In this document: positions 1 through 64,000 of the stretch, piece after piece
Layout: each line of letters begins with the position of its first letter
How positions within the stretch are numbered: position 1 is the first letter of the stretch
Origin: a virus
Taxonomy: Duplodnaviria; Caudoviricetes
Direction: 5' to 3' (one strand)
DNA length: 64,000 nucleotides
Virus record (IMG/VR): IMGVR_UViG_3300008262_000013
The notes under the pieces: model-generated
What the model saw: the letters and a program-made list of their open reading frames with translations, nothing else
Database searches by the model: none
What the model was told of the DNA's origin: nothing
Position numbers and translations under genes: made by a program

Positions 1-563
1 TTCCAACACCAGATTTATACAGCCAATTGACAGAAGAAGAATTTATGCCTAAATTGGAAGTATTAAAGGATGGATTGAAGAAAATTGCTAAACATATTTA
101 CGAAAATAAATTACCTCCTGAGAAGTTTGGATGGTTCCAACAATCTAGAGCTCTATGTGCAGCAGGTATAAATTACGTAAGTGTTGATTTAAACGGCGAT
201 TTGAGTCCTTGCCATGGATGCATGTACAAAGAATCGCATTCACATAAATTAGGAAATATTTTTAAAGTTGCAGATTTGGATCAGTTGATTGAAGAAAAAT
301 CTCAAATGTATAAGGATGCGTTGAAGAATCAACCTTTAGATTGTATGAACTGTGACAGTCAATTCTGTATGAAATGTAATGCGGCAACTTATGAAAAATC
401 AGAAAAAGAAACATATCTAGAAAAATGGAGTGATCATACAGCAAATTGGCAAGTCTGTAAAGTATTTAAGACAAACGAGATAGTACATCACGCATTAAGA
501 ACTGCACTAAAGAGTTATAAAAAGCCTGTAATTAAAATTCAGGCTGAACAGTGTACAGTATAA
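1..563 (+). CDS. Radical SAM protein, C-terminal SPASM-type domain (5'-truncated by window edge)
   Basis: The frame is open from position 3 (PTPDLYSQLTEEEF...), so the TTG at 27 is probably not the true start. It has a SPASM-like Cys pattern: CAAG-INYVSVDLNGDLSPCHGC ... CMNCDSQFCMKCNA. The CxxxCxxC motif would lie upstream of the window. Confidence 0.8.
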   Translation, partial: PTPDLYSQLTEEEFMPKLEVLKDGLKKIAKHIYENKLPPEKFGWFQQSRALCAAGINYVSVDLNGDLSPCHGCMYKESHSHKLGNIFKVADLDQLIEEKSQMYKDALKNQPLDCMNCDSQFCMKCNAATYEKSEKETYLEKWSDHTANWQVCKVFKTNEIVHHALRTALKSYKKPVIKIQAEQCTV

Positions 564-572
564 GGATAATAA

Positions 573-1697
573 ATGTTTACATTAGAAGTAAGTGTTACTG
601 AAAAGTGTAATCTAGGTTGTCCGTATTGTTATGTGGCAAACAGACCAACTTGGATGACGAAAGAAGTTTTTGATCAGGGTATGAAAGACCTGCCAAAATT
701 AATGCAAAGGTCCGGTGATAAAGATTATCATGTAAGTTTTTTTGGTGGTGAACCTTTATTAAATTGGGACCTAATAACTCACGCTGTTCCTTATTTAAGA
801 TCGGATGATAAATGTAAAGGTATTAATATCATCACAAATTTAACGATGATTGATCAAGATAAAGCTAATTATTTGAGAAATAATGGTGTTGGCGTTTCTT
901 GGTCTTTTGATGGTATGAGTTCTAATGAGAGTAGACCTTTACTTCCACTTTTGGAAAATACTAATCCAGAAACAGGCGAATTGTTTGATGGTATACTTTC
1001 GATGTATGAATATAAGAAAGATATCATAAAGAATTTGACAAACGGATGTAAGGTCATGATATGGCCAGGAAATACAAAAGACATGAAAGAGAATTTTGAA
1101 TTTCTCTTAGATTGGGGTATAGATCATCCCGATTTTAGTATTGTTCGTGATGATGTTTGGACAGAAGATGATATAATACAGTTTAGATATGAATGTGAAA
1201 GACTTGCAGATTTTTGGATAGAAAAGATAAAATCTGGTAAACCATGTTCAGTAGGATTTTTAAAACTAGCTATTTTAGATATTCTCTATGGTTTAGTGAA
1301 AGGTAAAAGACCTTTTGGTTGTTTTGCTGGAACTAATGGTGGAGTATTGATGAGTTCTGGGGAATTCTACCCTTGCGCTAGGTTTGCATCCAAAAAAATT
1401 ATGAAAATGGATGAACAGTATAATTTTAGGTACTATCAAGACATTTTTAATCCAAAAAATTATGATAAATGTGAACCGTGTGATTTGAAACAGGTGTGTA
1501 ATGCCGGTTGTACATATTCTCAAATTATGAATGATAATAAACCATTAGATAGTATTTGTGAATTGTTCCACATATATTATGAACAAGCAATGCGAGTGGT
1601 AGATGAGTGTAAAGACGAAAGAGTTTTCCAAGATTTGGTTTTAAATTATATCGAAAATGTTGGTGTTGAAAATGAAGGTGTGGAGTGTAGGAACTAA
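573..1697 (+). CDS. Radical SAM/SPASM enzyme (anSME/peptide-maturase-like architecture)
   Basis: CNLGCPYC and FFGGEP in the core, plus C-terminal CFAG...YPC...CEPCDLKQVCNAGC...C typical of a full SPASM domain. Confidence 0.92.
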   Translation: MFTLEVSVTEKCNLGCPYCYVANRPTWMTKEVFDQGMKDLPKLMQRSGDKDYHVSFFGGEPLLNWDLITHAVPYLRSDDKCKGINIITNLTMIDQDKANYLRNNGVGVSWSFDGMSSNESRPLLPLLENTNPETGELFDGILSMYEYKKDIIKNLTNGCKVMIWPGNTKDMKENFEFLLDWGIDHPDFSIVRDDVWTEDDIIQFRYECERLADFWIEKIKSGKPCSVGFLKLAILDILYGLVKGKRPFGCFAGTNGGVLMSSGEFYPCARFASKKIMKMDEQYNFRYYQDIFNPKNYDKCEPCDLKQVCNAGCTYSQIMNDNKPLDSICELFHIYYEQAMRVVDECKDERVFQDLVLNYIENVGVENEGVECRN

Positions 1698-1698
1698 C

Positions 1699-2547
1699 AT
1701 GAAAATTGTTTCTTGCACCAGTCAAGATAAAATTCTTAGAATTAACTGGCATATATTAAATTGGTGTAATTTAAAATGTTCCTACTGTAATGTAAAGGAA
1801 CATTTGAGTTATGATTATAATGATAATACTCAAATTTCAAATAATTATAAATTGATTATAAGTAGATTAAAAACTATTTCTAAACCTTTTGAGATTTGTT
1901 TGACTGGTGGGGAACCAACATTACATCCCAATATCGAAGATATATTAAGTGGATTAAATGAAATTGAAAATTTAACTAAAATTTATTTTTTTACTAACTT
2001 AACTAGATCAGAAAATTTTTATAAAAATATAAAAAGTTTTTCGAAAGTTACATATTACGCATCCTTTCACCCCGAATATCACAAAGAAGATTTTTTAGAT
2101 AAGTGTAAAAATCTAAACTGTGAGGTTCATATAAGTATGATGCCTGAATATAAAAATTACATTTTAAAAATTATTGATAAGTGTAAGTTGGAGGATATAA
2201 AATTTACATTAAATTTTTTAAGAGACACAAAATATTATTCAAGTAATTTAGAAGAAGATTTTTTCGTAGAAGCTTCTACTGCTGAATCTATGATTGATAT
2301 GGATGTTTTATATGATAATGGCTTTCGAGAAAATACTACAAATTTAAGATTATTATACGATAAAAAAAATAATTTCAAAGGCTATAAATGTTTACCGGAA
2401 TCTTTTCAAATAGAATTAAATAATGTAGTTAAAAATGTTTGCACTAACGAAATTATGCCATTATCTTTAAAAGATATTACGAAAAAGGTTATTTGTCCAA
2501 AAGAAGTTTGTGAAGGTGGACTTATGATGTATCCTAAGGAAATTTAA
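1699..2547 (+). CDS. Radical SAM enzyme with short C-terminal Cys (twitch-like) extension
   Basis: CNLKCSYC, LTGGEP and C-terminal GYKC...VC...ICPKEVC. ATG 1699 (right after the upstream stop at 1697) is preferred over the ORF-track start at 1657. Confidence 0.88.
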   Translation: MKIVSCTSQDKILRINWHILNWCNLKCSYCNVKEHLSYDYNDNTQISNNYKLIISRLKTISKPFEICLTGGEPTLHPNIEDILSGLNEIENLTKIYFFTNLTRSENFYKNIKSFSKVTYYASFHPEYHKEDFLDKCKNLNCEVHISMMPEYKNYILKIIDKCKLEDIKFTLNFLRDTKYYSSNLEEDFFVEASTAESMIDMDVLYDNGFRENTTNLRLLYDKKNNFKGYKCLPESFQIELNNVVKNVCTNEIMPLSLKDITKKVICPKEVCEGGLMMYPKEI

Positions 2548-2876
2548 TGAAGAAAAATTTTAAAAGTATTGTATCTATACCTATTAAAGTTGAGATGCAA
2601 CCAGTTGAACATCAAAGCAATAAAGTTTTGACTGTTGATGATTTGTCGAAACAAATAGAAGAAGCTAAAAAGGGAAAAGCCAAAGTCGATAGTAAGTATG
2701 TAGGATTTGAACTGACTGAGAGAGGACATTTATTCGAATATAAATTTGATTATGTTAAATTTTTGGACAATATGTCATTCATAATCAAAACGGCAAAACA
2801 GCGTAAAGAAATGAATCCTAATAATGTCTATACAATGGATAAAACTAAAAGTGCTAGACGAAAAAAAGAAATATGA
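2547..2876 (+). CDS. Hypothetical protein (109 aa, basic)
   Basis: Abuts or overlaps both neighbours (stop/start coupling); no recognisable motif. Confidence 0.65.
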   Translation: MKKNFKSIVSIPIKVEMQPVEHQSNKVLTVDDLSKQIEEAKKGKAKVDSKYVGFELTERGHLFEYKFDYVKFLDNMSFIIKTAKQRKEMNPNNVYTMDKTKSARRKKEI

Positions 2877-3766
2877 ACGCCGAAACTTTCAAAAAAAAGT
2901 ATCCTCAAATAAATTTTTATGTAGGACATGAAACGGATAAAACTGTAACTAAAGATTCGGGAGTAAATGTATTATATTTCACAAATAAATGTAATTTAGC
3001 TTGTACATATTGTTATGAAGATTTGCCTGGTCGCCCTCCACAAATTTTGTCTAAAGAAGATATTAAAAAAAGTATCGATAGAGTTATAGAAAGAGAAGAT
3101 CCCAATAGTCAAACATTATTTGTTCTTTTTGGTGGAGAAGCTACTATGGAATGGGATAATGTTTGTTATGCCATGAATTATGCCTATACAAAAAAGAAAA
3201 ATGTTCATTTTAATTTAAACACAAATGGCATAAGATACCTAAAACAAAGTTTTATAGAGGAAACAAAAAACAATTTTTTTTATAAAAAAAACTTGTTAAG
3301 TATAGACGTTAGTTTTGACGGTATAGGAAATTCGGATAGAGTCACACACGGCGGCAAGGATTCAACTAATTTAATGATCCAAGTTTTCAGAAATTTGAGA
3401 AAAAACGCAATGAAATTTAGGATAAGATACACCATACATCACAAAAACGTTCATAATTGCTATGAAGATATGTCCAATATTATTAGATATTTTAAACCAA
3501 CCCGTCTTATAACATCCGTTGCGTGGGAAACTCTCAATAAAATTCAAATTGACTTGCTCCAAAACATGAAAGAAAGTCTCAGGAAAGATTGGATAAATAG
3601 GATAATTGATGTTCCAGTTTGTGAGTTATTTTGTGACATGTGTGATGGATGTGGTGAGAGAAAGGAAGTAAAAACTTATTTTACTGACGAGGGTAATGTA
3701 ACCACATATGGTAATTATGAGAACTCCCCGAAATTTCATGATTTTAAAGAAAAGGTAATAATATGA
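2873..3766 (+). CDS. Radical SAM enzyme (anSME-like core, reduced C-terminal Cys cluster)
   Basis: CNLACTYC, LFGGEA, SFDG motif, and C-terminal CELFCDMCDGC. Confidence 0.9.
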   Translation: MNAETFKKKYPQINFYVGHETDKTVTKDSGVNVLYFTNKCNLACTYCYEDLPGRPPQILSKEDIKKSIDRVIEREDPNSQTLFVLFGGEATMEWDNVCYAMNYAYTKKKNVHFNLNTNGIRYLKQSFIEETKNNFFYKKNLLSIDVSFDGIGNSDRVTHGGKDSTNLMIQVFRNLRKNAMKFRIRYTIHHKNVHNCYEDMSNIIRYFKPTRLITSVAWETLNKIQIDLLQNMKESLRKDWINRIIDVPVCELFCDMCDGCGERKEVKTYFTDEGNVTTYGNYENSPKFHDFKEKVII

Positions 3767-4155
3767 GCACTGATAGAGAAATTGTAATTGAAAAGTTAAC
3801 GAGTATTTCACAAAATATTAAAGAGATATCGGAATATGATGAAGGCCTCGCCAACTTAATTTGGATAGGTTTTGACACAGCTATGAGTTTAGCACAATCT
3901 ATTTCTGAAAATAATGAGAAAAAGGAACAAATTGATATTTCTGTTTACATTCAACAAATTTGTGATGCTTTGGGTGTTGATATTGAACAAATGGTTTTAT
4001 CAATTATTCAAAATAACAATACTCAAGAATCTAGTAATAAAGAGCCGGACTTGGAAACTTTAGACTTTATAACATCCGATCTTGATGACTATGAAAAGTT
4101 TTTAGCAAAAAGTTCAGCAAAAAATAATTTAGATTTTTTATCAAAGGAAATATAA
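3763..4155 (+). CDS. Hypothetical acidic helical protein (130 aa)
   Basis: 4-nt overlap with the upstream rSAM; ends 1 nt before the Cys-repeat gene; no recognisable motif. Confidence 0.65.
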   Translation: MSTDREIVIEKLTSISQNIKEISEYDEGLANLIWIGFDTAMSLAQSISENNEKKEQIDISVYIQQICDALGVDIEQMVLSIIQNNNTQESSNKEPDLETLDFITSDLDDYEKFLAKSSAKNNLDFLSKEI

Positions 4156-4156
4156 G

Positions 4157-4765
4157 ATGGCTTTAGGTAAAATGTTTGACACTACTCTTGGAGTAGGTAC
4201 TAACACAACTCCTGCTGGTGAACATAAAAGGCTATCAATAACTATACAAGGAACTGTTGGTAGTAATGCAGTGAATTATGATCTTGCGAATGTTGTAGCT
4301 GGAGAGGATTTAATAACTAGATCGTTTTTTCAATCGCTGCTTGATAAAGCAAAAGAAGAAAATACGAGAAGGGGAGGCAGCGCCACTAAAGGTTCGTTAT
4401 CAACAACAAACATTAGAGCTGCCGACTTTAATAATATCCGAGCACTTTTTGCTGTTGCCGATTCTAGGACAAATCAAGTTTATAATGATTGGTCTGGTGC
4501 AAATGCTAATTTGCCTAATGGTCCGACAGTAAATAGTCCCACAATAACAACCTTTCCTACTACTGCTGCACCAACTGGTGTTCCAGCAGCAGTTACCACA
4601 GATCCAGCAACTCAAATTAGAGCTACAATTCTGAATTCTCTCATTAATGCTTTGAATTCTGCTGGGCAAGTTTGCACCTGTAATTGTAATTATTGTACTT
4701 GTAATTGCAATTATTGTACATGTAACTGTAATTACGCATGTACCTGCAACTGTAATTACTCCTAA
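4157..4765 (+). CDS. Putative modified-substrate/precursor protein with C-terminal (CTCNCNY)x4 repeat; N-terminal part virion-protein-like
   Basis: Ends ...QVCTCNCNYCTCNCNYCTCNCNYACTCNCNYS*, with 12 Cys in the last 30 aa and none elsewhere. AAGGA RBS upstream. Embedded among radical SAM genes. Confidence 0.75.
   Translation: MALGKMFDTTLGVGTNTTPAGEHKRLSITIQGTVGSNAVNYDLANVVAGEDLITRSFFQSLLDKAKEENTRRGGSATKGSLSTTNIRAADFNNIRALFAVADSRTNQVYNDWSGANANLPNGPTVNSPTITTFPTTAAPTGVPAAVTTDPATQIRATILNSLINALNSAGQVCTCNCNYCTCNCNYCTCNCNYACTCNCNYS
4673..4759 (+). repeat. Four 21-nt coding repeats encoding CTCNCNY
   Basis: tgcacctgtaattgtaattat / tgtacttgtaattgcaattat / tgtacatgtaactgtaattac / (gca) / tgtacctgcaactgtaattac; all differences are synonymous. 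Confidence 0.97.
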
Positions 4766-4776
4766 TTAAAAATATT

Positions 4777-5238
4777 ATGTTTTTTCAACTAAATCATTTA
4801 GAAGAAACCAATATGTCTTACATAAGACATTTTAATCATGGAATAAGATTGGGATCTTGGTTATTTTTGTGTTCCATCATTTTTTTAATTTATTGTCTTT
4901 TCTCTTTAAAATTTTTAGAAAACTTTGTGATAGCACGAATAAACACAATGTATCATGGATTAATGTTGCGATGGTTTGAAGATGAAACATTTAATCGTGG
5001 AAAACCAGAAAAAGATGTTTTAGAAGAAAAGAAATATAAAAAGCAGTATGTAAAATTGATCGAAGATGGAATGATAAATCCTTTCAATAAAGTTAAAATA
5101 TTTAATGGACTGTTAATTGCATCCATTACTAGTATAACACATTCTTTTATACCACAAATATTTGTGCATCATGCTGCCACCAATGTAATAAGATTATATT
5201 TTAATTATAAAATAATGGAGAAATTAAATGAAAAATGA
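4777..5238 (+). CDS. DUF6356-like small membrane-associated protein with internal insertion
   Basis: N-terminal NHLEETNMSYIRHF and C-terminal HSFIPQIF...AATNVIRL resemble the two halves of the DUF6356 pattern (H...E.Y..H / HA..P.LF...AS..I..L); recognised by eye. Confidence 0.45.
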   Translation: MFFQLNHLEETNMSYIRHFNHGIRLGSWLFLCSIIFLIYCLFSLKFLENFVIARINTMYHGLMLRWFEDETFNRGKPEKDVLEEKKYKKQYVKLIEDGMINPFNKVKIFNGLLIASITSITHSFIPQIFVHHAATNVIRLYFNYKIMEKLNEK

Positions 5239-5632
5239 TAGAGTTGAAATTGAAGGTATTGATGCGAATACTTATGCTGGAAAAGCAATTAATGCATGTA
5301 AGTTAAAAGCAAGAGGAATTTTTGGAGATGAACTTTTAACTTTTAAACTTTTGGATTTTGTAAGTTTTTTAATGTTAAATAATGAATTTACGTCAAAAGG
5401 TTATTTTATTAGTGAACATAATAGGGAAGAAATTTATATAAAAATTATAGAAACTGGTGATATACAATTAATAAATGATTTGGAAAAATATATTAATCTT
5501 AGAGATTCTATAAAAGAATTACAAAGAAAAAAAGATGAATTTTACGATATTATTGAAAAATTAAATAATTTATCAAACTTGAATGATGAAACGAGTGTTA
5601 ATGAAATTGTAGAGTCTTATCTAAGGAGATAA
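5228..5632 (+). CDS. Hypothetical protein (134 aa)
   Basis: Coupled ORF in the operon; no recognisable motif. Confidence 0.65.
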   Translation: MKNDRVEIEGIDANTYAGKAINACKLKARGIFGDELLTFKLLDFVSFLMLNNEFTSKGYFISEHNREEIYIKIIETGDIQLINDLEKYINLRDSIKELQRKKDEFYDIIEKLNNLSNLNDETSVNEIVESYLRR

Positions 5633-5634
5633 AT

Positions 5635-6627
5635 TTGATAACCTTAATAAATGGACCTAAAAGTATACATTTAAGATATATTGCTAGAAGTATTTTAGAT
5701 TCTGAAAAGATATGGAATTTTGAAGATTATACTGTAAAATATAAAAATGATGGATTCATAATTTTCGATTCAGAAGGAACAAATATATATTGCAATAACT
5801 CGGAATTGGGTAATATAAACAATGATCTTTTAATAATGACCGAAGGTCAGAAAACTTATCTATTGGAAGAAATAGATAAGTTTAGTCACGACATTAATGA
5901 AAAAATTGTAGAACATCATTTCATAGATTCTTGGCCTACAACAAGTATAGATAATTTATTCAGTGAAGAATGTTTTTTGGAAAATTATGAATCTTTAGAA
6001 TATGAAATGGAGTATCAAAAACTTTTAGATGACTTGAAGGATGATAGTATAACTAACATATGGACTGGAAGATTTTCTGCTTCTTGTATAAAAACCCTAA
6101 GGGAAAAGTTAGGAACAGAAAATGTAAGAGTTATAAACTTTTTCAGGAATCCTAGTGCTTGCATTTTTGGCAATCAATTAGATCCTGATTGTCAGTTAAA
6201 AAATGGATTAATTTCTATTTTAAATATGGTAATGGTTAAAAATTTACCAAATACCTTTAATATTAGATATGAAGATTTTTTAACCAATAAAAATTTTCAT
6301 CTAAATGAAAATCAGATAGATTTTCCGGAAAAAATTGTAAATTATAATGGTATTATTAGTCTTTATGAAAAAGAAAACTATAGATTAGAATTAATAAATG
6401 AAAATTTGATGGATCAGTTAAATCAAAACTTTTTGGATTTTGACTTGATAAAAAATTTAAAAATTGGAATGAGACCAAATAATTATAAAGATTATGAAGG
6501 TTTTGAAAAATATATGACGTTATTAGAAAATAATTTAAATTTAGAAATTGCGAATAATATTCCAAAAAACTTTTTTGAATTTTTAGGTTATACTCCATTA
6601 ACAGTGGAACAAATTATCACCGGTTAA
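5635..6627 (+). CDS. Sulfotransferase-like (P-loop fold) protein
   Basis: TTG start. Degenerate N-terminal LINGPKS, plus VINFFRNP and IRYEDF resembling the RDP and RYEDL motifs of PAPS-dependent sulfotransferases. Confidence 0.45.
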   Translation: MITLINGPKSIHLRYIARSILDSEKIWNFEDYTVKYKNDGFIIFDSEGTNIYCNNSELGNINNDLLIMTEGQKTYLLEEIDKFSHDINEKIVEHHFIDSWPTTSIDNLFSEECFLENYESLEYEMEYQKLLDDLKDDSITNIWTGRFSASCIKTLREKLGTENVRVINFFRNPSACIFGNQLDPDCQLKNGLISILNMVMVKNLPNTFNIRYEDFLTNKNFHLNENQIDFPEKIVNYNGIISLYEKENYRLELINENLMDQLNQNFLDFDLIKNLKIGMRPNNYKDYEGFEKYMTLLENNLNLEIANNIPKNFFEFLGYTPLTVEQIITG

Positions 6628-6631
6628 TTCT

Positions 6632-7510
6632 GTGTCTTTAGTAAATCTGAGAAACTATGATTTAGTTATAACTACTTCATTTGGTTTCAAATTTGGAATT
6701 TGTGGTCATTTATTTGAAATGATTGAATATTATTGGGCTATAAAAAATTGGACAAATCTAAATCCTTGTATACTATTGTCCGATGGTACTACAATAGACG
6801 AATTTAATATAGCTTTAAACACGAAATATGATAATCTAGTTGTTGAAAATTTAATATACCATCCTTTTCCAAAACTATTATTGTCAAAAAATTTATTGAT
6901 AGTTGACGGATCTTCAAGACTTGATAATTCGGAAATATATACAGATAATTTTTTTCTATTCAGATGTCATGAAAAAAATTATGACTTTTATATAAACAAT
7001 AAAGCGCAATGTCACTTATTTCAAGATTTTGAAATATATGATGATATTCCTAAAAAAATAAATGTTTTTGATTATAAGAAAAAATTATTATATTCAAAAT
7101 TTAAAAAAATAAATGATGATGTAGAAAATTCTGTAATGTTTTATTTGACAGATGTTAGTAGATTTATGTCTGAAGAAACAATAACTGAAATTTCCAATAA
7201 ATATTCTTTCAACAACACAGTAGTATTTACAAATAAACCAGAACTTTATACAAAAATAAAAACATATAAAGTTCCAGTCCCAGACATGTGGAATAAATTT
7301 TCTACATATGTTTATACTAAATTACCTGGCAAAAAAGATTGTTCCAATAGATTTATTTTAGAGTGTATGCACTATGATAAAGAAGTTGTTTATGATATAG
7401 ATTATTATGATAAAGCTTTAGAAATTAGAAAAAAGGATGGAATAAAAAATACATCTTTAGAACAAGGTGATTTTTTTATCAATTATATCAATGAACAAAT
7501 TAAGTGTTAA
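6632..7510 (+). CDS. Hypothetical protein, possibly degenerate GT-B glycosyltransferase-like
   Basis: 292-aa ORF; C-terminal DCSNRFILECMHYDKEVVY loosely resembles the GT-B E...G.PV segment. Confidence 0.35.
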   Translation: MSLVNLRNYDLVITTSFGFKFGICGHLFEMIEYYWAIKNWTNLNPCILLSDGTTIDEFNIALNTKYDNLVVENLIYHPFPKLLLSKNLLIVDGSSRLDNSEIYTDNFFLFRCHEKNYDFYINNKAQCHLFQDFEIYDDIPKKINVFDYKKKLLYSKFKKINDDVENSVMFYLTDVSRFMSEETITEISNKYSFNNTVVFTNKPELYTKIKTYKVPVPDMWNKFSTYVYTKLPGKKDCSNRFILECMHYDKEVVYDIDYYDKALEIRKKDGIKNTSLEQGDFFINYINEQIKC

Positions 7511-8483
7511 AAAAATACTGATAGATTATGATAGACCTATTAACAATAGAGCTAAATTAGATACTGGTAAACTCTGTAATTATAAATGTGAATTTTGTTA
7601 CTATAAAAATAGTTTGTCTGAGAGAGATGAACTTGATAAAATCTACAAAAGAATAGATTATTTACTTGACTATGGCATAAAAGAAATCGATCTTAGTGGT
7701 GGTGAAAGTAGTGTAGAACCGAATTGGTTTAATATATTAAATTATTGCCAAAATAAATTTGATAGAATTAGTTGCCTTAGTCACGGAGGTAAATTTAGTG
7801 ATAAAGAATTTATTCAAAAAAGTTTCGACTTAGGTTTAAGAGAGATACTCTTTAGTCTACATTGTACGGATGAAAGTGTTCATGATAAAATTGTAGGCAA
7901 AAAAGGAGCTTTTAAAAATTTAATTAAAGCTATTGAGAACTCCCACCGTTTAAATATTGAAGTTAGATTGAACACAACTGTATATCATGAAAACTACAAT
8001 AAAATAGACACTTCTTTTATAAAATCTTTAAACCCCACCCAAGTTAATTTTATTGCTCTCAATTATTGGAGAGACAATAAAGATTTTTATCCTATTGATT
8101 ACGGAACAATTTGTTCCTATGTTTCAAATTATATTGATGACCTTAAGGACTCAACCGAAGTTAATGCTAGATATTTTCCTTATTGTTTTATGCCATCAAA
8201 AGAAAAATATATAAAAAACCATTATCATCATATATATGACTTTAAAGATTGGAATAAAGCGGTTTATAGTGGAACATTAGACACTAAAAAAAATTATACG
8301 CACAATGAAAAAGTAGAACATTCTTTCTCTGAAGCGGAACGAATGAGAATTTATAGTTACTTTAAAACCGAAGAATGTACAAAGTGTAAATATTTTTATA
8401 TATGTGATGGTATAGAAAATGAACTTAAAGATAAAGTTAGTCCAAATCCTGTTTTTGGAGAAAAGATAAGATTAATATGGTAA
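7491..8483 (+). CDS. Radical SAM enzyme with C-terminal CxxCxxxxxCxG motif
   Basis: CNYKCEFC, LSGGES and C-terminal CTKCKYFYICDGI. ATG 7491 is preferred over 7467. Confidence 0.9.
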   Translation: MNKLSVKKILIDYDRPINNRAKLDTGKLCNYKCEFCYYKNSLSERDELDKIYKRIDYLLDYGIKEIDLSGGESSVEPNWFNILNYCQNKFDRISCLSHGGKFSDKEFIQKSFDLGLREILFSLHCTDESVHDKIVGKKGAFKNLIKAIENSHRLNIEVRLNTTVYHENYNKIDTSFIKSLNPTQVNFIALNYWRDNKDFYPIDYGTICSYVSNYIDDLKDSTEVNARYFPYCFMPSKEKYIKNHYHHIYDFKDWNKAVYSGTLDTKKNYTHNEKVEHSFSEAERMRIYSYFKTEECTKCKYFYICDGIENELKDKVSPNPVFGEKIRLIW

Positions 8484-9163
8484 ACATTGATTTATCTATT
8501 TTAATACTTACGCATAATAGGCCTAAACTTTTTGAAAGAAGTTTAAATTCAATTTTATCATATTTAACTCCAAAAATAGAAGTAATTGTAAATAATGATA
8601 GTTCTGATATAAAAGAAATTGAAAATACTAATGTAAATTATTATTATGAAAAATTTAATAATATATCAAGTGTATATGAATTTTTATTTCTTAAGTCTAA
8701 AGGAAAATATATTTATTTTTTGGAAGATGATGACTATTTGAGGAAGCAATTTTTCGAACAAAGTTTTGATGCTGATATTATAGCTGGAAATTATTGTCCT
8801 ACCTATAAGCCAGATAATACTTTTGAAATAATAAATTTGTTTAAAGATGAAGTTATACACGATAAATGTGAATTTTTAAATAAATTAAACTTAGAACATT
8901 TACAATTAGGACAATTTATATTTAAAAGAAGTGTAATTGAAGATTTTTATTTTGGAATAGATAACAATATTCATAATGATATTAGACTGGTCTATCACGC
9001 TTCACAAAAGTCGAAGAAATTTAGAATGACCAATAAAGTATTTTACTACCAAACAAAAGATGGTAATGATAATATTTCTTTTCCTGGAACAAAAAAAAGT
9101 ATAAACGTAACGGCATCTTTGGACTTTTTAAAAAATTATGAAATACAAAATACAACATCATAA
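8477..9163 (+). CDS. Glycosyltransferase family 2 (GT-A fold)
   Basis: LSILILTHNRP N-terminus, VNND, and YIYFLEDDD (DxD-like) motifs. Confidence 0.85.
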   Translation: MVNIDLSILILTHNRPKLFERSLNSILSYLTPKIEVIVNNDSSDIKEIENTNVNYYYEKFNNISSVYEFLFLKSKGKYIYFLEDDDYLRKQFFEQSFDADIIAGNYCPTYKPDNTFEIINLFKDEVIHDKCEFLNKLNLEHLQLGQFIFKRSVIEDFYFGIDNNIHNDIRLVYHASQKSKKFRMTNKVFYYQTKDGNDNISFPGTKKSINVTASLDFLKNYEIQNTTS

Positions 9164-10040
9164 AGATCAAGATCCGGATCATATTAATATTCATTGGGAT
9201 AGTCTTACTATTTGTCAACTCAAGTGTTCTTATTGTTACGCTAGAAATGAGTATGGTAAAGAATGGGGTAAACTATCTAGTAAAAAAACAATTGATGCTG
9301 TATTGGATGCTTTAAATCGAAGTAGTTTGAATTTTAATTTGGGTTTGTTGGGTGGCGAACCAACTTTAGGTCCTTATTATTACCATATTTTAGACTCAAT
9401 CAGTAAAATGGAGAAATTTAATTGGGTTTATGTTGTAACAAATGCTGAAAAGGATTTGACACTTCACCCACATTATGATAAACTGGCTTTCCTATTCAGT
9501 TACCACCCGGCCGATTGTACGGATGAAAATAGATTTCTCAATAATATACATCATATGCTGGGTAGAGGTTATAAATGTAAAGTGAATGTTATGCTTCACC
9601 ATGATAAAAGTTTATGGCCAAAAATAAAAAATATGTTTGAAACTTTGGAAAAAATACCCAATTTAAAAATACATCCACACTTTTTATATGGTAATAGTAT
9701 CACTAAATTGTTTAACTATAGAAAAGATTTTTGGGAATATTTTTCTTTTTTAGAGTCGTATGAAAAAGAATTAAAATATGATGATGATTTTTTTAATGAT
9801 TATATTATATTTAGGGATAAATTAACCAATTTTAAAGGATGGAATTGTTACAACAATAATTATGAAATTGACGTTAGAGGTAACGTTGTTAAATTTTGTA
9901 TGCCAAAAACTGATAATATTAATCTCATAAGCAATAGAGATTTTTTTAAAAATATAACCAAAACTGTTCCTATGGTTTGTCCACATAAAGCTTGCAATTG
10001 TGATGGTCTTTTAAAACAATTAAAAATTAAAAATGAGTAA
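9138..10040 (+). CDS. Radical SAM enzyme with twitch-like extension (paralog of 1699..2547)
   Basis: IHWDSLTICQLKCSYC, LLGGEP, FSYHP and C-terminal FKGWNC...FC...VCPHKACNC. Confidence 0.9.
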   Translation: MKYKIQHHKDQDPDHINIHWDSLTICQLKCSYCYARNEYGKEWGKLSSKKTIDAVLDALNRSSLNFNLGLLGGEPTLGPYYYHILDSISKMEKFNWVYVVTNAEKDLTLHPHYDKLAFLFSYHPADCTDENRFLNNIHHMLGRGYKCKVNVMLHHDKSLWPKIKNMFETLEKIPNLKIHPHFLYGNSITKLFNYRKDFWEYFSFLESYEKELKYDDDFFNDYIIFRDKLTNFKGWNCYNNNYEIDVRGNVVKFCMPKTDNINLISNRDFFKNITKTVPMVCPHKACNCDGLLKQLKIKNE

Positions 10041-10791
10041 GATTGTTGAATGGGAAATTACACTTAAATGTAATTATAAATGTGAGTATTGTACAAATTT
10101 GGATCCTAGTATGCGACCAGAATTGACTGAAGAAAAAATAAAAGATTTTATAAAAAAATTAGGTGAGACATATCCCGGTGTAGAAATATTTATTTTTGGA
10201 GGGGAACCATTTGTTCATCCAAAAATAAATTTTATAATAAAAACATTTAATGAATATAATATTCCATTTGTTATACAGACGAACTTCAGTAGTTATAGTA
10301 GAAAAACAATTCAAAAAATAAAAGATCCATTTAAAATTAATATAAGTGTTCATCCTACAGAAACGTCTATAGAAGATATAGTTCAGGGATTAAAAGATAC
10401 TAAAGTTAATATTAAAACTATAGATGTGATGTACACCGGTAAAGAAGCTATAGATTATTATTTTGCAGTAAAAAAATCTTTAGACCACGACAATTTATTT
10501 TTAACTCCAGTAACAGACTTTGGTGATGGTCATAGTGATACTTTACTCGCACAATATCTTTCTTTAAAAAACAATTTAATGTATCGAAAAATAATTAAAT
10601 TTGAAGATATTGAAAGACTAGGTAAACAACGAAGTGATCTTTGGATAGATTCTAATTTTAACACTTTTGGAAAACCTTGTTTATATAAAGATAAATACTT
10701 CCTCTACTCACCCAACTTAGATTTGTATAACTGTTGTTATAGAATCAAAGTCAACAAATTGTGCCCGAAAACAAAATGTTTTCTAATGTAA
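10033..10791 (+). CDS. Compact radical SAM enzyme
   Basis: WEITLKCNYKCEYC, IFGGEP, ISVHP and C-terminal GKPC...YNCC...LCPKTKC. Confidence 0.9.
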   Translation: MSKIVEWEITLKCNYKCEYCTNLDPSMRPELTEEKIKDFIKKLGETYPGVEIFIFGGEPFVHPKINFIIKTFNEYNIPFVIQTNFSSYSRKTIQKIKDPFKINISVHPTETSIEDIVQGLKDTKVNIKTIDVMYTGKEAIDYYFAVKKSLDHDNLFLTPVTDFGDGHSDTLLAQYLSLKNNLMYRKIIKFEDIERLGKQRSDLWIDSNFNTFGKPCLYKDKYFLYSPNLDLYNCCYRIKVNKLCPKTKCFLM

Positions 10792-10792
10792 T

Positions 10793-11626
10793 ATGAGATA
10801 TCTTTTAGCCGGAGCTTTTAGTAAGTTTGTTCCCTTAATAAAATTTTTAAGTCAAAACATAGTCGATTCTAAAGAGTTGGTGGTTTATGACGGCATTAAT
10901 AAATGTAAATGGAATGGAGGTAGAATAAACAGGGATGTTTATTATAAAGATAATTTGATAGAATATTATTATAGTAAGAATATCAAGATTGCTTTAACAT
11001 TTAGTAATCATAATATTGATTTGACTGACGAATTGGGAAATCATTTACTGGAGAAATTTCACAAAAAAGGAAATGCTTTAATTATTGTGAATGATGACTT
11101 GAGAAAATATGTTAGAGAAAAATTTCCATTATACGATTTAATTTACAGTATTACTGGAATGGGACTATTAAACATACCTTTACAAGATAAAGATATAGAA
11201 TTTTATAAAAAATTGGAAGAAAATTATGATTGGATCGTTCCTAGGTTTGAACACATATTTGATCCTAGGTCTAACGAACTGGACAAAACAAAGTGGGAAG
11301 TAATGCTGAATGATACTTGTGTTTATGGATGTAAACATTGGGATGCACACTTCAAGGCAATTGCAGATGAAAATACCGCCGGTAGACCGTATAGTAAGGA
11401 AGTGGAAGAATGTTGGCTTCCTAAGTTTGATTTCAACAAAGATAGTAAATATGAATGTATGGATATAAAACCATTAGCGATGGAAAAATTAATAAAAGAT
11501 GGAGTTAGGAGTTTTAAAATTACTGGTAGAGAAATGAAAGATGATGAATACTATGGAGAATTAATGAGATTCGTTTTAAATAGCAAATCTGTTAATATTG
11601 TAAAATGGCCAACTGGGAAAAAATAA
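10793..11626 (+). CDS. Peptidase U32-like Fe-S protein (paralog 1)
   Basis: WNGGRINR, NDTCVYGC..H, further Cys, and C-terminal GVRSFKITGRE matching the U32 FKIEGR signature. Confidence 0.65.
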   Translation: MRYLLAGAFSKFVPLIKFLSQNIVDSKELVVYDGINKCKWNGGRINRDVYYKDNLIEYYYSKNIKIALTFSNHNIDLTDELGNHLLEKFHKKGNALIIVNDDLRKYVREKFPLYDLIYSITGMGLLNIPLQDKDIEFYKKLEENYDWIVPRFEHIFDPRSNELDKTKWEVMLNDTCVYGCKHWDAHFKAIADENTAGRPYSKEVEECWLPKFDFNKDSKYECMDIKPLAMEKLIKDGVRSFKITGREMKDDEYYGELMRFVLNSKSVNIVKWPTGKK

Positions 11627-12678
11627 AAGTAGTTAGAAAAAAAGAGGACATGCAAGTTGGGCAAATAAAGCCTAAATGTTCTTACAAGGTTTTACAATTA
11701 AACAACAGTTCAATAATGGAGTCTAAGTATGTCGTTACATTTAGAATTACTGAAGCGTGCGACCTCAAATGTAATTATTGTCACTGGCATAGTGGTAAAC
11801 ATTACAAATACGAAGATATTATAAAAACGATTGATAAGATATTTGAATTCTTACAAAAAAATAAATTAAAGTCTGTTCTGTTTTACTATCATGGTGGAGA
11901 ACCAACAACACATCCTAAGATAGTTGATATTCTGAAGTATATTCATGATAAGGGAAAACAAACAAATATTATTGCGTCTAATGAGATGCAAACCAATTTG
12001 ACTTTAAAAGAATCAAAGTTAAAAGAAATACTACCATATTGTGACCTTTTTAATGTAAGCTTTCATTACTTGGAATTAAAAAGATTAAAAAAATTTAATA
12101 ATTTTAATCACAATTGGAATCTTTTAAAAGAAATGAATGTGGAGATTCATAATTTAGATATCATGTTGGAGAATGTGGAGAGAACTCATTTATTTTATAA
12201 TGGAGAAATTATTGAAATATATCCAGATGAGTTCTATAGTAGTATTGTAGATTATCTGAAATATGATAAAATTGTTAATAGTGAAATGATATATGGATTT
12301 TGTCACTACAAATACCCTCCAGAAATCGAAGCTAAACATATGGAGTTTTATAAAAAATATAATAAAACAGAACAGAAATATCTTATAGATGATGTTGAGT
12401 ATACCACGAATGATTTATTTAAATTCGGTATAGATGCTAGAGGTTGGCATTGTGCAGCCGGTAATGAAAGTATAACAATTAATGGTGATGGTAATGTTTT
12501 TAATTGTGGTATTCATATGACAAACTACATACGAGAAAGTTCTCCAGAAAAAGCATATACAAATTTAGTACATGATGAAATTGGGGTAACAAAATTAACT
12601 TTATTATATAAAACTGGCACAATATGCCGTTGGGATTATTGTGGCGGCGATTTTTACTTAAGTAGAAAACCCAAATGA
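11605..12678 (+). CDS. Radical SAM enzyme with twitch-like C-terminus
   Basis: ITEACDLKCNYC, YHGGEP, VSFHY and C-terminal GWHCAAG...GNVFNC...ICRWDYC. The true start may be downstream of 11605. Confidence 0.9.
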   Translation: MANWEKIKVVRKKEDMQVGQIKPKCSYKVLQLNNSSIMESKYVVTFRITEACDLKCNYCHWHSGKHYKYEDIIKTIDKIFEFLQKNKLKSVLFYYHGGEPTTHPKIVDILKYIHDKGKQTNIIASNEMQTNLTLKESKLKEILPYCDLFNVSFHYLELKRLKKFNNFNHNWNLLKEMNVEIHNLDIMLENVERTHLFYNGEIIEIYPDEFYSSIVDYLKYDKIVNSEMIYGFCHYKYPPEIEAKHMEFYKKYNKTEQKYLIDDVEYTTNDLFKFGIDARGWHCAAGNESITINGDGNVFNCGIHMTNYIRESSPEKAYTNLVHDEIGVTKLTLLYKTGTICRWDYCGGDFYLSRKPK

Positions 12679-12690
12679 GGATTGATAATT

Positions 12691-13293
12691 ATGTCAGAAA
12701 TAATTTCATTGTTTCCAATTAATGTTTTAGTTGAAAAAATAAATGTCGATTGGAATAAAGATAAAGTGATAGAACACATTGAGAACTATTTAAAAAAACA
12801 ATGTAAAACTGGAGAAGTAGGAGAAGATTTACACAAACAAGAAGTATTCAGTCCAATAGTAAAATTTATGAATGATAGTGTAAACAACTATTGGAAATTA
12901 TTAAATTATTCCAATCATTTTCCAATTGAAATGACAAGTATGTGGGCTAATAGACATGATAGACATCATGATAGACCACATGATTTGGATGTTGATGGAC
13001 CTGCAATTATATCAGCTGTTTTTTATGTTCAAAAAGAAAGTTCTCAAATGGGAAATTTATATTTTGGAAATCCCATTGAATTAATTTGGCAAACACAACC
13101 ACTATCCGAATCGAGGCGCCATGAAAATAGATATTTTGAATTTGATGGTAGAACTGGTGATTTAATTTTTTTCCCTAGTTGGTTACAACACGGCATAAGG
13201 CAAAATAAAACCGATATACCTAGATATTCTATAGCTGCAAACTTTGAATTGAGAGGTATTAAAATGATTAAACAATTGTCTAAGAAAAAATGA
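12691..13293 (+). CDS. 2OG-Fe(II) oxygenase superfamily protein
   Basis: SMWAN...PHD...ISAVFYV...LIFFPSWLQHGI...RYSIAANF pattern typical of phage putative 2OG-Fe(II) oxygenases. ATG 12691 is preferred over TTG 12682. Confidence 0.8.
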   Translation: MSEIISLFPINVLVEKINVDWNKDKVIEHIENYLKKQCKTGEVGEDLHKQEVFSPIVKFMNDSVNNYWKLLNYSNHFPIEMTSMWANRHDRHHDRPHDLDVDGPAIISAVFYVQKESSQMGNLYFGNPIELIWQTQPLSESRRHENRYFEFDGRTGDLIFFPSWLQHGIRQNKTDIPRYSIAANFELRGIKMIKQLSKKK

Positions 13294-13871
13294 AAGTGTC
13301 TTTGACAGGTTGGAACGGTTTTCTTTCTAAAAAATTGAGAGAAAGAACAGAAATAAAATGGCAAGAAGATGTGAATGGTAGTGATATACTTTTTCTTATG
13401 GGCAGTCCTACGTTTACGGGTTCTACTTTGGATAAAAACGATTCTCAAGTTATGCACAATTATGTAAAAAATACAATTAATAAAATAGACTCCTATTCAA
13501 ACCCTATTATTTTTGCTAGTACCACTGGTGTGAATGATATTGATTTAAATCATTCGGGAACAACTTGTTATAATTTGTGTAAACTTTACATTGAAAATTA
13601 TATAATGAATAAATGTGAAAATTGGATGATATTACGTATTGGCACTATTATATCCGATAATAAGTATGATATTGATAAAATGCGTTTCGATAGAATACAA
13701 CAGAGAATGCTCAAAAATGATTTTACAAACATAGAGTTTGAAGATAATTATCTATTTGTAGATGAATTTGTAAATACTACAATTAATAATATTTTAAACT
13801 TTAATATTGGTATAGTTCATTATAAACTAACAAAAATGACTTTACCAAAATTAATGCTTTTAGGAAAGTAA
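13290..13871 (+). CDS. Short NAD-dependent epimerase/dehydratase (SDR)-like protein
   Basis: VSLTGWNGFLS Rossmann start, ASTT, YNLCK (YxxxK) and ILRIG. Confidence 0.7.
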   Translation: MKVSLTGWNGFLSKKLRERTEIKWQEDVNGSDILFLMGSPTFTGSTLDKNDSQVMHNYVKNTINKIDSYSNPIIFASTTGVNDIDLNHSGTTCYNLCKLYIENYIMNKCENWMILRIGTIISDNKYDIDKMRFDRIQQRMLKNDFTNIEFEDNYLFVDEFVNTTINNILNFNIGIVHYKLTKMTLPKLMLLGK

Positions 13872-13872
13872 A

Positions 13873-14733
13873 ATGATTACAGTAAAGGTCGGAGGAGCTG
13901 TACAAAAATATAAAAACATATTGATGTTTAATGTTAAAAATAGGTCTTTAATTGATGGTCTACAAATGATTTATTATGATATGCCTAATAGTTGTATTTG
14001 GAATGGCGGCAGAATTAATAGAAATATAGAATTAACTCAAAATATAATAGATACTTACAATCAACAAAAATTTGGATTAGATTTAGGTTTTACCAATCAA
14101 GTCATAATTGATGTTGGAGATGAAGTTGGAAATTATTTGTTGGAAATGGTTTATTCGAATAATCCAAATAAATTGCATGGTGTTATTTTAGTAAGTGAAA
14201 CATTAAGAAGATATTTACGTAAAAATTTTCCAGAATTTAAATTAACTTATAGTATCACTGGTCATCCGACTACCGATCAATTAAATTTTGAGGGATATTA
14301 TAAAGAACTTGAAGAAAAATATGATATAATTGTACCAAAATATAGTCATTTAGATAATATATTACCTCTAATGTATGAAAATAAGTTAGACGCATCCAAA
14401 TATGAAATACTGGTTAATGACAACTGTAATGTCACTTGCCAATTTTACTCCGAACATTTTGCACAAATATCACATTTAAATTCTATTATAGAATTTCCTT
14501 GGGAAAAACAACACGAACTTAGTTATCAAGTCGAAATAAAACCTAAACTAAAATCTGGTCCAATTAAAAAAGAACCGAATTGTATTCAAGGTGATCTTCT
14601 GGTCAATAATTTACAAAGATTTTATGATGCTGGAGTAAGAAACTTTAAAATTAGTGGTAGAGATTTAGAAGATATTGATTTCGAACATCAATTACCAAAA
14701 CATTTAAGAGAAATAAAATCTATACATGTATAA
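13873..14733 (+). CDS. Peptidase U32-like Fe-S protein (paralog 2)
   Basis: CIWNGGRINR, NDNCNVTC...HF and GVRNFKISGRD; clearly homologous to 10793..11626. Confidence 0.65.
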   Translation: MITVKVGGAVQKYKNILMFNVKNRSLIDGLQMIYYDMPNSCIWNGGRINRNIELTQNIIDTYNQQKFGLDLGFTNQVIIDVGDEVGNYLLEMVYSNNPNKLHGVILVSETLRRYLRKNFPEFKLTYSITGHPTTDQLNFEGYYKELEEKYDIIVPKYSHLDNILPLMYENKLDASKYEILVNDNCNVTCQFYSEHFAQISHLNSIIEFPWEKQHELSYQVEIKPKLKSGPIKKEPNCIQGDLLVNNLQRFYDAGVRNFKISGRDLEDIDFEHQLPKHLREIKSIHV

Positions 14734-15526
14734 CTATGCGATAGTGTTTTCGGTTGAAAATAAAAAAAAATTAAATTACGAAAAATTGTCTATAATACTT
14801 TCAACTAGCATCAGAGAACATTTACCTGATATTGATGTGTACTGTGGTTGTTTTACAAGTAATACTATTAGTGACGAAACAAAAAAACATTTAAAAAAAT
14901 TAAATGTAAATATTCAAGAAATTGATATTTTTAACGAGAGAGATGGTGATGACTCTTTTTATTTAAGATTGTATACAAAATATTTTTTTTCCAAAACTTT
15001 ATTAAATTCTTATGATTATCTAGTTTACGTTGATGTTGACACTTTATTTTTAAAACCGTTAAACTTTGATTTTGATCCTTTAGATAATATTGTACTAGTA
15101 GAAACAATACCCAATTGGGTTAAAAAACATGAGTCGAAGAATACTTATGTTCCAGAGGGAAATTTGTATTATAATTGGATACAGATATTAAACCATAAAA
15201 ACAAATTTCTATATGATATAGATTTTTCCGATATAAGTTTTTTAGAAAGTAAAATGGCTGATAGTTTTATATCCAAAAGAATAGACAATTCTGGATTAAA
15301 ATTAATTGAACAGAATATAGGAGCCAACCACTGTTTAAAGCCTATAACAGAAAAAACACAAATAATACACTACGATGATTTGGATTATGATGGTTGTTTT
15401 ATTGATTTGGAAGATTTATATCCAGAAACTTACAAAAAATATAAATTATTAATAGAACAAATTTTAAATTTGAAAATAACCAATATTAAAGATTATTATA
15501 AAAATATAAGAGATTTATATTCATGA
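14726..15526 (+). CDS. GT-A fold glycosyltransferase (GT8-like)
   Basis: SIREHLPD, YDYLVYVDVDTLFL (DxD) and late IIHY motifs. Confidence 0.65.
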   Translation: MYNYAIVFSVENKKKLNYEKLSIILSTSIREHLPDIDVYCGCFTSNTISDETKKHLKKLNVNIQEIDIFNERDGDDSFYLRLYTKYFFSKTLLNSYDYLVYVDVDTLFLKPLNFDFDPLDNIVLVETIPNWVKKHESKNTYVPEGNLYYNWIQILNHKNKFLYDIDFSDISFLESKMADSFISKRIDNSGLKLIEQNIGANHCLKPITEKTQIIHYDDLDYDGCFIDLEDLYPETYKKYKLLIEQILNLKITNIKDYYKNIRDLYS

Positions 15527-16206
15527 AAAAAGAAATTTTAGAATATTCTTTTGAAAAAGATGTTGCTCATATACCTTCAGCTTTATCAATGTCGGACTAT
15601 ATTGAGGAGTTGTTTAGTGAAAAATTAGTAACACCTGACGATAAAATAATAATAGGAAAACCTTTTGGAGCTCAAGCCTATTATATAATATGGAAAAAAA
15701 TGGGATATTTGGATGATATACATAAATTAAGTCCTGTTTTAAAAATGAGTGAAGTTGATTTTGTAGATTTTTCTGAAGAAACTATGGGAGATTCATTGGG
15801 TATAGCAGCAGGCATAGCTCTAACTACAGAAAAATTAGTTTGGGTAAATCTATCTGATGCAACTTTACAAATGGGACCAACACTTGAAGCAATACAGTTT
15901 ATAGGACAAAATTGTTTAAAGAATGTTTTAGTAACAGTTGATTATAATGGAACTCAAGTAACGGGGTATACAAAAGATATAATTAATACTGATCCTATCG
16001 TAGACATGTTTAGAGGATATAATTGGGAAGTATTTCATGATTTGAACAATTTTAGTATTGGTAAAAAGCCTAAAGTTTTTATTATGAAAACAATTAAAGG
16101 TAATGGAATACCAAGCATGGAAAAGGATATAAAAAAATGGCATTACAGGAAAATACAATCACAAGAAGAATTACAGTCGTTGGTGCAGGAACTTCAGGTT
16201 ATTTAA
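15523..16206 (+). CDS. Transketolase-like, N-terminal ThDP-binding subunit
   Basis: AHIPSALS, MGDSLGIAAGIA, SDA...VDYN (GDG..N variant) and TIKGNG...WH. Confidence 0.85.
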   Translation: MKKEILEYSFEKDVAHIPSALSMSDYIEELFSEKLVTPDDKIIIGKPFGAQAYYIIWKKMGYLDDIHKLSPVLKMSEVDFVDFSEETMGDSLGIAAGIALTTEKLVWVNLSDATLQMGPTLEAIQFIGQNCLKNVLVTVDYNGTQVTGYTKDIINTDPIVDMFRGYNWEVFHDLNNFSIGKKPKVFIMKTIKGNGIPSMEKDIKKWHYRKIQSQEELQSLVQELQVI

Positions 16207-17480
16207 CTGTTTTATATTTTTGCAAAAAATATCCTGATATGCAGGTGACATGGATTTATCCAGAAGTCAACCAGCCCATAGGTGTTGGTGAAGCAACAGT
16301 ACCACAAGTTCAAAGATTTTTAGCTGAGTTGGGAGTATCTGTTCAAGATATGATATTACATTGTAATGCAAATTTAAAAATTGGAGCAATGTTTGAAAAT
16401 TGGTCACCAACACAAAAATCTTTTTTTCATCCATTTGGATCCACAGATGAAAATTGTTTGGATTTGGAGTGGTACTTAAAAAATAATCAAATTCCACCAA
16501 ATATTTTAGAAGCTTATCCCGAAACATTAGAATATATGTTGGAGAATGATGATTTTCCAGATTTTGCAACAAATTTTGATGTAAGAGAATTGTGTAAGTA
16601 CTTGGATAAAATTTTTGAAAATTTTAAAAATTTAAAAGTAATACGTAAAACTATAACAGATGTTGATGAAATTGAAGATGATCACATCATAGATGCCACA
16701 GGATTCTCCAAAACATTAATCAATAAAACTGATAAAGAAAATTTCAAAAGTATTAAACACATTATACCTAATAATAAAGCTTTTGTTTATCGAGCTGAAT
16801 ATTCCGATAAAGAGAATCAACAACAACCTTATACAACAATTACCGCGGTGACGCATGGTTGGATATGGACTATACCATTGAAAGATGTTATAACATTTGG
16901 TCACGTACATGATGATCGTTACGACACTAAACAAGAATACATAAATTTTGTGGAGTCTAGACTTGGTTACAAAATAGACGAATCTAAAATTGTTGAAGTT
17001 AAAATGATTACTGGTAGGAATATAAAACATTTTAGAAAACAAGGAAACAAGTCGATTTATTCAATTGGTTTAAGTTCTTATTTTATTGAACCTATAGAAG
17101 CTACAGGATTATATCTTGCAACTTATGGTATTAAATTATTAGATCGTCTGTTAAAAAATGAAATAACCGTGGATGAGTATAACAATGATTATAACAGAGA
17201 ATTTGATGCTGTTACAGACTTTATTACTACATATTATAAATTTTCAAAAAACTCTAATGAATATTGGGATCATTTTAAAAAATTAAATATAGAAACTCAT
17301 AGGAAAAATAATATTTTTCCGGCCAGAAGTTGGAATTTAATATTATCTGGAATGGGACAAGAAGAAAAAAAATACAAAATAAAAGCAGAACGTATAATAA
17401 AAATTAGAAAAAATAATGTAAAATATAGTGAATGGTTAAAAGAATTTCATGAGAAAAACTCTACATCAATATCTAAGTAA
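16137..17480 (+). CDS. Flavin-dependent (tryptophan-halogenase-family) enzyme 1
   Basis: VVGAGTSG, IGVGEAT, CNANLK (PrnA K79-equivalent position), GWIWTIP (WxWxIP) and FIEPIEATG. Confidence 0.85.
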   Translation: MALQENTITRRITVVGAGTSGYLTVLYFCKKYPDMQVTWIYPEVNQPIGVGEATVPQVQRFLAELGVSVQDMILHCNANLKIGAMFENWSPTQKSFFHPFGSTDENCLDLEWYLKNNQIPPNILEAYPETLEYMLENDDFPDFATNFDVRELCKYLDKIFENFKNLKVIRKTITDVDEIEDDHIIDATGFSKTLINKTDKENFKSIKHIIPNNKAFVYRAEYSDKENQQQPYTTITAVTHGWIWTIPLKDVITFGHVHDDRYDTKQEYINFVESRLGYKIDESKIVEVKMITGRNIKHFRKQGNKSIYSIGLSSYFIEPIEATGLYLATYGIKLLDRLLKNEITVDEYNNDYNREFDAVTDFITTYYKFSKNSNEYWDHFKKLNIETHRKNNIFPARSWNLILSGMGQEEKKYKIKAERIIKIRKNNVKYSEWLKEFHEKNSTSISK

Positions 17481-17928
17481 ATTAAAACATCCCGACATTT
17501 ATCTATTACATGGAGATATGTGGGGTTTCCCCACAAAAGGCAATGTAATTAATTGCGGTATACAAGAACCAAATATGGTTAATATTGCAGCTGGTCTTGC
17601 CAGTCAAGGTAAAAAAGTGATAGTATATGGTGTTGCTGGATTTGTAATTTATAGAGCTTACTCTCAAATCAAACTCAATATTAAAGATTGGGCAGAAAAT
17701 TTTGGTTCGATTATATTTGTAAATGCTGGTTATAATGGGTGTTATTCATACTGCGGTAGAGGACATCTCGTATATGATGATCATTTATTGATGAATGCTT
17801 TAGACATTCCGTTATATACTCCCGACGATTGTAGTGGTTTTATACGTACAGTAAAAGAAGGACTACAACAGAACGGAGTTCGTTTTATTCGATTGGGTTG
17901 GGATGGTGCACCATGGAAATTGCGGTAA
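17449..17928 (+). CDS. Transketolase-like, pyrimidine-binding (middle) subunit, short
   Basis: GDMW and NCGIQEPNMVNIAAGLASQG (GIAEQNM..AAGLA motif), GRGH; lacks the usual third domain. Confidence 0.85.
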   Translation: MRKTLHQYLSKLKHPDIYLLHGDMWGFPTKGNVINCGIQEPNMVNIAAGLASQGKKVIVYGVAGFVIYRAYSQIKLNIKDWAENFGSIIFVNAGYNGCYSYCGRGHLVYDDHLLMNALDIPLYTPDDCSGFIRTVKEGLQQNGVRFIRLGWDGAPWKLR

Positions 17929-18509
17929 CTGGACACACGGGATTTATTGGTAGAAATTTGGTCGAAGAATTTAAACGCCAAGGCTATAATCCAATTTTAA
18001 TAGACAAAAATTTTACACCAGTTAAGTGTGATAGGATATATCATTTGGCTTGTCCTGCAACTACATATCACATTACAAATAATACTATTAGTGTTATGGA
18101 TGCTATATTAGATTTAACTCGCAAAGCAATGAATATATGTAGTGATGCTTTATTTGTAAATGCTAGTTCTTTTGGCGCTGCTGATATTAATGAAAGTAAG
18201 CAAGGTGGATATAATGTTGCTAAAAGATGTATGGAAATATATTTGTCGCATTCTAAAATTAATTATATAAATTATAGAATACCTTCCGTTTATGGTCAAG
18301 ACGCCAGTACCGATTCCTTTATTAAAAGGTGTGTTTTAGGTACTGCTTACAAACCCACAAACTCCTCACAGATTTGGCCGATATCTCATGTTGATGATGT
18401 CGTTGAAGCTTTAATTAATCTTTCAGAAATTAAAATTGAATATATTACTTTGGGTGAAATATACGAACAATTTACTTCGGGAAAAAGAAATTTGATAAAA
18501 CATGAATAA
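17913..18509 (+). CDS. Short NAD-dependent epimerase/dehydratase
   Basis: IAVTGHTGFIG, IYHLACPA, ASS, YNVAK and YRIPSVYG. ATG 17913 is preferred. Confidence 0.85.
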   Translation: MEIAVTGHTGFIGRNLVEEFKRQGYNPILIDKNFTPVKCDRIYHLACPATTYHITNNTISVMDAILDLTRKAMNICSDALFVNASSFGAADINESKQGGYNVAKRCMEIYLSHSKINYINYRIPSVYGQDASTDSFIKRCVLGTAYKPTNSSQIWPISHVDDVVEALINLSEIKIEYITLGEIYEQFTSGKRNLIKHE

Positions 18510-19767
18510 TATAGAAAATATTACAGTTATTGGTGCAGGCACTACAGGTTATTTAACCGTTTTTCATTTGTGTGAAACTTATCCTAATAAAAAAATTACT
18601 TGGATTTATCCGAAAGAAAATCAACCAATCGGTGTTGGAGAAGCTATTATACCAGATGTTAGTAAATTTTTACAAAATTTTGGAGTTAAACATCAGGATA
18701 TATTAAAACATTGTAATGGAACACTAAAATTTGGAGTCTATCTGAAAGGATGGAATAAACCAGGAGAAGATTTTACTTTTCCTTTTGGTTTCGAATCTGC
18801 TAATCCTAGACACAACTCGTCCAGTCAAGATAGAATAATGAAAACTAATAAAATACCAAAAAGAATATTTGATTACCAAAACATTTCTACGCATTTTAGG
18901 GTTACCGAACTATTGGAATATCTAGACAACTATAAAAAGAAATATTCTAATTTAACTGTTATTAGAGAAAAGGTGACATTGAATGATATAAAAGACTGTT
19001 ATGATTTAATAATAGATTGCACTGGATTTGAAAGAACTGTTAGTTATATTCCAAATAATTTTAAAAACATTTCGGATAAAATACCAAATAATCAAGTTTT
19101 TCTTTTTAGACATACTTACACAGATAGGGAAAAACAATGTGTTCCTTATACCGTTGCAGAAGCAATGAATTATGGTTGGTGTTTTAATATTCCTTTAAGG
19201 AATGAATTGGCTTGCGGTTATGTACATGACGGAAAATTTGATGTTAAAGAAGAATATATTAATTATTTGGAAAAAAAGTTTAATATAAAAGTTGAACCTT
19301 CGAGTATAAAATCGTTAAAGATGGTAACTGGTAGAAATAAAATACATTTAAAAAACAATATTGTAGCTATGGGTCTTGCCTCATCTTTTATTGAACCGTT
19401 GGAATCTACAGGTTTATATTTGGTAACTAGTGCTCTTAGAAAATTGTGTGATTATATAGATAAGAAAATTACTGAAACTGAATATAATTTTTTTATTAAT
19501 GAAGAATTCGATACTATTACAGATTTTATAGTCGAACACTACAAATATTCTAAAAGAGACAATGAATATTGGAACTTTTATAAAAAAGTAAATACCAAAA
19601 AACGCACAGTTAATATATTTCCTAATTCTGGATGGGACACAATAAAAAGTGGTTTTCTCTCCGAAGTACCTAGGCCTACTGAACCCATGGATAGTAAAGA
19701 ATTAATTGAAATACATAAAGGTAAACCTTTTCATGAGTGGATATTAAACGAAGAAAATTACATATGA
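18502..19767 (+). CDS. Flavin-dependent (tryptophan-halogenase-family) enzyme 2
   Basis: VIGAGTTG, IGVGEA, CNGTLK, GWCFNIP (WxWxIP variant) and FIEPLESTG; paralog of 16137..17480. Confidence 0.85.
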   Translation: MNNIENITVIGAGTTGYLTVFHLCETYPNKKITWIYPKENQPIGVGEAIIPDVSKFLQNFGVKHQDILKHCNGTLKFGVYLKGWNKPGEDFTFPFGFESANPRHNSSSQDRIMKTNKIPKRIFDYQNISTHFRVTELLEYLDNYKKKYSNLTVIREKVTLNDIKDCYDLIIDCTGFERTVSYIPNNFKNISDKIPNNQVFLFRHTYTDREKQCVPYTVAEAMNYGWCFNIPLRNELACGYVHDGKFDVKEEYINYLEKKFNIKVEPSSIKSLKMVTGRNKIHLKNNIVAMGLASSFIEPLESTGLYLVTSALRKLCDYIDKKITETEYNFFINEEFDTITDFIVEHYKYSKRDNEYWNFYKKVNTKKRTVNIFPNSGWDTIKSGFLSEVPRPTEPMDSKELIEIHKGKPFHEWILNEENYI

Positions 19768-20687
19768 ATAATTTGATATTAGGTGGAGCTGGTTTTATAG
19801 GACAGCACTTAACACATAAACTTTTAAAAACTAGACAACAAAGAGTTACTATAATAGATAATTTATCTACCAGTAAAATAAATTTAGATAACTTTTCTGA
19901 ATACAAAAATTTATTTAAATTTGTTGAAGGTGACATTTCCAAAATGGAAGATAAAGAACTACTCAAACATATGAGAGATCACAATAGAATTTTTCATTTT
20001 GCGGGCAGTGTTGGTGTCGAACATATTGATAAGGATCCATCAGGCACTCTTTTCAATAACAATTCTTTAACTAATAAATTAATACCATTATTTAAAGAAT
20101 CCAAGAGGCATGTAATATTTTCCAGTACCAGTGAAATTTACGGAAATGGACCCTTCAACGAAGAAGATTGTAGTAACATAGGACCTAGCAATAAGTTAAG
20201 ATGGGGATATGCAACAAGTAAATTGATGGCAGAATTTTTATTAAATGCTAGTGGTGTGCCGTATACTATTTTAAGATTTTTCAATATAGTTGGACCTGGA
20301 CAACTATCAGATTACGGTATGGTTTTACCTAAATTTATAGAAGCTGCAAAACGAAATGAAGATTTAATTGTTTATGGAACTGGTGAACAGATAAGGTGTT
20401 TTTTTCATATTGATGATGCGACAGATGCTATAATAAAATGTACCAATTTTAAAAATGAACTTTTTAATGTTGGAAATGATGAACCGATTACCATAAACAA
20501 ACTTGCCAAAAAAGTTATTAAAATAAGTGGATCTAGTAGTAAAATTGTTCACATTCCTTATGAAAAAGTTTTTAGTAAAAACCACGGTGATATACAAAAA
20601 AGAATTCCCGATATAACCAAACTCAGAGAAAAAACAAATTTCAGACCAAAGAAAAATTTGGATGATATCATAAAAGATATGTTATGA
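19764..20687 (+). CDS. NDP-sugar epimerase/dehydratase (extended SDR, UDP-glucuronate decarboxylase/GalE-like)
   Basis: LILGGAGFIG, IDNLSTS, SSTSEIYG, YATSK, LRFFNIVGPGQ and RCFFHIDD. ATG 19764 overlaps the upstream TGA. Confidence 0.92.
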   Translation: MNNLILGGAGFIGQHLTHKLLKTRQQRVTIIDNLSTSKINLDNFSEYKNLFKFVEGDISKMEDKELLKHMRDHNRIFHFAGSVGVEHIDKDPSGTLFNNNSLTNKLIPLFKESKRHVIFSSTSEIYGNGPFNEEDCSNIGPSNKLRWGYATSKLMAEFLLNASGVPYTILRFFNIVGPGQLSDYGMVLPKFIEAAKRNEDLIVYGTGEQIRCFFHIDDATDAIIKCTNFKNELFNVGNDEPITINKLAKKVIKISGSSSKIVHIPYEKVFSKNHGDIQKRIPDITKLREKTNFRPKKNLDDIIKDML

Positions 20688-21328
20688 AAATAGTTTTTAT
20701 ATTTGCACATTTAGACGATGAGTCTTTTGGGCCAGCCGGAACAATATCAAAATTGTGTGAAGATAATGAAGTTACAATTGTATCTTTATGCAAAGGAAAT
20801 CGTCCAGGTAACGAACATGTTGAATCCAAAAGATTGAATTCTTTTTATAAAGTTTGTGATTATTTTGGTGCGAAACCTATAGTTTTTAATAACTCCGATT
20901 GCACTTTAACTTTAGAAAAGTGTTTGAGTGATGTTGAATTGGTTATCAACGAAATACAGCCAGAGATAGTCTTTACGAATAATATATCGGACATACATAG
21001 AGATCATAGAATAGTTTCCGAATCTGTTATGGTTGCCTGTAGACCTAAACCAAATTCTTCGGTAAAACAACTCTATATGTGCGAGATACCAGCTTCAACC
21101 GAATGGTCTATGGGTCAAATAGAGCCTATTTTTATACCAAATTATTTTGTGAATGTTGAGTATTATATGCATAAAAAGAAATTCGTATTGTCACTATATG
21201 ATACGGAAACGTATTCTTATCCTGATGCTAGATCAGAAAAAAGTATGATAGTTCTATCGGAACAAAGAGGTAAACAAGTTGGATATAATCACGCAGAATC
21301 ATTTAAGATGATATATAACCTTCAATAG
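20684..21328 (+). CDS. PIG-L/LmbE family deacetylase
   Basis: FAHLDDE, DIHRDH, and PNYFV...K...Y..E C-terminal pattern. Confidence 0.9.
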   Translation: MKIVFIFAHLDDESFGPAGTISKLCEDNEVTIVSLCKGNRPGNEHVESKRLNSFYKVCDYFGAKPIVFNNSDCTLTLEKCLSDVELVINEIQPEIVFTNNISDIHRDHRIVSESVMVACRPKPNSSVKQLYMCEIPASTEWSMGQIEPIFIPNYFVNVEYYMHKKKFVLSLYDTETYSYPDARSEKSMIVLSEQRGKQVGYNHAESFKMIYNLQ

Positions 21329-21857
21329 AAACCCTCTCTCTACCATAAAATTCATTAATACCGTAAGACTTTAAGACGGTTTGATATAATCCATTTAAAT
21401 CGTTATTATATGGGAAACAAAACTTAACCGGAAAAATATTTAAGTTTTTATTGAACCATTCCAACATTAATTCGGTGTCCATTTTTATATGGTCTATTTT
21501 ATCTTTCAGGCTGCTGAAAAAATTCAAATTTTTGTGAAAATGTGAATGTCCTCCTATAATAACGTTTTTTCTAGTAGATAAATAACTTATCTGGTCCACA
21601 TTCATAAAATCTTCATAATTTCCTTCGAATGCTTTTTTATGGCAATTTTCGGAACTTATGAATTTTTTAGATTGTTTTCCTTTACAAATAATGTTTGTTG
21701 ATACAAAAAATATTTTTTCTGTTTCTATTTTTTCAATTTTTGGGTAATAATAGAAGTGGTTGTAAAGTCCATCATCAAAAGTTAGAACAAAATCTTTTAA
21801 TTTTGGAACTATTAAGTTTTTTTCTATTTTATGTATCATTAAAACTGGTTTGTCCAT
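21303..21857 (-). CDS. Polysaccharide deacetylase (NodB/CE4-like)
   Basis: LMIHK, LTFDDG, IGGHSHFH and FCFPY motifs. ATG at 21857 is preferred over the longer track start. Confidence 0.88.
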   Translation of the reverse strand: MDKPVLMIHKIEKNLIVPKLKDFVLTFDDGLYNHFYYYPKIEKIETEKIFFVSTNIICKGKQSKKFISSENCHKKAFEGNYEDFMNVDQISYLSTRKNVIIGGHSHFHKNLNFFSSLKDKIDHIKMDTELMLEWFNKNLNIFPVKFCFPYNNDLNGLYQTVLKSYGINEFYGRERVSIEGYISS

Positions 21858-21862
21858 ATCAA

Positions 21863-21869
21863 ATAAATA
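21863..21869 (+). promoter_or_regulatory. T4-type late promoter (ATAAATA) upstream of erpA/iscA
   Basis: Intergenic ATAAATA followed by an AGGAGA RBS and ATG 21886; the same motif precedes the core structural genes. Confidence 0.6.
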
Positions 21870-21885
21870 TAGTAGGAGAAAATTA

Positions 21886-22200
21886 ATGCTTAATATAACT
21901 GAATCTGCTGTAAATGAAATCAAACAATATTTAGACGATGAAAACAAATACTTGAGGGTCTATGTTGAGGGTGGTGGATGTTCTGGTTTTAAATATGGTT
22001 TTGATTTTGAAGAATCTGTTTCCGAAGATGATTTTGAAATTCCTTTAGATGGTTTTTCAATTCTTGTAGACTCTTTCAGTATGCAATATTTGGAAACCGC
22101 AACTTTGAATTTCAAAGAAGATATTATGGGACACACTTTTACTATAGAAAACCCTAATGCACAGACGACCTGTGGCTGTGGAAGTAGCTTTTCGGTATAG
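21886..22200 (+). CDS. erpA: A-type Fe-S carrier protein (ErpA/IscA/HesB family)
   Basis: LRVYVEGGGCSGFKYGF...LVDSFSMQYL...NPNAQTTCGCGSSF with all three conserved Cys. Strong RBS before ATG 21886. The ErpA versus IscA assignment is tentative. Confidence 0.9.
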   Translation: MLNITESAVNEIKQYLDDENKYLRVYVEGGGCSGFKYGFDFEESVSEDDFEIPLDGFSILVDSFSMQYLETATLNFKEDIMGHTFTIENPNAQTTCGCGSSFSV

Positions 22201-22248
22201 TAAAGATGTCAGTTTGACTAAATACCACATTAACAAAGGGAGTTTAAT

Positions 22249-22581
22249 GTGGCTGAATTTGTAGAACTTACCATAGACCAGGGTGCGACTTTTAACACCG
22301 TAATTACTGTAAATGATGGTACCGGCGCAGGCCAAAACCTGTATGGATATATTGCCAGGTCCCAGATGAGAAAATCTTACTACTCCTCAACAAAATACGA
22401 TTTTAATGTTCAAGTGACCACTCCTAACATTGGAGAAATCACTATGATCATGTCAGCAGCAAATACTGCAAATTTAACTCCGGGACGATACGTTTATGAT
22501 GTAGAAATAGATGATGGCGCAGGTGAAATCACAAGAATTTTTGAAGGTATAATTACTGTCCTTCCTAACGTTACGAGATAA
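22249..22581 (+). CDS. Small virion structural protein (T4-like phage LTIDQGATF family)
   Basis: LTIDQGATF...ARSQMRKSY...GRYVYDVEI...RIFEGIITV pattern. CTAAATA variant promoter at 22218-22224 and GGAG RBS. Confidence 0.7.
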   Translation: MAEFVELTIDQGATFNTVITVNDGTGAGQNLYGYIARSQMRKSYYSSTKYDFNVQVTTPNIGEITMIMSAANTANLTPGRYVYDVEIDDGAGEITRIFEGIITVLPNVTR

Positions 22582-22584
22582 AAA

Positions 22585-22785
22585 ATGCCAATAAATGTAA
22601 ACGTAAAACCACAAAAAACAACTATATCTTCGGTTACCGTGGCCAGAACTGCAAATTTAGCTCTATCACAATTGAATAATGTTGAAACTCAGGGTGTGGA
22701 AGAAGGATTCGTTTTGACTTATGAATCTGGATCCAATAAGTATGTTATGAAAGAAATTCCTGTAATTAACGGCGGAAGCTTCTAA
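22585..22785 (+). CDS. Small hypothetical virion-associated protein (66 aa)
   Basis: Fills the gap between structural genes; ends in the ..INGGSF motif common in T4-like fibre-associated proteins. Confidence 0.6.
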   Translation: MPINVNVKPQKTTISSVTVARTANLALSQLNNVETQGVEEGFVLTYESGSNKYVMKEIPVINGGSF

Positions 22786-25700
22786 GTGTCAACAGCAATT
22801 GTAACCAAGTATTCTACCGCGAATACTGTACCTACTGCAAACTCACTTCTTGGTGGTGAATTAGCTTATTCATTTCCTTCTGGTAATTTATTCATAGGAA
22901 CTGAAGCCGGATCGTATGAAATTATTGGTGGTAGTTATTACACTAACATAATAGATCAGAGAAGTAGTAACACTTCATCCGGAACTTTAGTTTTACGGAA
23001 TGTAGATGGTGATATTAGAACTAGTGTTTTTATATCAACACAAGATGATACTCCTGGATTTATTGGAAATTTAGATGGTATTGCGGATAGAGCAAACGCA
23101 CTCCATAATTCAGTTCAAATAGTTCTTTCGGGTGATGTTCAATCGAATGTATTTACGACCTTTGGTAATACAGTTAATTTTCAAGTTGAATTAAGTACTA
23201 TAGTTCCCGGTGTATCTGGTACATACGGTAATTCTACTAATATTCCTGTAATTACAGTTGACACCAAGGGTAGAGTAACAGCTGTTTCCAATTTAGCGAT
23301 TTCTGTAGCATCACAAGAACAAGCAACTGCTGCCTTTGATAAAGCTAATGCAGCAAATGTATTAGCGCAAGCAGCTTTTAATGCAGCCAATAGTTTAAGT
23401 CCCAATTTTAATCAGTCTGCATTTGATCGTGCTAATGCGGCTTTTAATTTAGCAAATTCTAGTTCTTTAGCTGCTAATACTCCTAGTTCAATTGCAAATA
23501 TAGCTTTAGATTTGGCTGGACTAAGTTATATACATGCTAATGCGGCTTTTGCTGTTGCGAATACTGGAGCTAACGCAGGACAAACTGCAAATGAAGCCTA
23601 CAGTTTAGTCAGTTATGTTTCAACTTCCGTAAATGCTTCGTTTGATACAGCAAATTCAGCTTATGATGCTTCAGTAAATACAGCTAATATTGTTGTTGCT
23701 CTTGGTGAGTTAATACAGAGTTTTCAGGGAGTTGCAGTAAATGCTGAAAATATTTCAGTATCTACAAATACTTCTACTACATTAGCTTATAGACACGCCA
23801 ACGCTTCATTTAATGCTGCTAATACTAAATTAAGTTTAACTGGCGGCACAATTAATGGTAACGTATCGATTGTTGGTAATTTAAGTATATCGGGTGATGT
23901 CAATTATATTGGCACAAATCAGTTACTTATTGGCGACAATATCATCACATTAAATGCTGATTTACCTAACAATTTAGCTCCCACTCAAAATGCTGGCATA
24001 GAAGTTGCAAGAGGTTCCTCATCAAATGTTCATATAACATGGAATGAAGTTGCAGATAGATGGACATTTACAAACGATGGTACAAACTATAGTAATTTTG
24101 CAACAGACTCAGCCGAGTCATATGCGAATGCCGCCTTTGCACAAGCTAATTCATCATTTGCATTAGGTACTCAAGCTGGTATTAGTGTTAGTGCAGCTTT
24201 TGATAGAACCAACTCTGCATTTACAAGAACAAATTCTTCGTTTAGTCAAGCAAATGCCTCCTATAATACGGCTAATGCAGCGTTTATACAGGCTAATACA
24301 CCAAGTCATGTTGCAAACTCCGCGTCACTTTATGCCAATGCAGCGTTTGCTGCTGCGAATTCTTTAAGTCCAGAGTTCAACCAGAGTTCTTTTGATAAAG
24401 CTAATGCAGCTTTTAATTCTTCAAACTCTGTTGCTAACGTAGTAGGTTCTTATTCTAATTCAGCATACACTCATGCGAATGCGGCATTTGCTGCTGCAAA
24501 TTCAATTACGTTTTCTGTAACTGACTTATATGCAAGAGCTCATTCTAATGCTGCTTATACAAATGCCAATAATACGTTAGCTGTAGCAGATTCTTCTTAT
24601 ACACAGGCAAACCTTGCTACTGTTATTGCTGTTGCTGCTTATGCTAAGGCGAATAGTATTATTGATTTGGCAACAGGTCAAGCAGCTTTCGATGCTTCGA
24701 ATAGTGCTGGTAATTATGCTAATTCCAGTTTTATACATTCTAATGCAGCATTTGCTTATGCAAATACTTTAGCTGCTGACTCTGTAGACTTCTTTGCTAG
24801 ACCTCATGTTAATGCGGCATTTACACATGCCAATGCATCGTTTATACATGTAAACTCCGCATTTAGTGCCGTAAATACTAAATTCTCATCTTCTGGTGGA
24901 ACAATTACCGGTAATGTAATAATTAACGGTAATGTAACGATAGATGCAATTCAGGCATCACTTAGTGTATCGACTTTAAGTGTGCAAGACAATATTATTG
25001 ATATTTCATCGGAGACAGTTGGTACACCTACAAATCCTGCTGGTATTAGAGTAATTCGTGGAGATGAGGTACCCGTACAGTTTAGATGGAACGAATCATT
25101 ATTAAAATGGACATTTACTAATGATGGATTTACTTATAGTAATGTAGGTTCGTCAACTGCTGAAGAATATGCTAACTCAGCTTTCTTAAAGTCCAACTCA
25201 TCTTATGAGAGTCAGAATACAACAGGCATTTATGCTAACTTAGCTTTCACTCATGCAAATTCTGCTTATGAAAGTCAGAATGTAACAGGCATTTATGCTA
25301 ATTCCGCTTATTCTTTAGCTAATACTAAATTCTCATCTTCTGGTGGTACTGTAAGTGGTGATATCGTTGTTACTGGCAATTTAACAATAGTTGGTGAGAC
25401 AGTTTATGCTAATACACAAACTGTATTAATCAAAGATAATATAATTACATTAAATGCAGCAACCAATTTATTATCTCCTGCTATCTTTAATGCTGGTATA
25501 GAGGTTAATAGAGGATCATTATCAAACGTAGCTTTAATTTGGAATGAAACTGTAGACAATTGGCAGTATACGGTAGATGGAACAACCTATACAAACCTTT
25601 CTTCTGCATCGGCCGAATCTTACGCTAATGCAGCATTTGCTGCACAAAACACAACTGCAATTTACGCCAACTCATCCTTTAGTGCAGCTAATACTGCTGA

Positions 25701-28056
25701 CGATAAAGCTGTAACGTCTGGTAGTTATGCTAACTCTGCTTTTGTTGCTGCAAATTCTTCTGGTGCTTATGCTAATGCTGCGTTTAATTCTTCGAACATA
25801 GCTTTTTCAGTTGGTGCTACATCTGGCGCTTATGCTAATGCAGCATTTGCTTTAGCCAATACGTTATCTATAAGTGCAGTTGATACTTATGCAAGACCAC
25901 ATGTTAACGCAGCATTTACTCATGCTAATGCATCATTTAATTTAGCTAACACCGCAAATGATACTTCTTTAAGTGGTAGTAATTATGCTAACTCGGCATT
26001 TAGTGCTGCAAATACCTCGGATTCTAAAGCTGTAACATCAGGATCATATGCTAATGGAGCTTATACTCAAGCAAATACCGCAACTACTAATGCGGCCACT
26101 GCTGATGGTAAAGCTGTAACAGCAGGTGACTATGCTAATGGTGCGTACAGTGCTGCAAATACTTCCGATTCTAAAGCTGTAACAGCTGGCAGTTATGCTA
26201 ACGGTGCTTATGATAAGGCTAATACAGCAGACACTAAAGCTGTAACATCAGGTGTTTATGCAAATTCAGCATTTACTGTTGCTAATACTGCTGATGTTAA
26301 GGCTGTAACATCTGGTTCTTATGCTAACTCAGCGTATGAACAAGCTAATACTTCAAATACCAATGCTGCAACTGCTGATTCAAAAGCAGTAACAGCCGGT
26401 AACTATGCTAATGCTGCCTTTGGATCTGCAAATACATCTGATAGCAAAGCTGTAACGGCAGGTAACTATGCCAATTCAGCATACGGACAAGCAAACACTG
26501 CTACAACTAATGCTGCTACAGCTGATGGTAAAGCAGTAACATCCGGATCTTATGCTAACTCTGCTTTTGATACAGCTAATACTGCTGACGGTAAAGCTGT
26601 AACATCTGGTAATTACGCTAACTCTGCTTATGGTCAGGCCAACACCGCAACTACAAATGCTTCTACTGCTGACAGTAAAGCAGTAACAGCTGGCGATTAT
26701 GCTAATTCTGCTTACAGTCAAGCTAATACATCGGATAGTAAAGCGGTAAGTGCAGGATCTTATGCTAATGGAGCTTATACTCAAGCTAATACCGCAACTA
26801 CTAATGCAGCTACAGCTGATGATAAAGCGATAAGTGCTGGATTATACGCCAATTCTGCGTTCACTGCTGCTAATACTGCTGACAGTAAAGCATCAAGTGC
26901 AGGATCTTATGCTAATGGAGCCTATACTCAAGCAAATACCGCAACTACAAATGCGGCTACTGCTGACAGTAAAGCGACAAGTGCTGGACTATACGCCAAT
27001 TCAGCATTTGGTGCGGCTAATACCAAGTTCTCATCTTCAGGTGGTACCGTAAGTGGTGATGTAATCATTACTGGTAATGTAACAATTCAAGGAAATACCG
27101 CCGAATTTAGTGTACCACATTTCATTGTTCAAGATGGCATAATTGAAGTTAATGTTGAACAGATAGGAAATAATCCCGTAGAAAACGCTGGTTTAAGAGC
27201 CATGCGTGGAGATTTAAATCCAACATTAATTTTATGGAATGAAACGAATGATAGTTGGTCGTTTACAAATGATGGATTAAATTATAGTAATATTGCTTCA
27301 CAATCAGCAGAAAGTTATGCTAATGCAGCATTCAGTTCTGCCAATACGGCCAACAGTAATGCTATAAGTGCAGGCAGTTACGCTAATTCAGCTTATGCTT
27401 TAGCTAATACTATATCTTCTGGCGCAATTGATAACTACGCTAGACCACATGTTAATGCAGCATTTACACATGCTAATTCATCTTTTGATGCTGCAAATAC
27501 TGCCGACTCTAAAGCTGTAACAGCTGGTAGCTATGCCAATAGTGCATTTGGTGTTGCTAATACTAAGTTAAGCACATCAGGAGGCACAATCTCTGGTGAT
27601 TTAAGTGTTACTGGTAATTTGACGGTATTAGGTAATGCTACTTCTATAGCTGTTTCAAGTATAAAAATAGATGATTCTTTAATTCAATTAGCTGCTAATA
27701 ATGAATCGTCCGATACGATTGATATAGGTTTCTTTGGTCATTATAGCCCAGATGCTGGCGTGTCTAAAAAACATACTGGTTTATTCCGTGACGCTAATGA
27801 TGGTCGTTATTATCTATTTTACAATTATGAAGATCCTAGTTTCGAAACTCTATCGCCGAATAATGTAATTGATGTTGCTAATTCTACTTTTAGAGTTGCT
27901 AATTTAACTGCAAACGTCATTACAGATGTAATATCAATTCGTGGATATGATCCAATTAATTATACAAATACTGTTTATACTCATGCAAATGCATCTTACT
28001 CTGCAGCAAATACTGCTATATCCGACGCTTTAGCCTTTGCCATTGCACTAGGATAA
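22786..28056 (+). CDS. Long tail-fibre-like protein (1756 aa) with ANxAF repeats and five globular modules
   Basis: GTG start; N-terminal P....L..GELA...(G.LFIG) fibre motif; Ala/Asn/Ser/Thr repeats; five SGGT..G...TGNL...DN.I.LN...WNE modules; ends AFAIALG. Confidence 0.8.
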   Translation: MSTAIVTKYSTANTVPTANSLLGGELAYSFPSGNLFIGTEAGSYEIIGGSYYTNIIDQRSSNTSSGTLVLRNVDGDIRTSVFISTQDDTPGFIGNLDGIADRANALHNSVQIVLSGDVQSNVFTTFGNTVNFQVELSTIVPGVSGTYGNSTNIPVITVDTKGRVTAVSNLAISVASQEQATAAFDKANAANVLAQAAFNAANSLSPNFNQSAFDRANAAFNLANSSSLAANTPSSIANIALDLAGLSYIHANAAFAVANTGANAGQTANEAYSLVSYVSTSVNASFDTANSAYDASVNTANIVVALGELIQSFQGVAVNAENISVSTNTSTTLAYRHANASFNAANTKLSLTGGTINGNVSIVGNLSISGDVNYIGTNQLLIGDNIITLNADLPNNLAPTQNAGIEVARGSSSNVHITWNEVADRWTFTNDGTNYSNFATDSAESYANAAFAQANSSFALGTQAGISVSAAFDRTNSAFTRTNSSFSQANASYNTANAAFIQANTPSHVANSASLYANAAFAAANSLSPEFNQSSFDKANAAFNSSNSVANVVGSYSNSAYTHANAAFAAANSITFSVTDLYARAHSNAAYTNANNTLAVADSSYTQANLATVIAVAAYAKANSIIDLATGQAAFDASNSAGNYANSSFIHSNAAFAYANTLAADSVDFFARPHVNAAFTHANASFIHVNSAFSAVNTKFSSSGGTITGNVIINGNVTIDAIQASLSVSTLSVQDNIIDISSETVGTPTNPAGIRVIRGDEVPVQFRWNESLLKWTFTNDGFTYSNVGSSTAEEYANSAFLKSNSSYESQNTTGIYANLAFTHANSAYESQNVTGIYANSAYSLANTKFSSSGGTVSGDIVVTGNLTIVGETVYANTQTVLIKDNIITLNAATNLLSPAIFNAGIEVNRGSLSNVALIWNETVDNWQYTVDGTTYTNLSSASAESYANAAFAAQNTTAIYANSSFSAANTADDKAVTSGSYANSAFVAANSSGAYANAAFNSSNIAFSVGATSGAYANAAFALANTLSISAVDTYARPHVNAAFTHANASFNLANTANDTSLSGSNYANSAFSAANTSDSKAVTSGSYANGAYTQANTATTNAATADGKAVTAGDYANGAYSAANTSDSKAVTAGSYANGAYDKANTADTKAVTSGVYANSAFTVANTADVKAVTSGSYANSAYEQANTSNTNAATADSKAVTAGNYANAAFGSANTSDSKAVTAGNYANSAYGQANTATTNAATADGKAVTSGSYANSAFDTANTADGKAVTSGNYANSAYGQANTATTNASTADSKAVTAGDYANSAYSQANTSDSKAVSAGSYANGAYTQANTATTNAATADDKAISAGLYANSAFTAANTADSKASSAGSYANGAYTQANTATTNAATADSKATSAGLYANSAFGAANTKFSSSGGTVSGDVIITGNVTIQGNTAEFSVPHFIVQDGIIEVNVEQIGNNPVENAGLRAMRGDLNPTLILWNETNDSWSFTNDGLNYSNIASQSAESYANAAFSSANTANSNAISAGSYANSAYALANTISSGAIDNYARPHVNAAFTHANSSFDAANTADSKAVTAGSYANSAFGVANTKLSTSGGTISGDLSVTGNLTVLGNATSIAVSSIKIDDSLIQLAANNESSDTIDIGFFGHYSPDAGVSKKHTGLFRDANDGRYYLFYNYEDPSFETLSPNNVIDVANSTFRVANLTANVITDVISIRGYDPINYTNTVYTHANASYSAANTAISDALAFAIALG

Positions 28057-28059
28057 ATA
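28053..28059 (+). promoter_or_regulatory. T4-type late promoter (ATAAATA)
   Basis: Overlaps the fibre stop codon, 20 nt upstream of the next ATG with GAGG RBS. Confidence 0.55.
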
Positions 28060-28079
28060 TTGTTTATTGAGGAAAATAA

Positions 28080-28403
28080 ATGGCAAATACGTTTAAAAAT
28101 AGTTTTTCACAAAGTGTAGGTCAAACTTCAGACACAATTTATACTGCTACTGGTGTTCAAGCCACCGTTATAGGTATGAGTGTTGCGAATGTTACTCAGG
28201 CAGATGTAAAAGCAAATGTTTTTGTTACTTCTTCCGGAACAGATTATTTCTTAGTTAAAAGTGCATTGATAGAACCTGGTAGTGCATTAGTTCCTATTGG
28301 AGGAGATCAAAAATTGGTTTTAGAGTCTGGTGACTTAATTAAAGTTCAATCAGATACATCTTCTTCTTTAGATGTAATCTTAAGCGTATTAGAAATAAGC
28401 TAA
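28080..28403 (+). CDS. Small beta-rich virion protein (MANTFKN family), fibre partner
   Basis: 107 aa; IEPGSALVPIGGDQKLVLESGDLIKV...LDVILSVLEIS pattern common in phage tail regions. Confidence 0.7.
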   Translation: MANTFKNSFSQSVGQTSDTIYTATGVQATVIGMSVANVTQADVKANVFVTSSGTDYFLVKSALIEPGSALVPIGGDQKLVLESGDLIKVQSDTSSSLDVILSVLEIS

Positions 28404-28404
28404 C

Positions 28405-31400
28405 ATGACATATTCTTATATTGGCAATCAGTCTACTTCCAATCAACTTAATAAAGTTAAAACTGAAGCTAACTCAGCATTTAGTGCTGCAAATTCTTCA
28501 GGTTCTTATGCTAACTCAGCATTTAGTGCTGCCAATACAGCCGACAGTAAGGCTGTAACATCTGGATTATATGCTAATTCAGCCTACGCTTTAGCTAATA
28601 CTGTATCCTCTGGTGCAATCGATAATTATGCTAGACCACATGCTAACGCTGCATTTGAGGTAGCTAACAGTAGTTCTTCTTATTCTAATTCTGCATTTTT
28701 AGCAGCCAATACATCAGACAGTAAAGCTGTTACGGCTGGTTCTTATGCTAACTCTGCTTATGGTCAAGCAAACACTGCCACAACTAATGCTGCTACGGCC
28801 GATACTAAAGCTGTAGATGCTGGTAATTACGCTAATTCAGCGTTTGGTATTGCCAACACAGCAAATGTCAATTCTATTTCTGCTGGCAGTTATGCTAACT
28901 CTGCTTATACTCAAGCAAATACCGCAACTACAAATGCTGCTACAGCTGATGGTAAAGCAGTAACAGCTGGCAGTTATGCTAACTCATCCTTCAGTGCAGC
29001 TAATACTGCTGACGGTAAAGCTGTAACATCTGGATCATACGCTAACTCAGCATTTGCAACAGCTAATACTGTTGATGATAAAGTATCAACATCTGGATCA
29101 TACGCTAACTCAGCATTTGGTGCTGCCAATACAGCGGATACTAAAGCAGTAAACGCTGGATCATATGCTAATGCTGCCTTTGGTCAGGCTAATACAGCCA
29201 CAACTAATGCGGCTACGGCCGATAGTAAGGCTGTTAGTGCTGGTAATTATGCTAACGCAGCATTTGATGTTGCTAACACTGCTGATGGTAAAGCTGTAAC
29301 AGCTGGATCGTATGCTAATTCGGCATATGTTCAGGCTAATACAGCTACTACTAATGCGGCCACTGCTGACAGTAAAGCAGTAAGTGCTGGAGAATATGCT
29401 AACTCATCTTTTGGTGCAGCTAATACTGCTGATAGTAAAGCTGTAACAGCTGGTAATTACGCTAACTCAGCATTTGGTTCTGCAAACACCGCAGACGCTA
29501 AGGCTGTAACATCTGGATTATATGCTAATGCAGCCTATGCTTTAGCTAATACTATATCTTCTGGTGCAATTGATAACTATGCTAGACCTCATGCTAATGC
29601 TGCATTTGAGGTAGCTAATTCAGCTTCCAGTTATGCTAACAATGCATTTGCTTCTGCTAACACGGCCGATAGTAAAGCAGTAACATCTGGTAGCTATGCT
29701 AACTCAGCATTTAGTGCTGCCAATAACAAATATTCTTCCTCTGGTGGTACTATTACAGGAGATGTTGTTGTTACTGGTAATTTGACAGTAAGTGGAACTC
29801 AGACTATTATTAATACTGAGACATTAAATCTTGCTGACAATCTAATTGACCTCAATAGTAACTTTACATCGGGAGCACCTACTGAAAATGCCGGTATAAG
29901 AATTATACGCGGTGATGAGTTGCCCGTACAATTGAGATGGAATGAAACTGTAGATCAATGGCAATTTACTGTTGATGGATCTAATTATAATAACATAGCT
30001 TCACAATCAGTAGAAAGTTATGCTAACTCAGCCTTTGGTACTGCTAATACAGTAGACAGTAAAGCAGTAACAGCTGGCAGTTATGCTAATTCCGCTTTTG
30101 GTACTGCTAATACAGCTACTGCAAATGCTGCTACAGCTGATGGTAAAGCAGTAACAGCTGGCAGTTATGCTAATAGTGCTTTTGCTGCTGCGAATACTGT
30201 TTTAAGTGGTTCAGTTGACAACTATGCTAGACCTCATGCTAATGCAGCATTTGAGGTAGCTAATAGTTCCTCTGTTTATGCTAATTCGGCTTACGGTCAG
30301 GCTAATACCGCAACTACCAATGCGGCTACTGCTGACAGTAAAGCGATAAGTGCTGGCAGTTATGCTAATTCAGCATTTAGTTCTTCTAACACCGCCACAA
30401 CAAATGCTGCTACTGCTGACAGTAAAGCAGTAAGTGCTGGAGAATATGCTAACTCTGCTTACGGTCAAGCTAACACCGCAATCACTAATGCTGCTACTGC
30501 CGATTCTAAAGCTGTATCAGCAAGTGACTATGCTAATGGTGCATTTAATACTGCGAATAGTGGTTCGAGTTATGCTAATTCAGCATTTTTAACATCCAAT
30601 ACTGCTGATAGTAAAGCTGTAACATCTGGTAATTATGCTAATGCAGCCTTTGCTTTAGCTAACACAGTATCAAGTGGATCGGTTGATAACTACGCTAGAC
30701 CACATGCTAACGCAGCATTTGAGGTAGCTAATTCAGCTTCCAGTTATGCTAACGGTGCATTTGCTTCTGCTAACACGGCCGATAGTAAAGCAGTAAGTGC
30801 TGGTAATTACGCTAACTCGGCTTATACTCAAGCAAATACTGCTACGACTAATGCTGCAACTGCTGATGGTAAAGCAACAAGTGCTGGTTCATATGCTAAT
30901 TCAGCTTATACTCAAGCAAACACTGCTACGACTAATGCTGCAACTGCTGATGATAAAGCAACAAGTGCTGGTTCATATGCTAACTCCGCATTTAGTTCTT
31001 CTAATACTAAATTCTCATCTTCTGGTGGTACTATTACAGGAGATATTGTCGTTACTGGTAATTTAACGGTAAGTGGAACTAGAACGATAGTAGATACAGA
31101 AATTGTAACTATAGCTGATAATTTAATTGATCTTAACAGTAATTTTGTTACCGGTACTCCTACTGAAAATGGTGGCATAAGGGTTATCCGAGGTGATGAA
31201 GTACCTGTACAATTAAGATGGAATGAAAGTGCAAAATATTGGCAGTTCAGTAATGATGGTGTATCATATTCAAATGTAGCTTCTCAAATATCTGAACAAT
31301 ATGCCAACTCGGCATTTGCAACTGCTAACTCCGCTGATAGTAAAATAACTACAGTAGGTAACTATGCTAACTCGGCATTTGGTGCTGCTAATACATCAGA

Positions 31401-34400
31401 CAGTAAAGCTGTAACAGCTGGATCGTATGCTAACTCTGCTTATGGTCAAGCAAATACAGCAACTACGAATGCTGCTACGGCCGATACTAAAGCTGTAACA
31501 GCTGGCAGTTATGCTAATGCAGCCTTTGCTTTAGCTAATACAGTATCAAGTGGTTCGGTTGATAATTATGCTAGACCACATGCTAATGCTGCATTCAATA
31601 CTGCTAATAGTGGATCAAGTTATGCTAACTCTGCATTTGGTGCAGCTAATACTGCTGACTCTAAAGCAGTAACATCTGGTAATTACGCTAACTCAGCTTA
31701 TGGTCAGGCTAATACAGCAACTACGAATGCTGCTACTGCTGACGGTAAAGCAGTAACAGCTGGATTGTATGCTAATGGTGCGTACAGTGCAGCTAATACT
31801 GCTGACGATAAAGCAATAACATCAGGATCATATGCCAATTCAGCATATGGACAAGCAAATACAGCAACTACCAATGCGGCCACTGCTGACAGTAAAGCAG
31901 TAACGGCAGGAGACTATGCTAACTCATCCTTCAGTGCAGCTAATACTGCTGACGGTAAAGCTGTAACAGCTGGTAATTACGCTAACTCAGCCTATGGTCA
32001 AGCAAACACCGCAAACACCAATGCTGCAACTGCTGATGGTAAAGCAGTAACAGCTGGCAGTTATGCTAATAGTGCTTTTGCAGCTGCCAATAATGCGGTA
32101 GATACTTGGGTTAGAGATGCTGCCAATAGTGCATCTAGTTATGCTAATTCAGCATTTGGCGCAGCGAATACATCTGACAGTAAAGCTGTAACAGCTGGCA
32201 GTTATGCTAACTCATCATTTACAAAAGCAAATTCTGCTTATGACTTAGCTTCAGCTGTAGCGGCAAATGGTAATTTTATATTGAGTGTTAAAAATGACAC
32301 TTTTGTTGGAACGGGTTCTTGTACAACTTTTCAATTATCAACAACTCCTGCAAATGAAGATTATACTTTAATTACTATAGAAGGTGTCACTCAATTAAAA
32401 TCTTCTTATAGTTTATCTGCTGCAAATGTTATATTTTCTGAAGCGCCAAAGTTAAGTGATAATATTGATGTATTAGTATTTTCTTCTGATGTTAATCCTT
32501 CATTTGGTGCAGCCAACTCAGCAGGACTTTATGCTAATGCTGCCTTTGCTTTAGCTAATGCAGTTTCGAGTGGTTCTGTTGATGCTTATGCCAGACCTCA
32601 TGCTAATGCTGCCTTTGATGTAGCTAACAGTGCTTCTGGTTATGCCAATTCAGCATTTGGTGCAGCTAATACTGCAACTACTAATGCGGCCACTGCTGAC
32701 AGCAAAGCTGTAACAGCGGGTAGTTATGCCAACTCAGCATTTAATACTGCGAATAATAACGTATCAAATACTGGCGGCACAATCTCTGGCGATTTAAGTA
32801 TTACTGGCAATTTAACAGTATTTGGCAATGCAACCTCAATTGCAGTCTCTAGTATAAAAATAGATGATTCTTTAATTCAGTTAGCTGCTAATAATGAATC
32901 TGATGCAATTGATATCGGGTTTTTTGGACATTATAGTACTGATGCTGGAGTAACTCAGAAACATACTGGTTTATTCCGTGATGCTACCGATGGTCGTTAT
33001 TATTTGTTTTACAATTACGAAGATGCCAGTTTCGATACACTAACACCGAATAATGTAATTGATGTTGCTAATTCTACTTTTAGAGTTGCCAATTTAACTG
33101 CGAATATTGTTACGGATGTAATATCAATTCGTGGATATGATCCAATTAATTATACTAATTCTGCTTTTAATGCAGCAAATACAGCAGATAGTAAAGCAGT
33201 ATCAGCTGGTAGTTATTCTAACGCAGCATTTGAGGCAGCTAATAGTTCTTCTGGTTATGCTAATTCAGCTTATGGCCAAGCAAACACTGCCACAACTAAT
33301 GCTGCGACTGCTGATGGTAAAGCTGTAACAGCTGGCATTTATGCTAATGCTGCGTTTGCTTTAGCTAATACAATCTCAAGTGGTTCAGTTGACAACTATG
33401 CTAGACCACATGCTAATGCTGCATTTGAGGTAGCTAATTCAGCTTCCAGTTATGCTAACGGTGCATTTGGTGTGGCTAATACAGCAGATAGTAAAGCCGT
33501 AAGTGCGGGACTTTATGCTAATGCAGCATTTGGTACTGCTAATTCAGCTTCAAGTTATGCTAACTCAGCATTTGGTACTGCTAATACGGCAGATGCTAAC
33601 GCTGGAACTGCTGATAGTAAAGCTGTAACAGCTGGTAACTATGCTAACTCTGCATTTAGTGTTGCTAATACGTCAGACAGTAAAGCTGTAACAGCTGGCA
33701 GTTATGCTAATGCAGCCTTTGCTTTAGCTAATACAGTTTCAAGTGGTTCAGTTGACAACTATGCTAGACCACATGCTAATGCAGCATTTGAGGTAGCTAA
33801 CAGTGCTTCTGGTTATGCTAACTCAGCTTATGGTCAAGCTAATACATCAGACAGTAAAGCAACGAGTGCTGGCAGTTATGCTAACTCAGCTTATGGTCAG
33901 GCTAATACAGCTACTACCAATGCTGCGACTGCTGATCAGAAAGCAGTTACTTCGGGTTCTTATGCTAATTCTGCATTTGATACTGCTAATACAGCCACAA
34001 CTAATGCTTCTAATGCCAACAGTAATGCTTTAATTGCTGGATCGTATGCTAACTCAGCATTTGCTGCTGCTAACAATGCTACAGACACATGGGTAAGAAA
34101 TGCTGCTAATGCAGCTTCCAGTTATGCCAATTCAGCATTTGGTACTGCAAATACATCGGATTCTAAGTCTCAATCCGCAAGTTTGTATGCTAATGCTGCT
34201 TTTGCTTTAGCTAATACACTATCTTCAGGTAATGTAGATCAGTATGCTAGAGACCTATCTAATGCAGCATCATTACATTCAAATACCGCATTTAATTTTG
34301 CAAATACTTTAATAGGAACTGGAACATCAATAGTTGGTTATGTAGATGAGTTTTTGGGCGATGGAGCTTGTACAGAATTTACACTAATAAACACTCCTAA

Positions 34401-37400
34401 TAGTGAGAATTTAACTTTAATAAGCATTTCCGGATTAGTTCAGTCTAAAAACAATTATTCGTTAACGGGTAATGTAATAACATTTAGTACAGCACCTCCA
34501 TTAAATTCCAAAATTGAAATTAATACTTTCTCTGGCGGCGGCGCAGGATTAAGTTTTGATGCTGCTAATTCAGCTGGTTTATATGCTAATGCAGCTTTTG
34601 CTTTAGCTAACACAGTTTCAAGTGGCTCAGTTGATAATTATGCTAGACCTAATTCTAATGCTGCATTTGAAGCAGCTAATAGTGGATCAAGTTATGCTAA
34701 CTCAGCTTATGGTCAAGCTAATACAGCTACTACAAATGCTGCAACTGCTGATGGTAAAGCTGTAACAGCTGGCAGTTATGCTAATAGTGCTTATGGTCAA
34801 GCTAATACAGCTACTACAAATGCTGCTACTGCTGACAGTAAAGCAGTAACAGCTGGCGATTATGCTAATTCGGCATTTGGTGTAGCAAATACAAAATATT
34901 CTTCTTCTGGTGGCACTGTTTCTGGCGATGTAATCATTACTGGTAACTTAACCGTAAGTGGAACTAGAACGATAGTAGATACAGAAATTGTAACTATAGC
35001 TGATAATTTAATTGATCTTAACAGTAATTTTACAACAGGAACACCCACTGAAAATGGTGGCATAAGAGTAATTCGTGGAGATGAAGTACCTGTACAATTA
35101 AGATGGAATGAAAGTGCAAAATATTGGCAGTTCAGTAATGATGGTGCCTCTTTTATTAATATTTCTTCACAGTCAGCAGAAAGTTATTCTAATGCTGCAT
35201 TTAGTGTTGCCAACTCATCATCCAGTTATGCTAACTCAGCATTTGCTGCTGCTAACAATGCTACAGACACATGGGTAAGAAATGCTGCTAATGCAGCTTC
35301 CAGTTATGCCAATTCAGCATTTGGTACTGCAAATAGCGCAACTACTAATGCTGCAACTGCTGATGGTAAAGCTGTAACAGCTGGCAGTTATGCTAACTCA
35401 GCATTTGGTGCTGCCAATACGTCAGATTCAAAAGCTTTAAGTGCAGGACTTTATGCTAATGCTGCCTTTGATTTAGCTAACACAATTTCTAGTGGTTCAG
35501 TTGATAACTACGCTAGACCTCATGCTAATGCTGCATATAATACTGCTAACAGTGCTTCCAGTTATGCTAATTCTGCATTTGATACTGCTAATACAGTAGA
35601 TAGTAAAGTAGTAACATCTGGCAGTTATGCTAATGGAGCTTATACTCAAGCAAATACCGCAACTACAAATGCTGCAACTGCTGATGGTAAAGCTGTAACA
35701 GCAGGATCTTATGCTAACTCAGCTTATACTCAAGCTAATACCGCAACTACTAATGCTGCAACTGCTGATGGTAAAGCAGTAACAGCTGGCAGTTATGCTA
35801 ATGCTGCATTTGCTTTAGCTAATACAATCTCAAGTGGATCAATTGATAGCTATGCCAGACCTCATGCTAATGCTGCTTTTGAGGTAGCTAATAGTGCTTC
35901 TGGTTATGCTAATGCTGCATTTGCTTTAGCTAACACAATTTCAAGTGGCTCAGTTGACAATTATGCTAGACCTCATGCTAATGCAGCTTTTGAGGTAGCT
36001 AATAGTGCTTCCAGTTATGCTAATGCAGCATTTGATACTGCTAATACGGCAGATAGTAAATCAGTAACATCTGGTAACTATGCTAATGGAGCTTATACTC
36101 AAGCAAATACAGCCACAACTAATGCTGCAACTGCCGATTCTAAAGCAGTAACATCTGGATCGTATGCTAATAGTGCTTTTGGTACTGCTAATACAGCCAC
36201 AACTAATGCTGCAACTGCTGATGGTAAAGCAGTATCAGCTGGCAGTTATGCTAACTCAGCATTTGGTACTGCTAATACAGCCACAACTAATGCTGCAACT
36301 GCTGATGGTAAAGCAGTATCAGCTGGCAGTTATGCTAACTCAGCATTTGGTACTGCTAATACATCGGACAGTAAAGCAGTAACATCTGGATCGTATGCTA
36401 ATAGTGCTTTTGGTACTGCTAATACAGCCACAACTAATGCTGCAACTGCCGATTCTAAAGCTGTAACAGCTGGCAGTTATGCTAACTCAGCATTTGGTAC
36501 TGCTAACAATAAATTAAATTCTTCTGGTGGTACAATTTCTGGTGATTTAACTGTTAATGGAAATATTAGTGTAACAGGTTGTACAACGACATTAACAGTC
36601 AATACATTAAGAACTTCAGATCATATTATCGATTTAGGATTTGGCACTGTAGGAGTTCCTACACAAAATGCAGGTATAAGAATACTTCGTGGTGATGAAA
36701 ATCCTGTGCAATTGAGATGGGTTGAAGATGACAATTCATGGGAATTTACCAACGATGGTGCAAATTATTTAAAAATAGGTGCTCAATCTGGTGAAATTTA
36801 TGCTAATTTAGCATTTACTGCTGCTAATACACCAAGTCATGTAGCTAATTCTGCATCAAGTTATGCTAATGCATCTTTCATACATGCTAATGCAGCTTTT
36901 GCTGTTGCTAACTCCGGTGGAGGTGCTGGTACAGACTCTTACGCAAGAGACACCGCAAACTCAGCTAGTGTGTATGCTAATGCAGCCTTTGCTGCAGCAA
37001 ATACAGGAGGTGGTGGAGGCGGAGGTACAGGTCAATATGCATCTACGATGAAAGTGGACTCATTCACTGGAACTGGTGCCTGTACACAATTTACACTGAC
37101 ACAAGAACCAAGTGGTGAAGATTATACAATTGTTTCTTTGAACGGTATTTTACAACACAAGTCAGCATACTCTTTATCGGGTTCTATTGTAACATTCTCT
37201 GAAGCTCCAGAAAATAATATTGCTATTGATATTGTTTCGTTAGTAAATAAAGTTGCTGGCGGCTCTTCGGAAATTGTTGTTGATAACTTTACTGGCACGG
37301 GTGCATGTACACAATTTACATTAACTACCACACCGGCAAATGAGAATTTTGTTACCGCAGTGTTTGATGGTGTAACGCAATCCAGATTAACATACTCTGT

Positions 37401-37791
37401 AAGTGGTACAACAATTACCTTCGATGAAGCACCACCCAATACTGCAAATATTGAAATTACCACTATTAAGAATATCTTTGGTACGTTCATAAATAGAAAT
37501 TACCTTGGAGATGGTTCAAATACAAACTTTACTGTTACGAGTGGCGTTTCAGCAAATAGTGTTCTTGTGTTCCAAAATGGTATCGCACAAAGACCTATTA
37601 CTGATTATACTGTAAGTGGAAGCACACTATCATTCTCAACGGCACCAACGAATGGTGAAATTGTACAAGTGCGAGAACTTGTAGGTGATCCTGGTGGTTC
37701 AACAGTTCTTGCACAAGCGGCTTTTGATAAAGCAAATACGGCAGCAACAACAGGTAAATCTATTGCAATGGCGATAGTATTCGGAGGATAA
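28405..37791 (+). CDS. Giant repetitive tail-fibre-like protein (3128 aa)
   Basis: Uninterrupted 9.4-kb ORF with 21/28-aa ADSKAVTAGSYANSAFGxANT(ATTNAAT) repeats, five SGGT..WNE-type modules and five F.G.G..T.F.L beta-repeats; ends IAMAIVFGG. Confidence 0.82.
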   Translation: MTYSYIGNQSTSNQLNKVKTEANSAFSAANSSGSYANSAFSAANTADSKAVTSGLYANSAYALANTVSSGAIDNYARPHANAAFEVANSSSSYSNSAFLAANTSDSKAVTAGSYANSAYGQANTATTNAATADTKAVDAGNYANSAFGIANTANVNSISAGSYANSAYTQANTATTNAATADGKAVTAGSYANSSFSAANTADGKAVTSGSYANSAFATANTVDDKVSTSGSYANSAFGAANTADTKAVNAGSYANAAFGQANTATTNAATADSKAVSAGNYANAAFDVANTADGKAVTAGSYANSAYVQANTATTNAATADSKAVSAGEYANSSFGAANTADSKAVTAGNYANSAFGSANTADAKAVTSGLYANAAYALANTISSGAIDNYARPHANAAFEVANSASSYANNAFASANTADSKAVTSGSYANSAFSAANNKYSSSGGTITGDVVVTGNLTVSGTQTIINTETLNLADNLIDLNSNFTSGAPTENAGIRIIRGDELPVQLRWNETVDQWQFTVDGSNYNNIASQSVESYANSAFGTANTVDSKAVTAGSYANSAFGTANTATANAATADGKAVTAGSYANSAFAAANTVLSGSVDNYARPHANAAFEVANSSSVYANSAYGQANTATTNAATADSKAISAGSYANSAFSSSNTATTNAATADSKAVSAGEYANSAYGQANTAITNAATADSKAVSASDYANGAFNTANSGSSYANSAFLTSNTADSKAVTSGNYANAAFALANTVSSGSVDNYARPHANAAFEVANSASSYANGAFASANTADSKAVSAGNYANSAYTQANTATTNAATADGKATSAGSYANSAYTQANTATTNAATADDKATSAGSYANSAFSSSNTKFSSSGGTITGDIVVTGNLTVSGTRTIVDTEIVTIADNLIDLNSNFVTGTPTENGGIRVIRGDEVPVQLRWNESAKYWQFSNDGVSYSNVASQISEQYANSAFATANSADSKITTVGNYANSAFGAANTSDSKAVTAGSYANSAYGQANTATTNAATADTKAVTAGSYANAAFALANTVSSGSVDNYARPHANAAFNTANSGSSYANSAFGAANTADSKAVTSGNYANSAYGQANTATTNAATADGKAVTAGLYANGAYSAANTADDKAITSGSYANSAYGQANTATTNAATADSKAVTAGDYANSSFSAANTADGKAVTAGNYANSAYGQANTANTNAATADGKAVTAGSYANSAFAAANNAVDTWVRDAANSASSYANSAFGAANTSDSKAVTAGSYANSSFTKANSAYDLASAVAANGNFILSVKNDTFVGTGSCTTFQLSTTPANEDYTLITIEGVTQLKSSYSLSAANVIFSEAPKLSDNIDVLVFSSDVNPSFGAANSAGLYANAAFALANAVSSGSVDAYARPHANAAFDVANSASGYANSAFGAANTATTNAATADSKAVTAGSYANSAFNTANNNVSNTGGTISGDLSITGNLTVFGNATSIAVSSIKIDDSLIQLAANNESDAIDIGFFGHYSTDAGVTQKHTGLFRDATDGRYYLFYNYEDASFDTLTPNNVIDVANSTFRVANLTANIVTDVISIRGYDPINYTNSAFNAANTADSKAVSAGSYSNAAFEAANSSSGYANSAYGQANTATTNAATADGKAVTAGIYANAAFALANTISSGSVDNYARPHANAAFEVANSASSYANGAFGVANTADSKAVSAGLYANAAFGTANSASSYANSAFGTANTADANAGTADSKAVTAGNYANSAFSVANTSDSKAVTAGSYANAAFALANTVSSGSVDNYARPHANAAFEVANSASGYANSAYGQANTSDSKATSAGSYANSAYGQANTATTNAATADQKAVTSGSYANSAFDTANTATTNASNANSNALIAGSYANSAFAAANNATDTWVRNAANAASSYANSAFGTANTSDSKSQSASLYANAAFALANTLSSGNVDQYARDLSNAASLHSNTAFNFANTLIGTGTSIVGYVDEFLGDGACTEFTLINTPNSENLTLISISGLVQSKNNYSLTGNVITFSTAPPLNSKIEINTFSGGGAGLSFDAANSAGLYANAAFALANTVSSGSVDNYARPNSNAAFEAANSGSSYANSAYGQANTATTNAATADGKAVTAGSYANSAYGQANTATTNAATADSKAVTAGDYANSAFGVANTKYSSSGGTVSGDVIITGNLTVSGTRTIVDTEIVTIADNLIDLNSNFTTGTPTENGGIRVIRGDEVPVQLRWNESAKYWQFSNDGASFINISSQSAESYSNAAFSVANSSSSYANSAFAAANNATDTWVRNAANAASSYANSAFGTANSATTNAATADGKAVTAGSYANSAFGAANTSDSKALSAGLYANAAFDLANTISSGSVDNYARPHANAAYNTANSASSYANSAFDTANTVDSKVVTSGSYANGAYTQANTATTNAATADGKAVTAGSYANSAYTQANTATTNAATADGKAVTAGSYANAAFALANTISSGSIDSYARPHANAAFEVANSASGYANAAFALANTISSGSVDNYARPHANAAFEVANSASSYANAAFDTANTADSKSVTSGNYANGAYTQANTATTNAATADSKAVTSGSYANSAFGTANTATTNAATADGKAVSAGSYANSAFGTANTATTNAATADGKAVSAGSYANSAFGTANTSDSKAVTSGSYANSAFGTANTATTNAATADSKAVTAGSYANSAFGTANNKLNSSGGTISGDLTVNGNISVTGCTTTLTVNTLRTSDHIIDLGFGTVGVPTQNAGIRILRGDENPVQLRWVEDDNSWEFTNDGANYLKIGAQSGEIYANLAFTAANTPSHVANSASSYANASFIHANAAFAVANSGGGAGTDSYARDTANSASVYANAAFAAANTGGGGGGGTGQYASTMKVDSFTGTGACTQFTLTQEPSGEDYTIVSLNGILQHKSAYSLSGSIVTFSEAPENNIAIDIVSLVNKVAGGSSEIVVDNFTGTGACTQFTLTTTPANENFVTAVFDGVTQSRLTYSVSGTTITFDEAPPNTANIEITTIKNIFGTFINRNYLGDGSNTNFTVTSGVSANSVLVFQNGIAQRPITDYTVSGSTLSFSTAPTNGEIVQVRELVGDPGGSTVLAQAAFDKANTAATTGKSIAMAIVFGG
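36178..36363 (+). repeat. Perfect 84-nt tandem repeat (about 2.2 copies) inside the giant fibre gene
   Basis: The unit tttggtactgctaatacagcc...gctaactcagca begins at 36178, 36262 and 36346. Confidence 0.92.
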
Positions 37792-37795
37792 TTAA

Positions 37796-38983
37796 ATGGC
37801 AGCACCAAATATAGTTAATGTAAGTCAAATAACAGCGAATACAAATTTAGCAAATGTTACCACAGTTGTATCAAACGTGGTGACGAATTCTGCAAGTAGT
37901 GGTAAAGTATATAAAGTAAATAACATACAACTTGCAAATTATAGTGCTGCAACAGTTACAGCCAACGTAATTTTTAATAGAAATTCTGCTTCACCAACAT
38001 CTTATTATATTGCTGGATCTATTTCAATACCTGCTACTTCTACTTTAGTTGTTGTAGCAAAAGATACTTCATTTTATATGGAAGAAAGTGATGTTTTACA
38101 ATTGTCTAGTACAGGTATTTTATCTAGTAGTATCGAATCACAGTACTTAAAGAGTTCTGGTAAATGGCCAGGATTAACAACAACAGTTAATTTCTTAGTC
38201 GTTGCTGGTGGTGGCGGAGGATCAGAAGATAATACAGGTGGAGGTGGAGGAGGAGCAGGAGGATATAGAACTGATACTACAGAACTCGGAACCGGAACAT
38301 ATACAATTACTATTGGTGCTGGCGGTAGTGGAGGAAGCACGGATGGTGCTAGAGGAGCCAATGGATCAGTTTCTCAAATAACAAATGGAACATACACAAT
38401 GACTTCTACTGGAGGTGGCGGTGGAGGTTCACAAACACTTAATGGTTTTCCTGGTGGGTCTGGAGGTGGAGCATCTAGAGCATTACTTGGTGCTGCCGGC
38501 AATTTAGGAGGATACACTCCACCCGAAGGACAAAGAGGTGGTAGAGGTATAGATGGTACTCCATACGCCGGCGGCGGTGGCGGTGGTGCTGGTGTTGCTG
38601 GCGCTAATGCCTCTGTAACTGGTGGAGGTTCTGGAGGCACAGGAAATACTTGGCTTAATGGAGTAGTTTATGCAGGAGGCGGCGGAGGAGGTTCCCGTGT
38701 AGCTGGAACAGCAGGAGCGGGCGGAAGTGGCGGCGGCGGCAACGGATCAAACACACATACTGCGCCGGGAGCTTCTGGAACAGCAAACAGAGGAGGTGGT
38801 GGTGGAGGAGGAGGTTATAACAGCGGTACGAGTGATGGTGGTGCCGGCGGATCAGGTGTTGTTATATTAAGATTTCCAACCGCTTCTGCAAACGCTACTT
38901 CTACTGGAGGATCACCAACATATACTGAAAGTGATGGATATAGATATTTTACTTTCACAGCTTCAGGTTCAATTACATTCTAA
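37796..38983 (+). CDS. Virion protein: MAAPNIV-type N-domain fused to glycine-rich domain
   Basis: N-terminal ~105 aa homologous to 28080..28403, followed by VVAGGGGG...GGSGVVILRF Gly-rich repeats. Confidence 0.75.
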   Translation: MAAPNIVNVSQITANTNLANVTTVVSNVVTNSASSGKVYKVNNIQLANYSAATVTANVIFNRNSASPTSYYIAGSISIPATSTLVVVAKDTSFYMEESDVLQLSSTGILSSSIESQYLKSSGKWPGLTTTVNFLVVAGGGGGSEDNTGGGGGGAGGYRTDTTELGTGTYTITIGAGGSGGSTDGARGANGSVSQITNGTYTMTSTGGGGGGSQTLNGFPGGSGGGASRALLGAAGNLGGYTPPEGQRGGRGIDGTPYAGGGGGGAGVAGANASVTGGGSGGTGNTWLNGVVYAGGGGGGSRVAGTAGAGGSGGGGNGSNTHTAPGASGTANRGGGGGGGGYNSGTSDGGAGGSGVVILRFPTASANATSTGGSPTYTESDGYRYFTFTASGSITF

Positions 38984-39006
38984 CATTCGTTAAAACCTTA
39001 GATGGC

Positions 39007-39013
39007 ATAAATA
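39007..39013 (+). promoter_or_regulatory. T4-type late promoter upstream of gp13
   Basis: Intergenic CATAAATA followed by AAGGAG RBS. Confidence 0.7.
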
Positions 39014-39032
39014 CTCTGTAAAAGGAGAATTT

Positions 39033-39989
39033 ATGGCATCCCCATCAACTAGAGCACAATTCAAAGATTACTGTTTACGTCAACTTGGTTGGCCAGTCAT
39101 TAATATTAATGTTGATGACGATCAAGTAGAAGATAGAATTGATGATGCACTTCAATTTTTTTATGATTACCATTTTGATGGTTGTGAAAAACTGTACATG
39201 AAACATCAATTTACGCAAGAAGATATTGATCGCCGTTGGATATATTGTCCTGATGCCGTAATATCTGTTACTGGTGTTCTTCCTTTTGATGGTTCCAATT
39301 CTTCAATTAATATGTTCGATCTAAGATATCAACTTAGATTACACGATCTCTATGATTTTACCTCTGTGTCTTATGTTTCATATGAGATTACTATGCAACA
39401 TATTCGCACACTAAATCTTTTATTCTCAGGCACTCCTCAATTTAGATTTAATCGACACATGAATAGAATCATGTTAGATATTAATTGGGAGAGTGATGCT
39501 AAAGTTGGTGAGTATGTAATCATTGAATGTTATCGTAAAATGGATCCAGATACGGTTACATTAACAGGCACACTAACTGGAAATACATCATCAAATACTG
39601 TAATTGGAACAAGCACAAAGTTTGACCAAGAAGTAATTGAGAATGACTTTATTACATTGTCTGATGGACAACAAGTTCAAATAAGAAAAATAAATTCACC
39701 AACAAATATTGATTTAAGTAAACCTCCTACAGCAAATGTTTCCGGAGTATCTGCAACAAAAGCTGGAGTTTCAGACGTTTGGAACGATAGATTTTTAAAA
39801 CAATATGCCACCGCCAAGATTAAACAACAGTGGGGAAGTAATATGAAAAAGTTTGGTGGCATACAAATGCCTGGTGGTGTCACATTAAATGGAAAAGAAA
39901 TTTACGATGAGGCTGTTGCAGAGATTGATAAAATTGAAGCAGAGATGCAGCAATACAACGTATTACCAAATGACTTTATGATGGGTTAA
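39033..39989 (+). CDS. gp13: Neck protein gp13
   Basis: PSTRAQFKDYCLRQLGWPVININVDDDQVEDRIDDAL...WG.N..KF.G..MPGGVTLNG. Confidence 0.93.
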   Translation: MASPSTRAQFKDYCLRQLGWPVININVDDDQVEDRIDDALQFFYDYHFDGCEKLYMKHQFTQEDIDRRWIYCPDAVISVTGVLPFDGSNSSINMFDLRYQLRLHDLYDFTSVSYVSYEITMQHIRTLNLLFSGTPQFRFNRHMNRIMLDINWESDAKVGEYVIIECYRKMDPDTVTLTGTLTGNTSSNTVIGTSTKFDQEVIENDFITLSDGQQVQIRKINSPTNIDLSKPPTANVSGVSATKAGVSDVWNDRFLKQYATAKIKQQWGSNMKKFGGIQMPGGVTLNGKEIYDEAVAEIDKIEAEMQQYNVLPNDFMMG

Positions 39990-39991
39990 AC

Positions 39992-40948
39992 GTGGCTACA
40001 AATTTTTATTTTCAACCATTTCCTCAGGATCAAATAACCAATGAACAACTTTTAGTTGAAGATTTGGTGATTGAAGCTCTTGGTATATACGGCATGGATG
40101 TTTATTATATGCCAAGAACTTCTAGAGATCCTAATGGTATTGATAAATTATTTGGTGAAGATACACTAAAACAATATGTCTCTGCACATCCGTTAGAAAT
40201 ATATCTCGAAAACATTACTGGTATGGATGGAGAGGGAGACTTTGCATCAAAATTTGGTTTGCAGATACAGGATGAAGCTACAGTATTAGTTTCTCGCCGC
40301 AGATTTAAATACGCTGTTGGTTCAAGCAATTTTAATCGTCCAAGAATTGGTGATATTGTTGCTACCGAAAACCAAGCACCAACAAGACCGAGAGAAGGTG
40401 ATTTAATTTATATGCCTTTATTAAAGTCTTTCTTTGAAATTACTTTTGTTGAACATGAAGATGATCAAGCTATGTTCTACACCTTAGGTCGTGGACGTGG
40501 TGGTAATGTGTATGTTTATGCAATCAAGATGAAAAAGTTTGTTTTCTCACAAGAAATTATTTCTACAGGCAAACAAGAAATTGATGATAATGCTTTCGAA
40601 TATTATGCAAAAACTCGCCTATCAGTTCCTACTTCGGGAACAGGTACATATGTAAAAGGTGAGATTGTATATCAAGGTGCAAACTTGGCAAACTCAACAG
40701 CACAAGCTATTGTACATACGTGGAATCCAGCAAGATATATTGATGTTGTTCAAGTAAAAGGAAGTTTTGTTTCGGGAACTACATTAAAAGGCAATACAAG
40801 TAATGCAATATGGACGATGGATGAAGCAGCTGATGATATGGTACCATTAGATAATGCATTTGAAGAAATAAATGACAATTATGGAATCGAAACCGAATCG
40901 GATTCTATTATTGATTTTACTGAAGTCAACCCATTCGGAGAACCTTGA
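39992..40948 (+). CDS. gp14: Neck protein gp14
   Basis: EQLLVEDLVIEAL..YG.DVYYMPR...G.GDF.SKFG...PREGDLIY...NPFGEP. Confidence 0.92.
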   Translation: MATNFYFQPFPQDQITNEQLLVEDLVIEALGIYGMDVYYMPRTSRDPNGIDKLFGEDTLKQYVSAHPLEIYLENITGMDGEGDFASKFGLQIQDEATVLVSRRRFKYAVGSSNFNRPRIGDIVATENQAPTRPREGDLIYMPLLKSFFEITFVEHEDDQAMFYTLGRGRGGNVYVYAIKMKKFVFSQEIISTGKQEIDDNAFEYYAKTRLSVPTSGTGTYVKGEIVYQGANLANSTAQAIVHTWNPARYIDVVQVKGSFVSGTTLKGNTSNAIWTMDEAADDMVPLDNAFEEINDNYGIETESDSIIDFTEVNPFGEP

Positions 40949-41802
40949 TGTTACAGAATCGACATTTTTACCATAGAACAATAAGAAAAGTTGTTGTAGC
41001 TTTTGGTACACTCTTTAATAACATACAATTAATTCGTTACACAAAAGACCTTTCGCAGGAAAAAGAAAGATTTCGTGTACCATTAAGTTATGGATCAAAA
41101 GAAAAATATGTAACAAGACTTTTCTCAGATCCAAATTTAATTAAAAGTGTTGCTATAGTTGTACCTAGAATTTCATTTGAAATGACTGGACTTAGTTATG
41201 ATTCAGGAAGAAAACAAATTTCTTCAATAAGAAATTTTTCTGCAAACAATTCAACAAGACTCAATACACAATTTGTTCCTATACCCTATAACTTCGACTT
41301 TTCAATGTCGATCTTCGTAAGAAATACTGAAGATGGAACACAGATATTGGAACAAATATTACCGTATTTTACACCAGATTTTAATGTTACTGTAGATTTT
41401 ATACCTGGTATGGATCAAAAGTATGATCTACCAATTATTTTAAATTCAGTAAACACAACAACAGAATATGAAGGTGATTTTTTATCAACAAGATATATAA
41501 CTTGGGATTTAGAATTTACAGTAAAAGGATATATTTGGCCATCACTTAATACAGGCAAATACATTCGTCAAGCAAATACAAACATTATTGTATCGCAAGA
41601 TCCTACAAATTACATTGAATCTGCCAATTCTATTGTTTCAGAACTTAAAACAACACCTTCACCGATTACAGCAGAACCAGATGATGAATTTGGATTCTCG
41701 GAAGAATATACAAATCCATTTGAACCCGAATCAATAATTTTACTTACTGAAGATGGGTTTGAATTGGTCACAGAAGATGCAAGATATAAATTAGAGGCTT
41801 AA
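40948..41802 (+). CDS. gp15: Tail sheath stabiliser/terminator gp15
   Basis: HFYHRTIRKVVVAFGTLFNNI...VPLSYGSKEK...PRISFEM...QILEQILPYFTP; follows gp14. Confidence 0.92.
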   Translation: MLQNRHFYHRTIRKVVVAFGTLFNNIQLIRYTKDLSQEKERFRVPLSYGSKEKYVTRLFSDPNLIKSVAIVVPRISFEMTGLSYDSGRKQISSIRNFSANNSTRLNTQFVPIPYNFDFSMSIFVRNTEDGTQILEQILPYFTPDFNVTVDFIPGMDQKYDLPIILNSVNTTTEYEGDFLSTRYITWDLEFTVKGYIWPSLNTGKYIRQANTNIIVSQDPTNYIESANSIVSELKTTPSPITAEPDDEFGFSEEYTNPFEPESIILLTEDGFELVTEDARYKLEA

Positions 41803-42959
41803 ATGGCAACCAAAAAATTCTCAGAATTAACAGTACTGGATACTGTAAACGCAAACTTAGTATTAACAGTTATACCTGTTTATGATACTTCTAGTAATAC
41901 AACTAGAAAAGTTACTTTGCAACAAATAAATGATTCAATTGAAGCAAATATTCCTTTTGCTGCAGCGGCATTCACTCAAGCAAATACACCTAGTCATGTT
42001 GCCAACTCAGCGTCAAGTTATGCAAATGCGTCTTTTAGTAAAGCAAATACTCCTAGTGATGTTGCTAACTCCGCATCAAGTTATGCCAATTCGGCATTTG
42101 GTGTTGCGAACACTGCAAATAGTAATGCTATAAGTGCAAGTCAATATGCTAATGCAGCATTTGCTGTCGCAAATAGTGGTATTACCGATTCGTGGGCTAG
42201 AGATACCGCTAATAGTGCAAGTTCTTATGCTAACTCTGCTTATAGTGTTGCTAATACTGCAAATACCAATGTTGTAACAGCTGATCAGAAAGCAGTTACT
42301 TCGGGTGCTTATGCTAATGCTGCATATGGCCAAGCTAATACATCAAACACTTTAGCTCAGCAATCATACGATGCTGCAAACACCAAAGTTAGTAAGTCTG
42401 GTGATACAATGACTGGTGATTTAAAATTTGGTGGTGGTGGCGGAATATTCAATATGCCAACAAATCAAATAGCAATTACAGCAAATGTTGATAATGATGT
42501 TTCTGGTTTTTTTGCTCAAGCAACAGGTATATCAACAGTATATGCAAATACAGATGTTACAATACAAGCAAATACAGGTGGTGCAGTTACATCAGTATGG
42601 ACTTTTAATAGCACAGGTTCATTGACATTTCCTGATAGCACAATTCAAAGTACCGCATTTACCGGTTATGGTATTGATAATGTTGCACGATATACCGCCA
42701 ACTCTGCTGAATCATATGCCAACTCGGCATTTACTCAAGCAAATACTCCAAGTCATGTTGCCAACTCAGCATCAAGTTATGCAAATGGAGCTTTTACTCA
42801 AGCAAATACTCCAAGTCATGTTGCCAACTCAGCTCCAACACTTATGTTGCATCATATGCTGCAATTTGGGACACTTCACCTCCAACAACAATTCAATCTG
42901 CAATAGATCGTCTGGCTAATGCAATTTACATTTTAAATAGTAATACTCCTATACTATGA
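41803..42959 (+). CDS. Fibre-like virion protein (KKFSEL N-terminus, ANSA repeats) with an apparent -1 frameshift near 42834
   Basis: The zero frame ends at 42906 in nonsense-looking sequence. The -1 frame from 42834 reads SNTYVASYAAIWDTSPPTTIQSAIDRLANAIYILNSNTPIL* and ends in an ATGA overlap with gp16. Confidence 0.7.
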
Positions 42960-43345
42960 ATAAATTGAATAATAACTTATCTGAAATTTTAGATGTAGAA
43001 CCTATTGAAGTAACAAACAATATTGTTTTCGAACCCTTAAATGATATCGATGATGATGCAGAGTTCGCTCGTCAAAATATTAGGCATCTTATAGAAAAAG
43101 GTAACGATGCTATAGAGGGAATTTTAAATGTTGCTAGAGCTTCTGATCATCCAAGAGCATATGAAGTTGCCGCAAATATGTTGAAACACTTAACGGACAT
43201 GAATAAAGATTTGATGGAAATACAAAAAAGAAAAAAAGATTTACAACCAAAAGAATCTTCACCTACAAATGGTATTACTGTTGATAAGGCTGTGTTTGTA
43301 GGATCAACTAAAGAATTAGTAAAACTTTTAAAGAGTAAAGAATAA
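42956..43345 (+). CDS. gp16: Terminase small subunit gp16
   Basis: DDAEFARQNIRHLIEKG...ASDHPRAYEV...VFVGSTKEL pattern; positioned after gp15 and before gp17. Confidence 0.85.
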   Translation: MNKLNNNLSEILDVEPIEVTNNIVFEPLNDIDDDAEFARQNIRHLIEKGNDAIEGILNVARASDHPRAYEVAANMLKHLTDMNKDLMEIQKRKKDLQPKESSPTNGITVDKAVFVGSTKELVKLLKSKE

Positions 43346-43803
43346 TGGCACTAACAAAAATAAAACCTAATGCTGTTGATGAGACACTAGACTATTCATT
43401 TGATGATGTAAATGCAAATACAATGTCTGTTTTAGGCACTTCTACTTTTCAACAAGTAACAGAAAAAATACAAACAAAAACTGCAGCTACAGGTACGGTA
43501 ACTCATGATTATTCTTTAGGCACTTTATTTTATCACAGTTCAATCTCTGCAAATTTTACTGCAAATATTACAAATGTACCTACAACAAATGATAGAAGTA
43601 TTGTGGTAAGTTTAGTTTTAGATCAAGGTGCAACAGGATATATTCCTAATGCGTTACAAATTGATGGTTCATCACAAACAATTAATTGGGTTGGCGGTGC
43701 TACTCCAACTCCTATAGCCAATAAAAAAGAAATAGTTTCTTTTGTTTTGCTAAGAGTTTCAAGCAATTGGATCGTGTTGGGTTCAATTTCAACATATGGT
43801 TAA
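43345..43803 (+). CDS. Hypothetical virion-associated beta-rich protein
   Basis: MALTKIKP N-terminus and ..W.GG..PT......D/E.VSF C-terminal domain seen in phage structural proteins. Confidence 0.6.
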   Translation: MALTKIKPNAVDETLDYSFDDVNANTMSVLGTSTFQQVTEKIQTKTAATGTVTHDYSLGTLFYHSSISANFTANITNVPTTNDRSIVVSLVLDQGATGYIPNALQIDGSSQTINWVGGATPTPIANKKEIVSFVLLRVSSNWIVLGSISTYG

Positions 43804-43805
43804 AG

Positions 43806-45461
43806 ATGCCTAGAGTAAATACCCTTACATCTGTAAGTCCAAATTTGGTCATAAGTGGTGATGGAGAATTTTATTCTTTTTCTGCAAACACAACTTCTGT
43901 AAATGAGGGTAATACAGCGTTATTTACTGTCTCTACCAGAAACGTAAGTGAGACAACTTTATATTGGACTATAGTTGCAGTATCCGGCGATTTAAATAGT
44001 TTAGATGTAAATTCTTTGTCTGGTTCTTTTAGTCTGACTTCAAATGTAGGAACTTTTCCAATAACATTAACAGAAGATTCTTCAACAGAAGGTACTGAAA
44101 TTTTTCAAGTACAACTAAGAAAAAATTCTATATCAGGAACAATTGTAGCAAACTCTAGTTTCATTATAGCTAACGATACATCATTATCACCATCATATAC
44201 TCTTACTGCAAACACAACTTCTGTCAATGAAGGAAGTACAGTTTCGTTTACAGTAGATACACAAAATGTAAATGATGGCACAGTTTTGTATTGGACCACT
44301 TTAGGTGTTAGTGGTACAATAAATGCATCCGATTTTTCAGGATCTCAAATCGAAGGTACAGTTACAATCAACAGTAATGCAGCTTCTTTTATTAGAACTT
44401 TATCTAACGATGTTACTACAGAAGGAACAGAATCTTTTAGAATACAATTGAGAAGAACATCCAATACAGGAACAATTGTAGCAAATAGTGCAGTAGTTAC
44501 AATATCGGATACTTCAATAACTCCGCCAGTAACAGGACAAGTTTTGTTTGCTCCCGCATCTTCTTTTCCAAAAACTTCAGGAACTTCAGAATATGGATAT
44601 ACTAATTCTGGAACATGGACTGTTCCATCTGGAGTTACTAGAATATCTGTGGTCTGTATAGGCGGTGGAGGCGGCGGTAGTAATTCGGGAACATTCACCA
44701 ATCCATCTGGAGGTGGAGGTGGAGGATTATCTTATAGAAATAATTTTACGGTAACGCCGGGAGAAACATTATATTTTACCCATGGCGCTGGAGGTCAAGG
44801 AGCTACTCTAGTAGGATCTTGTGCTACTTTATGGAGAGGTTCACCTTTTCAAGCAGGATCAACTTTAATTTGTGGCGCTTATGGTGGATATGGCCGAAGC
44901 GCAGAGGGTGATGATGGTATACCTAATGCAATCGGTGGAAATGGAGGAGCAAGATTAACACATAATTCAAGTATTCCAGCTTCACCTAATATAGTTAGTG
45001 GTAGTGGTGCTGTGTCTGGGTCGGATGGTGGCGGCCAAGGCGGCCGAGGAGGAACTGCAACAGGAAATACAAGAGCTGCCGGTGGCGGCGGTGCTGCTGG
45101 ATATGCCGGCACTGGTGGCAACGGAGGTTCTTCGGGTGATGGTTTAAACGGAGCAGGCGGCGGTGGAGGAGGCGGGGGATCAGGAACTTCAAGTGCTGGT
45201 GGTGGAGGAGGAACTTTACCTACAGGACAAAGTTCAAATGGTACAGGAGGAACAGGAGGAACTACCGGCGGCAATGGCGGTGGAGGAACTACTATCTATA
45301 ATTTTGCTCAAAGAGGTAGAGCTTATGGCGGCGGCGGCGGTGGAATAGTTGGATCCTACTCTAATACATTTCAAAATGGTGTTGGCGAAATGGGGTGTCT
45401 CAGAATCATTTGGCCAGGTGATACGAGACAGTTCCCTTCTACAAGAACCACTGACGAATAA
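43806..45461 (+). CDS. Virion protein with two Calx-beta/Ig-like repeats and glycine-rich C-terminal domain
   Basis: Two ~105-aa repeats ANTTSVNEG...TEGTE.F..QLR, then WTVPSGVTRISVVCIGGGGGG and a Gly-rich tract. ATG 43806 is preferred. Confidence 0.72.
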   Translation: MPRVNTLTSVSPNLVISGDGEFYSFSANTTSVNEGNTALFTVSTRNVSETTLYWTIVAVSGDLNSLDVNSLSGSFSLTSNVGTFPITLTEDSSTEGTEIFQVQLRKNSISGTIVANSSFIIANDTSLSPSYTLTANTTSVNEGSTVSFTVDTQNVNDGTVLYWTTLGVSGTINASDFSGSQIEGTVTINSNAASFIRTLSNDVTTEGTESFRIQLRRTSNTGTIVANSAVVTISDTSITPPVTGQVLFAPASSFPKTSGTSEYGYTNSGTWTVPSGVTRISVVCIGGGGGGSNSGTFTNPSGGGGGGLSYRNNFTVTPGETLYFTHGAGGQGATLVGSCATLWRGSPFQAGSTLICGAYGGYGRSAEGDDGIPNAIGGNGGARLTHNSSIPASPNIVSGSGAVSGSDGGGQGGRGGTATGNTRAAGGGGAAGYAGTGGNGGSSGDGLNGAGGGGGGGGSGTSSAGGGGGTLPTGQSSNGTGGTGGTTGGNGGGGTTIYNFAQRGRAYGGGGGGIVGSYSNTFQNGVGEMGCLRIIWPGDTRQFPSTRTTDE

Positions 45462-45464
45462 ATA
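45458..45464 (+). promoter_or_regulatory. T4-type late promoter upstream of dps
   Basis: ATAAATA overlapping the upstream stop codon, followed by AAGGA RBS. Confidence 0.55.
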
Positions 45465-45485
45465 AACACTTTAAAGGAAATAAAA

Positions 45486-45920
45486 ATGGAAACATTAGTA
45501 GAGATGATGAAAAAAGTATTAGCAGATACTTTTGCTATGTACTTAAAATCACACAACTATCATTGGAATGTAGAAGGTTCTAACTTCCCACAATATCATG
45601 ATTTTTTTGGTAATTTATATCAAGAACTTCATGGTGCAGTAGATCCTATTGCGGAACAAATTCGTGCATTAGATGCTTATGCGCCAGGTTCTTTTAGTAG
45701 ATTTATGGAATTAACAGACATTCAAGATGAAATGAATGTTCCTCTTGGTACAGACATGGCAAGAAAATTGATGACGGATAATCAAATGGTATTAAATAGT
45801 TTGAATATGGCTTTAAAATTGGCTGAACAGTTTGATCAACAAGGTCTAATGGACTTTCTTGCAGGTAGAATCGACACTCACAACAAACACGCTTGGATGT
45901 TACGTAGTATCTCTAAGTAA
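45486..45920 (+). CDS. dps: Dps family ferritin-like DNA-protection/iron-storage protein
   Basis: LADTFAMYLKSHNYHWNVEG.NF...H..F..LY......D.IAEQIRAL...KHAWML Dps signature. Confidence 0.93.
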   Translation: METLVEMMKKVLADTFAMYLKSHNYHWNVEGSNFPQYHDFFGNLYQELHGAVDPIAEQIRALDAYAPGSFSRFMELTDIQDEMNVPLGTDMARKLMTDNQMVLNSLNMALKLAEQFDQQGLMDFLAGRIDTHNKHAWMLRSISK

Positions 45921-47542
45921 TGAATGACGGTTATCTTGGTAATGAACGCTTAAAGAAAGTTGGCGTTGAACTCACATACACTGAAGAACAAGCTGTTGAA
46001 ATTGTTAAGTGTATGGAAGACCCCGTTTATTTCATTAGAACATATGTTAAGATTGTCAACGTAGACCGTGGTTTAGTTCCTTTTGATATGTGGCCATTTC
46101 AAGAAGAAATGGTTAAGTCTTTTCATAACAATCGATTTTCAATTGCAAAAATGCCTCGACAGGTTGGTAAAACAACCACAACGGTTGGTTATATGTTGTG
46201 GTGTGTTTTATTTCAAGAAGAATATTCAATTGCAATCTTGGCCAATAAAGGTCAACTAGCACAAGAAATTCTTTCGAGAATACAGAAGGCCTATGAGTAT
46301 TTACCTATTTGGTTGCAACAAGGTATTATAGTTTGGAATAAAAGAAATATTGAACTTGAAAATGGTTCTAAAATTTATGCTTATGCAACCTCAGCAGCTG
46401 GTGTTCGAGGTGGTTCGTATAATTTAATTTTCTTAGATGAATTTGCTTTCGTTCAACATAATATGGCACTTGATTTCTTCCAGTCAACGTATCCTGTTAT
46501 TTCTTCTGGACAAACATCAAAGGTTATTATTGTTTCTACTCCAAATGGATTGAATCTGTTTTACAAAATGTGGACAGATGCAATTGAAAATCGTTCGACT
46601 TATGTTCCGGTTGAAGTTCATTGGTCTATGGTACCAGGTAGAGATCAAAAGTGGAAAGAAGAAACGATACGCAATACCTCTGAAGAACAATTTAGAGTCG
46701 AGTTTGAAACTGAGTTTATTGGTTCTTCCGCAACACTGGTTTCCGGTGTAAAATTAAGATCGTTGGCTTTCTTCAATCCAATACACTCAGAAGAAGGTCT
46801 GGACATTTATGAACAACCACAGAAAGATCGATTGTATATTTGTACAGTAGATTGTTCTGAGGGTGTTGACAGAGATTATTCGACAATTAATGTAATAGAT
46901 GTTTCTCAGGTACCTTACAGACAGGTTGCCAAATATAGAAACAATAAGTTACCATTATTGTTTTTTCCAACAATAATTTATTCTTTGGCAAACAAATATA
47001 ATGAAGCCTTCGTATTGATTGAAACAAATAATGTGGGTCAACAAGTTGTGGACATTTTACATTATGATCTAGAATACGAAAACGTCTATAAGATTGACCA
47101 CCATCATATTAAAGGTCAGACGATTTCTGGTGGATTTAAACGATCTGCAAACTTTGGTGTTAAAACTACCAAAACTGTTAAAAAAATTGGTTGTGCCAAC
47201 TTGAAAACGTTGGTAGAAAATGATAAATTAATCATTAATGACTTTGATACAATTGCAGAATTAAATACTTTTGTACGTCAGAAAGATAGTTATGCAGCCG
47301 AAGAAGGTAATAATGATGATTTGGTCATGGGTCTTGTATTGTTTTCGTGGTTATCTGCACAATCGTATTTCAAAGAAGCCACAAATATAGATATAAGGAA
47401 GGTTCTTTTAGAAGAAAATGACATGTTAGGTGACGAACAATTGACGCCTTTTGGTATCATAGATGATGGTAGAGAAGAACCTATCGTAGATTCATCTGGA
47501 GACCATTGGTCGACTAGAGGTTATACACCTTCAACTTTCTAA
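45920..47542 (+). CDS. gp17: Terminase large subunit gp17
   Basis: KMPRQVGKTT Walker A, LIFLDEFAF Walker B, VSTPNG, and DDLVM nuclease motif. Confidence 0.97.
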   Translation: MNDGYLGNERLKKVGVELTYTEEQAVEIVKCMEDPVYFIRTYVKIVNVDRGLVPFDMWPFQEEMVKSFHNNRFSIAKMPRQVGKTTTTVGYMLWCVLFQEEYSIAILANKGQLAQEILSRIQKAYEYLPIWLQQGIIVWNKRNIELENGSKIYAYATSAAGVRGGSYNLIFLDEFAFVQHNMALDFFQSTYPVISSGQTSKVIIVSTPNGLNLFYKMWTDAIENRSTYVPVEVHWSMVPGRDQKWKEETIRNTSEEQFRVEFETEFIGSSATLVSGVKLRSLAFFNPIHSEEGLDIYEQPQKDRLYICTVDCSEGVDRDYSTINVIDVSQVPYRQVAKYRNNKLPLLFFPTIIYSLANKYNEAFVLIETNNVGQQVVDILHYDLEYENVYKIDHHHIKGQTISGGFKRSANFGVKTTKTVKKIGCANLKTLVENDKLIINDFDTIAELNTFVRQKDSYAAEEGNNDDLVMGLVLFSWLSAQSYFKEATNIDIRKVLLEENDMLGDEQLTPFGIIDDGREEPIVDSSGDHWSTRGYTPSTF

Positions 47543-47546
47543 AAAC

Positions 47547-47553
47547 ATAAATA
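47547..47553 (+). promoter_or_regulatory. T4-type late promoter upstream of gp18
   Basis: Intergenic CATAAATA; AAGGAG RBS before ATG 47598. Confidence 0.72.
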
Positions 47554-47597
47554 GACAATAAAAGAATTTATTCAGCCTGAAAAAAGGAGATTTAAAA

Positions 47598-49322
47598 ATG
47601 GCTTTTCAACTATCACCAGGTGTGAATGTCTCAGAAGTTGATTTAACAACTGTCGTACCTTCTGTGGCAACTACTGTTGGTGGTTTTGCCGGTAATTTCA
47701 ACTGGGGACCTGTGGACGAAATCGTAACAATTAATAATGAAGTTCAACTAGTAGAGAGATTTGGTAAACCAAACAGTAATACATACACCTCTTTCTTCAC
47801 CGCAGCAAACTTTTTATCGTATGCAAATGACATTCGTGTGGTTCGTTCAGTAGGATCAACCGCAAATAATGCTACAGTGGATGCAGCAGGTATTTCCATC
47901 AAAAATAAAACAGATTATGAAGAACAGTTTCCTATTGCGGAAAATGTATTCGATGCAGGAAGTTACCCTAGAGTTTTTGCTGCCAAATATCCAGGCGCAT
48001 TAGGTAATGCCTTAAGAGTTTCTATGTGTGATGCAAATACAACTATACTTTCTACCTGGACATATAGAGATGAATTTAGTGCAAATGCATCAAACTCAGC
48101 TTTTGCTGTTACAAAAGGTATTAGTAAAGATGAAATTCATATTGTTGTTGTAGATAGAACAGGAGCAATTTCTGGAACAGAAGGAACAGTTTTAGAAAAA
48201 TTTGGTTTTGCTTCCAAATTAAAAGATGCCAAAAATGAAGATGGAACTTCAAACTATTATGTTGATGTTTTAAACAGTAGATCAAAGTATATTTGGTGGC
48301 TAAGCCATCCAATAGTAACTACAAATTGGGGTAGAACTTCTTCTAATTTGTTAGATGATTCAAATTTTATTAGTGCTAATAAACAGTTGGATGCACTTAC
48401 ATCCACAACATTTGATTTGTCTGGAGGAACAGACGTAGAACCAACTGCTGGAAATAGAAATTCTTCATATGACCTTTTTGATAACCCAGATTCAGTTGAT
48501 GTTTCATTATTAATGACCGGAGAAACTGTTGGTGATACAATACCAGACCATTTAATTTCAATGGCAGAAAATAGAAAAGATGTTTTGGTTTTCATATCTC
48601 CCGAACAATCAGATTGTGTAAATAATTCAGGTAGTGAGGTTACTGATATAAGAACTTTAAGGGATACTATAACGTCATCTTCTTTTGCTGTTATGGATTC
48701 TGGATGGAAATATCAGTACGATAAGTATAATGACGTTTATCGTTGGATTCCTTTAAATGGAGATGTTGCTGGACTATGTGCTAGAACTGATATCGAAAGA
48801 GATCCTTGGTTCTCACCAGCAGGATTTAACAGAGGTCAAATTAAGAACGTTGTTAAACTTGCTTGGAATCCAACCAAAGCTGAAAGGGACAGTTTATATA
48901 AAATGGGTATCAACCCAGTAGTTACATTCCCTGGTGAAGGCACCGTATTATATGGTGATAAGACCTTATTGTCAAGACCTTCTGCATTTGATCGTATCAA
49001 TGTTCGCCGCCTATTCATTGTTTTAGAGAAAGCGATTGCGAGAGCATCTCGTTCATCGTTGTTTGAATTTAACGATGAATTTACAAGAGCTCAATTTGTA
49101 AATCTTGTAGAACCATTCTTACGTGATGTACAAGGTCGCCGTGGTATTTACGACTACCGTGTTGTATGTGATACTACAAATAATACACCAGAAGTTATTG
49201 ATCGTAACGAGTTTGTTGGTGATATCTATATTAAACCTGCACGTTCAATCAACTTTATTCAACTTAACTTTGTTGCTGTACGCACAGGCGTATCGTTCAA
49301 TGAAGTCGTTGGATCGTTTTAA
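47598..49322 (+). CDS. gp18: Tail sheath protein gp18
   Basis: MAFQLSPGVNVSEVDLT...WFSPAGFNRG...FDRINVRRLF...IYIKPARSINFIQLNFVA. Confidence 0.97.
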   Translation: MAFQLSPGVNVSEVDLTTVVPSVATTVGGFAGNFNWGPVDEIVTINNEVQLVERFGKPNSNTYTSFFTAANFLSYANDIRVVRSVGSTANNATVDAAGISIKNKTDYEEQFPIAENVFDAGSYPRVFAAKYPGALGNALRVSMCDANTTILSTWTYRDEFSANASNSAFAVTKGISKDEIHIVVVDRTGAISGTEGTVLEKFGFASKLKDAKNEDGTSNYYVDVLNSRSKYIWWLSHPIVTTNWGRTSSNLLDDSNFISANKQLDALTSTTFDLSGGTDVEPTAGNRNSSYDLFDNPDSVDVSLLMTGETVGDTIPDHLISMAENRKDVLVFISPEQSDCVNNSGSEVTDIRTLRDTITSSSFAVMDSGWKYQYDKYNDVYRWIPLNGDVAGLCARTDIERDPWFSPAGFNRGQIKNVVKLAWNPTKAERDSLYKMGINPVVTFPGEGTVLYGDKTLLSRPSAFDRINVRRLFIVLEKAIARASRSSLFEFNDEFTRAQFVNLVEPFLRDVQGRRGIYDYRVVCDTTNNTPEVIDRNEFVGDIYIKPARSINFIQLNFVAVRTGVSFNEVVGSF

Positions 49323-49328
49323 TAAATA
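49322..49328 (+). promoter_or_regulatory. T4-type late promoter upstream of gp19
   Basis: ATAAATA immediately after the gp18 stop; AGGAGA RBS. Confidence 0.7.
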
Positions 49329-49349
49329 GAGAGATAGGAGAATAATTAA

Positions 49350-49895
49350 ATGGCTTTCAACATTAACGAATTCCGCTCTCAAATGCAAGGAGACGGCGCA
49401 CGCCCAAATTTATTTGAGGTTAGCATGCCGTTCCCTTCGTTTTCATTGCCAGGAAACGCACAAACAAAATTAACATTCATGTGTAAAACTGCACAATTAC
49501 CAGGGTCAACTCTTGGTATTGTGCCTGTTCAATATTTTGGACGTGAATTAAAATTTGTAGGCAATAGAACATTTGCAGATTGGACAATCACAGTTATTAA
49601 CGATGAAGATTTTATCATTCGTAATGCTTTCGAACGTTGGATGAATGGCATTAATAGTCATAGTCTAAACGTGAGAACACCTTTAGCACAATCACCATTA
49701 GGATATACTGTAGATGGAGAAGTTACACAGTATGCTAAAAATGGCGATTCATTAAAGAAATATAAATTTATCGGTCTTTTTCCGACAGATATTACTCCAA
49801 TTGATGTTGACTGGGGTGCTAATGATACGATTGAGGAGTTTTCAGTGACCCTTACCTATCAATGGTGGGAGTCAATTGCAGACAACGTGGTTTGA
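49350..49895 (+). CDS. gp19: Tail tube protein gp19
   Basis: GARPNLFEV...GRELKFVGNRTFADWTITVINDEDF...FPT.I..I...W....IEEF.VT..YQWW. Confidence 0.96.
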   Translation: MAFNINEFRSQMQGDGARPNLFEVSMPFPSFSLPGNAQTKLTFMCKTAQLPGSTLGIVPVQYFGRELKFVGNRTFADWTITVINDEDFIIRNAFERWMNGINSHSLNVRTPLAQSPLGYTVDGEVTQYAKNGDSLKKYKFIGLFPTDITPIDVDWGANDTIEEFSVTLTYQWWESIADNVV

Positions 49896-49897
49896 TA

Positions 49898-49926
49898 GAG
49901 AAAGAGCTCTTGCTCTTTCTCCTTTT
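49898..49926 (+). terminator. Intrinsic terminator after gp19
   Basis: Perfect 10-bp stem GAGAAAGAGC-TCTT-GCTCTTTCTC followed by CTTTT. Confidence 0.75.
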
Positions 49927-49942
49927 ATAGGATTAATATATT

Positions 49943-51601
49943 TTGGCAATTAAACTTTTCGGATTTACTATCGGCAGAAAGGATATTGTTCAGGTTGAAA
50001 AACCTGAACAGGCTTCCTTCGCTCTCCCAACTCAGGCCATCGATGATGGTGCTGTCACTATTACTTCAAATGCTTATTACGGTACATACGTAGACTTAGA
50101 AGGTTCTGTTCGTAATGAATTAGAACTTATTACACGTTATCGTGAAATGGCAAATCATCCAGAATTAGAAATGGCGATTGATGAAATTGTAAATGAAGCC
50201 ATTACATATTCTACTGATAAGAGAGTTGTTGATGTAAATACAGATAATTTGAAAACAACAGATTCCATCAAAAAGAAAATTACTGAGGAATTTGAAACAG
50301 TATTGCGTCTTTTAAATTTTTCTAATTTAGCTTCTGATCTCTTTAAAAGATGGTACATAGATGGTAGAATGTACTATCATATCGTAGTAAATGAGAAGAA
50401 TCCAAAAGAAGGTATACAAGAATTACGTTATATCGACCCAAGAAAAATAAGAAAAGTTCGTGAAGTAAAAACAGGTAGAGATCCAAAAACGGGAGCTACT
50501 GTTATTCTTTCAACGGCTGAATATTATGTTTATAGTGATAGAGGTACAACCACTCAAAATTATACTTCATCAACAAGTTCAGGTTTAAGAATATCACCAG
50601 ATTCAGTTATCAATATCAATTCTGGTTTAATGGATGCAAAGAATACTTTTGTAATTTCTTTCTTACATAAAGTAATCAAACCACTCAATCAATTACGTAT
50701 GATTGAAGATGCAGTAGTTATTTACCGTATTTCAAGAGCACCAGAACGTAGAATTTTTTACATCGATGTAGGTAATTTACCAAAAGGTAAAGCAGAACAA
50801 TATCTACGTGATGTTATGGTTAAGTATCGTAACAAAATGGTTTATGATGCATCAACAGGTGAATTGCGTGATGATCGTAAACACATGTCGATGCTTGAAG
50901 ATTTTTGGTTACCACGTAGAGAAGGTGGTAAAGGCACAGAGATTACTACATTACCAGCTGGGCAAAATCTTGGCGAACTAGAAGATGTTAAGTATTTTCA
51001 AAAGAAACTTCTCAATGCATTGAATGTTCCTCTTTCTAGATTGGATGAACAGGGCGGTGGCGGTTTCGCAGGTTTAGGTAGAAGTCAAGAAATCACTAGA
51101 GATGAATTAAAGTTTGCAAAATTTATTCAAAGATTGCGTAATAAATTTTCTATTATTTTCACTGAAGCTTTAGGTACACAATTAATACTTAAAGGTATTT
51201 GTACTTCAGAAGAATGGAGAGAATGGAAAGAAGTTATTAACTATGATTACAAAAAAGACAATAACTTTACTGAGTTAAGAGAAGCTGAATTATTGCAAAA
51301 TAGACTGCAAATGGTCGGCATGGTTGATCCTTATATTGGTAAATATTTCTCACATGAATTTGTAAAGAAGAAAGTTTTACAGATGACGGATGATGAAATT
51401 GAAGAAATGCAAGAACAAATAGATGCTGAAAATGAACAAGGTTTAAATGATCCTCCAATGGATGAACAACAAGAACCACCAGCATCACCTGATGAATATC
51501 CTCCTGTTGATAATACAATAGACGATAGAAATTCTGAGTCACCTACACCAGAATTAGACGCACAGACAGATAGATATACATCAATACTAAATAGACGATA
51601 A
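49943..51601 (+). CDS. gp20: Portal protein gp20
   Basis: TTG start; WYIDGR, YRISRAPERRIFYIDVGNLPKGKAEQY and EDFWLPRREGGKGTEITTLP. Confidence 0.97.
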   Translation: MAIKLFGFTIGRKDIVQVEKPEQASFALPTQAIDDGAVTITSNAYYGTYVDLEGSVRNELELITRYREMANHPELEMAIDEIVNEAITYSTDKRVVDVNTDNLKTTDSIKKKITEEFETVLRLLNFSNLASDLFKRWYIDGRMYYHIVVNEKNPKEGIQELRYIDPRKIRKVREVKTGRDPKTGATVILSTAEYYVYSDRGTTTQNYTSSTSSGLRISPDSVININSGLMDAKNTFVISFLHKVIKPLNQLRMIEDAVVIYRISRAPERRIFYIDVGNLPKGKAEQYLRDVMVKYRNKMVYDASTGELRDDRKHMSMLEDFWLPRREGGKGTEITTLPAGQNLGELEDVKYFQKKLLNALNVPLSRLDEQGGGGFAGLGRSQEITRDELKFAKFIQRLRNKFSIIFTEALGTQLILKGICTSEEWREWKEVINYDYKKDNNFTELREAELLQNRLQMVGMVDPYIGKYFSHEFVKKKVLQMTDDEIEEMQEQIDAENEQGLNDPPMDEQQEPPASPDEYPPVDNTIDDRNSESPTPELDAQTDRYTSILNRR

Positions 51602-51816
51602 TGGAGAAAAACATGGATATTTCACAATTTATTGATAATGTTGTTGCCGGTAATGCAGCCGCTGCAAGAGAAAACTTGAATGACCTTCTATCCACAAAGG
51701 CCTTTGAAGCCATAGATGGCCAGAAAAAAGAGTTAGCCACAAATTTATTTGGTGGTAATTCTGAAGAAAATGAAATAGAAGTTCAAGATACAGAAGAAGA
51801 AATAACAGAAGAATGA
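51601..51816 (+). CDS. Small acidic prohead core protein (gp67-like position)
   Basis: 71 aa, acidic C-terminus, immediately after the portal gene as in T4-like phages. Confidence 0.6.
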   Translation: MEKNMDISQFIDNVVAGNAAAARENLNDLLSTKAFEAIDGQKKELATNLFGGNSEENEIEVQDTEEEITEE

Positions 51817-52637
51817 AATCTTTATACGAATTTAAAAATTTAGTAGAAGAAGAAAAGTCGGACTATTCTAAGTTCGACATGTTGGTACGAGCTGGTCTGG
51901 CAAACAAAGCACAATTACAACGAATTCATAGAATTCTTGATAAGATGCAAGATGATAGACCACAATTTAATAATGCTGATAAAATGATTCTACAAAATCT
52001 TTTTAATAAGATGGTAGATTTAATTAGTAATAATAAACAGATATTTCAAAAGACTCGTCAAGCTGTTCGTGAAGAAGTAGAGATTGACGAACGTACTATA
52101 GATACTTCAGATTTTAAAATTGGACCTTCTGGTAAAAAAGTAAAAGCTCATCGTGTTAAAGTTGGTGATGATTTAAAAGTTGATGATGAACTAAAAATAA
52201 AAGAAGAAAATATTATAGAAGCAGATTCTTCTAAAAATAGTCAAGAGGATCCTCCTGTAGTATTAATGTTAAAACGTAAAGCAATTCGTATTTACCCAGA
52301 TAAAACAAAAGTTGCTTTATATTATAATTCAAAACTAGATAAACATTTTACTGTGCCTTATGGTACTGCAATTGATTCTGCAATTCAATCAGAAGAAGTT
52401 GAATTGAAAGAAGCAGTTATGGATTCATTACATAAGATTGTTGCGGGTAAACAAGCACAATCAGTAAAGTTTGCTAACGGTCAAACTAGAAAAGTAGATC
52501 ATTATACAGCATCAGCTATTACACAAGTGCATAAAGCTGTGAATGATGATAACAAGAAGAAGTTAGCTGACATGGTACATAAATCACCTGCACACTTTGA
52601 AAAAGTTGCAAGTTTTGCTTTTAGTAAAGTAAAATGA
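51813..52637 (+). CDS. Hypothetical head-region protein (274 aa)
   Basis: Coupled ORF between prohead core genes; Glu-rich segments with several LEE/IEE-type potential gp21 sites. Confidence 0.65.
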   Translation: MKSLYEFKNLVEEEKSDYSKFDMLVRAGLANKAQLQRIHRILDKMQDDRPQFNNADKMILQNLFNKMVDLISNNKQIFQKTRQAVREEVEIDERTIDTSDFKIGPSGKKVKAHRVKVGDDLKVDDELKIKEENIIEADSSKNSQEDPPVVLMLKRKAIRIYPDKTKVALYYNSKLDKHFTVPYGTAIDSAIQSEEVELKEAVMDSLHKIVAGKQAQSVKFANGQTRKVDHYTASAITQVHKAVNDDNKKKLADMVHKSPAHFEKVASFAFSKVK

Positions 52638-53080
52638 AATTAATCGATTTAATTTTAGAAGGCAATGTTGTCGAAGCAAAAAAATGCTTTGACAATTTAA
52701 TGTCTGAGAAGATACAACAGAAACTAGAAGAAGAAAGAACAGAAGTAGTTGATTCTTTTTTTGAAGGCGAAGATTTAGTTGAGGCAACAAAAAGAAGAAA
52801 CCCAAATATTATTAAAATGGGTAGAGTACAAAAAATTCGCCGTAGAATTCGAAGAAATGCAAAAGGTAGAATTGTCGTACAGAAAAATGTAAGACGTTCA
52901 GGCATTAAAGGTTTCAGAGTGTCAGGTAACACTGTTAAAAGAATACCTGCAATAGAGAGATTAAGAAAAGCACGCTTACTAAAGCGTTCATGGAAAACAA
53001 CAAGAAGAGCTAAAATACGCCGTACACTATTGAAAAGAAAAATGTCAATGCGTAGGCGTTCATCAATGGGACTAAGATAA
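52634..53080 (+). CDS. Prohead core protein (gp68-like, basic C-terminus)
   Basis: Acidic N-terminus and very Arg/Lys-rich C-terminus ending KRKMSMRRRSSMGLR; located between gp20 and gp21. Confidence 0.65.
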   Translation: MKLIDLILEGNVVEAKKCFDNLMSEKIQQKLEEERTEVVDSFFEGEDLVEATKRRNPNIIKMGRVQKIRRRIRRNAKGRIVVQKNVRRSGIKGFRVSGNTVKRIPAIERLRKARLLKRSWKTTRRAKIRRTLLKRKMSMRRRSSMGLR

Positions 53081-53081
53081 A

Positions 53082-53453
53082 ATGCCACATGAAATTGTAA
53101 ATAATAAAAGAAGTAAGTCGGTAATTAAAGTAGTGGGTAATAACGCTATAACAGTTACACTTTCTTCTTTATCAGCAAGTGCAGACGAAACAATTACTAA
53201 TGCTTCTATTTCACATGTAATGTCACAATCTGATGGTGCATGGAAAGTTTATAGAGGAGATAGTACCAGTGGAGAATTAGTATTAGATTTAACTGGTGCT
53301 GGAAATTGTGATTGGCCATTAGCTCAATATGATATTGCAATAGCTAACACTTCTTCTGCAAATATTCATATAACTAATTCTGGTGCAGGCGGTACACTTA
53401 TTTTAGTAGTAAGTAAAATTAGCACTTATTCACCAGCTTTAACAGGAATGTAA
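53082..53453 (+). CDS. Hypothetical protein upstream of gp21
   Basis: 123-aa beta-rich ORF tightly coupled to its neighbours. Confidence 0.6.
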   Translation: MPHEIVNNKRSKSVIKVVGNNAITVTLSSLSASADETITNASISHVMSQSDGAWKVYRGDSTSGELVLDLTGAGNCDWPLAQYDIAIANTSSANIHITNSGAGGTLILVVSKISTYSPALTGM

Positions 53454-53454
53454 A

Positions 53455-54105
53455 ATGAAACTAATACGAGAAACAGTAGAAAATGTAAAGTATATTAACG
53501 AAGCTGCCGAAAACGGTAGCAAAAAACTTTACATTGAAGGTACATTCTTAGTTGGCGAATCTGTCAACAAAAATAATAGAATGTACAAAATGGACACTTT
53601 GCGTAACGAAGTTGAACGATACAATCAAGAATTTATTTCTCAGAATCGTGCGTTAGGTGAACTTGGTCATCCCGATACTCCAACCATTAATCTAGAAAGA
53701 GTTAGTCATAAAATTCTTTCTTTAGTAGAAGATGGGAATACCTTTTATGGTAAAGCTTTGATTCTTGACACACCTTATGGTCAAATCGTTAAGAACTTTA
53801 TAGAAAATGATGTTACTTGTGGAGTTTCTTCAAGAGCTCTAGGATCTTTAGTACAGACTAAAGAAGGCTACAATTTGGTGCAAGATGATTTAAGACTTGC
53901 AACCGCAGCTGATATTGTTGCCGATCCTTCCGCTCCAGGTGCTTTTGTAAATGGTATTATGGAGAATAAAGAGTGGATGTTTGTTGACGGAATCTTCATG
54001 GAGAAACAATTTGACCAAGCCAAAAAACAGATTAAAAACGCATCCAAAAAAGATATCGAACAAGTTGCACTAAAACTATTTGAAAATTATATTAGAAATC
54101 TTTAA
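53455..54105 (+). CDS. gp21: Prohead protease gp21
   Basis: LYIEGTFL...NKNNRMY...RALGELGHP...GVSSRALGS...DIVADPSAPGAFVNGIME. Confidence 0.96.
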   Translation: MKLIRETVENVKYINEAAENGSKKLYIEGTFLVGESVNKNNRMYKMDTLRNEVERYNQEFISQNRALGELGHPDTPTINLERVSHKILSLVEDGNTFYGKALILDTPYGQIVKNFIENDVTCGVSSRALGSLVQTKEGYNLVQDDLRLATAADIVADPSAPGAFVNGIMENKEWMFVDGIFMEKQFDQAKKQIKNASKKDIEQVALKLFENYIRNL

Positions 54106-54108
54106 ATT

Positions 54109-54116
54109 TATAAATA
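54109..54116 (+). promoter_or_regulatory. Perfect T4 late promoter TATAAATA upstream of gp22
   Basis: Exact TATAAATA in the gp21-gp22 intergenic region, followed by AAGGAG RBS. Confidence 0.85.
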
Positions 54117-54138
54117 AAGAATCATAAGGAGAATCCAA

Positions 54139-55227
54139 ATGGCATCAAACAAACTCATGGAAGCGGCCGCTGAAATTCTTGCAAATAGCAAGAAATCTGC
54201 ATCAGCCATGCCTCCACAAAAATTAGGTGGTGAAGTACAAGACCTTGGTGGTCCTACTCCCCAGAACGCTAAACCAGACGATGATTCACACAAGATTCAT
54301 GCTTCTGCTAAAGCGCCTGACAATTCTGCAAAGAATAAGAGTACGATTACAACTAAGCCTTCAGACGCTTCACCTGATACCCAAAACAAAGCTGGTAAAA
54401 CCATGAAAGAAGAAGAAGAAGTTGCTGATGATGAAGTTATTGCCGAAGAAGAAACTTTGGACGAAACTTCACACAAAGAAGAAATGAAAAAGAAAATGAA
54501 AGAGGATATCGATGCGTTATTCTCTGACGATTCTACCATTTCTGAAGAATTCAAAACCAAAGCAGCTACTATTTTTGAAGCTCGTGTTCTTGACAGAGTT
54601 ACTCAAATCGAAGAAGAAATGGAAGTCGCATATGCTGGTATGTTAGAAGAAGCTATTGATTCTATCAAAGCTGATTTAACTGAAAAGGTTGATGACTACC
54701 TAAACTACGTTGTAGAACAGTGGATGGAAGAAAATCAAATTGCTATCCAATCTGGTCTACGTTCAGAAATTACCGAAGAATTCATTGTTGGTTTACGCAA
54801 TCTATTTGCTGAGCACTACATTGACGTACCTGAAGATAAAGTTGATCTAGTCGATGAACTTGCAGGTAAAGTTGAAGAGCTAGAAGATCAGTTAGATGAA
54901 GAAATCAAAACTAACATTGAATATAGAAAAGCAATTCTTGAATCTGTAAAAAGAGAAACAGTTTATGAAGTTTGCAAGGGACTTACCGAAACTCAAGTTG
55001 AAAAAATGAAATCACTCGCAGAGAGTATAGATTTTTCCACAGAGGAAGAACTAGTAGAAAAACTTGAGACAATTCGTGAGAACTATTTCCCATCAAACAT
55101 TAAGAAAGCTGATGAGACTCAATTACACGAGCAAGTGTCTGACGAAGCAGATGATAAGAAAGCAAAAGTATCTTTTGATCCAATTATCAATGCTGTCGTT
55201 CAATCGATTTCAAAAACAAAAATTTAA
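54139..55227 (+). CDS. gp22: Prohead scaffolding protein gp22
   Basis: Acidic; SEEFKTKAATIFEA...KVDDYLNYVVEQWMEEN..AI..GLRSEI.E.FI.GL..LF.EHYI. Confidence 0.92.
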   Translation: MASNKLMEAAAEILANSKKSASAMPPQKLGGEVQDLGGPTPQNAKPDDDSHKIHASAKAPDNSAKNKSTITTKPSDASPDTQNKAGKTMKEEEEVADDEVIAEEETLDETSHKEEMKKKMKEDIDALFSDDSTISEEFKTKAATIFEARVLDRVTQIEEEMEVAYAGMLEEAIDSIKADLTEKVDDYLNYVVEQWMEENQIAIQSGLRSEITEEFIVGLRNLFAEHYIDVPEDKVDLVDELAGKVEELEDQLDEEIKTNIEYRKAILESVKRETVYEVCKGLTETQVEKMKSLAESIDFSTEEELVEKLETIRENYFPSNIKKADETQLHEQVSDEADDKKAKVSFDPIINAVVQSISKTKI

Positions 55228-55245
55228 TAAACTAAGGAGTTAAAA

Positions 55246-56586
55246 ATGTATTTAACTGAAGAACTACAAAAGAAATGGGAAGCAGTGTTAGAGCACCCAG
55301 CTCTTCCTGCAATTAAAGACCCATATCGTAAGGCAGTTACCGCTCTTGTTCTTGAAAACCAAGCACAAGAAATGGTAAAATCTGGCGGCAGCGTACAGCA
55401 ACTTACAGAAGCAACACCAACCAACGCAGCTGGTACAGGTGGTTTTGGTGGCGCTGCTACTGCAACTGGTCCTGTTGCTGGTTTCGATCCAATCCTAATC
55501 AGTTTGGTTCGTCGTTCATTACCTAATCTTATCGCTTATGATATCTGCGGCGTTCAGCCAATGACTGGTCCTACAGGACTTATCTTCGCAATGAGAACTA
55601 TGTATGGTACTAATCGTGTTCCTGGTTCTGGTACTGAAGCGTTCTACAATGAAGCCGATACCGATTTTGCTGGTACAGGCGCTCACACTGCTTTATCACT
55701 TGCTGCTGATACATCACTTGGTAACGGTAACGTATTTGCATCAACAGTAACAACTGGTTCTGCTCTCGCAACCGCATCTGCTGAAGATTTATCTTTCGCA
55801 GAAATGGGTTTCTCAATTGAGAAAGTATCCGTAACTGCTAAGACCCGTGCTCTAAAAGCAGAGTACACAATGGAATTAGCACAAGACTTGAAAGCAGTTC
55901 ATGGTCTTGACGCTGAAACCGAATTAGCAAATATTCTTTCAACAGAAATTCTTGCTGAAATTAACCGTGAAGTTGTTCGTACAGTTTATTCGTCAGCTAA
56001 AGTTGGCGCACAAGTTGGTACAACAACTGCTGGTACTTTCGACCTAGACACCGATTCAAACGGTCGTTGGATGGTTGAAAAGATCAAAGGTCTTGCTTTC
56101 CAAGTTGAGCGTGAAGCTAACACTATTGCAAAGACTACTCGTCGTGGTAAAGGTAACATCATGATCTGTTCTTCAGATGTTGCTTCTGCTCTTGCAATGG
56201 CAGGTATTCTCGATTATAACTCAGCATTACAGGGTCAAGTTAACCTAACAGTTGATGATACTGGTAATACATTTGCTGGTACAATCTTCGGTCGTATCAA
56301 AGTTTACATCGATCCATACTTCCCAGCATCAGCATCTTCAGAATTTGCTGTAGTTGGTTACAAGGGTGCAAACGCTTATGACGCAGGTCTATTCTACTGC
56401 CCATACGTTCCTCTACAAATGGTTCGTGCAGTTGATACTGGTAACTTCCAGCCAAAGATTGGCTTCAAGACACGTTATGGTCTAGTTGCTAACCCATTTG
56501 CTGAAGGTACTACACAAGGTTCTGGCGTAATTACTGCCAAAACTAACTTGTACTATCGTGCATTTAAGATTGCTAACTTAATGTAA
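55246..56586 (+). CDS. gp23: Major capsid protein gp23
   Basis: DPILISLVRRSLPNLIAYDICGVQPMTGPTGLIFAMR...KTRALKAEYTMELAQDLKAVHGLDAE...YCPYVPL. Confidence 0.98.
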   Translation: MYLTEELQKKWEAVLEHPALPAIKDPYRKAVTALVLENQAQEMVKSGGSVQQLTEATPTNAAGTGGFGGAATATGPVAGFDPILISLVRRSLPNLIAYDICGVQPMTGPTGLIFAMRTMYGTNRVPGSGTEAFYNEADTDFAGTGAHTALSLAADTSLGNGNVFASTVTTGSALATASAEDLSFAEMGFSIEKVSVTAKTRALKAEYTMELAQDLKAVHGLDAETELANILSTEILAEINREVVRTVYSSAKVGAQVGTTTAGTFDLDTDSNGRWMVEKIKGLAFQVEREANTIAKTTRRGKGNIMICSSDVASALAMAGILDYNSALQGQVNLTVDDTGNTFAGTIFGRIKVYIDPYFPASASSEFAVVGYKGANAYDAGLFYCPYVPLQMVRAVDTGNFQPKIGFKTRYGLVANPFAEGTTQGSGVITAKTNLYYRAFKIANLM

Positions 56587-56631
56587 TCTTAAAAACAAAA
56601 CACAAAACATAATAATAATTATAATGTGTTT

Positions 56632-56663
56632 AAAGAGAGACTGTAAAAAGTCTCTCTTTTTTT
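56632..56663 (+). terminator. Intrinsic terminator after gp23
   Basis: Stem AAAGAGAGACT / AGTCTCTCTTT with a 6-nt loop, running into a T-tract. Confidence 0.85.
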
Positions 56664-56670
56664 ATGGCGC

Positions 56671-56677
56671 ATAAATA
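56671..56677 (+). promoter_or_regulatory. T4-type late promoter
   Basis: CATAAATA just downstream of the gp23 terminator; probably drives 56683.. and gp3. Confidence 0.6.
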
Positions 56678-56682
56678 AGAAT

Positions 56683-56928
56683 ATGAAAACTTTTATTCAA
56701 TACACTTTAGAAGAAGGCCAACATTGGAGAGATATTCCTGTTGGTAAACATCATGTGAAAAACAAAATGAATATTACTTTTCATGATGATAGAATGGAAA
56801 TTCATCATGGACCTGAACTGAAGTACAGTAAAAAAGGTGATTACAGTAAACCAACAAATTTACATCTACAAACTGCCGCGTCTATAATAACAAAATTACA
56901 TAAAAGCGGTAAAAATTGGGAAGATTGA
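56683..56928 (+). CDS. Small hypothetical protein (MKTFxxY..EE N-terminus)
   Basis: 81-aa ORF; the N-terminal MKTF...LEE pattern is typical of small capsid-internal proteins of T4-like phages. Confidence 0.6.
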   Translation: MKTFIQYTLEEGQHWRDIPVGKHHVKNKMNITFHDDRMEIHHGPELKYSKKGDYSKPTNLHLQTAASIITKLHKSGKNWED

Positions 56929-56938
56929 AAAATAATCT

Positions 56939-57469
56939 ATGACTGCTATCACAAGAAACCCATCAAATCCAAATTTTTTACAACCTAATAAGTTTATATT
57001 AACTTTTAGTAGGTTACCCAACATTCAGTATTTTTGCCAAACGGTTACTGTGCCTGGTATTTCAATGTCAGAGATACCACAATTCACACCTTTCGTAGAT
57101 GCATATTTGCCTGGCGAGAAAGCCATATACGATTTATTGAATGTTACGTTTATGGTAGATGAGAACTTGACATCTTGGAAAGAAGTGCATGATTGGATAC
57201 GTGCAATGACTTTCCCAGAAAACTTTGATGAATATAAAAATTTGGCAAATTTAAATCCTAACAGATCACAAAGATTAAAACCACAATATTCGGATGCCAA
57301 GATAGTTTTACTATCTTCTTCTAATAGGCCTGTAGTTGAGTTTGTTTTTTATGATGTTTTTCCTACCTCATTGAGTACTATTATACTCTCATCACAAGAA
57401 ACTCCAGATAGTCCAGTCACTTCAGATGCAACATTTAGGTACACTTATTATGATATAAAATATGTTTGA
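56939..57469 (+). CDS. gp3: Tail completion/tube terminator protein gp3
   Basis: NPNFLQPNKF...NIQYFCQ....PGIS...LNVTF.VDE.L..WKE.HDWI...FPTSLS. Confidence 0.88.
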   Translation: MTAITRNPSNPNFLQPNKFILTFSRLPNIQYFCQTVTVPGISMSEIPQFTPFVDAYLPGEKAIYDLLNVTFMVDENLTSWKEVHDWIRAMTFPENFDEYKNLANLNPNRSQRLKPQYSDAKIVLLSSSNRPVVEFVFYDVFPTSLSTIILSSQETPDSPVTSDATFRYTYYDIKYV

Positions 57470-57494
57470 CATTTACTAATACATGTAGTATAAT
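57466..57494 (+). promoter_or_regulatory. Consensus sigma70 (early) promoter for uvsY-uvsW
   Basis: TTGACA (57466-57471), 17-nt spacer, TATAAT (57489-57494), then AGGAGG RBS at 57501-57506. Confidence 0.9.
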
Positions 57495-57511
57495 GTCATT
57501 AGGAGGATATT

Positions 57512-57946
57512 ATGAAACAATTGGAAGAATTATTGGAATTATGGCGACAAGATTGTGATATTGATCGTACCGAACCTGATAGAGAACTTTTAAATATACC
57601 CAAACTTCATAGTAAGTATTTAAACATACTTTCTAGGCATCGTTTACTTTCCAAAGAGTCTGAGTTTAAATATAACAAAATGAAGAAAGTAAAGTGGGAA
57701 TATTATACAGGCAAATTAGATGACGATGATCTTAAAGAAAGAGGATGGGAACCTTTTCCTTTCGTGTTGAAATCCGAGATCAATACATATTTGGATAGTG
57801 ATGAAGATTTAAACAAATATTTAGCAAATAAAATAATGCATGATGAAATTGTTGACCTATGTACTGCAATCTTAAAAGAGTTGAATAGTAGAACCTTTCA
57901 ACTTAGAGATTACATAAGTTGGCAAAAATTTATACAGGGTATATAA
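57512..57946 (+). CDS. uvsY: Recombination mediator UvsY
   Basis: W..D..ID.......L..PKLHSKYL...KWEYYTGK....F..VLK..I..YL..DEDL...I..RTFQ...I.W.KF..G. Confidence 0.92.
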   Translation: MKQLEELLELWRQDCDIDRTEPDRELLNIPKLHSKYLNILSRHRLLSKESEFKYNKMKKVKWEYYTGKLDDDDLKERGWEPFPFVLKSEINTYLDSDEDLNKYLANKIMHDEIVDLCTAILKELNSRTFQLRDYISWQKFIQGI

Positions 57947-59410
57947 TTGACTGATACTATTATTCTTCGTAAAAAGAACGAATCTTTTATACATTTTGAA
58001 TGTGAAAAAAGTGTAGCACAGGAACTTTCAGAGTACTTTACTTTTTATGTTCCTGGTTACCAATTTACTCCAGCATACAAAAATAAAATTTGGGATGGTA
58101 AAATTCGATTGGCTGACCTTCGAACGTTTACTATGTACCATGGTCTTGTTCCTTATATCGACAAGTTTTGTAAAGAACGTGAGTATAATCTAGAAATAGA
58201 TTCTGATGTGGTAAACACGGAGAATTTTTCTCTTGTTGAAGCAGTAGACTTTGTAAAGACATTAAATCTTCCTTTTGAGATTCGTGATTATCAATTACAA
58301 GCATTTGTACATGCAATTCGTAATAAAAGAATTTTATTATTGTCACCAACAGCATCAGGTAAATCTTTAATACTTTATTGTATAGTAACTTACTTACAGT
58401 ATTCAGACTTTAAAAAAGGTTTGTTAATTGTTCCAACAACATCACTTGTAGAACAAATGTATAAAGACTTTCAGGATTATGGATACGATTCTGATTCTTT
58501 TTGTCATCGTCAATATTCTGGTAAAGAAAAACACACAGATAAATTTTTGACTATCACCACTTGGCAGTCTATTTACAAAAATGAACCTGAGTACTTCGAA
58601 CAATTTGATTTTGTATTAGGTGATGAGGCTCATCAATTTAAAGCCAAATCGTTAGCAACGATTTTGTCAGGTTGTGTAAATGCCAAATATAGAATTGGTA
58701 CAACAGGTACATTAGACGGTACACAAACACACAGATTGGTATTAGAAGGACTTTTTGGTCCTGTTTATAAAGCAACATCTACGTCGGAATTAATTGCATC
58801 TAAACAACTTGCAGATTTTAAAATTAAATGCCTCATTCTCAAATATGCGGATAATGTATGTCAGGCAGCAAGAAAGTGGGATTATAATTCCGAACTAGAA
58901 TACATAGTATTAAATGAAGCTAGAAATAAATTCATAAAAAATTTAGTGTTATCTTTAGAAGGTAACACTCTTGTACTTTTTCAATTTGTAGAAAAACATG
59001 GTAAAGAATTATATAAAATTATTAAAGAGTCTACTAAAGATAGACATGTATTTTTTGTTTTTGGTGGAACAGATGTCGAAATACGGGAATCAGTTCGTGA
59101 GATTACTGAGAAGCAAAGAGATGCAATCATTGTTGCTAGTTACGGGACTTTCTCTACTGGCGTTAATATCCGCAACTTACATAATATTGTTTTCGCCTCA
59201 CCTTCTAAATCAAGAGTTCGGAATTTACAATCGATAGGACGAGGACTAAGAAAGGGTGATAACAAAGAACAAGCTGTGTTGTTTGATATTGTCGATGATA
59301 TGAGAATAGGCAAATTTACCAATTTCACCTTGAATCATTTCATAGAACGTGTTAAAATATACGATGAAGAAAAATTCAACTACAAGTTTTACAACATAGA
59401 GCTCAAATGA
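57947..59410 (+). CDS. uvsW: DNA helicase UvsW
   Basis: TTG start; WDGKIRL, SPTASGKS, GDEAH, GTTGT, ASYGTFSTGVNI and LQSIGRGLR. Confidence 0.96.
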   Translation: MTDTIILRKKNESFIHFECEKSVAQELSEYFTFYVPGYQFTPAYKNKIWDGKIRLADLRTFTMYHGLVPYIDKFCKEREYNLEIDSDVVNTENFSLVEAVDFVKTLNLPFEIRDYQLQAFVHAIRNKRILLLSPTASGKSLILYCIVTYLQYSDFKKGLLIVPTTSLVEQMYKDFQDYGYDSDSFCHRQYSGKEKHTDKFLTITTWQSIYKNEPEYFEQFDFVLGDEAHQFKAKSLATILSGCVNAKYRIGTTGTLDGTQTHRLVLEGLFGPVYKATSTSELIASKQLADFKIKCLILKYADNVCQAARKWDYNSELEYIVLNEARNKFIKNLVLSLEGNTLVLFQFVEKHGKELYKIIKESTKDRHVFFVFGGTDVEIRESVREITEKQRDAIIVASYGTFSTGVNIRNLHNIVFASPSKSRVRNLQSIGRGLRKGDNKEQAVLFDIVDDMRIGKFTNFTLNHFIERVKIYDEEKFNYKFYNIELK

Positions 59411-59823
59411 ATAATCAACCAATAATAAAGATAGTACGACTTCAAACTGGTGAAGATATTATTTCCAAGATAACTGAAGATGATGATAGTGATATGGTAT
59501 TATTAAACAACCCAATGAGAATGATAGTAAAGAGGGTTGAAACAGGACAATCTGTTTTTATGATGATGCCTTGGTTGCCAATAGAAGTAATTAAGGAAGA
59601 TTCTGCAATCATATACAATTCAGATATTGTTACTATGATAGAACCAAAAGACTCTCTTGTTGAATATTATCAGAGTATGGTAAATGAATCAATTCTTTCT
59701 TTGTTACATAGTGAGGAAATGTCTTTTGAGGAAGAAGAAACTGAAGAAGATGAAGAATACGAATTAACTGAAGAAGAACTTAAAGAGATAGAAGAATACA
59801 GAAGGAACAAAAGACTTCATTAA
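59407..59823 (+). CDS. Conserved hypothetical (Sm-like fold) protein between uvsW and gp55
   Basis: KIVRLQTGEDIIS...LNNP...PW pattern; acidic tail; syntenic position. Confidence 0.65.
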   Translation: MNNQPIIKIVRLQTGEDIISKITEDDDSDMVLLNNPMRMIVKRVETGQSVFMMMPWLPIEVIKEDSAIIYNSDIVTMIEPKDSLVEYYQSMVNESILSLLHSEEMSFEEEETEEDEEYELTEEELKEIEEYRRNKRLH

Positions 59824-59891
59824 TCTTCATACGGAACACCGCTAGTTTAACACTTGTCAAGCACTTTGTCAACACATTTATAGGTAATAAT

Positions 59892-60422
59892 ATGGCTAAA
59901 TCGAATCACTACATTAATAACGCAGACTTTCTTGCAGCACTGGTACAATACCATAAAGATTGTGCAGATGCTAAAGAGAATAAGACAGAAGAACCTTCTA
60001 TACCAAATTACATTGGAGAATGTTTTCTTAAAATTGCAGAACACCTTTCCAGAAAGCCTAATTTTATTTCTTATACTTTCCGTGATGAAATGATTGCTGA
60101 TGGTATTGAAAACTGCCTAATGTATTTCCGCAACTTTGATCCGGCAAAGAGTAATAATCCATTTGCTTATTTTACTCAAATCATATATTATGCATTTCTC
60201 CGTAGAATTATGAAAGAGAAGAAACAATTATATGTGAAGTATAAGGCAACTCAACAGTTTGGATTGCTCGATGAAGGTGAAATGTATGAGGATGAAAACG
60301 GTAACATGAAACAGTTTGAACTCTATGACAATATTTCCGAATTCATACACAACTTTGAAGAAAATAAAAGAAAGAAAAAAGAAAGTAAGACTAAAGGTAT
60401 AGACAACTTTGTAGAAGAATAA
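59892..60422 (+). CDS. gp55: Late-transcription sigma factor gp55
   Basis: HYINNADFL...YIGECFLKIAEHLS.KPNF..YTFRDEMIADGIENC..Y..NFDP.KS.NPFAYFTQI.Y.AFLRRI.KEKKQ. Confidence 0.96.
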   Translation: MAKSNHYINNADFLAALVQYHKDCADAKENKTEEPSIPNYIGECFLKIAEHLSRKPNFISYTFRDEMIADGIENCLMYFRNFDPAKSNNPFAYFTQIIYYAFLRRIMKEKKQLYVKYKATQQFGLLDEGEMYEDENGNMKQFELYDNISEFIHNFEENKRKKKESKTKGIDNFVEE

Positions 60423-60425
60423 TTT

Positions 60426-61496
60426 ATGAAATTATGTATATTGGGTGATACACATTTTGGAGCAAGAGGAGATTCGTTGGATTTCCATAACTATTTCAAG
60501 AAATTTTATGATGATGTATTTTTTCCTTACCTTGTAGAAAATAAAATTAATGTAGTTGTTCAAATGGGTGATCTATTTGATAGGCGAAAGTTTATTAATT
60601 TTAATTCCCTATATCTTTCCAGAAAATACTTTTTCGATAAACTCAAAGAGAACAACATCAACCTGTATACATTAATTGGTAATCATGATGTTGCATTTAA
60701 AAATACACTTGAGGTAAACTCACCATCACTGTTATTAAATGAATATGATAATGTTTTCCTTATAGAAGATTTTCATACAGAAAACTTTGAAGGTGTTTCG
60801 GTTGATATCGTTCCTTGGATTTGTTCCGATAATGAAGAAGAAATATTCCAAAAGATAAAGAATAGTAAATCACAAATTTGTTTTGGGCATTTTGAGATAG
60901 ATGGTTTTGAAATGGATCGTGGCAATGTTCATCAAGGTGGGCTTGACAGAAAGACATTATCAAAGTATGATATAGTGTTGAGTGGACACTTTCACCATAA
61001 ATCTTCTTCGGATAATATTACATATGTCGGTACTCCTTATGAAATGACCTGGTCAGATTATAATGATCCCAAAGGATTTCATATCTTTGATACCGAAACG
61101 AGAGAGATGAAATTTGTGAAGAATAATTTTTCTATCTTTCATAAAATAATGTATGATGATACGAATCATGATTTTGAATATTGGAAAGAATATGACTTTT
61201 CTAAGTATAAAGAAACATATGTAAAGTTGGTGGTGTTGAATAAACAAAATCCTTTCTTATTTGAACATGTGTTAGACAATCTATATAAGATTGGTGTAAG
61301 TGATTTATCAATCGTAGAAGATTTCAGTGATACCGTTATAGGTGACGATCAAGATATTATTGATCAGGCTGAAGATACACTTACGATTCTATCCAAATAT
61401 ATCGACAATCTAGAACTAGATGTTGAGAGTGATAAATTAAAAATTGTTATGCGTGAACTTTATGTTGAAGCATTAAATACTGAGGTATCTGATTAG
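60426..61496 (+). CDS. gp47: Recombination endonuclease subunit gp47 (Mre11/SbcD-like)
   Basis: LGDTHFG, MGDLFDRR, IGNHD, GHFE and SGHFH phosphoesterase motifs. Confidence 0.95.
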   Translation: MKLCILGDTHFGARGDSLDFHNYFKKFYDDVFFPYLVENKINVVVQMGDLFDRRKFINFNSLYLSRKYFFDKLKENNINLYTLIGNHDVAFKNTLEVNSPSLLLNEYDNVFLIEDFHTENFEGVSVDIVPWICSDNEEEIFQKIKNSKSQICFGHFEIDGFEMDRGNVHQGGLDRKTLSKYDIVLSGHFHHKSSSDNITYVGTPYEMTWSDYNDPKGFHIFDTETREMKFVKNNFSIFHKIMYDDTNHDFEYWKEYDFSKYKETYVKLVVLNKQNPFLFEHVLDNLYKIGVSDLSIVEDFSDTVIGDDQDIIDQAEDTLTILSKYIDNLELDVESDKLKIVMRELYVEALNTEVSD

Positions 61497-63208
61497 TGAT
61501 AATTTTTCGTAATATTAGATGGAAAAATTTATTAAGCACTGGTAATAGTTTTACTGAAGTCAAATTAGATAATATCAGTAATACTTTAATTGTTGGTGAA
61601 AATGGTTCAGGTAAGTCAACCTTACTTGATGCTCTTTGCTTTGCACTCTTTGGTAAAGCATTTAGAAATATCAATAAACCCAATCTAGTAAACTCTATTA
61701 ATGGTAAAGAAACCGTAGTAGAAGTAGAGTTTAGTACTAACAATAAAACGTATAAAATTATACGTGGTATTAAACCAAACATCTTTGAAATCTATTGTAA
61801 TAATGAATTAATAAATCAAGAAGCTGCATCAAGAGATTACCAAGATTACTTGGAAAGATTTGTTCTGAAAATGAACTATAAGTCTTTCACTCAGATTGTT
61901 ATTTTGGGATCTGCATCATTTACACCATTCATGCAATTATCTTCTTCTGATCGTAGAACAATCATTGAAGATTTGTTGGATATTCAAATCTTTAGCACAA
62001 TGAATGGTATAGTTAAACAAAGAATTTCAACAAACAAAGAAAATATCACCGTTAAAAAGAGTGATATAGAGTTGCAGACACAAGAATACAAACTAAAGAA
62101 AGAACATTTAGATAAATTAAATCAAGATGTTGAGTCTAAGGTAAAAGAATATGAAACTGAAATACAAGTCAATAATGATACCCTTGAATCATTACACACA
62201 GAAATTCAAACATTTGCAAATACAATTTCAGAATTGCAAACAACCGTTGAACAAAAGATTGATGTCGAAAGTAAAGTTAAGAAAATCACTAAACTTGAGT
62301 CGCAAATTGAAAACAACATATCCAAATTCAACAAAGATATTGATTTTTTCCGACATCATGATGATTGTCCAACGTGCAGACAAGCCATTGCCTTGGAGAT
62401 TAAAGAAAGAGAAATTGAATCACTTACTGGAAAAGTCGAACAATCTCAGCAAGGTCTTACTGAACTTGAAACTAGACTCAATGATGAACAGACAAAATTA
62501 AATGATATACTAGAGAAACAAAAAGAGATACAGAAACTTCAAGTTGAAGTTGCAACAAAAAATGCATCGATTACAGGTATAAACAAATACCTACAGAAAT
62601 TAAACACACTTATCAATGAACTTAAAACTTCAAAGGTAAACACACACAAAGATGAATTGTCACTTAAGGCATTGAAAGACTCTTTAAGTATTTTGGAAAA
62701 AGAACTAAAAGAATTGATTGATGAAAAGACTTATTGTGAGGCTGCATCCAATTTATTAAAAGATACTGGCATCAAAACTAAAATTATAAAACAGTATTTA
62801 CCTATTATCAATAAATTGGTAAATAAGTATTTGTCATCATTAGATTTTTTTGTAAATTTTAATCTTGACGAATCGTTTAAAGAAACGATTAAGTCCCGCC
62901 ATCGTGACGATTTTTCATATCATAACTTCTCTGAAGGTGAAAAACAGAGAATTGATATGGCATTGATGTTAACCTGGCGTGCTGTGGCTAAACTCAAGAA
63001 TTCTTCGAATACCAATCTATTGATACTTGATGAAACTTTTGATTCAAGTCTAGATTCGAATGGTACAGAAGAATTGATGAAACTTCTACAGCTGTTAGAA
63101 GATGTAAACCTGTTTGTTATCTCCCACAAAGGAGATATATTGCAGGATAAATTTATGAACGTAATTAAATTTACAAAAGAAAAGAATTTTTCAAGGATAG
63201 TCAAATGA
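61496..63208 (+). CDS. gp46: Recombination ATPase subunit gp46 (Rad50/SbcC-like)
   Basis: GTG start; GENGSGKS Walker A, CPTC zinc hook, FSEGEK signature, LDETFD and ISH. Confidence 0.96.
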   Translation: MIIFRNIRWKNLLSTGNSFTEVKLDNISNTLIVGENGSGKSTLLDALCFALFGKAFRNINKPNLVNSINGKETVVEVEFSTNNKTYKIIRGIKPNIFEIYCNNELINQEAASRDYQDYLERFVLKMNYKSFTQIVILGSASFTPFMQLSSSDRRTIIEDLLDIQIFSTMNGIVKQRISTNKENITVKKSDIELQTQEYKLKKEHLDKLNQDVESKVKEYETEIQVNNDTLESLHTEIQTFANTISELQTTVEQKIDVESKVKKITKLESQIENNISKFNKDIDFFRHHDDCPTCRQAIALEIKEREIESLTGKVEQSQQGLTELETRLNDEQTKLNDILEKQKEIQKLQVEVATKNASITGINKYLQKLNTLINELKTSKVNTHKDELSLKALKDSLSILEKELKELIDEKTYCEAASNLLKDTGIKTKIIKQYLPIINKLVNKYLSSLDFFVNFNLDESFKETIKSRHRDDFSYHNFSEGEKQRIDMALMLTWRAVAKLKNSSNTNLLILDETFDSSLDSNGTEELMKLLQLLEDVNLFVISHKGDILQDKFMNVIKFTKEKNFSRIVK

Positions 63209-63975
63209 ACTTTAAAGATTATTTAACGTGGTATAGGGATGTTGTAGATAAAGAAGTGGAAGGATGGTTTTATCCAATTGATATAATTATTCTATACGGA
63301 CTATTGAAAGAAACGCTAGATAAAGTAAAGGGAGATATTTGTGAAATAGGAGTTGCTTTTGGTAAAAGTGCCATAGCTTTATCTAATTTCAAAAGAAGCT
63401 CAGATACGCTCTATCTATATGATATTTTCCCAAATGAAATTTTTGAAAAGGCAAAATATAATATAAACAAATTTGGAAGTGATGAAAAGTTGGTTTGGGT
63501 AATACAAGACACTACCCAAATGAAAGAAGCCGCATTTCATACTCCTTTAAGATTATTGCACATTGATGGTTGTCACGAGCACTCGGCAGTATTAAATGAT
63601 TTGCAATTGTTTAGTCCTTATATGCATGATGCTGGAATAATAGTGCTTGACGATTTCAATGATTACGAGTATCCTGGTGTGAACAGTGCTGCCATAGAAT
63701 TTAGTTTGGCAAAATATAATCATAAAAATTGGAGAGTATTTGCAATAGGTGATAATAAAGCATATATGTGCCAAAAGAAATATGTACAAATGTATCAAAT
63801 TAGTTTAGCTGGATTTATGAAAAATGCCTCGCAATCAATGAATGTTCCTTTTCCACTTCCTTTAGGATTAAGAGAAATGTTGGACATTAATGTTTTAATG
63901 TGTGATTCAAGAGATGATTGGGGAGATTTAAATAATATAGCTCAAAAATTATTTGATAAACCGAAGATAGGATAA
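63205..63975 (+). CDS. Class I SAM-dependent methyltransferase (Methyltransf_24-like)
   Basis: ICEIGVAFGKS, YLYDIF, LLHIDGCHE and IIVLDDF motifs. Confidence 0.85.
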   Translation: MNFKDYLTWYRDVVDKEVEGWFYPIDIIILYGLLKETLDKVKGDICEIGVAFGKSAIALSNFKRSSDTLYLYDIFPNEIFEKAKYNINKFGSDEKLVWVIQDTTQMKEAAFHTPLRLLHIDGCHEHSAVLNDLQLFSPYMHDAGIIVLDDFNDYEYPGVNSAAIEFSLAKYNHKNWRVFAIGDNKAYMCQKKYVQMYQISLAGFMKNASQSMNVPFPLPLGLREMLDINVLMCDSRDDWGDLNNIAQKLFDKPKIG

Positions 63976-63978
63976 AAT

Positions 63979-64000
63979 ATGAGTGAAGTGCTAACAATTA
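63979..64000 (+). CDS. Start of next gene (3'-truncated by window edge)
   Basis: ATG 63979 (MSEVLTI...) 3 nt after the methyltransferase stop; too short to identify. Confidence 0.4.

Follow-up and report, generated by a model that had tools for sequence, protein, structure and literature searches.

The first 22,200 nt of the window (the whole stretch of DNA analysed, 64,000 nt) hold an AT-rich, densely packed array of about 30 mostly enzyme-coding genes of a freshwater T4-like phage, and we read this island as a composite of two separable modules and an Fe-S supply gene rather than as one pathway. In the explanation that we favour, with a confidence only a little better than even for all its parts jointly, module A would be the maturation system of a fibre-type virion protein, module B a cassette for sugar-type decoration and an ErpA-type protein the Fe-S supply. 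Judging from the sequences, the core of the island, module A, probably cross-links a Cys-repeat virion fibre protein. If this is true, enzymatic cross-linking of a fibre is a kind of virus-particle maturation that was not found in the literature searched; radical SAM (rSAM) and Fe-S carrier genes are noted in those papers and are never linked there to a Cys-repeat fibre protein.

The earlier note on this DNA had described about 30 tightly coupled genes, nearly all on one strand, and the array was indeed found: 31 ORFs lie on the plus strand and one (21303-21947) on the minus strand, and stops and starts mostly overlap or abut. The island has a GC content of 0.25-0.31, against 0.36-0.41 for the fibre and structural genes past 22 kb. 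Fibre genes flank the island on either side, and the structural and tail-fibre genes that it had been said to adjoin begin as follows:

22249..22581, + strand: fibre-assembly-like protein, first gene past the island (phrog_3304 'L-shaped tail fiber protein assembly', E 5e-21)
22786..28056, + strand: 1756-aa tail fibre protein (PHROG tail fibre families)

A 3128-aa fibre and then the neck genes gp13, gp14 and gp15 follow. That this is a phage island of a T4-like genome, located in its fibre/host-recognition region, was borne out. The island was also thought to continue past the window edge. It does run off the edge, but in relatives only the remainder of the rSAM1 gene and a short UDP-glucose-dehydrogenase-like gene are present there, before more fibre-like genes. 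In related phages the island genes are found together as a unit, and the same order, seen in a complete IMG/VR phage genome of 214 kb and in independent freshwater runs, excludes a misassembly or chimera. The blocks missing from the closest complete genome (G001) are 2OG-u193-U32b-u266, Hal1 and rSAM3.

Module A spans positions 1-5632 and comprises three CteB/PapB-like SPASM rSAMs, the Cys-heptad protein and a helical partner. Here and below, domain calls are above Pfam gathering scores unless marked as borderline or below cutoff.

3..563, + strand: rSAM1, C-terminal part (SPASM auxiliary-cluster domain), module A (Pfam SPASM 22.9 bits; SPASM/PapB/SCIFF-like NCBIfam matches)
573..1697, + strand: rSAM2, CteB/PapB-like SPASM radical SAM, module A (top NCBIfam match PapB, 132 bits, cutoff 340)
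1657..2547, + strand: rSAM3, compact radical SAM, variable insert (Pfam Radical_SAM 43.8 bits; not at this place in G001)
2547..2876, + strand: s109, small conserved protein, module A, type I loci (syntenic homologs, 44-76% identity)
2873..3766, + strand: rSAM4, PapB-like radical SAM whose Cys-rich C-terminus is short, module A (47.4 bits to Pfam Radical_SAM, 79.9 bits to NCBIfam PapB)
3763..4155, + strand: s130, small acidic protein (syntenic homologs in type I loci, 35-69% identity)
4157..4765, + strand: Cys-heptad fibre-type protein, proposed substrate (202 aa; about 170 aa, then (CTCNCNY)x4)
4777..5238, + strand: small membrane protein, variable insert (Pfam DUF6356 36.5 bits)
5228..5632, + strand: s134, helical partner protein, module A (almost always directly after the Cys-repeat gene)

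The ORF at 3-563 is cut by the window edge and shows only the SPASM C-terminus; its full-length homolog in a relative (L002; 368 aa, 97% identical over the part in the window) has both Radical_SAM and SPASM domains. Together with the seven ORFs that match Pfam Radical_SAM, the island therefore has eight radical SAM genes, as had been counted from the sequence. In the rSAM2 family, the CxxxCxxC motif and seven further Cys (the SPASM set) are invariant among 15 homologs, and the thioether synthase CteB (PDB 5wgg) is the first match of the family profile, with E 6e-34 across the radical SAM and SPASM domains, anSME being next. CteB has an N-terminal peptide-recognition domain, which the phage radical SAMs are without, and against the curated NCBIfam models they score far under the cutoffs of all named maturase families. 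Homologs of rSAM4 occur in most Cys-repeat loci and those of s134 in nearly all loci, Campylobacter phages included. The AF2 model of s134 (pLDDT 90) is all-helical, and a fold search with it gave no informative match. No match was obtained for s109 in Pfam, PHROG or Atlas, nor a family match for s130 in Pfam or PHROG; the DUF6356 protein has a homolog only in L002 and G001 among the relatives compared.

The survey of phage databases that the earlier note had proposed, for co-occurrence of Cys-repeat ORFs with rSAM genes, revealed the linkage from both sides. In the 26 Cys-repeat loci found in IMG/VR, which like the other loci counted include many near-duplicates from related samples and therefore represent fewer independent lineages than loci, all three SPASM rSAM homologs lie within 10 kb in 20, and at least one of them does in 25, the remaining locus beginning at the Cys gene itself. 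From the enzyme side, 51 loci carry a full-length gene of the rSAM2 family; in 43 of them a heptad ORF of the form CxCxCx[Y/H/F] lies on the same strand, and three Campylobacter phage loci among the 51 show another Cys repeat. In 11 loci whose radical SAMs are unrelated, no such heptad ORF was found.

The Cys-repeat protein listed in the earlier note ends in four CTCNCNY heptads that can be read directly in the window. Its N-terminal body is variable; a conserved E-x-x-R-R motif and a helix are also present, and the helix leads into the four strictly conserved heptads, whose DNA copies differ at synonymous sites only. It has 554 relatives, none bearing a name. Among 120 close relatives the heptad number is exactly four in 118, and Asn is nearly invariant at heptad positions 4 and 6; the fixed repeat number and the synonymous-only differences suggest selection at the peptide level. 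In all four long homologs tested, PF13884 (Peptidase_S74), a tail-fibre intramolecular chaperone, scores above cutoff and starts right behind the last heptad. The tail after the heptads is chaperone-sized in 42 of the 120 close relatives, 4-20 aa long and mostly starting SDxxxK in 57, and almost absent in 21. The window copy ends at a Ser where relatives begin the S74 domain; it has no S74 domain itself, and no match to a known fibre domain was obtained for its N-terminal part. The protein was assigned to phrog_26958, the family of a Campylobacter virion protein. A homolog in Campylobacter phage IBB_35 (gene 3-9, 60,318 Da, with seven heptads) is among the virion proteins identified by mass spectrometry in one study of 2012 (PMC3322345 Table S2), with 2.6% of its sequence covered; it is only distantly related to the window protein, with the repeat region as the sole shared part. 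By these sequence features the Cys-heptad protein is a member of a fibre-type family. The earlier note had left open whether a virion protein is decorated or a peptide/glyco-conjugate made; for the core we favour decoration of a virion protein, because of the S74 family, the homolog in the virion proteome and the two-way tie to SPASM rSAMs.

Some of these features would also fit a RiPP-type precursor, whose E-x-x-R-R leader guides the rSAMs and whose cross-linked peptide, tailored by module B, is released to act on the host, competitors or metals: tandem arrays of 3-4 precursor-like Cys-repeat paralogs occur in two loci (L003 and L007), a variable N-terminus is joined to an invariant core, and the nearest enzymes are RiPP maturases. 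However, the S74 fibre chaperone stands behind the core in many homologs, one homolog was detected in virions, the genes are located among fibre genes and the scanned island ORFs include neither a protease nor an exporter, and we consider a released peptide distinctly unlikely.

According to the fibre-maturation explanation, rSAM1, rSAM2 and rSAM4 would modify the heptads of the 4157-4765 protein, assisted by s134 and perhaps by s109 and s130. The likeliest chemistry would be a thioether between Cys sulfur and a carbon of the neighbouring Thr, Asn/Asp or Tyr, and a small fibre would result whose distal part is covalently stapled. The carrier encoded at the end of the island may help to load the many Fe-S enzymes of the phage:

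21850..22200, + strand: ErpA-type A-type Fe-S carrier (NCBIfam ErpA 136.9 bits, cutoff 117; Pfam Fe-S_biosyn)

This protein, named ErpA/IscA in the earlier note, passes the NCBIfam equivalog cutoff. The likely start of its ORF is the ATG at 21886, preceded by a late-promoter-like ATAAATA at 21863, from which it may be expressed late; in three relatives (L025, L039 and L045) the homolog is located within module A.

The position of the ErpA gene inside or adjoining module A is also consistent with heptads that bind metal or iron-sulfur, or form a disulfide ladder, in a trimeric beta-helix, the rSAMs and ErpA then handling clusters or metals or serving some unrelated reaction. An analog is offered by the iron sites (His-x-His) at T4 fibre tips, alternating Cys would point to one side of a strand, and S74 chaperones typically stand behind trimeric beta-helical fibre ends. 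We regard this as very improbable: SPASM enzymes of the CteB, PapB and anSME types modify peptide residues according to their family annotations, and three of them kept next to repeat genes are hard to square with metal loading.

Module B spans positions 5635-21947 and is a sugar/redox cassette almost confined to phage contigs.

5635..6627, + strand: u330 (conserved RNPS motif, visible in the alignment only)
6632..7510, + strand: u292, phage family, first gene of module B (phrog_24441; weak Atlas lead to a GT1 cluster)
7467..8483, + strand: rSAM5, module B (Pfam Radical_SAM 64.2 bits)
8477..9163, + strand: GT2-family glycosyltransferase, module B (Pfam Glycos_transf_2 40.7 bits)
9138..10040, + strand: rSAM6, compact, module B (Pfam Radical_SAM 31.3 bits)
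10033..10791, + strand: rSAM7, compact, module B (Pfam Radical_SAM 51.9 bits)
10793..11626, + strand: U32a, U32-fold TIM-barrel protein, module B (AF2 pLDDT 82.6; fold matches)
11605..12678, + strand: rSAM8, module B (Pfam Radical_SAM 49.8 bits)
12682..13293, + strand: 2OG-Fe(II) oxygenase, variable block not in G001 (Pfam 2OG-FeII_Oxy_5 48.8 bits)
13290..13871, + strand: u193, variable block (phrog_25469, no function attached; no Pfam match)
13873..14733, + strand: U32b, U32a paralog, variable block (33% identity to U32a; not in G001)
14726..15526, + strand: u266, variable block (phrog_23758, no function attached; no Pfam match)
15523..16206, + strand: transketolase-like N-terminal (ThDP-binding) half (Pfam Transketolase_N 33.5 bits, cutoff 22; NCBIfam transketolase 55.9 bits, far below cutoff)
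16137..17480, + strand: flavin-dependent halogenase 1 (Hal1), between the transketolase halves (Pfam Trp_halogenase 220 bits, E 6e-65)
17449..17928, + strand: transketolase-like pyrimidine-binding half (Pfam Transket_pyr 27.2 bits, at the cutoff of 27)
17898..18509, + strand: short SDR/epimerase-family protein (Pfam Epimerase 53 bits)
18502..19767, + strand: flavin-dependent halogenase 2 (Pfam Trp_halogenase 209 bits, E 1e-61)
19737..20687, + strand: NDP-sugar epimerase/dehydratase/decarboxylase-type SDR (Pfam Epimerase 132.9 bits; GalE and UDP-xylose-synthase-like in NCBIfam, both under the cutoffs)
20684..21328, + strand: PIG-L family deacetylase (Pfam PIG-L 59.1 bits; BshB-like below cutoff)
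21303..21947, - strand: polysaccharide-deacetylase-like protein, sole minus-strand gene (Pfam Polysacc_deac_1 22.2 bits, cutoff 23.1; syntenic in relatives)

Several enzymes that had been proposed from the letters alone, namely two flavin halogenases, a 2OG-Fe(II) oxygenase and a U32-like pair, were recovered, and others only in part. The split transketolase has a clear N-terminal half but a borderline pyrimidine half; two of three supposed SDRs have Pfam Epimerase and the third (u193) only an unnamed PHROG; one of the 2-3 glycosyltransferases is a GT2 while u292 and u266 have unnamed PHROGs and a weak Atlas lead; and the second of two deacetylases falls just below cutoff. The sulfotransferase-like assignment of u330 found no backing, as searches of Pfam and PDB with the protein and its family gave no match; u292 had none in Pfam or PDB either. 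The top PDB match of rSAM5 is SkfB (E 1e-10, covering the radical SAM core only), and a PDB sequence search with rSAM6 was without match. The best fold matches of the U32a model are PDB 5d88, then MJ1657, TrhP1, UbiU and TrhP (TM 0.54-0.63 for the top ones), and C38, C176, C180 and H186 (U32a numbering) are invariant in U32a/U32b. The pair has no Pfam match and its family profile none among PDB sequences; U32a, the only copy scanned there, has none in NCBIfam or PHROGs.

Module B usually lies directly behind s134. The core is present in 16 of the 25 cassette loci, and 4 further loci have a degenerate Cys-rich fibre protein and s134; in four phage records, one of 147 kb, module B occurs without module A (no Cys-heptad gene and no core rSAM family). 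Because of this, and because whole blocks are missing from G001, the idea of a single dedicated 30-gene pathway was not supported. The target of module B may therefore be something other than the fibre protein. The cassette would most likely make and attach an unusual sugar-type group, possibly onto the same fibre protein; the fibre could perhaps also be decorated by halogenation, hydroxylation, glycosylation or sulfation.

That module B can exist without module A would also suit a mainly auxiliary metabolic island, which remodels the host envelope glycan (LPS/capsule) against superinfection, with rSAMs acting on sugars and the Cys-repeat fibre a mere neighbour. Such a role, blocking superinfection by envelope remodelling, has been proposed for glycosyltransferases in pelagimyophage host-recognition clusters (PMC7029224), and the nucleotide-sugar SDRs, GT2, PIG-L and polysaccharide-deacetylase-like genes of the island, with the UDP-glucose-dehydrogenase-like gene upstream in relatives, would agree with it. 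We consider it unlikely, however, since it leaves the two-way link between SPASM rSAMs and Cys heptads unexplained, and Pfam scans of the island gave no flippase, polymerase, initiating transferase or other envelope-assembly gene. Moreover, among 185,579 species genomes only 2 have the U32-like marker of module B, in each case on a MAG contig with the same cassette, and therefore there is no host-cluster source.

Radical SAM steps are known in thymidine hypermodification pathways. Given the sugar enzymes of the island, and the participation of radical SAM enzymes in phage DNA hypermodification (PMC8989533), the island might hypermodify phage DNA, the adduct being of sugar type or another kind. 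To this we give hardly any credence, as the island lies in the fibre module and Pfam and NCBIfam scans of it revealed no gene of the nucleotide kinase, DNA glycosyltransferase, hydroxymethylase or deazaguanine type, in line with the absence of nucleotide-modification hallmark genes remarked on earlier.

The transketolase halves are adjacent in G001, where the Hal1 gene is missing. The pyrimidine half is 44% identical to the product of the gene that, in Campylobacter phage IBB_35, immediately precedes the Cys-heptad gene.

The DNA of the window comes from a T4-like myophage. Between 43 and 64 kb it has terminase, sheath, portal, scaffold, major capsid, helicase and SbcCD-type genes, and the capsid protein is 62-64% identical to the proteins of cyanophage P-TIM40 and Pelagibacter phage HTVC008M. 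The features on which the analysis turns are the following.

1-5632, module A: SPASM radical SAM genes rSAM1, rSAM2 and rSAM4, with s109, s130 and the helical s134
4157-4765, gene of the Cys-heptad protein, within module A
5635-21947, module B: a sugar/redox cassette
21850-22200, gene of the Fe-S carrier ErpA
22786-37791, two giant tail fibres of 1756 aa and 3128 aa
39033-41802, neck gene homologs gp13, gp14 and gp15

The island (1-22200) is composed of 32 ORFs, of which 31 are encoded on the + strand and most overlap or abut their neighbours, with a GC content of 0.25-0.31 compared with 0.36-0.41 downstream, which bears out the gene array described there in the earlier note. It is a variable island that lies with fibre genes upstream of gp13/gp14, as does the host-recognition cluster of T4-like aquatic myophages (PMC7029224).

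DNA nearly identical to the window is present in 20 public runs from 16 studies, labelled as lake or freshwater metagenome and in some cases as 'fungus metagenome'; it therefore belongs to a widespread freshwater phage. A marine origin, first assumed from the closest cultured relatives, was set aside in view of the lake and freshwater labels. No RNA runs are listed among the public runs matching the window DNA. An exact 49-mer taken from the start of the window is absent from IMG/VR. The whole region from 10 to 30 kb is covered by contigs from three runs of three studies, none of them flagged as a possible source of the window, and a 5.2-kb contig with zero differences crosses the junction of island and fibre genes (17478-22682). 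The closest complete genome, which comes from IMG/VR, is 214 kb long and has terminal repeats, also keeps the order of the island from the first radical SAM gene through to ErpA; in it the island is followed by the fibre-assembly and fibre genes known from the window and preceded by fibre-like genes. We concluded that the island is real and not the misassembled or chimeric contig that the earlier note had allowed for, and that its genes co-occur in a related phage as that note had anticipated. Upstream of the window edge, relatives have nothing but the remainder of rSAM1 and one short gene resembling UDP-glucose dehydrogenase, apart from an APS-kinase-like gene in one of them, before fibre-type genes begin.

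The complete genome is without rSAM3 (1657-2547), the block formed by the 2OG oxygenase, u193 (13290-13871), U32b and u266 (14726-15526), and halogenase 1 (16137-17480). Since the two transketolase halves are adjacent in it, halogenase 1 is an insertion between the halves in the window. Insertions and losses of this kind in the cassette (halogenase 1, rSAM3, the block at 12682-15526) make up most of the differences between relatives. Where contigs from other samples cross the two giant fibre genes (window 26000-29700), skips and back-joints are frequent and the depth is raised, which fits internal repeats and strain variation in these genes.

Nearly all of the enzymes listed in the earlier note were confirmed by Pfam and NCBIfam. 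The eight radical SAM genes are all present, the first one cut by the window edge: seven ORFs match PF04055 at 31-64 bits (cutoff 29.5) and show CxxxCxxC in their translations, and a full-length homolog of the cut rSAM1 (3-563) scores 55.4 bits for the same family. The compact rSAM5 and rSAM6 gave generic radical SAM core matches or none in PDB. The 2OG oxygenase was recognised by Pfam/NCBIfam, and so were the two flavin halogenases (PF04820, 220 and 209 bits), both of which carry GAGTxG; the WxWxIP motif reads GWIWTIP in the first and a degenerate GWCFNIP in the second. The split transketolase was found as two short ORFs with only partial N and Pyr domain matches (33.5 and 27.2 bits in Pfam), which fall short in NCBIfam (55.9 bits against a cutoff of 488); from these matches the pair is ThDP-enzyme-like and not a canonical transketolase. 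ErpA passed its equivalog cutoff (NCBIfam, 136.9 bits against 117), and its C-terminus (...TTCGCGSSF..) contains the CGCG motif.

For other enzymes the count was smaller than claimed. One GT2 gene was found where two or three glycosyltransferases had been proposed, and two SDR/epimerase genes where there were to be three; of the two deacetylases, PIG-L was recovered and the polysaccharide-deacetylase-like gene lies just below its cutoff. The sulfotransferase-like protein, u330 (5635-6627), found no confirmation, with no Pfam match in any family member and no PDB profile match. In one relative (L030, 4835-5452), an APS-kinase-like gene is located just upstream of the island, the sole hint of sulfate activation near this gene. 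The candidate assignment of u292 (6632-7510) as a glycosyltransferase likewise found no confirmation, as no family member matched Pfam and the profile had no PDB match, leaving just a weak Atlas lead. No match was found for s109 in Atlas, Pfam or PHROG.

The C-terminal end of the Cys-heptad protein consists of four heptads of the type CTCNCNY, three of them contiguous and the fourth placed after one Ala, and their DNA copies differ at synonymous sites only. A megablast search against 50,697 phage records gave no DNA-level match to the window except 63 nt in the repeat region (Campylobacter phages), and nothing for the structural half. This stretch (window 4672-4734; 90.5% identity) is the heptad array; since it is the sole DNA-level match to cultured phages, the repeat is conserved even at the codon level across very distant phages. 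Among 5.8 billion proteins searched, 554 relatives were found at 90% clustering, all of them unnamed. The 120 closest relatives have exactly four heptads in 118 cases and an E-x-x-R-R motif in the N-terminal half in 119; Asn at heptad positions 4 and 6 is nearly invariant among them, and either Tyr or Phe occupies position 7. In more distant phage homologs the heptads number up to 28; position 4 is there Asp, Gln or Glu, and position 7 is His.

Some of these distant homologs are present as three or four tandem paralogs, as observed in L003 (8045-10609) and L007 (9501-11558), where the middle parts are divergent, the heptads are identical and each paralog closes with a 12-aa tail, SDExxKxxxEY[MI]. 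Others add C-x-x-H repeats at the N-terminus; in L013, L016, L022 and L004 these repeats are Thr-rich and occur besides the C-terminal heptads, and judging from sequence they may be a second modified or metal-binding segment. In a 429-aa member (L055, 5584-6870), the E-x-x-R motif is separated from the heptads by a long glycine-rich insert which resembles glycine-rich phage fibre domains; its similarity to the Gly_rich_2 fibre protein of the window was not significant. The family profile matched no PDB sequence, and the prediction of a homotrimer of the Cys-heptad protein gave a score of 0.01, which weighs neither for nor against trimerisation.

Many homologs run on past the last heptad with SD-x-x-x-K, and Peptidase_S74 (PF13884) was detected right after the heptads in all four long homologs tested, with 24-32 bits at a cutoff of 22. 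S74 is an intramolecular chaperone which folds tail fibres and spikes of the trimeric type and afterwards removes itself by self-cleavage. Because the longer homologs carry S74 directly after the heptads, the family is S74-derived; the tails of the 120 closest relatives are of chaperone size in 42, 4-20 aa long in 57 and almost absent in 21. The copy in the window ends precisely at the Ser, Pfam recognises no family in it, and by its sequence it is itself no S74 member. In L121 (2805-3790), a Cys-rich fibre protein ends in an SDERLK tail and the rest of the S74-like domain apparently lies in a separate ORF directly downstream, an arrangement that could be a split gene or a frameshift.

Among cultured phages, the repeat is present only in the Campylobacter Firehammerviruses, in a 534-aa protein. 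This protein is gene 3-9 of phage IBB_35, and its computed mass agrees with 60,318 Da. The product of gene 3-9 is one of 38 virion proteins identified by mass spectrometry, with 2.6% coverage (PMC3322345), a detection that concerns the Campylobacter phage homolog alone and not the protein of the window.

The Cys-heptad gene and the SPASM radical SAM genes are linked in both directions. On the substrate side, homologs of rSAM1, rSAM2 and rSAM4 together lie within 10 kb in 20 of 26 IMG/VR Cys-repeat loci and at least one of them in 25; the sole locus without a SPASM homolog starts at the Cys gene. On the enzyme side, for which a 15-sequence rSAM2 alignment was used as the query, a heptad ORF is found on the same strand, usually 1.5-3 kb apart, in 43 of the 51 loci with a full-length rSAM2-family member, and 3 further loci, of Campylobacter phages, have another Cys repeat, (C-x-x)n, rich in Asp, Glu and Asn. 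No heptad ORF was found in any of the 11 loci whose match was to generic radical SAMs only. Many of the counted loci are near-duplicates from related samples, so the count of independent lineages comes closer to 15-25 than to 50. The gene s134 is found with the pair in nearly all cases, also in Campylobacter phages; its confident helical model gave no informative match in PDB (Foldseek, VIA wide) or AFDB clusters.

The rSAM2 family keeps CxxxCxxC and the seven-Cys SPASM set (C250, C268, C300, C303, C309, C313 and C329, invariant in 15 homologs), and rSAM1 matches Pfam SPASM. The best solved relative of the rSAM2 family is the SCIFF thioether synthase CteB (E 6e-34, residues 101-449), with anSME next. 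Its best NCBIfam family is PapB, at 132 bits against an equivalog cutoff of 340, and other named maturase families score lower. The leader-recognition domain of CteB is missing from the family.

Searching with a U32-like alignment, we found 25 loci with the downstream cassette, the members of which are u292, rSAM5, GT2, rSAM6, rSAM7, U32a, rSAM8, the transketolase halves, SDRs, PIG-L and the deacetylase. The core, i.e. the SPASM radical SAMs of module A together with the Cys-heptad protein, is present upstream of the cassette in 16 loci; four loci have a degenerate Cys-rich fibre protein (some with S74) and s134, and five have no core within the locus. Four records of these core-less loci, one of them 147 kb long and 65% complete, contained neither the rSAM2 family nor heptads, both of which were detected in the positive control. 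Among 185,579 species genomes, the U32-like gene was found in only two MAG contigs, both of which have the same cassette and look viral. As the cassette occurs without the core, module B is separable; it is often fused to module A and is seen almost only on phage contigs. Of the co-occurrence of Cys-repeat ORFs with radical SAM, U32, halogenase and ErpA genes that the earlier note had proposed to survey, the link to SPASM radical SAMs holds both ways, and the U32-marked cassette is separable. A Pfam scan of the island ORFs showed no envelope-assembly genes in module B.

In IBB_35, the gene directly upstream of the Cys-heptad virion protein gene, gene 3-10 (L028, 5307-5822), is a homolog of the transketolase pyrimidine half (17449-17928), with 44% identity and an E value of 2e-35, a neighbourhood that hints at a functional tie across very distant phages. 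In Campylobacter phage CP21, a homolog of the transketolase N-half is about 50 kb from the Cys-heptad gene.

U32a and U32b are paralogs in which C38, C176, C180 and H186 are invariant and C207 is nearly so. No Pfam family was found for them at E <= 0.01 (PF01136 being absent), and the family profile matched no PDB sequence. The AF2 model of U32a (10793-11626; pLDDT 82.6) has 5d88 as its top PDB match, with TM 0.54-0.63 for the U32 matches, and its nine best Swiss-Prot AFDB matches are all U32 proteins. Because the best fold matches in both libraries are U32, the naming of this U32-like pair was right at the fold level. Like the Fe-S proteins UbiU/UbiV, TrhP and RlhA, which are the top fold matches, the family has conserved Cys and His; it differs from UbiU, TrhP and RlhA in the missing PF01136 match and an identity of just 13-17%, and the cluster ligands are not confidently matchable.

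The heptamer ATAAATA is depleted three-fold in the window (15 copies against 47 expected). The copies referred to here are these.

21863-21869, 28053, 39007, 45458, 47547, 49322, 54110 and 56671, ATAAATA

In the structural half its copies lie a short way upstream of the starts of genes, as a T4-type late promoter core would, and the full T4 late promoter TATAAATA has one copy in the window, before the scaffold gene. The sole intergenic ATAAATA of the island is before ErpA, the other island copies being within genes. In some relatives an ErpA homolog is located inside module A. The late-type motif before ErpA and this location fit a role in cluster supply.

For the core we favour a maturation of a virion protein, the relation between substrate and enzymes being read from sequence and linkage. 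The data establish which genes are present, their linkage in both directions, the descent of the substrate family from fibre proteins and the presence of one homolog in virions. The three SPASM enzymes would install cross-links in the heptads, most plausibly thioethers from Cys to Thr, Asn/Asp or Tyr carbons; alternatively, the invariant Tyr, Phe or His might be joined in aromatic cyclophane links. That three Cys per heptad are matched by three enzymes is suggestive only. ErpA would supply the Fe-S clusters, and module B would probably make and transfer a modified sugar-type group.

Thr, Asp and Asn are thioether acceptors in thermocellin, freyrasin and the streptococcal NxxC peptides, and the heptads offer the same three residues. 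The core resembles the ranthipeptide systems CteB/CteA and PapB/PapA (SCIFF/freyrasin) in its SPASM enzymes with CxxxCxxC and the seven-Cys auxiliary motif, encoded beside a Cys-rich repeat substrate. In contrast to CteB and PapB, the window enzymes are far below the equivalog cutoffs and without the N-terminal recognition domain, and three different enzymes are proposed per substrate; unlike ranthipeptides, the substrate family is of about 200-530 aa and of tail-fibre type, in a lytic phage. The island ORFs, when scanned, contained no protease or exporter gene beside the substrate. A precedent is QhpD/QhpC, where a SPASM radical SAM staples Cys to Asp/Glu in a protein that remains a structural subunit (the small subunit of quinohemoprotein amine dehydrogenase); the NCBIfam matches include QhpD (77.8 bits). 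However, the similarity is only distant, and QhpC is a cellular enzyme subunit, not a virion protein, and has no repeat array. The substrate side is like the S74 fibres and spikes of the endosialidase and T5 L-shaped fibre type in that many members have PF13884 directly after the heptads, beginning with the Ser and Lys of SDxxxK, whereas the window copy has lost the domain.

The earlier note had proposed a single dedicated pathway that decorates a virion protein. Decoration is the favoured reading for the core, and one single pathway is unsupported, there being two modules of which the cassette occurs without the rSAM2 family and heptads. Towards the full explanation, with fibre maturation by module A, a sugar cassette in module B and ErpA, we lean by a little. 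It seems rather unlikely to us that the whole island is one virion-maturation factory, in which three radical SAMs would staple the heptad-bearing tip of a small fibre, an unusual, possibly halogenated or hydroxylated sugar-type group would be added to it by module B, and ErpA would feed at least 10 phage Fe-S enzymes late in infection, yielding a chemically built receptor-binding tip. If it were true, natural-product-type chemistry would build part of a virus particle. To our knowledge, the covalent maturation of phage particles is otherwise autocatalytic (capsid chainmail, S74 self-cleavage) or simple glycosylation.

Radical SAM genes have been noted in such phages before: 11-12 in CP220/CPt10 (PMC2853527), 12 together with an A-type carrier in a T4-like environmental genome (PMC5332604), and as cassettes in the pelagimyophage host-recognition cluster (PMC7029224). 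These papers take the genes as metabolic helpers or leave their role open. In the literature searched, no paper ties phage radical SAM/Fe-S carrier genes to a Cys-repeat fibre protein or to a two-module structure, and none describes a Cys-heptad segment before S74 with radical SAM partners. What the window adds is the full 22-kb context and its conservation, the two-module split, the support for the U32 fold and the link to the published virion detection of a homolog. The phage appears to apply RiPP-type radical chemistry, its own Fe-S carrier included, to a structural fibre protein, and the module is shared by hundreds of sequences of uncultured aquatic phages and by the cultured Firehammerviruses. 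If true, this would account for the long-standing oddity that some T4-like phages have 8-12 radical SAM genes, give SPASM enzymes a new class of substrate and suggest chemically hardened or diversified host-binding tips; module B is a source of radical SAM and U32-fold enzymes yet to be characterised. As the core is present in a cultured phage group and the proteins involved are small, the question lends itself to direct testing. In the Campylobacter phages CPt10, CP220 and CP21 (L077-L079, at about 15.8-17.1 kb), a second rSAM2-family gene with an s134-like neighbour adjoins the gene of the (C-x-x)n protein rich in Asp, Glu and Asn, which reaches a length of 245 aa; two radical SAM/Cys-repeat systems of this kind may be present in these phages.

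Follow-up and report, generated by a model that had tools for sequence, protein, structure and literature searches.

Three radical-SAM genes, here named A1, A2 and A3, lie 5' of the gene for a Cys-repeat protein in a T4-like aquatic phage, and the pairing of such enzymes with such repeats recurs across dozens of unrelated phage contigs. Judging from sequence comparisons, cross-linking of the repeat is the most likely activity of the enzymes, and we put at roughly 55% the probability that A1, A2 and A3 modify the C-terminal Cys block of a fibre-type protein of 202 aa encoded by the same phage, most likely by introducing thioether bonds. No report of such cross-linking of virus particle proteins was found in the literature searched.

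Gene array and Cys-repeat protein

The window, a phage DNA stretch of 64,000 nucleotides, holds at least 8 radical-SAM genes, and A1, A2 and A3 are all located within 4.2 kb 5' of the Cys-repeat gene. All features described here are on the plus strand. A1 (3..563) covers the C-terminal half of a radical-SAM/SPASM enzyme of 368 aa and is open at its 5' end, the window starting inside the gene. A2 (573..1697) encodes a radical-SAM/SPASM enzyme of 374 aa, and A3 (2873..3766) a non-SPASM radical-SAM enzyme of 297 aa with a single C-terminal CX3CX2CX2C cluster motif. A conserved 109-aa protein to which no fold could be assigned (sm109, 2547..2876) is encoded between A2 and A3, while a conserved, acidic, helical protein of 130 aa (sm130, 3763..4155) is encoded directly 5' of the Cys-repeat gene. 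The array from A1 to the repeat gene is tightly packed, with overlaps of 1 to 4 nt or gaps of at most 10 nt at the junctions read from the ORF coordinates (563/573, 2547/2547, 2876/2873, 3766/3763 and 4155/4157). Conserved o134 (5228..5632, phrog_25260) is found 3' of the Cys-repeat gene. Sugar genes adjoin the module and come after it together with further radical-SAM genes.

A compact radical-SAM ORF of 296 aa (1657..2547, matching phrog_13987) is an accessory, lineage-specific insertion between A2 and sm109. Just 2 locus clusters, L040 and L051, have it at this position, and no orthologue was detected in Campylobacter phage F379 at E ≤0.01. As this ORF sits inside the same 4 kb, the separation drawn in the first-pass annotation between SPASM enzymes upstream and compact enzymes downstream is not a clean one.

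The Cys-repeat gene (4157..4765), which encodes the putative substrate, specifies a variable N-terminal domain, a conserved helix and a (CTCNCNY)x4 block (4673..4762) that packs 12 Cys into 30 residues with a repeat length of 7. More than 554 homologues of the 202-aa protein were found, and the block (9 to 15 Cys) was present in 120 of the 120 listed. The block hardly varies, whereas the mean column identity over the remaining protein is 31%. Across 283 heptad units, position 4 is N, D or Q in 97%, position 6 is N or D in 98% and position 7 is Y or F in 97%, so that each unit keeps two C-x-x-N/D pairs. One to four tandem genes with differing N-terminal domains and the same block share one enzyme set. 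A Peptidase_S74 chaperone domain directly follows the block in many homologues; in many family members this folding chaperone is lost or reduced to a 12-residue stump. The putative substrate was at first thought of as a short peptide, but it is rather a folded fibre-type protein of 170 to 300 aa.

Family class of the enzymes

All three enzymes belong to the radical SAM superfamily, as judged by a CX3CX2C motif together with a Pfam PF04055 score above 29.5 bits. The scores were 55.4 bits for full-length A1 from locus L001, 47.2 bits for A2 and 47.4 bits for A3, and the motif is invariant across the three families. The A1 fragment in the window does not include it, the gene being truncated at the window edge; this fragment is 97% identical to the full-length gene (L001:6173-7279), and A2 is 91% identical to its counterpart in the same locus.

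Membership of the SPASM class (PF13186/TIGR04085) was assessed by the seven-Cys pattern CX9-15GX4C ... CX2CX5CX3C ... C, which stands for two auxiliary clusters, and A1 and A2 fall into this class. A1 exceeds the cut-offs of both Pfam SPASM (22.9 against 21.5 bits) and TIGR04085 (32.5 against 27), and its family has seven invariant C-terminal Cys arranged as CX17C, CX2CX4CX2C and one more C. A2 gave no match in the Pfam SPASM search; its canonical seven-Cys motif (CX17C, CX2CX5CX3C, C) is invariant in 26 sequences, and its alignment to CteB runs through the CteB SPASM region. In the A3 family, the invariant C-terminal Cys number only four (CX3CX2CX2C), and searches of A3 for the CX9-15GX4C hairpin and with the SPASM HMM found neither, ruling out a SPASM enzyme. 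Thus, the first-pass annotation was right in placing three radical-SAM genes less than 4.2 kb 5' of the Cys-repeat gene, as PF04055 and the coordinates confirm, but its assignment of all three to SPASM holds for A1 and A2 only.

The nearest solved structure is CteB for A1, A2 and A3 alike. Profile comparisons gave 89 bits (E 3e-24) for the A1 family and 121 bits for the A2 family with CteB, against 43 and 59 bits, respectively, with anSME. For A3, the AF2 model (pLDDT 85.8, pTM 0.85) was searched with Foldseek, which returned CteB (5WHY, E 2.6e-12) as the best match, followed by ChlB, anSME and SkfB. Similarly, the best NCBIfam family for all three enzymes is PapB (ranthipeptide maturase, NF047865), with 77 bits for A1, 107 bits for A1 of the hexad lineage described below, 132 bits for A2 and 80 bits for A3. 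These whole-protein scores lie far under the equivalog cut-off of 340, and membership of the PapB family was rejected for all three. The CXXX-repeat maturase model TIGR04115 gave 50 to 62 bits on A1 (cut-off 350), and the Crp-type model TIGR04463 gave 48.5 bits (cut-off 525), which excludes Crp-type membership. Sulfatase maturase (TIGR03942, 41 to 65 bits against a cut-off of 349) was also rejected, the target motif C/S-x-P/A-x-R being missing from the 202-aa protein. Clustering with sulfatase maturases, which the first-pass annotation had named as evidence against its own proposal, was accordingly not observed, and A1, A2 and A3 are much closer to maturases that form thioethers in peptides (CteB, PapB family). 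Since the scores of all families remain far under their curated cut-offs, the chemistry is extrapolated.

The number of SPASM Cys bears on this chemistry. anSME has 8 SPASM Cys, A1 and A2 have 7. In CteB-type enzymes, seven SPASM Cys leave an open iron for the substrate Cys, as stated for CrpC (PMC13692751), and because A1 and A2 each have seven, we consider them candidate thioether enzymes. The enzymes might instead act on the Cys block by other radical chemistry, namely a C–C or C–S link to the position-7 Tyr or Phe, conversion of Cys to formylglycine or thioaldehyde, epimerisation, or methylation. The sub-threshold scores of the thioether families would leave room for this, as would the aromatic residue in 97% of units at position 7, the cyclophane-forming SPASM families among the matches, and close matches with differing chemistries that include ChlB, TigE, anSME, SuiB, DynA and YhhB. 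We nevertheless regard it as unlikely, since CteB and the PapB family are by far the top matches of each of the three enzymes, the invariant Cys is followed by Asn/Asp at +3 as in CrpA (PMC13692751), and the C-x-P/A-x-R form of the sulfatase motif is not in the protein.

An RRE is used by most characterised RiPP radical-SAM maturases. A fused RRE can be excluded, as the CX3CX2C motif begins at residue 11 or 12 in A1 and A2 (residues 12-19 in A2, leaving no N-terminal RRE) and at residue 40 in A3, whose model has no extra domain. An Atlas search for a stand-alone RRE among the small neighbour proteins found nothing, the sm109 model being poor. No match to sm109 was found in Pfam, PHROG or NCBIfam (AF2 model with pLDDT 61 and pTM 0.26), nor did the family search of sm130 give a match, and its Atlas model is likewise poor.

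Co-occurrence of the enzymes with Cys repeats

In five of five contigs with homologues of the Cys-repeat protein (40 to 52% identity), the gene order was radical-SAM (368 aa), radical-SAM (374 aa), small gene, radical-SAM (about 290 aa), small gene, Cys-repeat gene. Among 21 IMG/VR contigs found by the DNA pattern of the repeat alone, A1 and A2 were present in all that had enough upstream sequence, with 0 counter-examples. In the reverse search, loci collected with A1 or A2 profiles yielded 87 non-redundant IMG/VR locus clusters; CxCxCx[YF] heptads were found in 40 of these, 32 plus 1 of which contain A1, A2 and A3 within 6 kb. Across the main heptad lineage, sm109 and sm130 are conserved at 42 to 79% and 36 to 70% identity, respectively. 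o134 is found 3' of the repeat gene in both the heptad and the hexad lineages, and Campylobacter phage CP21 has a homologue of 31% identity close to A2 (locus L162). More distant A1/A2 relatives in phage contigs adjoin CHSN- or CQxx-type CXXX repeats.

The presence of A3 depends on the repeat type: it was found in 33 of the 40 three-Cys heptad clusters and in 0 of the 12 two-Cys hexad (CxCxxx) clusters. Heptad and hexad partners separate on the A1 tree, where the link between A3 and heptads amounts to a single transition, and the association is therefore one evolutionary event. A fourth widely shared radical-SAM enzyme (7467..8483, 338 aa, HxsC-like, C-terminal CX2CX5C) may or may not belong to the system. 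It lies within the flanks of 10 of 12 hexad and 12 of 35 heptad clusters, and Campylobacter phage F379 encodes an orthologue with 43.5% identity, but one complete heptad-type genome of 157 kb does not have it.

The pairing extends to Campylobacter phages, which are culturable. All 15 of 15 Firehammervirus records contain a 534-aa heptad-repeat protein together with orthologues of A1 (28 to 30% identical, with E values between about 1e-31 and 1e-38 and, in the pairwise comparison with F379, of 1e-45) and A2 (37% identity at E about 1e-65, with 36 to 40% as the range of the Campylobacter phage orthologue). A3 was searched for in F379 alone, where an orthologue with 30 to 31% identity over the full length (E 2e-22) was found. 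The F379 genes are scattered, with A1 about 4 kb from the repeat gene and A2 and A3 at distances of 35 and 62 kb.

The co-occurrence is in part due to shared ancestry, as most linked loci are from related T4-like phages, and co-presence in a genome is less specific than it seems, because these phages are rich in radical-SAM genes (11 in F379, 9 in a complete relative) and sugar genes adjoin the module. The radical-SAM genes could be unrelated to the Cys-repeat protein, forming a sugar or cofactor toolkit or taking part in host take-over, with inherited synteny, and the block could be a self-folding metal-binding or disulfide-bonded end of a trimeric fibre. A truncated UDP-glucose dehydrogenase gene directly 5' of the module in many contigs, the sugar and radical-SAM genes that come after it, and 8 to 11 radical-SAM genes per phage are in line with such a toolkit. 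In addition, the S74 intramolecular chaperone of many homologues could fold the fibre without a maturase, and in a trimeric fibre, metal binding or disulfide formation by a strand of alternating Cys could proceed without any enzyme. Yet we hold this explanation to be quite unlikely, since the linkage between A1/A2 and Cys-repeat proteins persists over at least 6 rearranged gene orders, including one with the repeat gene 5' of A1 and one with the order A2-A3-A1-repeat, as well as contigs without the dehydrogenase nearby. Moreover, the repeat gene is directly 3' of A1 in lineages ordered A2-A1-repeat or A2-A3-A1-repeat, the A1 tree splits heptad from hexad partners, and in sequence and fold the enzymes are similar to maturases of peptides and proteins, not to radical-SAM enzymes that modify sugars, such as DesII and BtrN.

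It would also be conceivable that just one enzyme matures the protein, either A1, the most frequent direct neighbour of the repeat gene, or A2, and that the remaining enzymes are paralogues with different substrates, for instance the adjacent o134, the small proteins or further proteins of the virion. PapB alone puts six links on its substrate (PMC9413430), and in F379 only A1 is near the repeat gene. We find this improbable in view of the joint presence of A1 and A2 in 32 + 1 + 4 + 12 repeat-bearing clusters and of their high conservation relative to L001, compared with the N-terminal domain of the substrate, which has drifted to about 50%. The view of A1 to A3 as the best maturase candidates is strengthened by families that travel with Cys-repeat proteins over divergent contigs, gene orders and Campylobacter phages, as well as by their likeness to thioether-type enzymes.

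A putative route to a stapled fibre end

In the favoured reading, A1, A2 and A3 would act post-translationally on the Cys block of the fibre-type protein (4157..4765). The bond formed would most likely be an intramolecular thioether (ranthionine or sactionine) linking the sulfur of a Cys to a carbon in a residue close by; in each heptad, the Asn/Asp at +3 from Cys 1 and from Cys 2 are the strongest acceptor candidates. Like CteB, PapB and CrpC, A1 and A2 would cleave SAM at the CX3CX2C cluster and take a hydrogen from the acceptor residue, with the substrate Cys held at an auxiliary cluster, whereas A3, which has a single auxiliary cluster, would serve as an additional enzyme for three-Cys heptad repeats only. 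As no RRE was found and the substrate is free to vary in its N-terminal domain, recognition would probably occur via the block itself and the conserved helix just N-terminal to it. The product would be a covalently stapled fibre end of the virion.

The three enzymes may each serve a different position of the repeat, as the first-pass annotation had supposed; the one observation that points in this direction is the association of A3 with three-Cys heptads and not with two-Cys hexads. In a more specific version, which we consider possible but doubtful, A1 and A2 would each staple one C-x-x-N/D pair and A3 would act on the third Cys, resulting in a ladder of thioether rings at the fibre end, a covalently hardened module that could stand in for the S74 chaperone.

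To our knowledge, radical-SAM thioether chemistry acts mainly on small secreted peptides, and few proteins are known as substrates (QHNDH and, from 2026 on, CrpA). CrpA of Methanococcus voltae is a 28.8-kDa Cys-repeat protein with the acceptor motif C-X-X-Q/D, in which the SPASM enzyme CrpC forms ranthionine cross-links (PMC13692751, 2026). Both systems have a protein substrate with a C-terminal tandem Cys repeat containing C-x-x-(Q/D/N), a seven-Cys SPASM enzyme and several substrate-like paralogues per cluster. The C-x-x-N/D/Q motif, the substrate-side Crp feature, is present in 97 to 98% of the phage units, which suggests by analogy that the phage system works like the Crp system without being a member of it. 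However, CrpC has an RRE and belongs to TIGR04463, where the phage enzymes, which lack an RRE, score about 48 bits; Crp uses one enzyme and a repeat of 17 residues compared with two to three enzymes and 7 residues in the phages; and Crp is cellular, while the viral substrate is of fibre type and often carries an S74 chaperone.

CteB, the SCIFF ranthipeptide maturase of CteA (PDB 5WGG/5WHY), is the best structural match to A1, A2 and A3 by sequence and fold, and the radical-SAM core and the SPASM Cys align. In contrast to the RRE-free phage enzymes, it has an N-terminal RRE of about 100 residues and forms a Cys-Thr link in a 45-residue peptide. PapB likewise places multiple thioethers on one substrate, PapA (freyrasin), with repeated Cys-acceptor motifs (CX3D) (PMC9413430), but requires a carboxylate acceptor (Asp or Glu), found at +4, and its substrate has a leader peptide, whereas the phage repeat mostly offers Asn at +3. 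In the CXXX-repeat system a radical-SAM/SPASM enzyme is also paired with a tandem Cys repeat, which has a period of 4 with one Cys instead of 7 with three. anSME (PDB 4K36-4K39) shares with the phage system a radical-SAM/SPASM enzyme without RRE and a protein substrate, but is a much weaker match (53 bits against a cut-off of 349) with a target motif that the phage protein lacks.

If phages staple a fibre end with two to three such enzymes, this would be the first enzymatic covalent cross-linking of its kind in a virus particle, a question that culturable Campylobacter phages make directly testable. The compact, very regular repeat and the leader-independent enzymes might then find use in protein stapling. 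Such stapling would also account for the large number of puzzling radical-SAM genes in Campylobacter phages and in numerous marine T4-like phages.

The cysteine-repeat gene array and its genome

Over its first 9 kb, the window consists of tightly packed genes, all on one strand. The array begins with the radical-SAM (rSAM) gene A1 (3..563, truncated by the window edge) and continues with A2 (573..1697), a compact rSAM gene (1657..2547), a 109-aa ORF (sm109, 2547..2876), A3 (2873..3766), a 130-aa ORF (sm130, 3763..4155) and the gene of a 202-aa Cys-repeat protein (4157..4765), the putative substrate. Neighboring genes overlap by 1–4 nt or are separated by gaps of at most 10 nt, the exception being the 41-nt overlap between A2 and the compact rSAM gene, and this tight start/stop spacing suggests a single transcription unit. 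Promoter and terminator scans of 1..9000 gave results at chance level.

Elsewhere in the window, the terminase, sheath, portal, scaffold, and major head genes are of T4 type, and the genome is therefore that of a T4-like myophage; a comparison with 50,697 cultured-phage records revealed no near relative. A single copy of the T4 late-promoter word TATAAATA is present in the 64 kb (54109..54116), compared with 13.3 copies expected by chance, and it precedes the head scaffold gene by 23 nt. The G+C content is 25–31% in 1..22000, the rSAM and sugar region, whereas it is 36–41% in 22000..40000, where giant structural genes are located, suggesting that 1..22000 is a separately evolving island. Immediately before A1 or A2, most marine lineages carry a truncated UDP-glucose dehydrogenase-like gene of ∼245 aa with only the N-terminal and central domains (e.g., L001:5398-6135), a position upstream of the window start.

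Peptide-maturase-like features of the three enzymes

A1, A2, and A3 are all radical-SAM proteins, and the first-pass annotation had regarded them as SPASM-type enzymes and as the best maturase candidates for the Cys-repeat protein. The SPASM assignment holds for A1 and A2, with seven auxiliary cysteines each, and fails for A3, in which only four C-terminal cysteines are invariant (CX3CX2CX2C). A1, of whose 368 residues the window covers the C-terminal half (97% identity to the complete protein encoded on a 214-kb contig), scores above the Pfam and TIGR04085 SPASM cut-offs, and its seven auxiliary cysteines are invariant and show the unusual spacing CX2CX4CX2C. A2 contains the canonical seven-Cys SPASM motif, invariant across 26 sequences, and its alignment with CteB extends through the SPASM region. 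The confidently predicted model of A3 (pLDDT 85.8) is closest in fold to CteB, with ChlB, anSME, and SkfB next.

Against the family profiles, CteB scored 121 bits for A2 and 89 bits for A1, while anSME reached 59 and 43 bits, respectively, and the best NCBIfam family for each of the three enzymes was the PapB ranthipeptide maturase, in all cases far below the cut-off. Clustering with sulfatase maturases was thus not found, and the candidacy of the three enzymes as maturases was upheld: in sequence, they resemble peptide maturases and not sulfatase maturases. An N-terminal RiPP recognition element (RRE), which had also been considered, is absent from A1, A2, and A3, none of which has room for one. 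In a search for a stand-alone RRE, the model of sm109 was poor, and Atlas searches of sm109, sm130, and o134, an ORF at 5228..5632, gave nothing usable. A complex prediction for A2 with residues 140–202 of the Cys-repeat protein, three 4Fe-4S clusters, and SAM yielded a score of 0.02, which favors neither side.

The Cys-repeat protein and its linkage to the enzymes

For the 202-aa protein, more than 554 relatives were detected, and a Cys block of 9–15 cysteines was present in 120 of 120 among the matches listed. This block is nearly invariant, compared with a mean column identity of 31% in the remaining protein. In many relatives it is directly followed by the start of a Peptidase_S74 domain (Ser-Asp-x-Arg-Leu-Lys), others retain a 12-residue stump of this domain, and the window's protein terminates at the first Ser of the start. 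Peptidase_S74 is a self-cleaving folding chaperone of phage fibers. As judged from these sequence features, the Cys-repeat protein is a predicted fiber-type structural protein and not a short RiPP precursor. A tblastn search with the protein against cultured phages gave no match, probably owing to the low-complexity filter. At two loci, three or four tandem Cys-repeat genes (L029:5168-7226, L031:7445-8996), which differ in their N-terminal domains and carry the same block, share one enzyme set per locus. At another (L062:9781-9996), the repeat gene is shrunk to a 71-aa ORF without the Cys block in an otherwise intact module, reflecting either natural loss or assembly collapse of the repeat.

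In all five contigs with distant homologues of the Cys protein, three rSAM genes and two small genes precede the repeat gene, always in the same order. When IMG/VR was scanned for the repeat DNA alone, 21 contigs were recovered, and A1 and A2 were found in all of those with upstream sequence. Scans with the A1 and A2 profiles yielded 158 loci, which were grouped with earlier loci into 87 clusters; here, the rSAM HMM class and the C-terminal Cys signature were concordant. A1, A2, and A3 occurred together within 6 kb in 33 of the 40 clusters with three-Cys heptads (CxCxCx[Y/F]). In the 12 clusters in which the same kind of protein carries two-Cys hexads (CxCxxx), A1 and A2 were always present (12/12) and A3 never (0/12). 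Whole-contig searches for A3 in heptad contigs without a nearby copy returned only cross-hits to the A1/A2 core, these contigs being 9–44% complete. Since the hexad lineage forms one clade in the A1 tree, the exclusive association of A3 with three-Cys repeats rests on a single event, and with one independent transition the notion of one enzyme per cysteine was rejected as a statistical claim. The linkage evidence is also limited by the rSAM richness of these phages, with at least 8 rSAM genes in the window, 11 in the Campylobacter phage F379, and 9 in a complete 157-kb relative; no genome was found with the A1–A3 trio as its sole rSAMs.

At least six gene orders of the system were observed. 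The hexad sister lineage (L081:7113-7832, L083, L088, L091, and others) has the same protein architecture, with a full Peptidase_S74 after the block, and on one contig (L100:7133-7636) CHSN/CHSD tetrads replace the hexads. CXXX repeats adjoin more distant A2-like genes; on the phage contigs L190, L199, and L201, such an rSAM lies beside proteins of 270–370 aa with long CQxx/CExx repeats.

Among the further genes, a compact rSAM at the A2–sm109 position was seen in only a few marine contigs, and the one in the window (1657..2547) has no orthologue in F379; we read it as an insertion. A 338-aa HxsC-like radical-SAM protein with a C-terminal CX2CX5C (7467..8483; F379 orthologue with 43.5% identity) belongs to a family found in 10 of 12 hexad-type contigs and absent from a complete heptad-type genome, and could also be part of the system; that this fourth rSAM is shared so widely is a further limit on the linkage evidence. 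Downstream of the Cys-repeat gene, o134 (phrog_25260) occurs in almost every lineage, with a homologue near A2 in the Campylobacter phage CP21, and a 292-aa protein (6632..7510) in which an Ile-Cys-Gly-His motif is conserved is widely kept.

Campylobacter phages and the proposed chemistry

All 15 Firehammervirus records encode a 534-aa protein with seven heptads following the same kind of helix, as well as orthologues of A1 (pairwise E 1e-45 in F379) and A2. An A3 orthologue is present in F379, the one Campylobacter phage searched for it, where the genes of the heptad protein, A1, A2, and A3 are scattered across the genome. The argument that a sister genus lacks all parts was dropped, because a tail-tube search matched only the same 15 records and 6 Vibrio phages, so that sampling of other Campylobacter phage genera was not demonstrable.

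No description of this phage rSAM/Cys-repeat system was found in the literature searched. One precedent is the SPASM enzyme CrpC: it installs ranthionine links on the 28.8-kDa protein CrpA, whose repeats read C-X-X-Q/D, and its seven SPASM cysteines leave an iron free for a substrate cysteine (PMC13692751, 2026). Another is PapB, which alone forms six Cys-Asp links on its peptide (PMC9413430). Among the 283 heptad units, N/D/Q occupies position 4 in 97%, N/D position 6 in 98%, and an aromatic residue position 7 in 97%; positions 4 and 6 thus give two C-x-x-N/D pairs per heptad, in line with the C-X-X-Q/D motif of CrpA. By analogy with CrpC/CrpA and PapB, we propose that A1 and A2 would form thioethers inside the Cys block, and that A3 would serve the third cysteine of the heptad.

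Follow-up and report, generated by a model that had tools for sequence, protein, structure and literature searches.

The window analyzed here, a 64,000-nt stretch of DNA from a T4-like aquatic phage (Caudoviricetes), carries on its plus strand a gene for a Cys-heptad protein (4157..4765). Stop-free translation of this ORF gave 202 aa, laid out as an N-domain (residues 1–172), a C-terminal helix, and four heptads, and its C-terminal end is QVCTCNCNYCTCNCNYCTCNCNYACTCNCNYS followed by the stop. A first-pass annotation made from the letters alone had placed 12 Cys in the last 30 residues as four exact CTCNCNY units, one of them offset by an Ala, and translation confirmed this arrangement: 12 of 12 Cys fell in residues 173–199, within (CTCNCNY)x3-A-CTCNCNY-S. 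The module, conserved according to the translation and the family logo and presumed to be the substrate site, occupies 4673..4759 (+), with heptads 1–3 at nt 4673–4735, the Ala spacer at nt 4736–4738, and heptad 4 at nt 4739–4759. The terminal Ser and the stop follow at 4760..4765 (+; Ser codon, 4760–4762), and this Ser stands at the site of the S74 catalytic Ser in homologues. The four 21-nt heptad copies all encode CTCNCNY and differ at third codon positions only, in agreement with the earlier claim of purely synonymous variation. Equally, the N-terminal 172 aa were Cys-free and rich in the four residues that had been named (T, 14%; A, 12.8%; N, 9.9%; G, 8.1%). A six-frame search of the whole window found no second CTCNCNY-type array.

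The heptad gene starts 1 nt past the preceding ORF, has a Shine-Dalgarno-like AAGGAAA 5′ of its ATG, and belongs to a gene run in which neighbors either overlap or are separated by no more than 11 nt; from this spacing, the cassette genes are predicted to be translationally coupled. Upstream in the run lie genes for three distinct radical SAM enzymes of family PF04055 (27–29% mutual identity), each with CX3CX2C near the N terminus, which for rSAM-A was read in the complete 368-aa gene of locus L001. The window edge cuts rSAM-A, a radical SAM/SPASM-variant enzyme, leaving its C-terminal 186 aa (3..563, +), and this fragment matches the corresponding C-terminal region of the L001 gene with 98% identity and contains CX9-15GX4C plus a variant-spaced CX2CX4CX2C. 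rSAM-B (573..1697, +; 374 aa; Pfam Radical_SAM), a candidate thioether maturase, has the complete 7-Cys SPASM motif, with CX3CX2C at residue 12, CX9-15GX4C at 250, CX2CX5CX3C at 300, and a downstream Cys. In rSAM-C (2873..3766, +; 297 aa; Pfam Radical_SAM) the C-terminal Cys cluster is CX3CX2CX2C only. An extra compact radical SAM gene (1657..2547, +; 296 aa; Pfam Radical_SAM) overlaps rSAM-B by 41 nt and lies outside the conserved core, being found at the same position only in L023 and L025 and missing from most cassettes.

Several small ORFs accompany these enzymes. Between rSAM-B and rSAM-C lies a conserved 109-aa ORF (2547..2876, +) with same-position homologues in 11 loci and 19 residues invariant across its family; it had no family match, and the AlphaFold2 model of the family, considered with a possible stand-alone RRE in mind, reached a mean pLDDT of 53, too low for use. 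Directly upstream of the heptad gene, an acidic 130-aa ORF (3763..4155, +), conserved in most cassettes at 35–73% identity, had no credible family match. Downstream, a conserved 134-aa ORF (5228..5632, +; phrog_25260) follows heptad genes even in remote cassettes, and a conserved 292-aa ORF (6632..7510, +; phrog_24441) recurs in most of them. ESM Atlas gave nothing of use for the 109-, 130-, and 134-aa ORFs. Scans for promoters and terminators stayed at shuffle level, and TATAAATA was absent from the cassette; only two metatranscriptomes matched, with word shares of 0.08–0.09, and gave no evidence of expression. The surrounding cluster holds a GT2 gene, epimerases, a deacetylase, and further compact radical SAM genes, giving seven or more radical SAM genes within 13 kb, and the sugar genes come and go among cassettes. 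The whole cassette sits amid giant genes of tail-fibre-like type and upstream of gp13/gp14; this region is the "host recognition cluster", in which rSAM cassettes have been noted in pelagimyophages (PMC7029224).

An AlphaFold2 monomer model of the heptad protein contained helices at residues 55–71, 88–98, and 156–170, which coincide with the three N-terminal helix segments named by the first-pass annotation. The last of them (pLDDT about 80–92) corresponds to a conserved amphipathic helix directly N-terminal to the heptads (residues 153–170; 4613..4666, +; consensus ITAxxINxLIxxxNxAG), in which I154, N160, and G170 are nearly invariant across the family, and the heptad region was modeled with pLDDT below 40. 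Pfam and NCBIfam returned no match for the heptad protein, including none to a precursor-peptide family. Whole-protein tblastn against cultured phages was likewise empty, for which the masking of low-complexity sequence and a divergent N-domain are the probable reasons. Fold searches with the monomer model (Foldseek against PDB, BFVD, and VIA-align wide) yielded weak, unspecific matches only (best Z, 6.1), and neither they nor Pfam matched the N-domain to a known fibre fold; the giant fibre proteins of the window itself showed no similarity to it. When the N-domain alone was searched against 1.8 billion representatives, eight matches were obtained, nearly all of them heptad proteins. The same set also gave one weak N-domain match, to a 3090-aa protein (E, 7.6e-4).

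Homology searches revealed a large unannotated family of 554 matches. Four heptads were present in 119 of the best 121 of these 554 homologues, even where the N-terminal parts had fallen to 35–45% identity, and on this basis conservation of the heptads is far beyond chance. In a motif logo built from 388 units of 50 proteins, C1, C3, and C5 were invariant and position 2 was free, with N/D/Q/E at position 4 (98%), N/D at position 6 (96%), and Y/F/H at position 7 (97%). Proteins carry 3 to 28 units, and single dispersed CxC[ND]x[ND] units in phage CP220 gp140 and in the protein of a gut-phage contig (L028) keep Cys1, Cys3, and both N/D residues. A long tail with a Peptidase_S74-like start after the last Tyr was found in 42 of the best 121 homologues, and a 12-residue remnant after the heptads was kept in 57 of the same 121. 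Pfam confirmed PF13884 in all five homologues scanned (P0007, P0034, P0016, P0085, and P0045), in each of which profile position 1 is the Ser directly past the last heptad Tyr; their Ser-x4-Lys dyad matches that of T5 pb1, which is cleaved N-terminal to the S74 catalytic Ser (PMC4690869). Since the S74 tail begins right after the last Tyr, the mature end of the S74-bearing homologues would be ...CNCNY. Pfam found no S74 domain in the window protein, whose final residue is the Ser directly after the last Tyr.

This layout bears on whether the gene encodes a classical RiPP, with a 172-aa leader and a modified 30-residue core released as a diffusible antimicrobial, signal, or metallophore. RiPP-type maturases are at hand, and up to four paralogous heptad genes stand in tandem, an arrangement often seen with RiPP precursors. 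However, the expected pattern is reversed, in that the "core" is invariant and the "leader" variable and modeled as folded; moreover, heptads also lie inside proteins of 300–830 aa (up to 832 aa) and immediately ahead of S74 fibre chaperones, the cassette showed no recognizable leader peptidase or exporter, and one heptad protein has been found in virions (phage IBB_35, below). We therefore regard a released peptide as very unlikely.

The enzymes themselves were then compared with known maturases. The model of the PapB ranthipeptide maturase was the top NCBIfam match for rSAM-A, -B, and -C, followed by nif11-, SCIFF-, and QhpD-type models, and CteB (5WGG) was the closest solved structure for all three (E, 6.7e-18 for rSAM-B and 8.7e-8 for rSAM-C). 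The nearest relatives of the neighboring rSAM/SPASM enzymes were thus Cys-thioether maturases in both NCBIfam and the PDB, in line with the first-pass annotation, which had cited PapB and CteB as examples of such enzymes. Against the PapB model, rSAM-B scored 132 bits over the full length and the other two 78 and 80 bits (rSAM-C, 79.9), compared with a cut-off of 340; the SCIFF maturase model gave 87 bits (cut-off, 425) and the QhpD model TIGR03906 gave 77.8, 53.4, and 52.2 bits (cut-off, 453). For each named maturase family in NCBIfam, all three enzymes scored far under the curated cut-off, and their reaction may therefore differ. The 5WGG alignments start at CteB residues 100–102 (102 for rSAM-B) and at phage-enzyme residues 5–7 for rSAM-A and rSAM-B and 33 for rSAM-C, and in them an N-terminal RRE like that of CteB is absent from all three; a stand-alone RRE was not identified in the cassette either.

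With scores under every family cut-off, the same substrate might undergo radical chemistry other than Cys-to-Asn/Asp thioether formation, namely, conversion of Cys to formylglycine as by anaerobic sulfatase maturases, sactionine (C-alpha) links, Tyr C-C or C-O cross-links of the cyclophane or darobactin type, or inter-chain links in a trimer. The models for anSME, YhhB/AmcB cyclophane formation, DynA, and QhpD also matched (E, 1e-10 to 1e-22), the aromatic position 7 is highly conserved, and three enzymes so distinct from one another suggest more than one reaction. Nevertheless, the best and only full-length matches were PapB and CteB, both of which form Cys thioethers, and the invariant Cys and conserved Asn/Asp are of the residue types that serve as donor and acceptor in ranthipeptides, so that we judge such other chemistry to be unlikely.

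The first-pass annotation had suggested that homologues be searched for and their linkage to radical SAM genes be tested; the pairing held in both directions and persisted through deep divergence. In the forward direction, homologues of rSAM-A and rSAM-B lay beside the heptad gene in 13/13 motif-selected viral loci with enough upstream flank; rSAM-A adjoined heptad genes in all evaluable loci, and rSAM-C was present in 10 of the 13. All six contigs found via homologous proteins also carried rSAM-A and rSAM-B homologues near the heptad gene, and one locus with 8 heptads (L029) had the rSAM pair 3 kb away. In the reverse direction, a Cys-repeat ORF (34 heptad, one octad) was detected within 10 kb in 35 of 37 viral loci of rSAM-B relatives with at least 37% identity, three Campylobacter-phage loci and two short-flank loci having been set aside. 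One of the two exceptions is a version of the same phage whose heptad gene has lost 284 bp through an internal deletion. Linkage was kept where the enzymes were only 31–39% identical and the gene order was rearranged, and remoter rSAM-B relatives adjoin other Cys-periodic proteins. Part of this synteny reflects inheritance, as the phages behind most of the aquatic loci are T4-like and related to one another. Heptad homologues commonly lacking rSAM neighbors, named in the first-pass annotation as evidence against its proposal, were looked for and were not the rule in aquatic phages. Altogether, these data support the view that the neighboring radical SAM/SPASM enzymes have their obvious dedicated partner in the heptad protein. 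Separately, gut "Bacteriophage sp." contigs that matched rSAM-B were rejected as heptad systems, being ordinary SCIFF peptide and maturase pairs.

A different account leaves the module unmodified, as a metal-thiolate or disulfide zipper at the fibre end, with the rSAM genes serving sugar or other pathways. His-coordinated metal sites have been reported at T4 fibre tips, to which such a metal zipper can be likened. Consistent with this account, the cassette is embedded among the GT2, epimerase, deacetylase, and further compact radical SAM genes, the L028 gut-phage contig encodes a heptad protein yet showed no radical SAM gene in the 12.5 kb of its sequence examined, and one of the enzyme homologues of phage CP220 is distant from the heptad gene. 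However, the two-way linkage survives both rearrangement and enzyme divergence while the sugar genes vary, rSAM-A, -B, and -C resemble peptide maturases rather than sugar-modifying enzymes, and the remoter rSAM-B relatives are again beside Cys-periodic proteins; an unmodified zipper is thus improbable.

The same module occurs in Campylobacter phages. The family of CP220 gp140 (phrog_26958) matched residues 154–201 of the window protein, that is, the helix and the heptads (E, 1.8e-10), and the match spanned only profile positions 272–318 of 534, not most of the profile; by this alignment, the two share the module but are different protein families. gp140 has the same helix-then-heptads layout, with units CTC[D/N]CNY. 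An rSAM-A homologue, with 28.5% identity along the full length, is encoded 2.2 kb downstream of gp140, and an rSAM-B homologue (37% identity) about 33 kb off. CP220 gp140 and the IBB_35 gene 3-9 product therefore resemble the window system in the helix and heptad module and in the rSAM-A/-B homologues of their genomes, but differ from it in the length of 534 aa, the internal heptads with dispersed single units, the unrelated N-terminal part, and, in CP220, the remote enzyme gene. The 11–12 radical SAM genes of Campylobacter phages were reportedly assumed to be metabolic in 2010. In published Campylobacter-phage papers, the 21-bp repeat and the radical SAM genes each figure as a curiosity with no connection to the other. 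The IBB_35 gene 3-9 product (60.3 kDa), which has the same heptads, was detected in purified virions with 2.6% peptide coverage (PMC3322345 supplement); this protein is distant from the window protein, the helix-heptad module being the only common part. The virion detection also bears on whether the heptad protein is an Fe-S scaffold or carrier supplying the phage's many radical SAM enzymes. Its Cys-rich tail and the crowding of radical SAM genes around it would suit a carrier, but fusion to S74 chaperones, embedding in large virion-region proteins, and presence in virions fit poorly, as do the 3 to 28 units per protein and the conserved Asn/Asp and aromatic positions, and we consider a scaffold role extremely improbable.

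Taking linkage, enzyme relationships, and repeat conservation together, we favor, with only slightly more confidence than doubt, a fibre-type protein of the virion with a Cys/Asn tail that is cross-linked by enzymes. The product of the heptad gene would be a small structural, fibre-type phage protein, and the amphipathic helix with its C-x-C-[N/D]-C-[N/D]-[Y/F] heptads would be the dedicated substrate of rSAM-A and rSAM-B, usually with rSAM-C. By analogy with PapB, the SCIFF maturase CteB, and QhpD, hydrogen would be abstracted from an acceptor residue, which would then be joined to a Cys sulfur; the best acceptor candidates are the conserved Asn/Asp residues three positions after Cys1 and Cys3 (i+3). 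The tail would thereby become a ladder of thioether staples, made in the cytoplasm, where reducing conditions preclude disulfides. Thioethers are most likely the linkage made, an assignment drawn wholly from gene linkage and enzyme homology. In many relatives, an S74 self-cleaving trimerization chaperone follows the heptads and would leave the last heptad Tyr as the exact mature end; the window protein would have lost this chaperone and retained its first Ser, and may likewise form a trimer located in the virion.

The first-pass annotation had proposed a radical SAM substrate with a modified tail, as either a long-leader precursor or a structural protein with a cross-linked tail. The dedicated rSAM partner and the thioether-maturase-like enzymes uphold the proposal of a modified substrate, and the structural option fits much better than the precursor, given the invariant tail, the variable and modeled-folded N-domain, the S74 junctions, and the virion detection in a Campylobacter phage. 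Halogenation or Tyr cross-links, also suggested for the tail, found no tie to the protein, because halogenases are absent from the minimal conserved cassette.

More broadly, it is an evenly balanced question whether several tailed-phage lineages, namely, aquatic T4-like phages, Campylobacter Firehammerviruses, and others, staple a conserved Cys-heptad module in fibre or virion proteins of their own with RiPP-type radical SAM/SPASM thioethers. To our knowledge, radical SAM thioether chemistry has so far been known from small peptides of bacteria and from a single dehydrogenase subunit. If our reading is true, this chemistry also builds virus particles and provides their enzymatic, redox-independent covalent hardening. 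It would explain the abundance of radical SAM genes in phages with stapled virion proteins and give a function to the radical SAM sets of Campylobacter phages and aquatic T4-like phages, which have long been a puzzle. The helix with C-x-C-N/D-C-N/D-Y/F heptads would then be a new conserved module at the likely host-contact end of fibres, and would offer protein engineering a compact, genetically encodable staple. As cultured Campylobacter phages carry the system, the hypothesis is directly testable. A literature search found no paper on a phage cross-linking its own particle protein by radical SAM chemistry.

Three known systems invite comparison. The first is that of S74 fibres and spikes, such as K1F endosialidase and T5 pb1, which many heptad homologues resemble in their S74-like tail; an S74 domain starting at the Ser after the heptads implies a trimeric fibre with the heptad module as its mature C terminus, whereas the window protein keeps the Ser only. 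We know of no S74 fibre with a Cys-heptad module or radical SAM partners. The second is QhpD/QhpC. QhpD, a SPASM radical SAM enzyme, forms Cys-to-Asp/Glu thioethers in a protein that is retained in a larger assembly and not released as a peptide, and its model is among the top NCBIfam matches of the phage enzymes. Differently from QhpD/QhpC, the phage enzymes reach only 52–78 bits with this model, the dehydrogenase context is missing, the substrate is repetitive, and the setting is viral. The third is that of the ranthipeptides PapB/PapA (freyrasin) and CteB/CteA (SCIFF), in which SPASM enzymes likewise lie beside a product with regularly spaced Cys and Asp/Asn-type acceptors. Compared with these, the SPASM 7-Cys set is complete in rSAM-B, variant in rSAM-A, and partial in rSAM-C, the scores lie far under the family cut-offs, and the RRE of CteB is missing. 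The phage repeat is a heptad with three Cys instead of CX3D. Whereas ranthipeptides have short precursors with a conserved leader, the phage protein combines a variable N-domain with an invariant tail, and at 202 aa with a predicted folded N-domain it is no 45-aa peptide. Finally, phage homologues are fused to the S74 fibre chaperone, the system is hosted by a virus, whose particle probably retains the product.

The heptad gene (4157-4765, + strand) encodes a 202-aa protein whose C-terminal end reads (CTCNCNY)x3, Ala, CTCNCNY and Ser before the stop codon. All 12 Cys lie within residues 173-199, the four 21-nt heptad copies differ at synonymous third positions only, and no second heptad array was found in any frame of the 64-kb window. 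Residues 1-172 lack Cys and are rich in Thr, Ala, Asn and Gly. An AlphaFold2 model was built on a 79-sequence alignment; blocks with pLDDT of 80-92 covered most of residues 41-170, so that the N-terminal part is modelled as a domain with moderate confidence, and the heptads scored below 40. The helices predicted at residues 55-71, 88-98 and 156-170 are the three helical segments named in the first-pass annotation. Because sequence, copy comparison, composition and predicted helices agree, its description of a four-heptad Cys-rich tail with an Ala offset and synonymous-only copies, preceded by a Cys-free Ala/Thr/Asn/Gly-rich N-terminus, was confirmed in full. Fold searches with the monomer model matched the N-domain to no known fold.

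A search of 5.8 billion proteins returned 554 matches to the window protein at E up to 0.001, none of which carried an informative name. Among the 121 best, 119 have four C-x-C-N/D-C-N/D-Y/F heptads in a 3+1 layout with one small spacer residue, and identity of the N-terminal parts falls to 35-45%. When the N-domain alone was searched against 1.8 billion cluster representatives, eight proteins were recovered, nearly all of them with heptads, which makes the domain specific to this family. Behind the heptads, three endings occur among the 121 best homologues: 22 end at the motif, like the window protein, 57 carry a conserved 12-residue tail (SDExxKxxxEYM-like), and 42 continue into a longer tail. 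Peptidase_S74 (Pfam PF13884) acts as an intramolecular chaperone in endosialidases and tail fibres. Pfam scans of five long-tail proteins put S74 position 1, in each of them, on the Ser directly after the last heptad Tyr, and a Lys follows five residues later. This is the spacing of the catalytic Ser1264 and Lys1269 of phage T5 pb1, which is cut N-terminal to the Ser (PMC4690869). Taken with that cleavage site, the junction implies that mature S74-bearing members would end exactly at ...CNCNY, a C-terminus on the chaperone side of a presumed trimer. The window protein stops one residue past ...CNCNY and, from its sequence, looks like a form of the family that lost its S74 chaperone.

Two further features of the tails were observed. 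The 12-residue ending (e.g., in P0008 and P0025) retains the Ser and Lys of the S74 dyad with the rest of S74 gone, and could be a docking tag or rely on a paralogue's chaperone in trans. Tandem heptad paralogues, with identical tails, divergent N-domains and a mixture of short-tail and S74-bearing forms, are arrayed in four copies at L012/L047 (4721-7285), three at L014/L048, three at L005 (10001-11894) and two at L003 (9271-10582); these may give heterotrimers or alternative fibre tips.

Position statistics were computed over 388 heptad units from 50 distinct proteins, which carry 3 to 28 units each. Cys1, Cys3 and Cys5 never vary; N/D/Q/E fill position 4 in 98% of units, N/D position 6 in 96% and Y/F/H position 7 in 97%. 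Position 2 is unconstrained and takes T, P, I, L, V or A. Thus, a conserved Asn/Asp sits i+3 from each of Cys1 and Cys3. Scattered single CxC[N/D]x[N/D] units, found in addition in CP220 gp140 and in a related protein of 832 aa from a gut phage, retain Cys1, Cys3 and both Asn/Asp, and do not retain Cys5. Ranthipeptides are crosslinked between comparable donors and acceptors, from Cys to Asp in the products of PapB and from Cys to Asn in NxxC peptides; by analogy, the heptad Cys and its i+3 Asn/Asp may form such pairs. That the invariant Cys instead make the tail an Fe-S scaffold, with Asn/Asp equally part of the conserved pattern, we regard as extremely improbable.

The three upstream radical SAM enzymes, rSAM-A, rSAM-B and rSAM-C, share 27-29% mutual identity. 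Each scores best in NCBIfam against the model of the ranthipeptide maturase PapB, rSAM-B with 132 bits along the entire model; nif11-type, SCIFF and QhpD models come next, together with those of further peptide maturases. These scores are all far under the curated cut-offs, which weakens the assignment. Among solved structures, CteB, the SCIFF thioether maturase (5WGG/5WHY), is the closest to each of the three. The alignments begin at about CteB residue 101, indicating that the phage enzymes lack CteB's N-terminal peptide-recognition domain; no recognition domain or partner was identified for them, a weak point. The SPASM Cys set is complete in rSAM-B, a spacing variant in rSAM-A and just CX3CX2CX2C in rSAM-C. 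Furthermore, gut 'Bacteriophage sp.' contigs matched by rSAM-B at 24-27% identity encode plain SCIFF peptide and maturase pairs, which independently places rSAM-B near thioether formers. With maturases of several kinds among the lower-ranking models, other radical chemistry on the same heptad tail is conceivable, and we consider it unlikely. The SCIFF contigs from human faeces (L034-L036; MT835702, MT836452, MT836133), with classical precursor peptides beside the maturase, may be bacterial fragments instead of phages.

In the window, the heptad gene closes a tightly coupled run whose genes overlap or are separated by no more than 11 nt: rSAM-A (3..563, cut by the window edge), rSAM-B (573..1697), an extra compact radical SAM gene, a 109-aa ORF, rSAM-C (2873..3766) and a 130-aa ORF precede it, and a DUF6356 ORF and a 134-aa ORF follow. 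The extra gene (1657-2547) overlaps rSAM-B by 41 nt and occupies this position only in the closest relatives, L023 and L025; its paralogues lie farther downstream in other cassettes. All six contigs reached through homologous proteins (40-73% identity) show one shared layout in differing outer contexts, in which genes for a UDP-glucose-dehydrogenase-like protein, rSAM-A (368 aa) and rSAM-B (374 aa) are followed by a small ORF, rSAM-C (~290 aa), another small ORF and one to three heptad genes. IMG/VR was scanned for two heptads in a row without regard to neighbouring genes, which yielded 21 loci; rSAM-A and rSAM-B homologues adjoined the heptad gene in 13/13 with enough upstream flank, and rSAM-C in 10 of these. 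Linkage was kept in loci with rearranged order and enzymes just 31-39% identical to those of the window. In L029, eight CTC[D/N]C[D/N]Y units are encoded with an rSAM pair 3 kb downstream; this 'Chloroflexota MAG' contig (PAAV01000055.1, 161 kb, 35.5% GC), with its phage-like content including a 1662-aa giant protein, appears to come from a T4-like phage and to have been placed in a bacterial MAG by binning. Two points weaken the linkage argument: much of the synteny among aquatic loci reflects common descent, and the gut-phage contig L028 has a heptad protein and no radical SAM gene in the 12.5 kb covered.

In the reverse direction, an rSAM-B orthologue alignment retrieved 80 viral loci. Setting aside three Campylobacter-phage loci and two with too little flank, a Cys-repeat ORF was present at 35 of 37 loci whose rSAM-B relative is at least 37% identical (34 heptad, one octad variant), usually at 1.5-4 kb. 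One exception, L041, matches the positive locus L043 except for a 284-bp deletion inside the heptad gene. The two 21-kb contigs are otherwise identical, and the missing segment (12879-13162 of L043) reflects a natural knock-out or else a collapse during assembly. The first-pass annotation would have been refuted by homologues commonly occurring away from radical SAM genes; searched both ways, in aquatic phages they do not, and the proposal is not refuted on this count. Remoter rSAM-B relatives (23-30% identity) adjoin other Cys-periodic proteins, with CxCNxxC-type hexads or CXXX repeats such as CQVSCQSGCQISC (L079, L085, L087-L094, L102-L104, L107, L109, L111, L117), which suggests that phages have a broader superfamily of Cys-periodic proteins paired with SPASM enzymes.

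Cultured Campylobacter phages also carry the module. Residues 154-201 of the window protein match phrog_26958, whose members include CP220 gp140 (534 aa), with the same helix followed by seven consecutive C-x-C-D/N-C-N-Y units, six of them annotated as a 21-bp repeat in the CP220 record. In the CP220 genome paper, 11-12 radical SAM genes are recorded as an oddity of metabolism, and the repeat inside the gene is noted separately, as a curiosity (PMC2853527). An rSAM-A homologue (28.5% identity, 361 residues) lies 2.2 kb downstream of gp140; the rSAM-B homologue (37%) adjoins a UDP-glucose-dehydrogenase-like gene ~33 kb from gp140, a weak point for linkage. The reading that the enzymes serve the sugar genes and the tail is an unmodified metal or disulfide zipper appears unlikely beside the linkage found in both directions. 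We instead judge it likely that the heptad tail is the substrate of the adjacent radical SAM enzymes. Small ORFs near the portal gene, CP220 gp032 (L072, 17842-18213) and its CP21 equivalents (L073), have period-3 Cys runs CKNCINCSNCKNC ~7 kb from the rSAM-B homologue. In the related phage IBB_35, the product of gene 3-9 (1605 bp, 60.3 kDa), with the same heptads, is among 38 purified-virion proteins identified by ESI-MS/MS, at 2.6% coverage (PMC3322345 supplement). A released RiPP, as a Cys-rich maturase substrate might suggest, is improbable beside this virion protein.

The window is a strand-uniform stretch of a T4-like myophage (terminase, sheath, portal, scaffold, major head protein, gp13/gp14 neck proteins, helicase) with core genes ~66% identical in DNA to Pelagibacter phage Mosig and marine cyanomyophages. 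Near-identical DNA to 3763-5632 (word share 0.99-1.00) occurs in 18 runs from 14 studies (2017-2024), labelled freshwater, lake-water or 'fungus' metagenomes and each marked as a possible source; the phage therefore looks widespread in freshwater, though the closest relatives in culture are marine. The T4 late-promoter word TATAAATA, strongly avoided elsewhere, occurs once in 64 kb against 13.3 expected from shuffles, at 54109-54116, 23 nt before the scaffold gene begins (54139). Two giant tail-fibre-like proteins (1756 and 3128 aa) and one Gly-rich, fibre-like protein are encoded downstream of the cassette, directly before gp13/gp14. In a pelagimyophage study this position is called the 'host recognition cluster', and radical SAM cassettes are mentioned there but not analysed (PMC7029224).

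On balance, we lean towards a small fibre-type virion protein whose helix-heptad module would be recognised by rSAM-A, rSAM-B and usually rSAM-C, its Cys being turned into thioether staples that probably reach to the Asn/Asp at i+3. Made in the cytoplasm, whose reducing conditions prevent disulfides, the staples would give a rigid end piece independent of redox; in S74-bearing relatives it would be exposed on a trimer once the chaperone self-cleaves. A full-text search for the heptad motif and for ranthipeptide, SPASM or thioether chemistry in phages, tail fibres or virions found no published account of such a system. Radical SAM/SPASM maturases that act on Cys-rich substrates are already known; the substrate class, the logic of the S74 fusion and the virion-protein setting are new.
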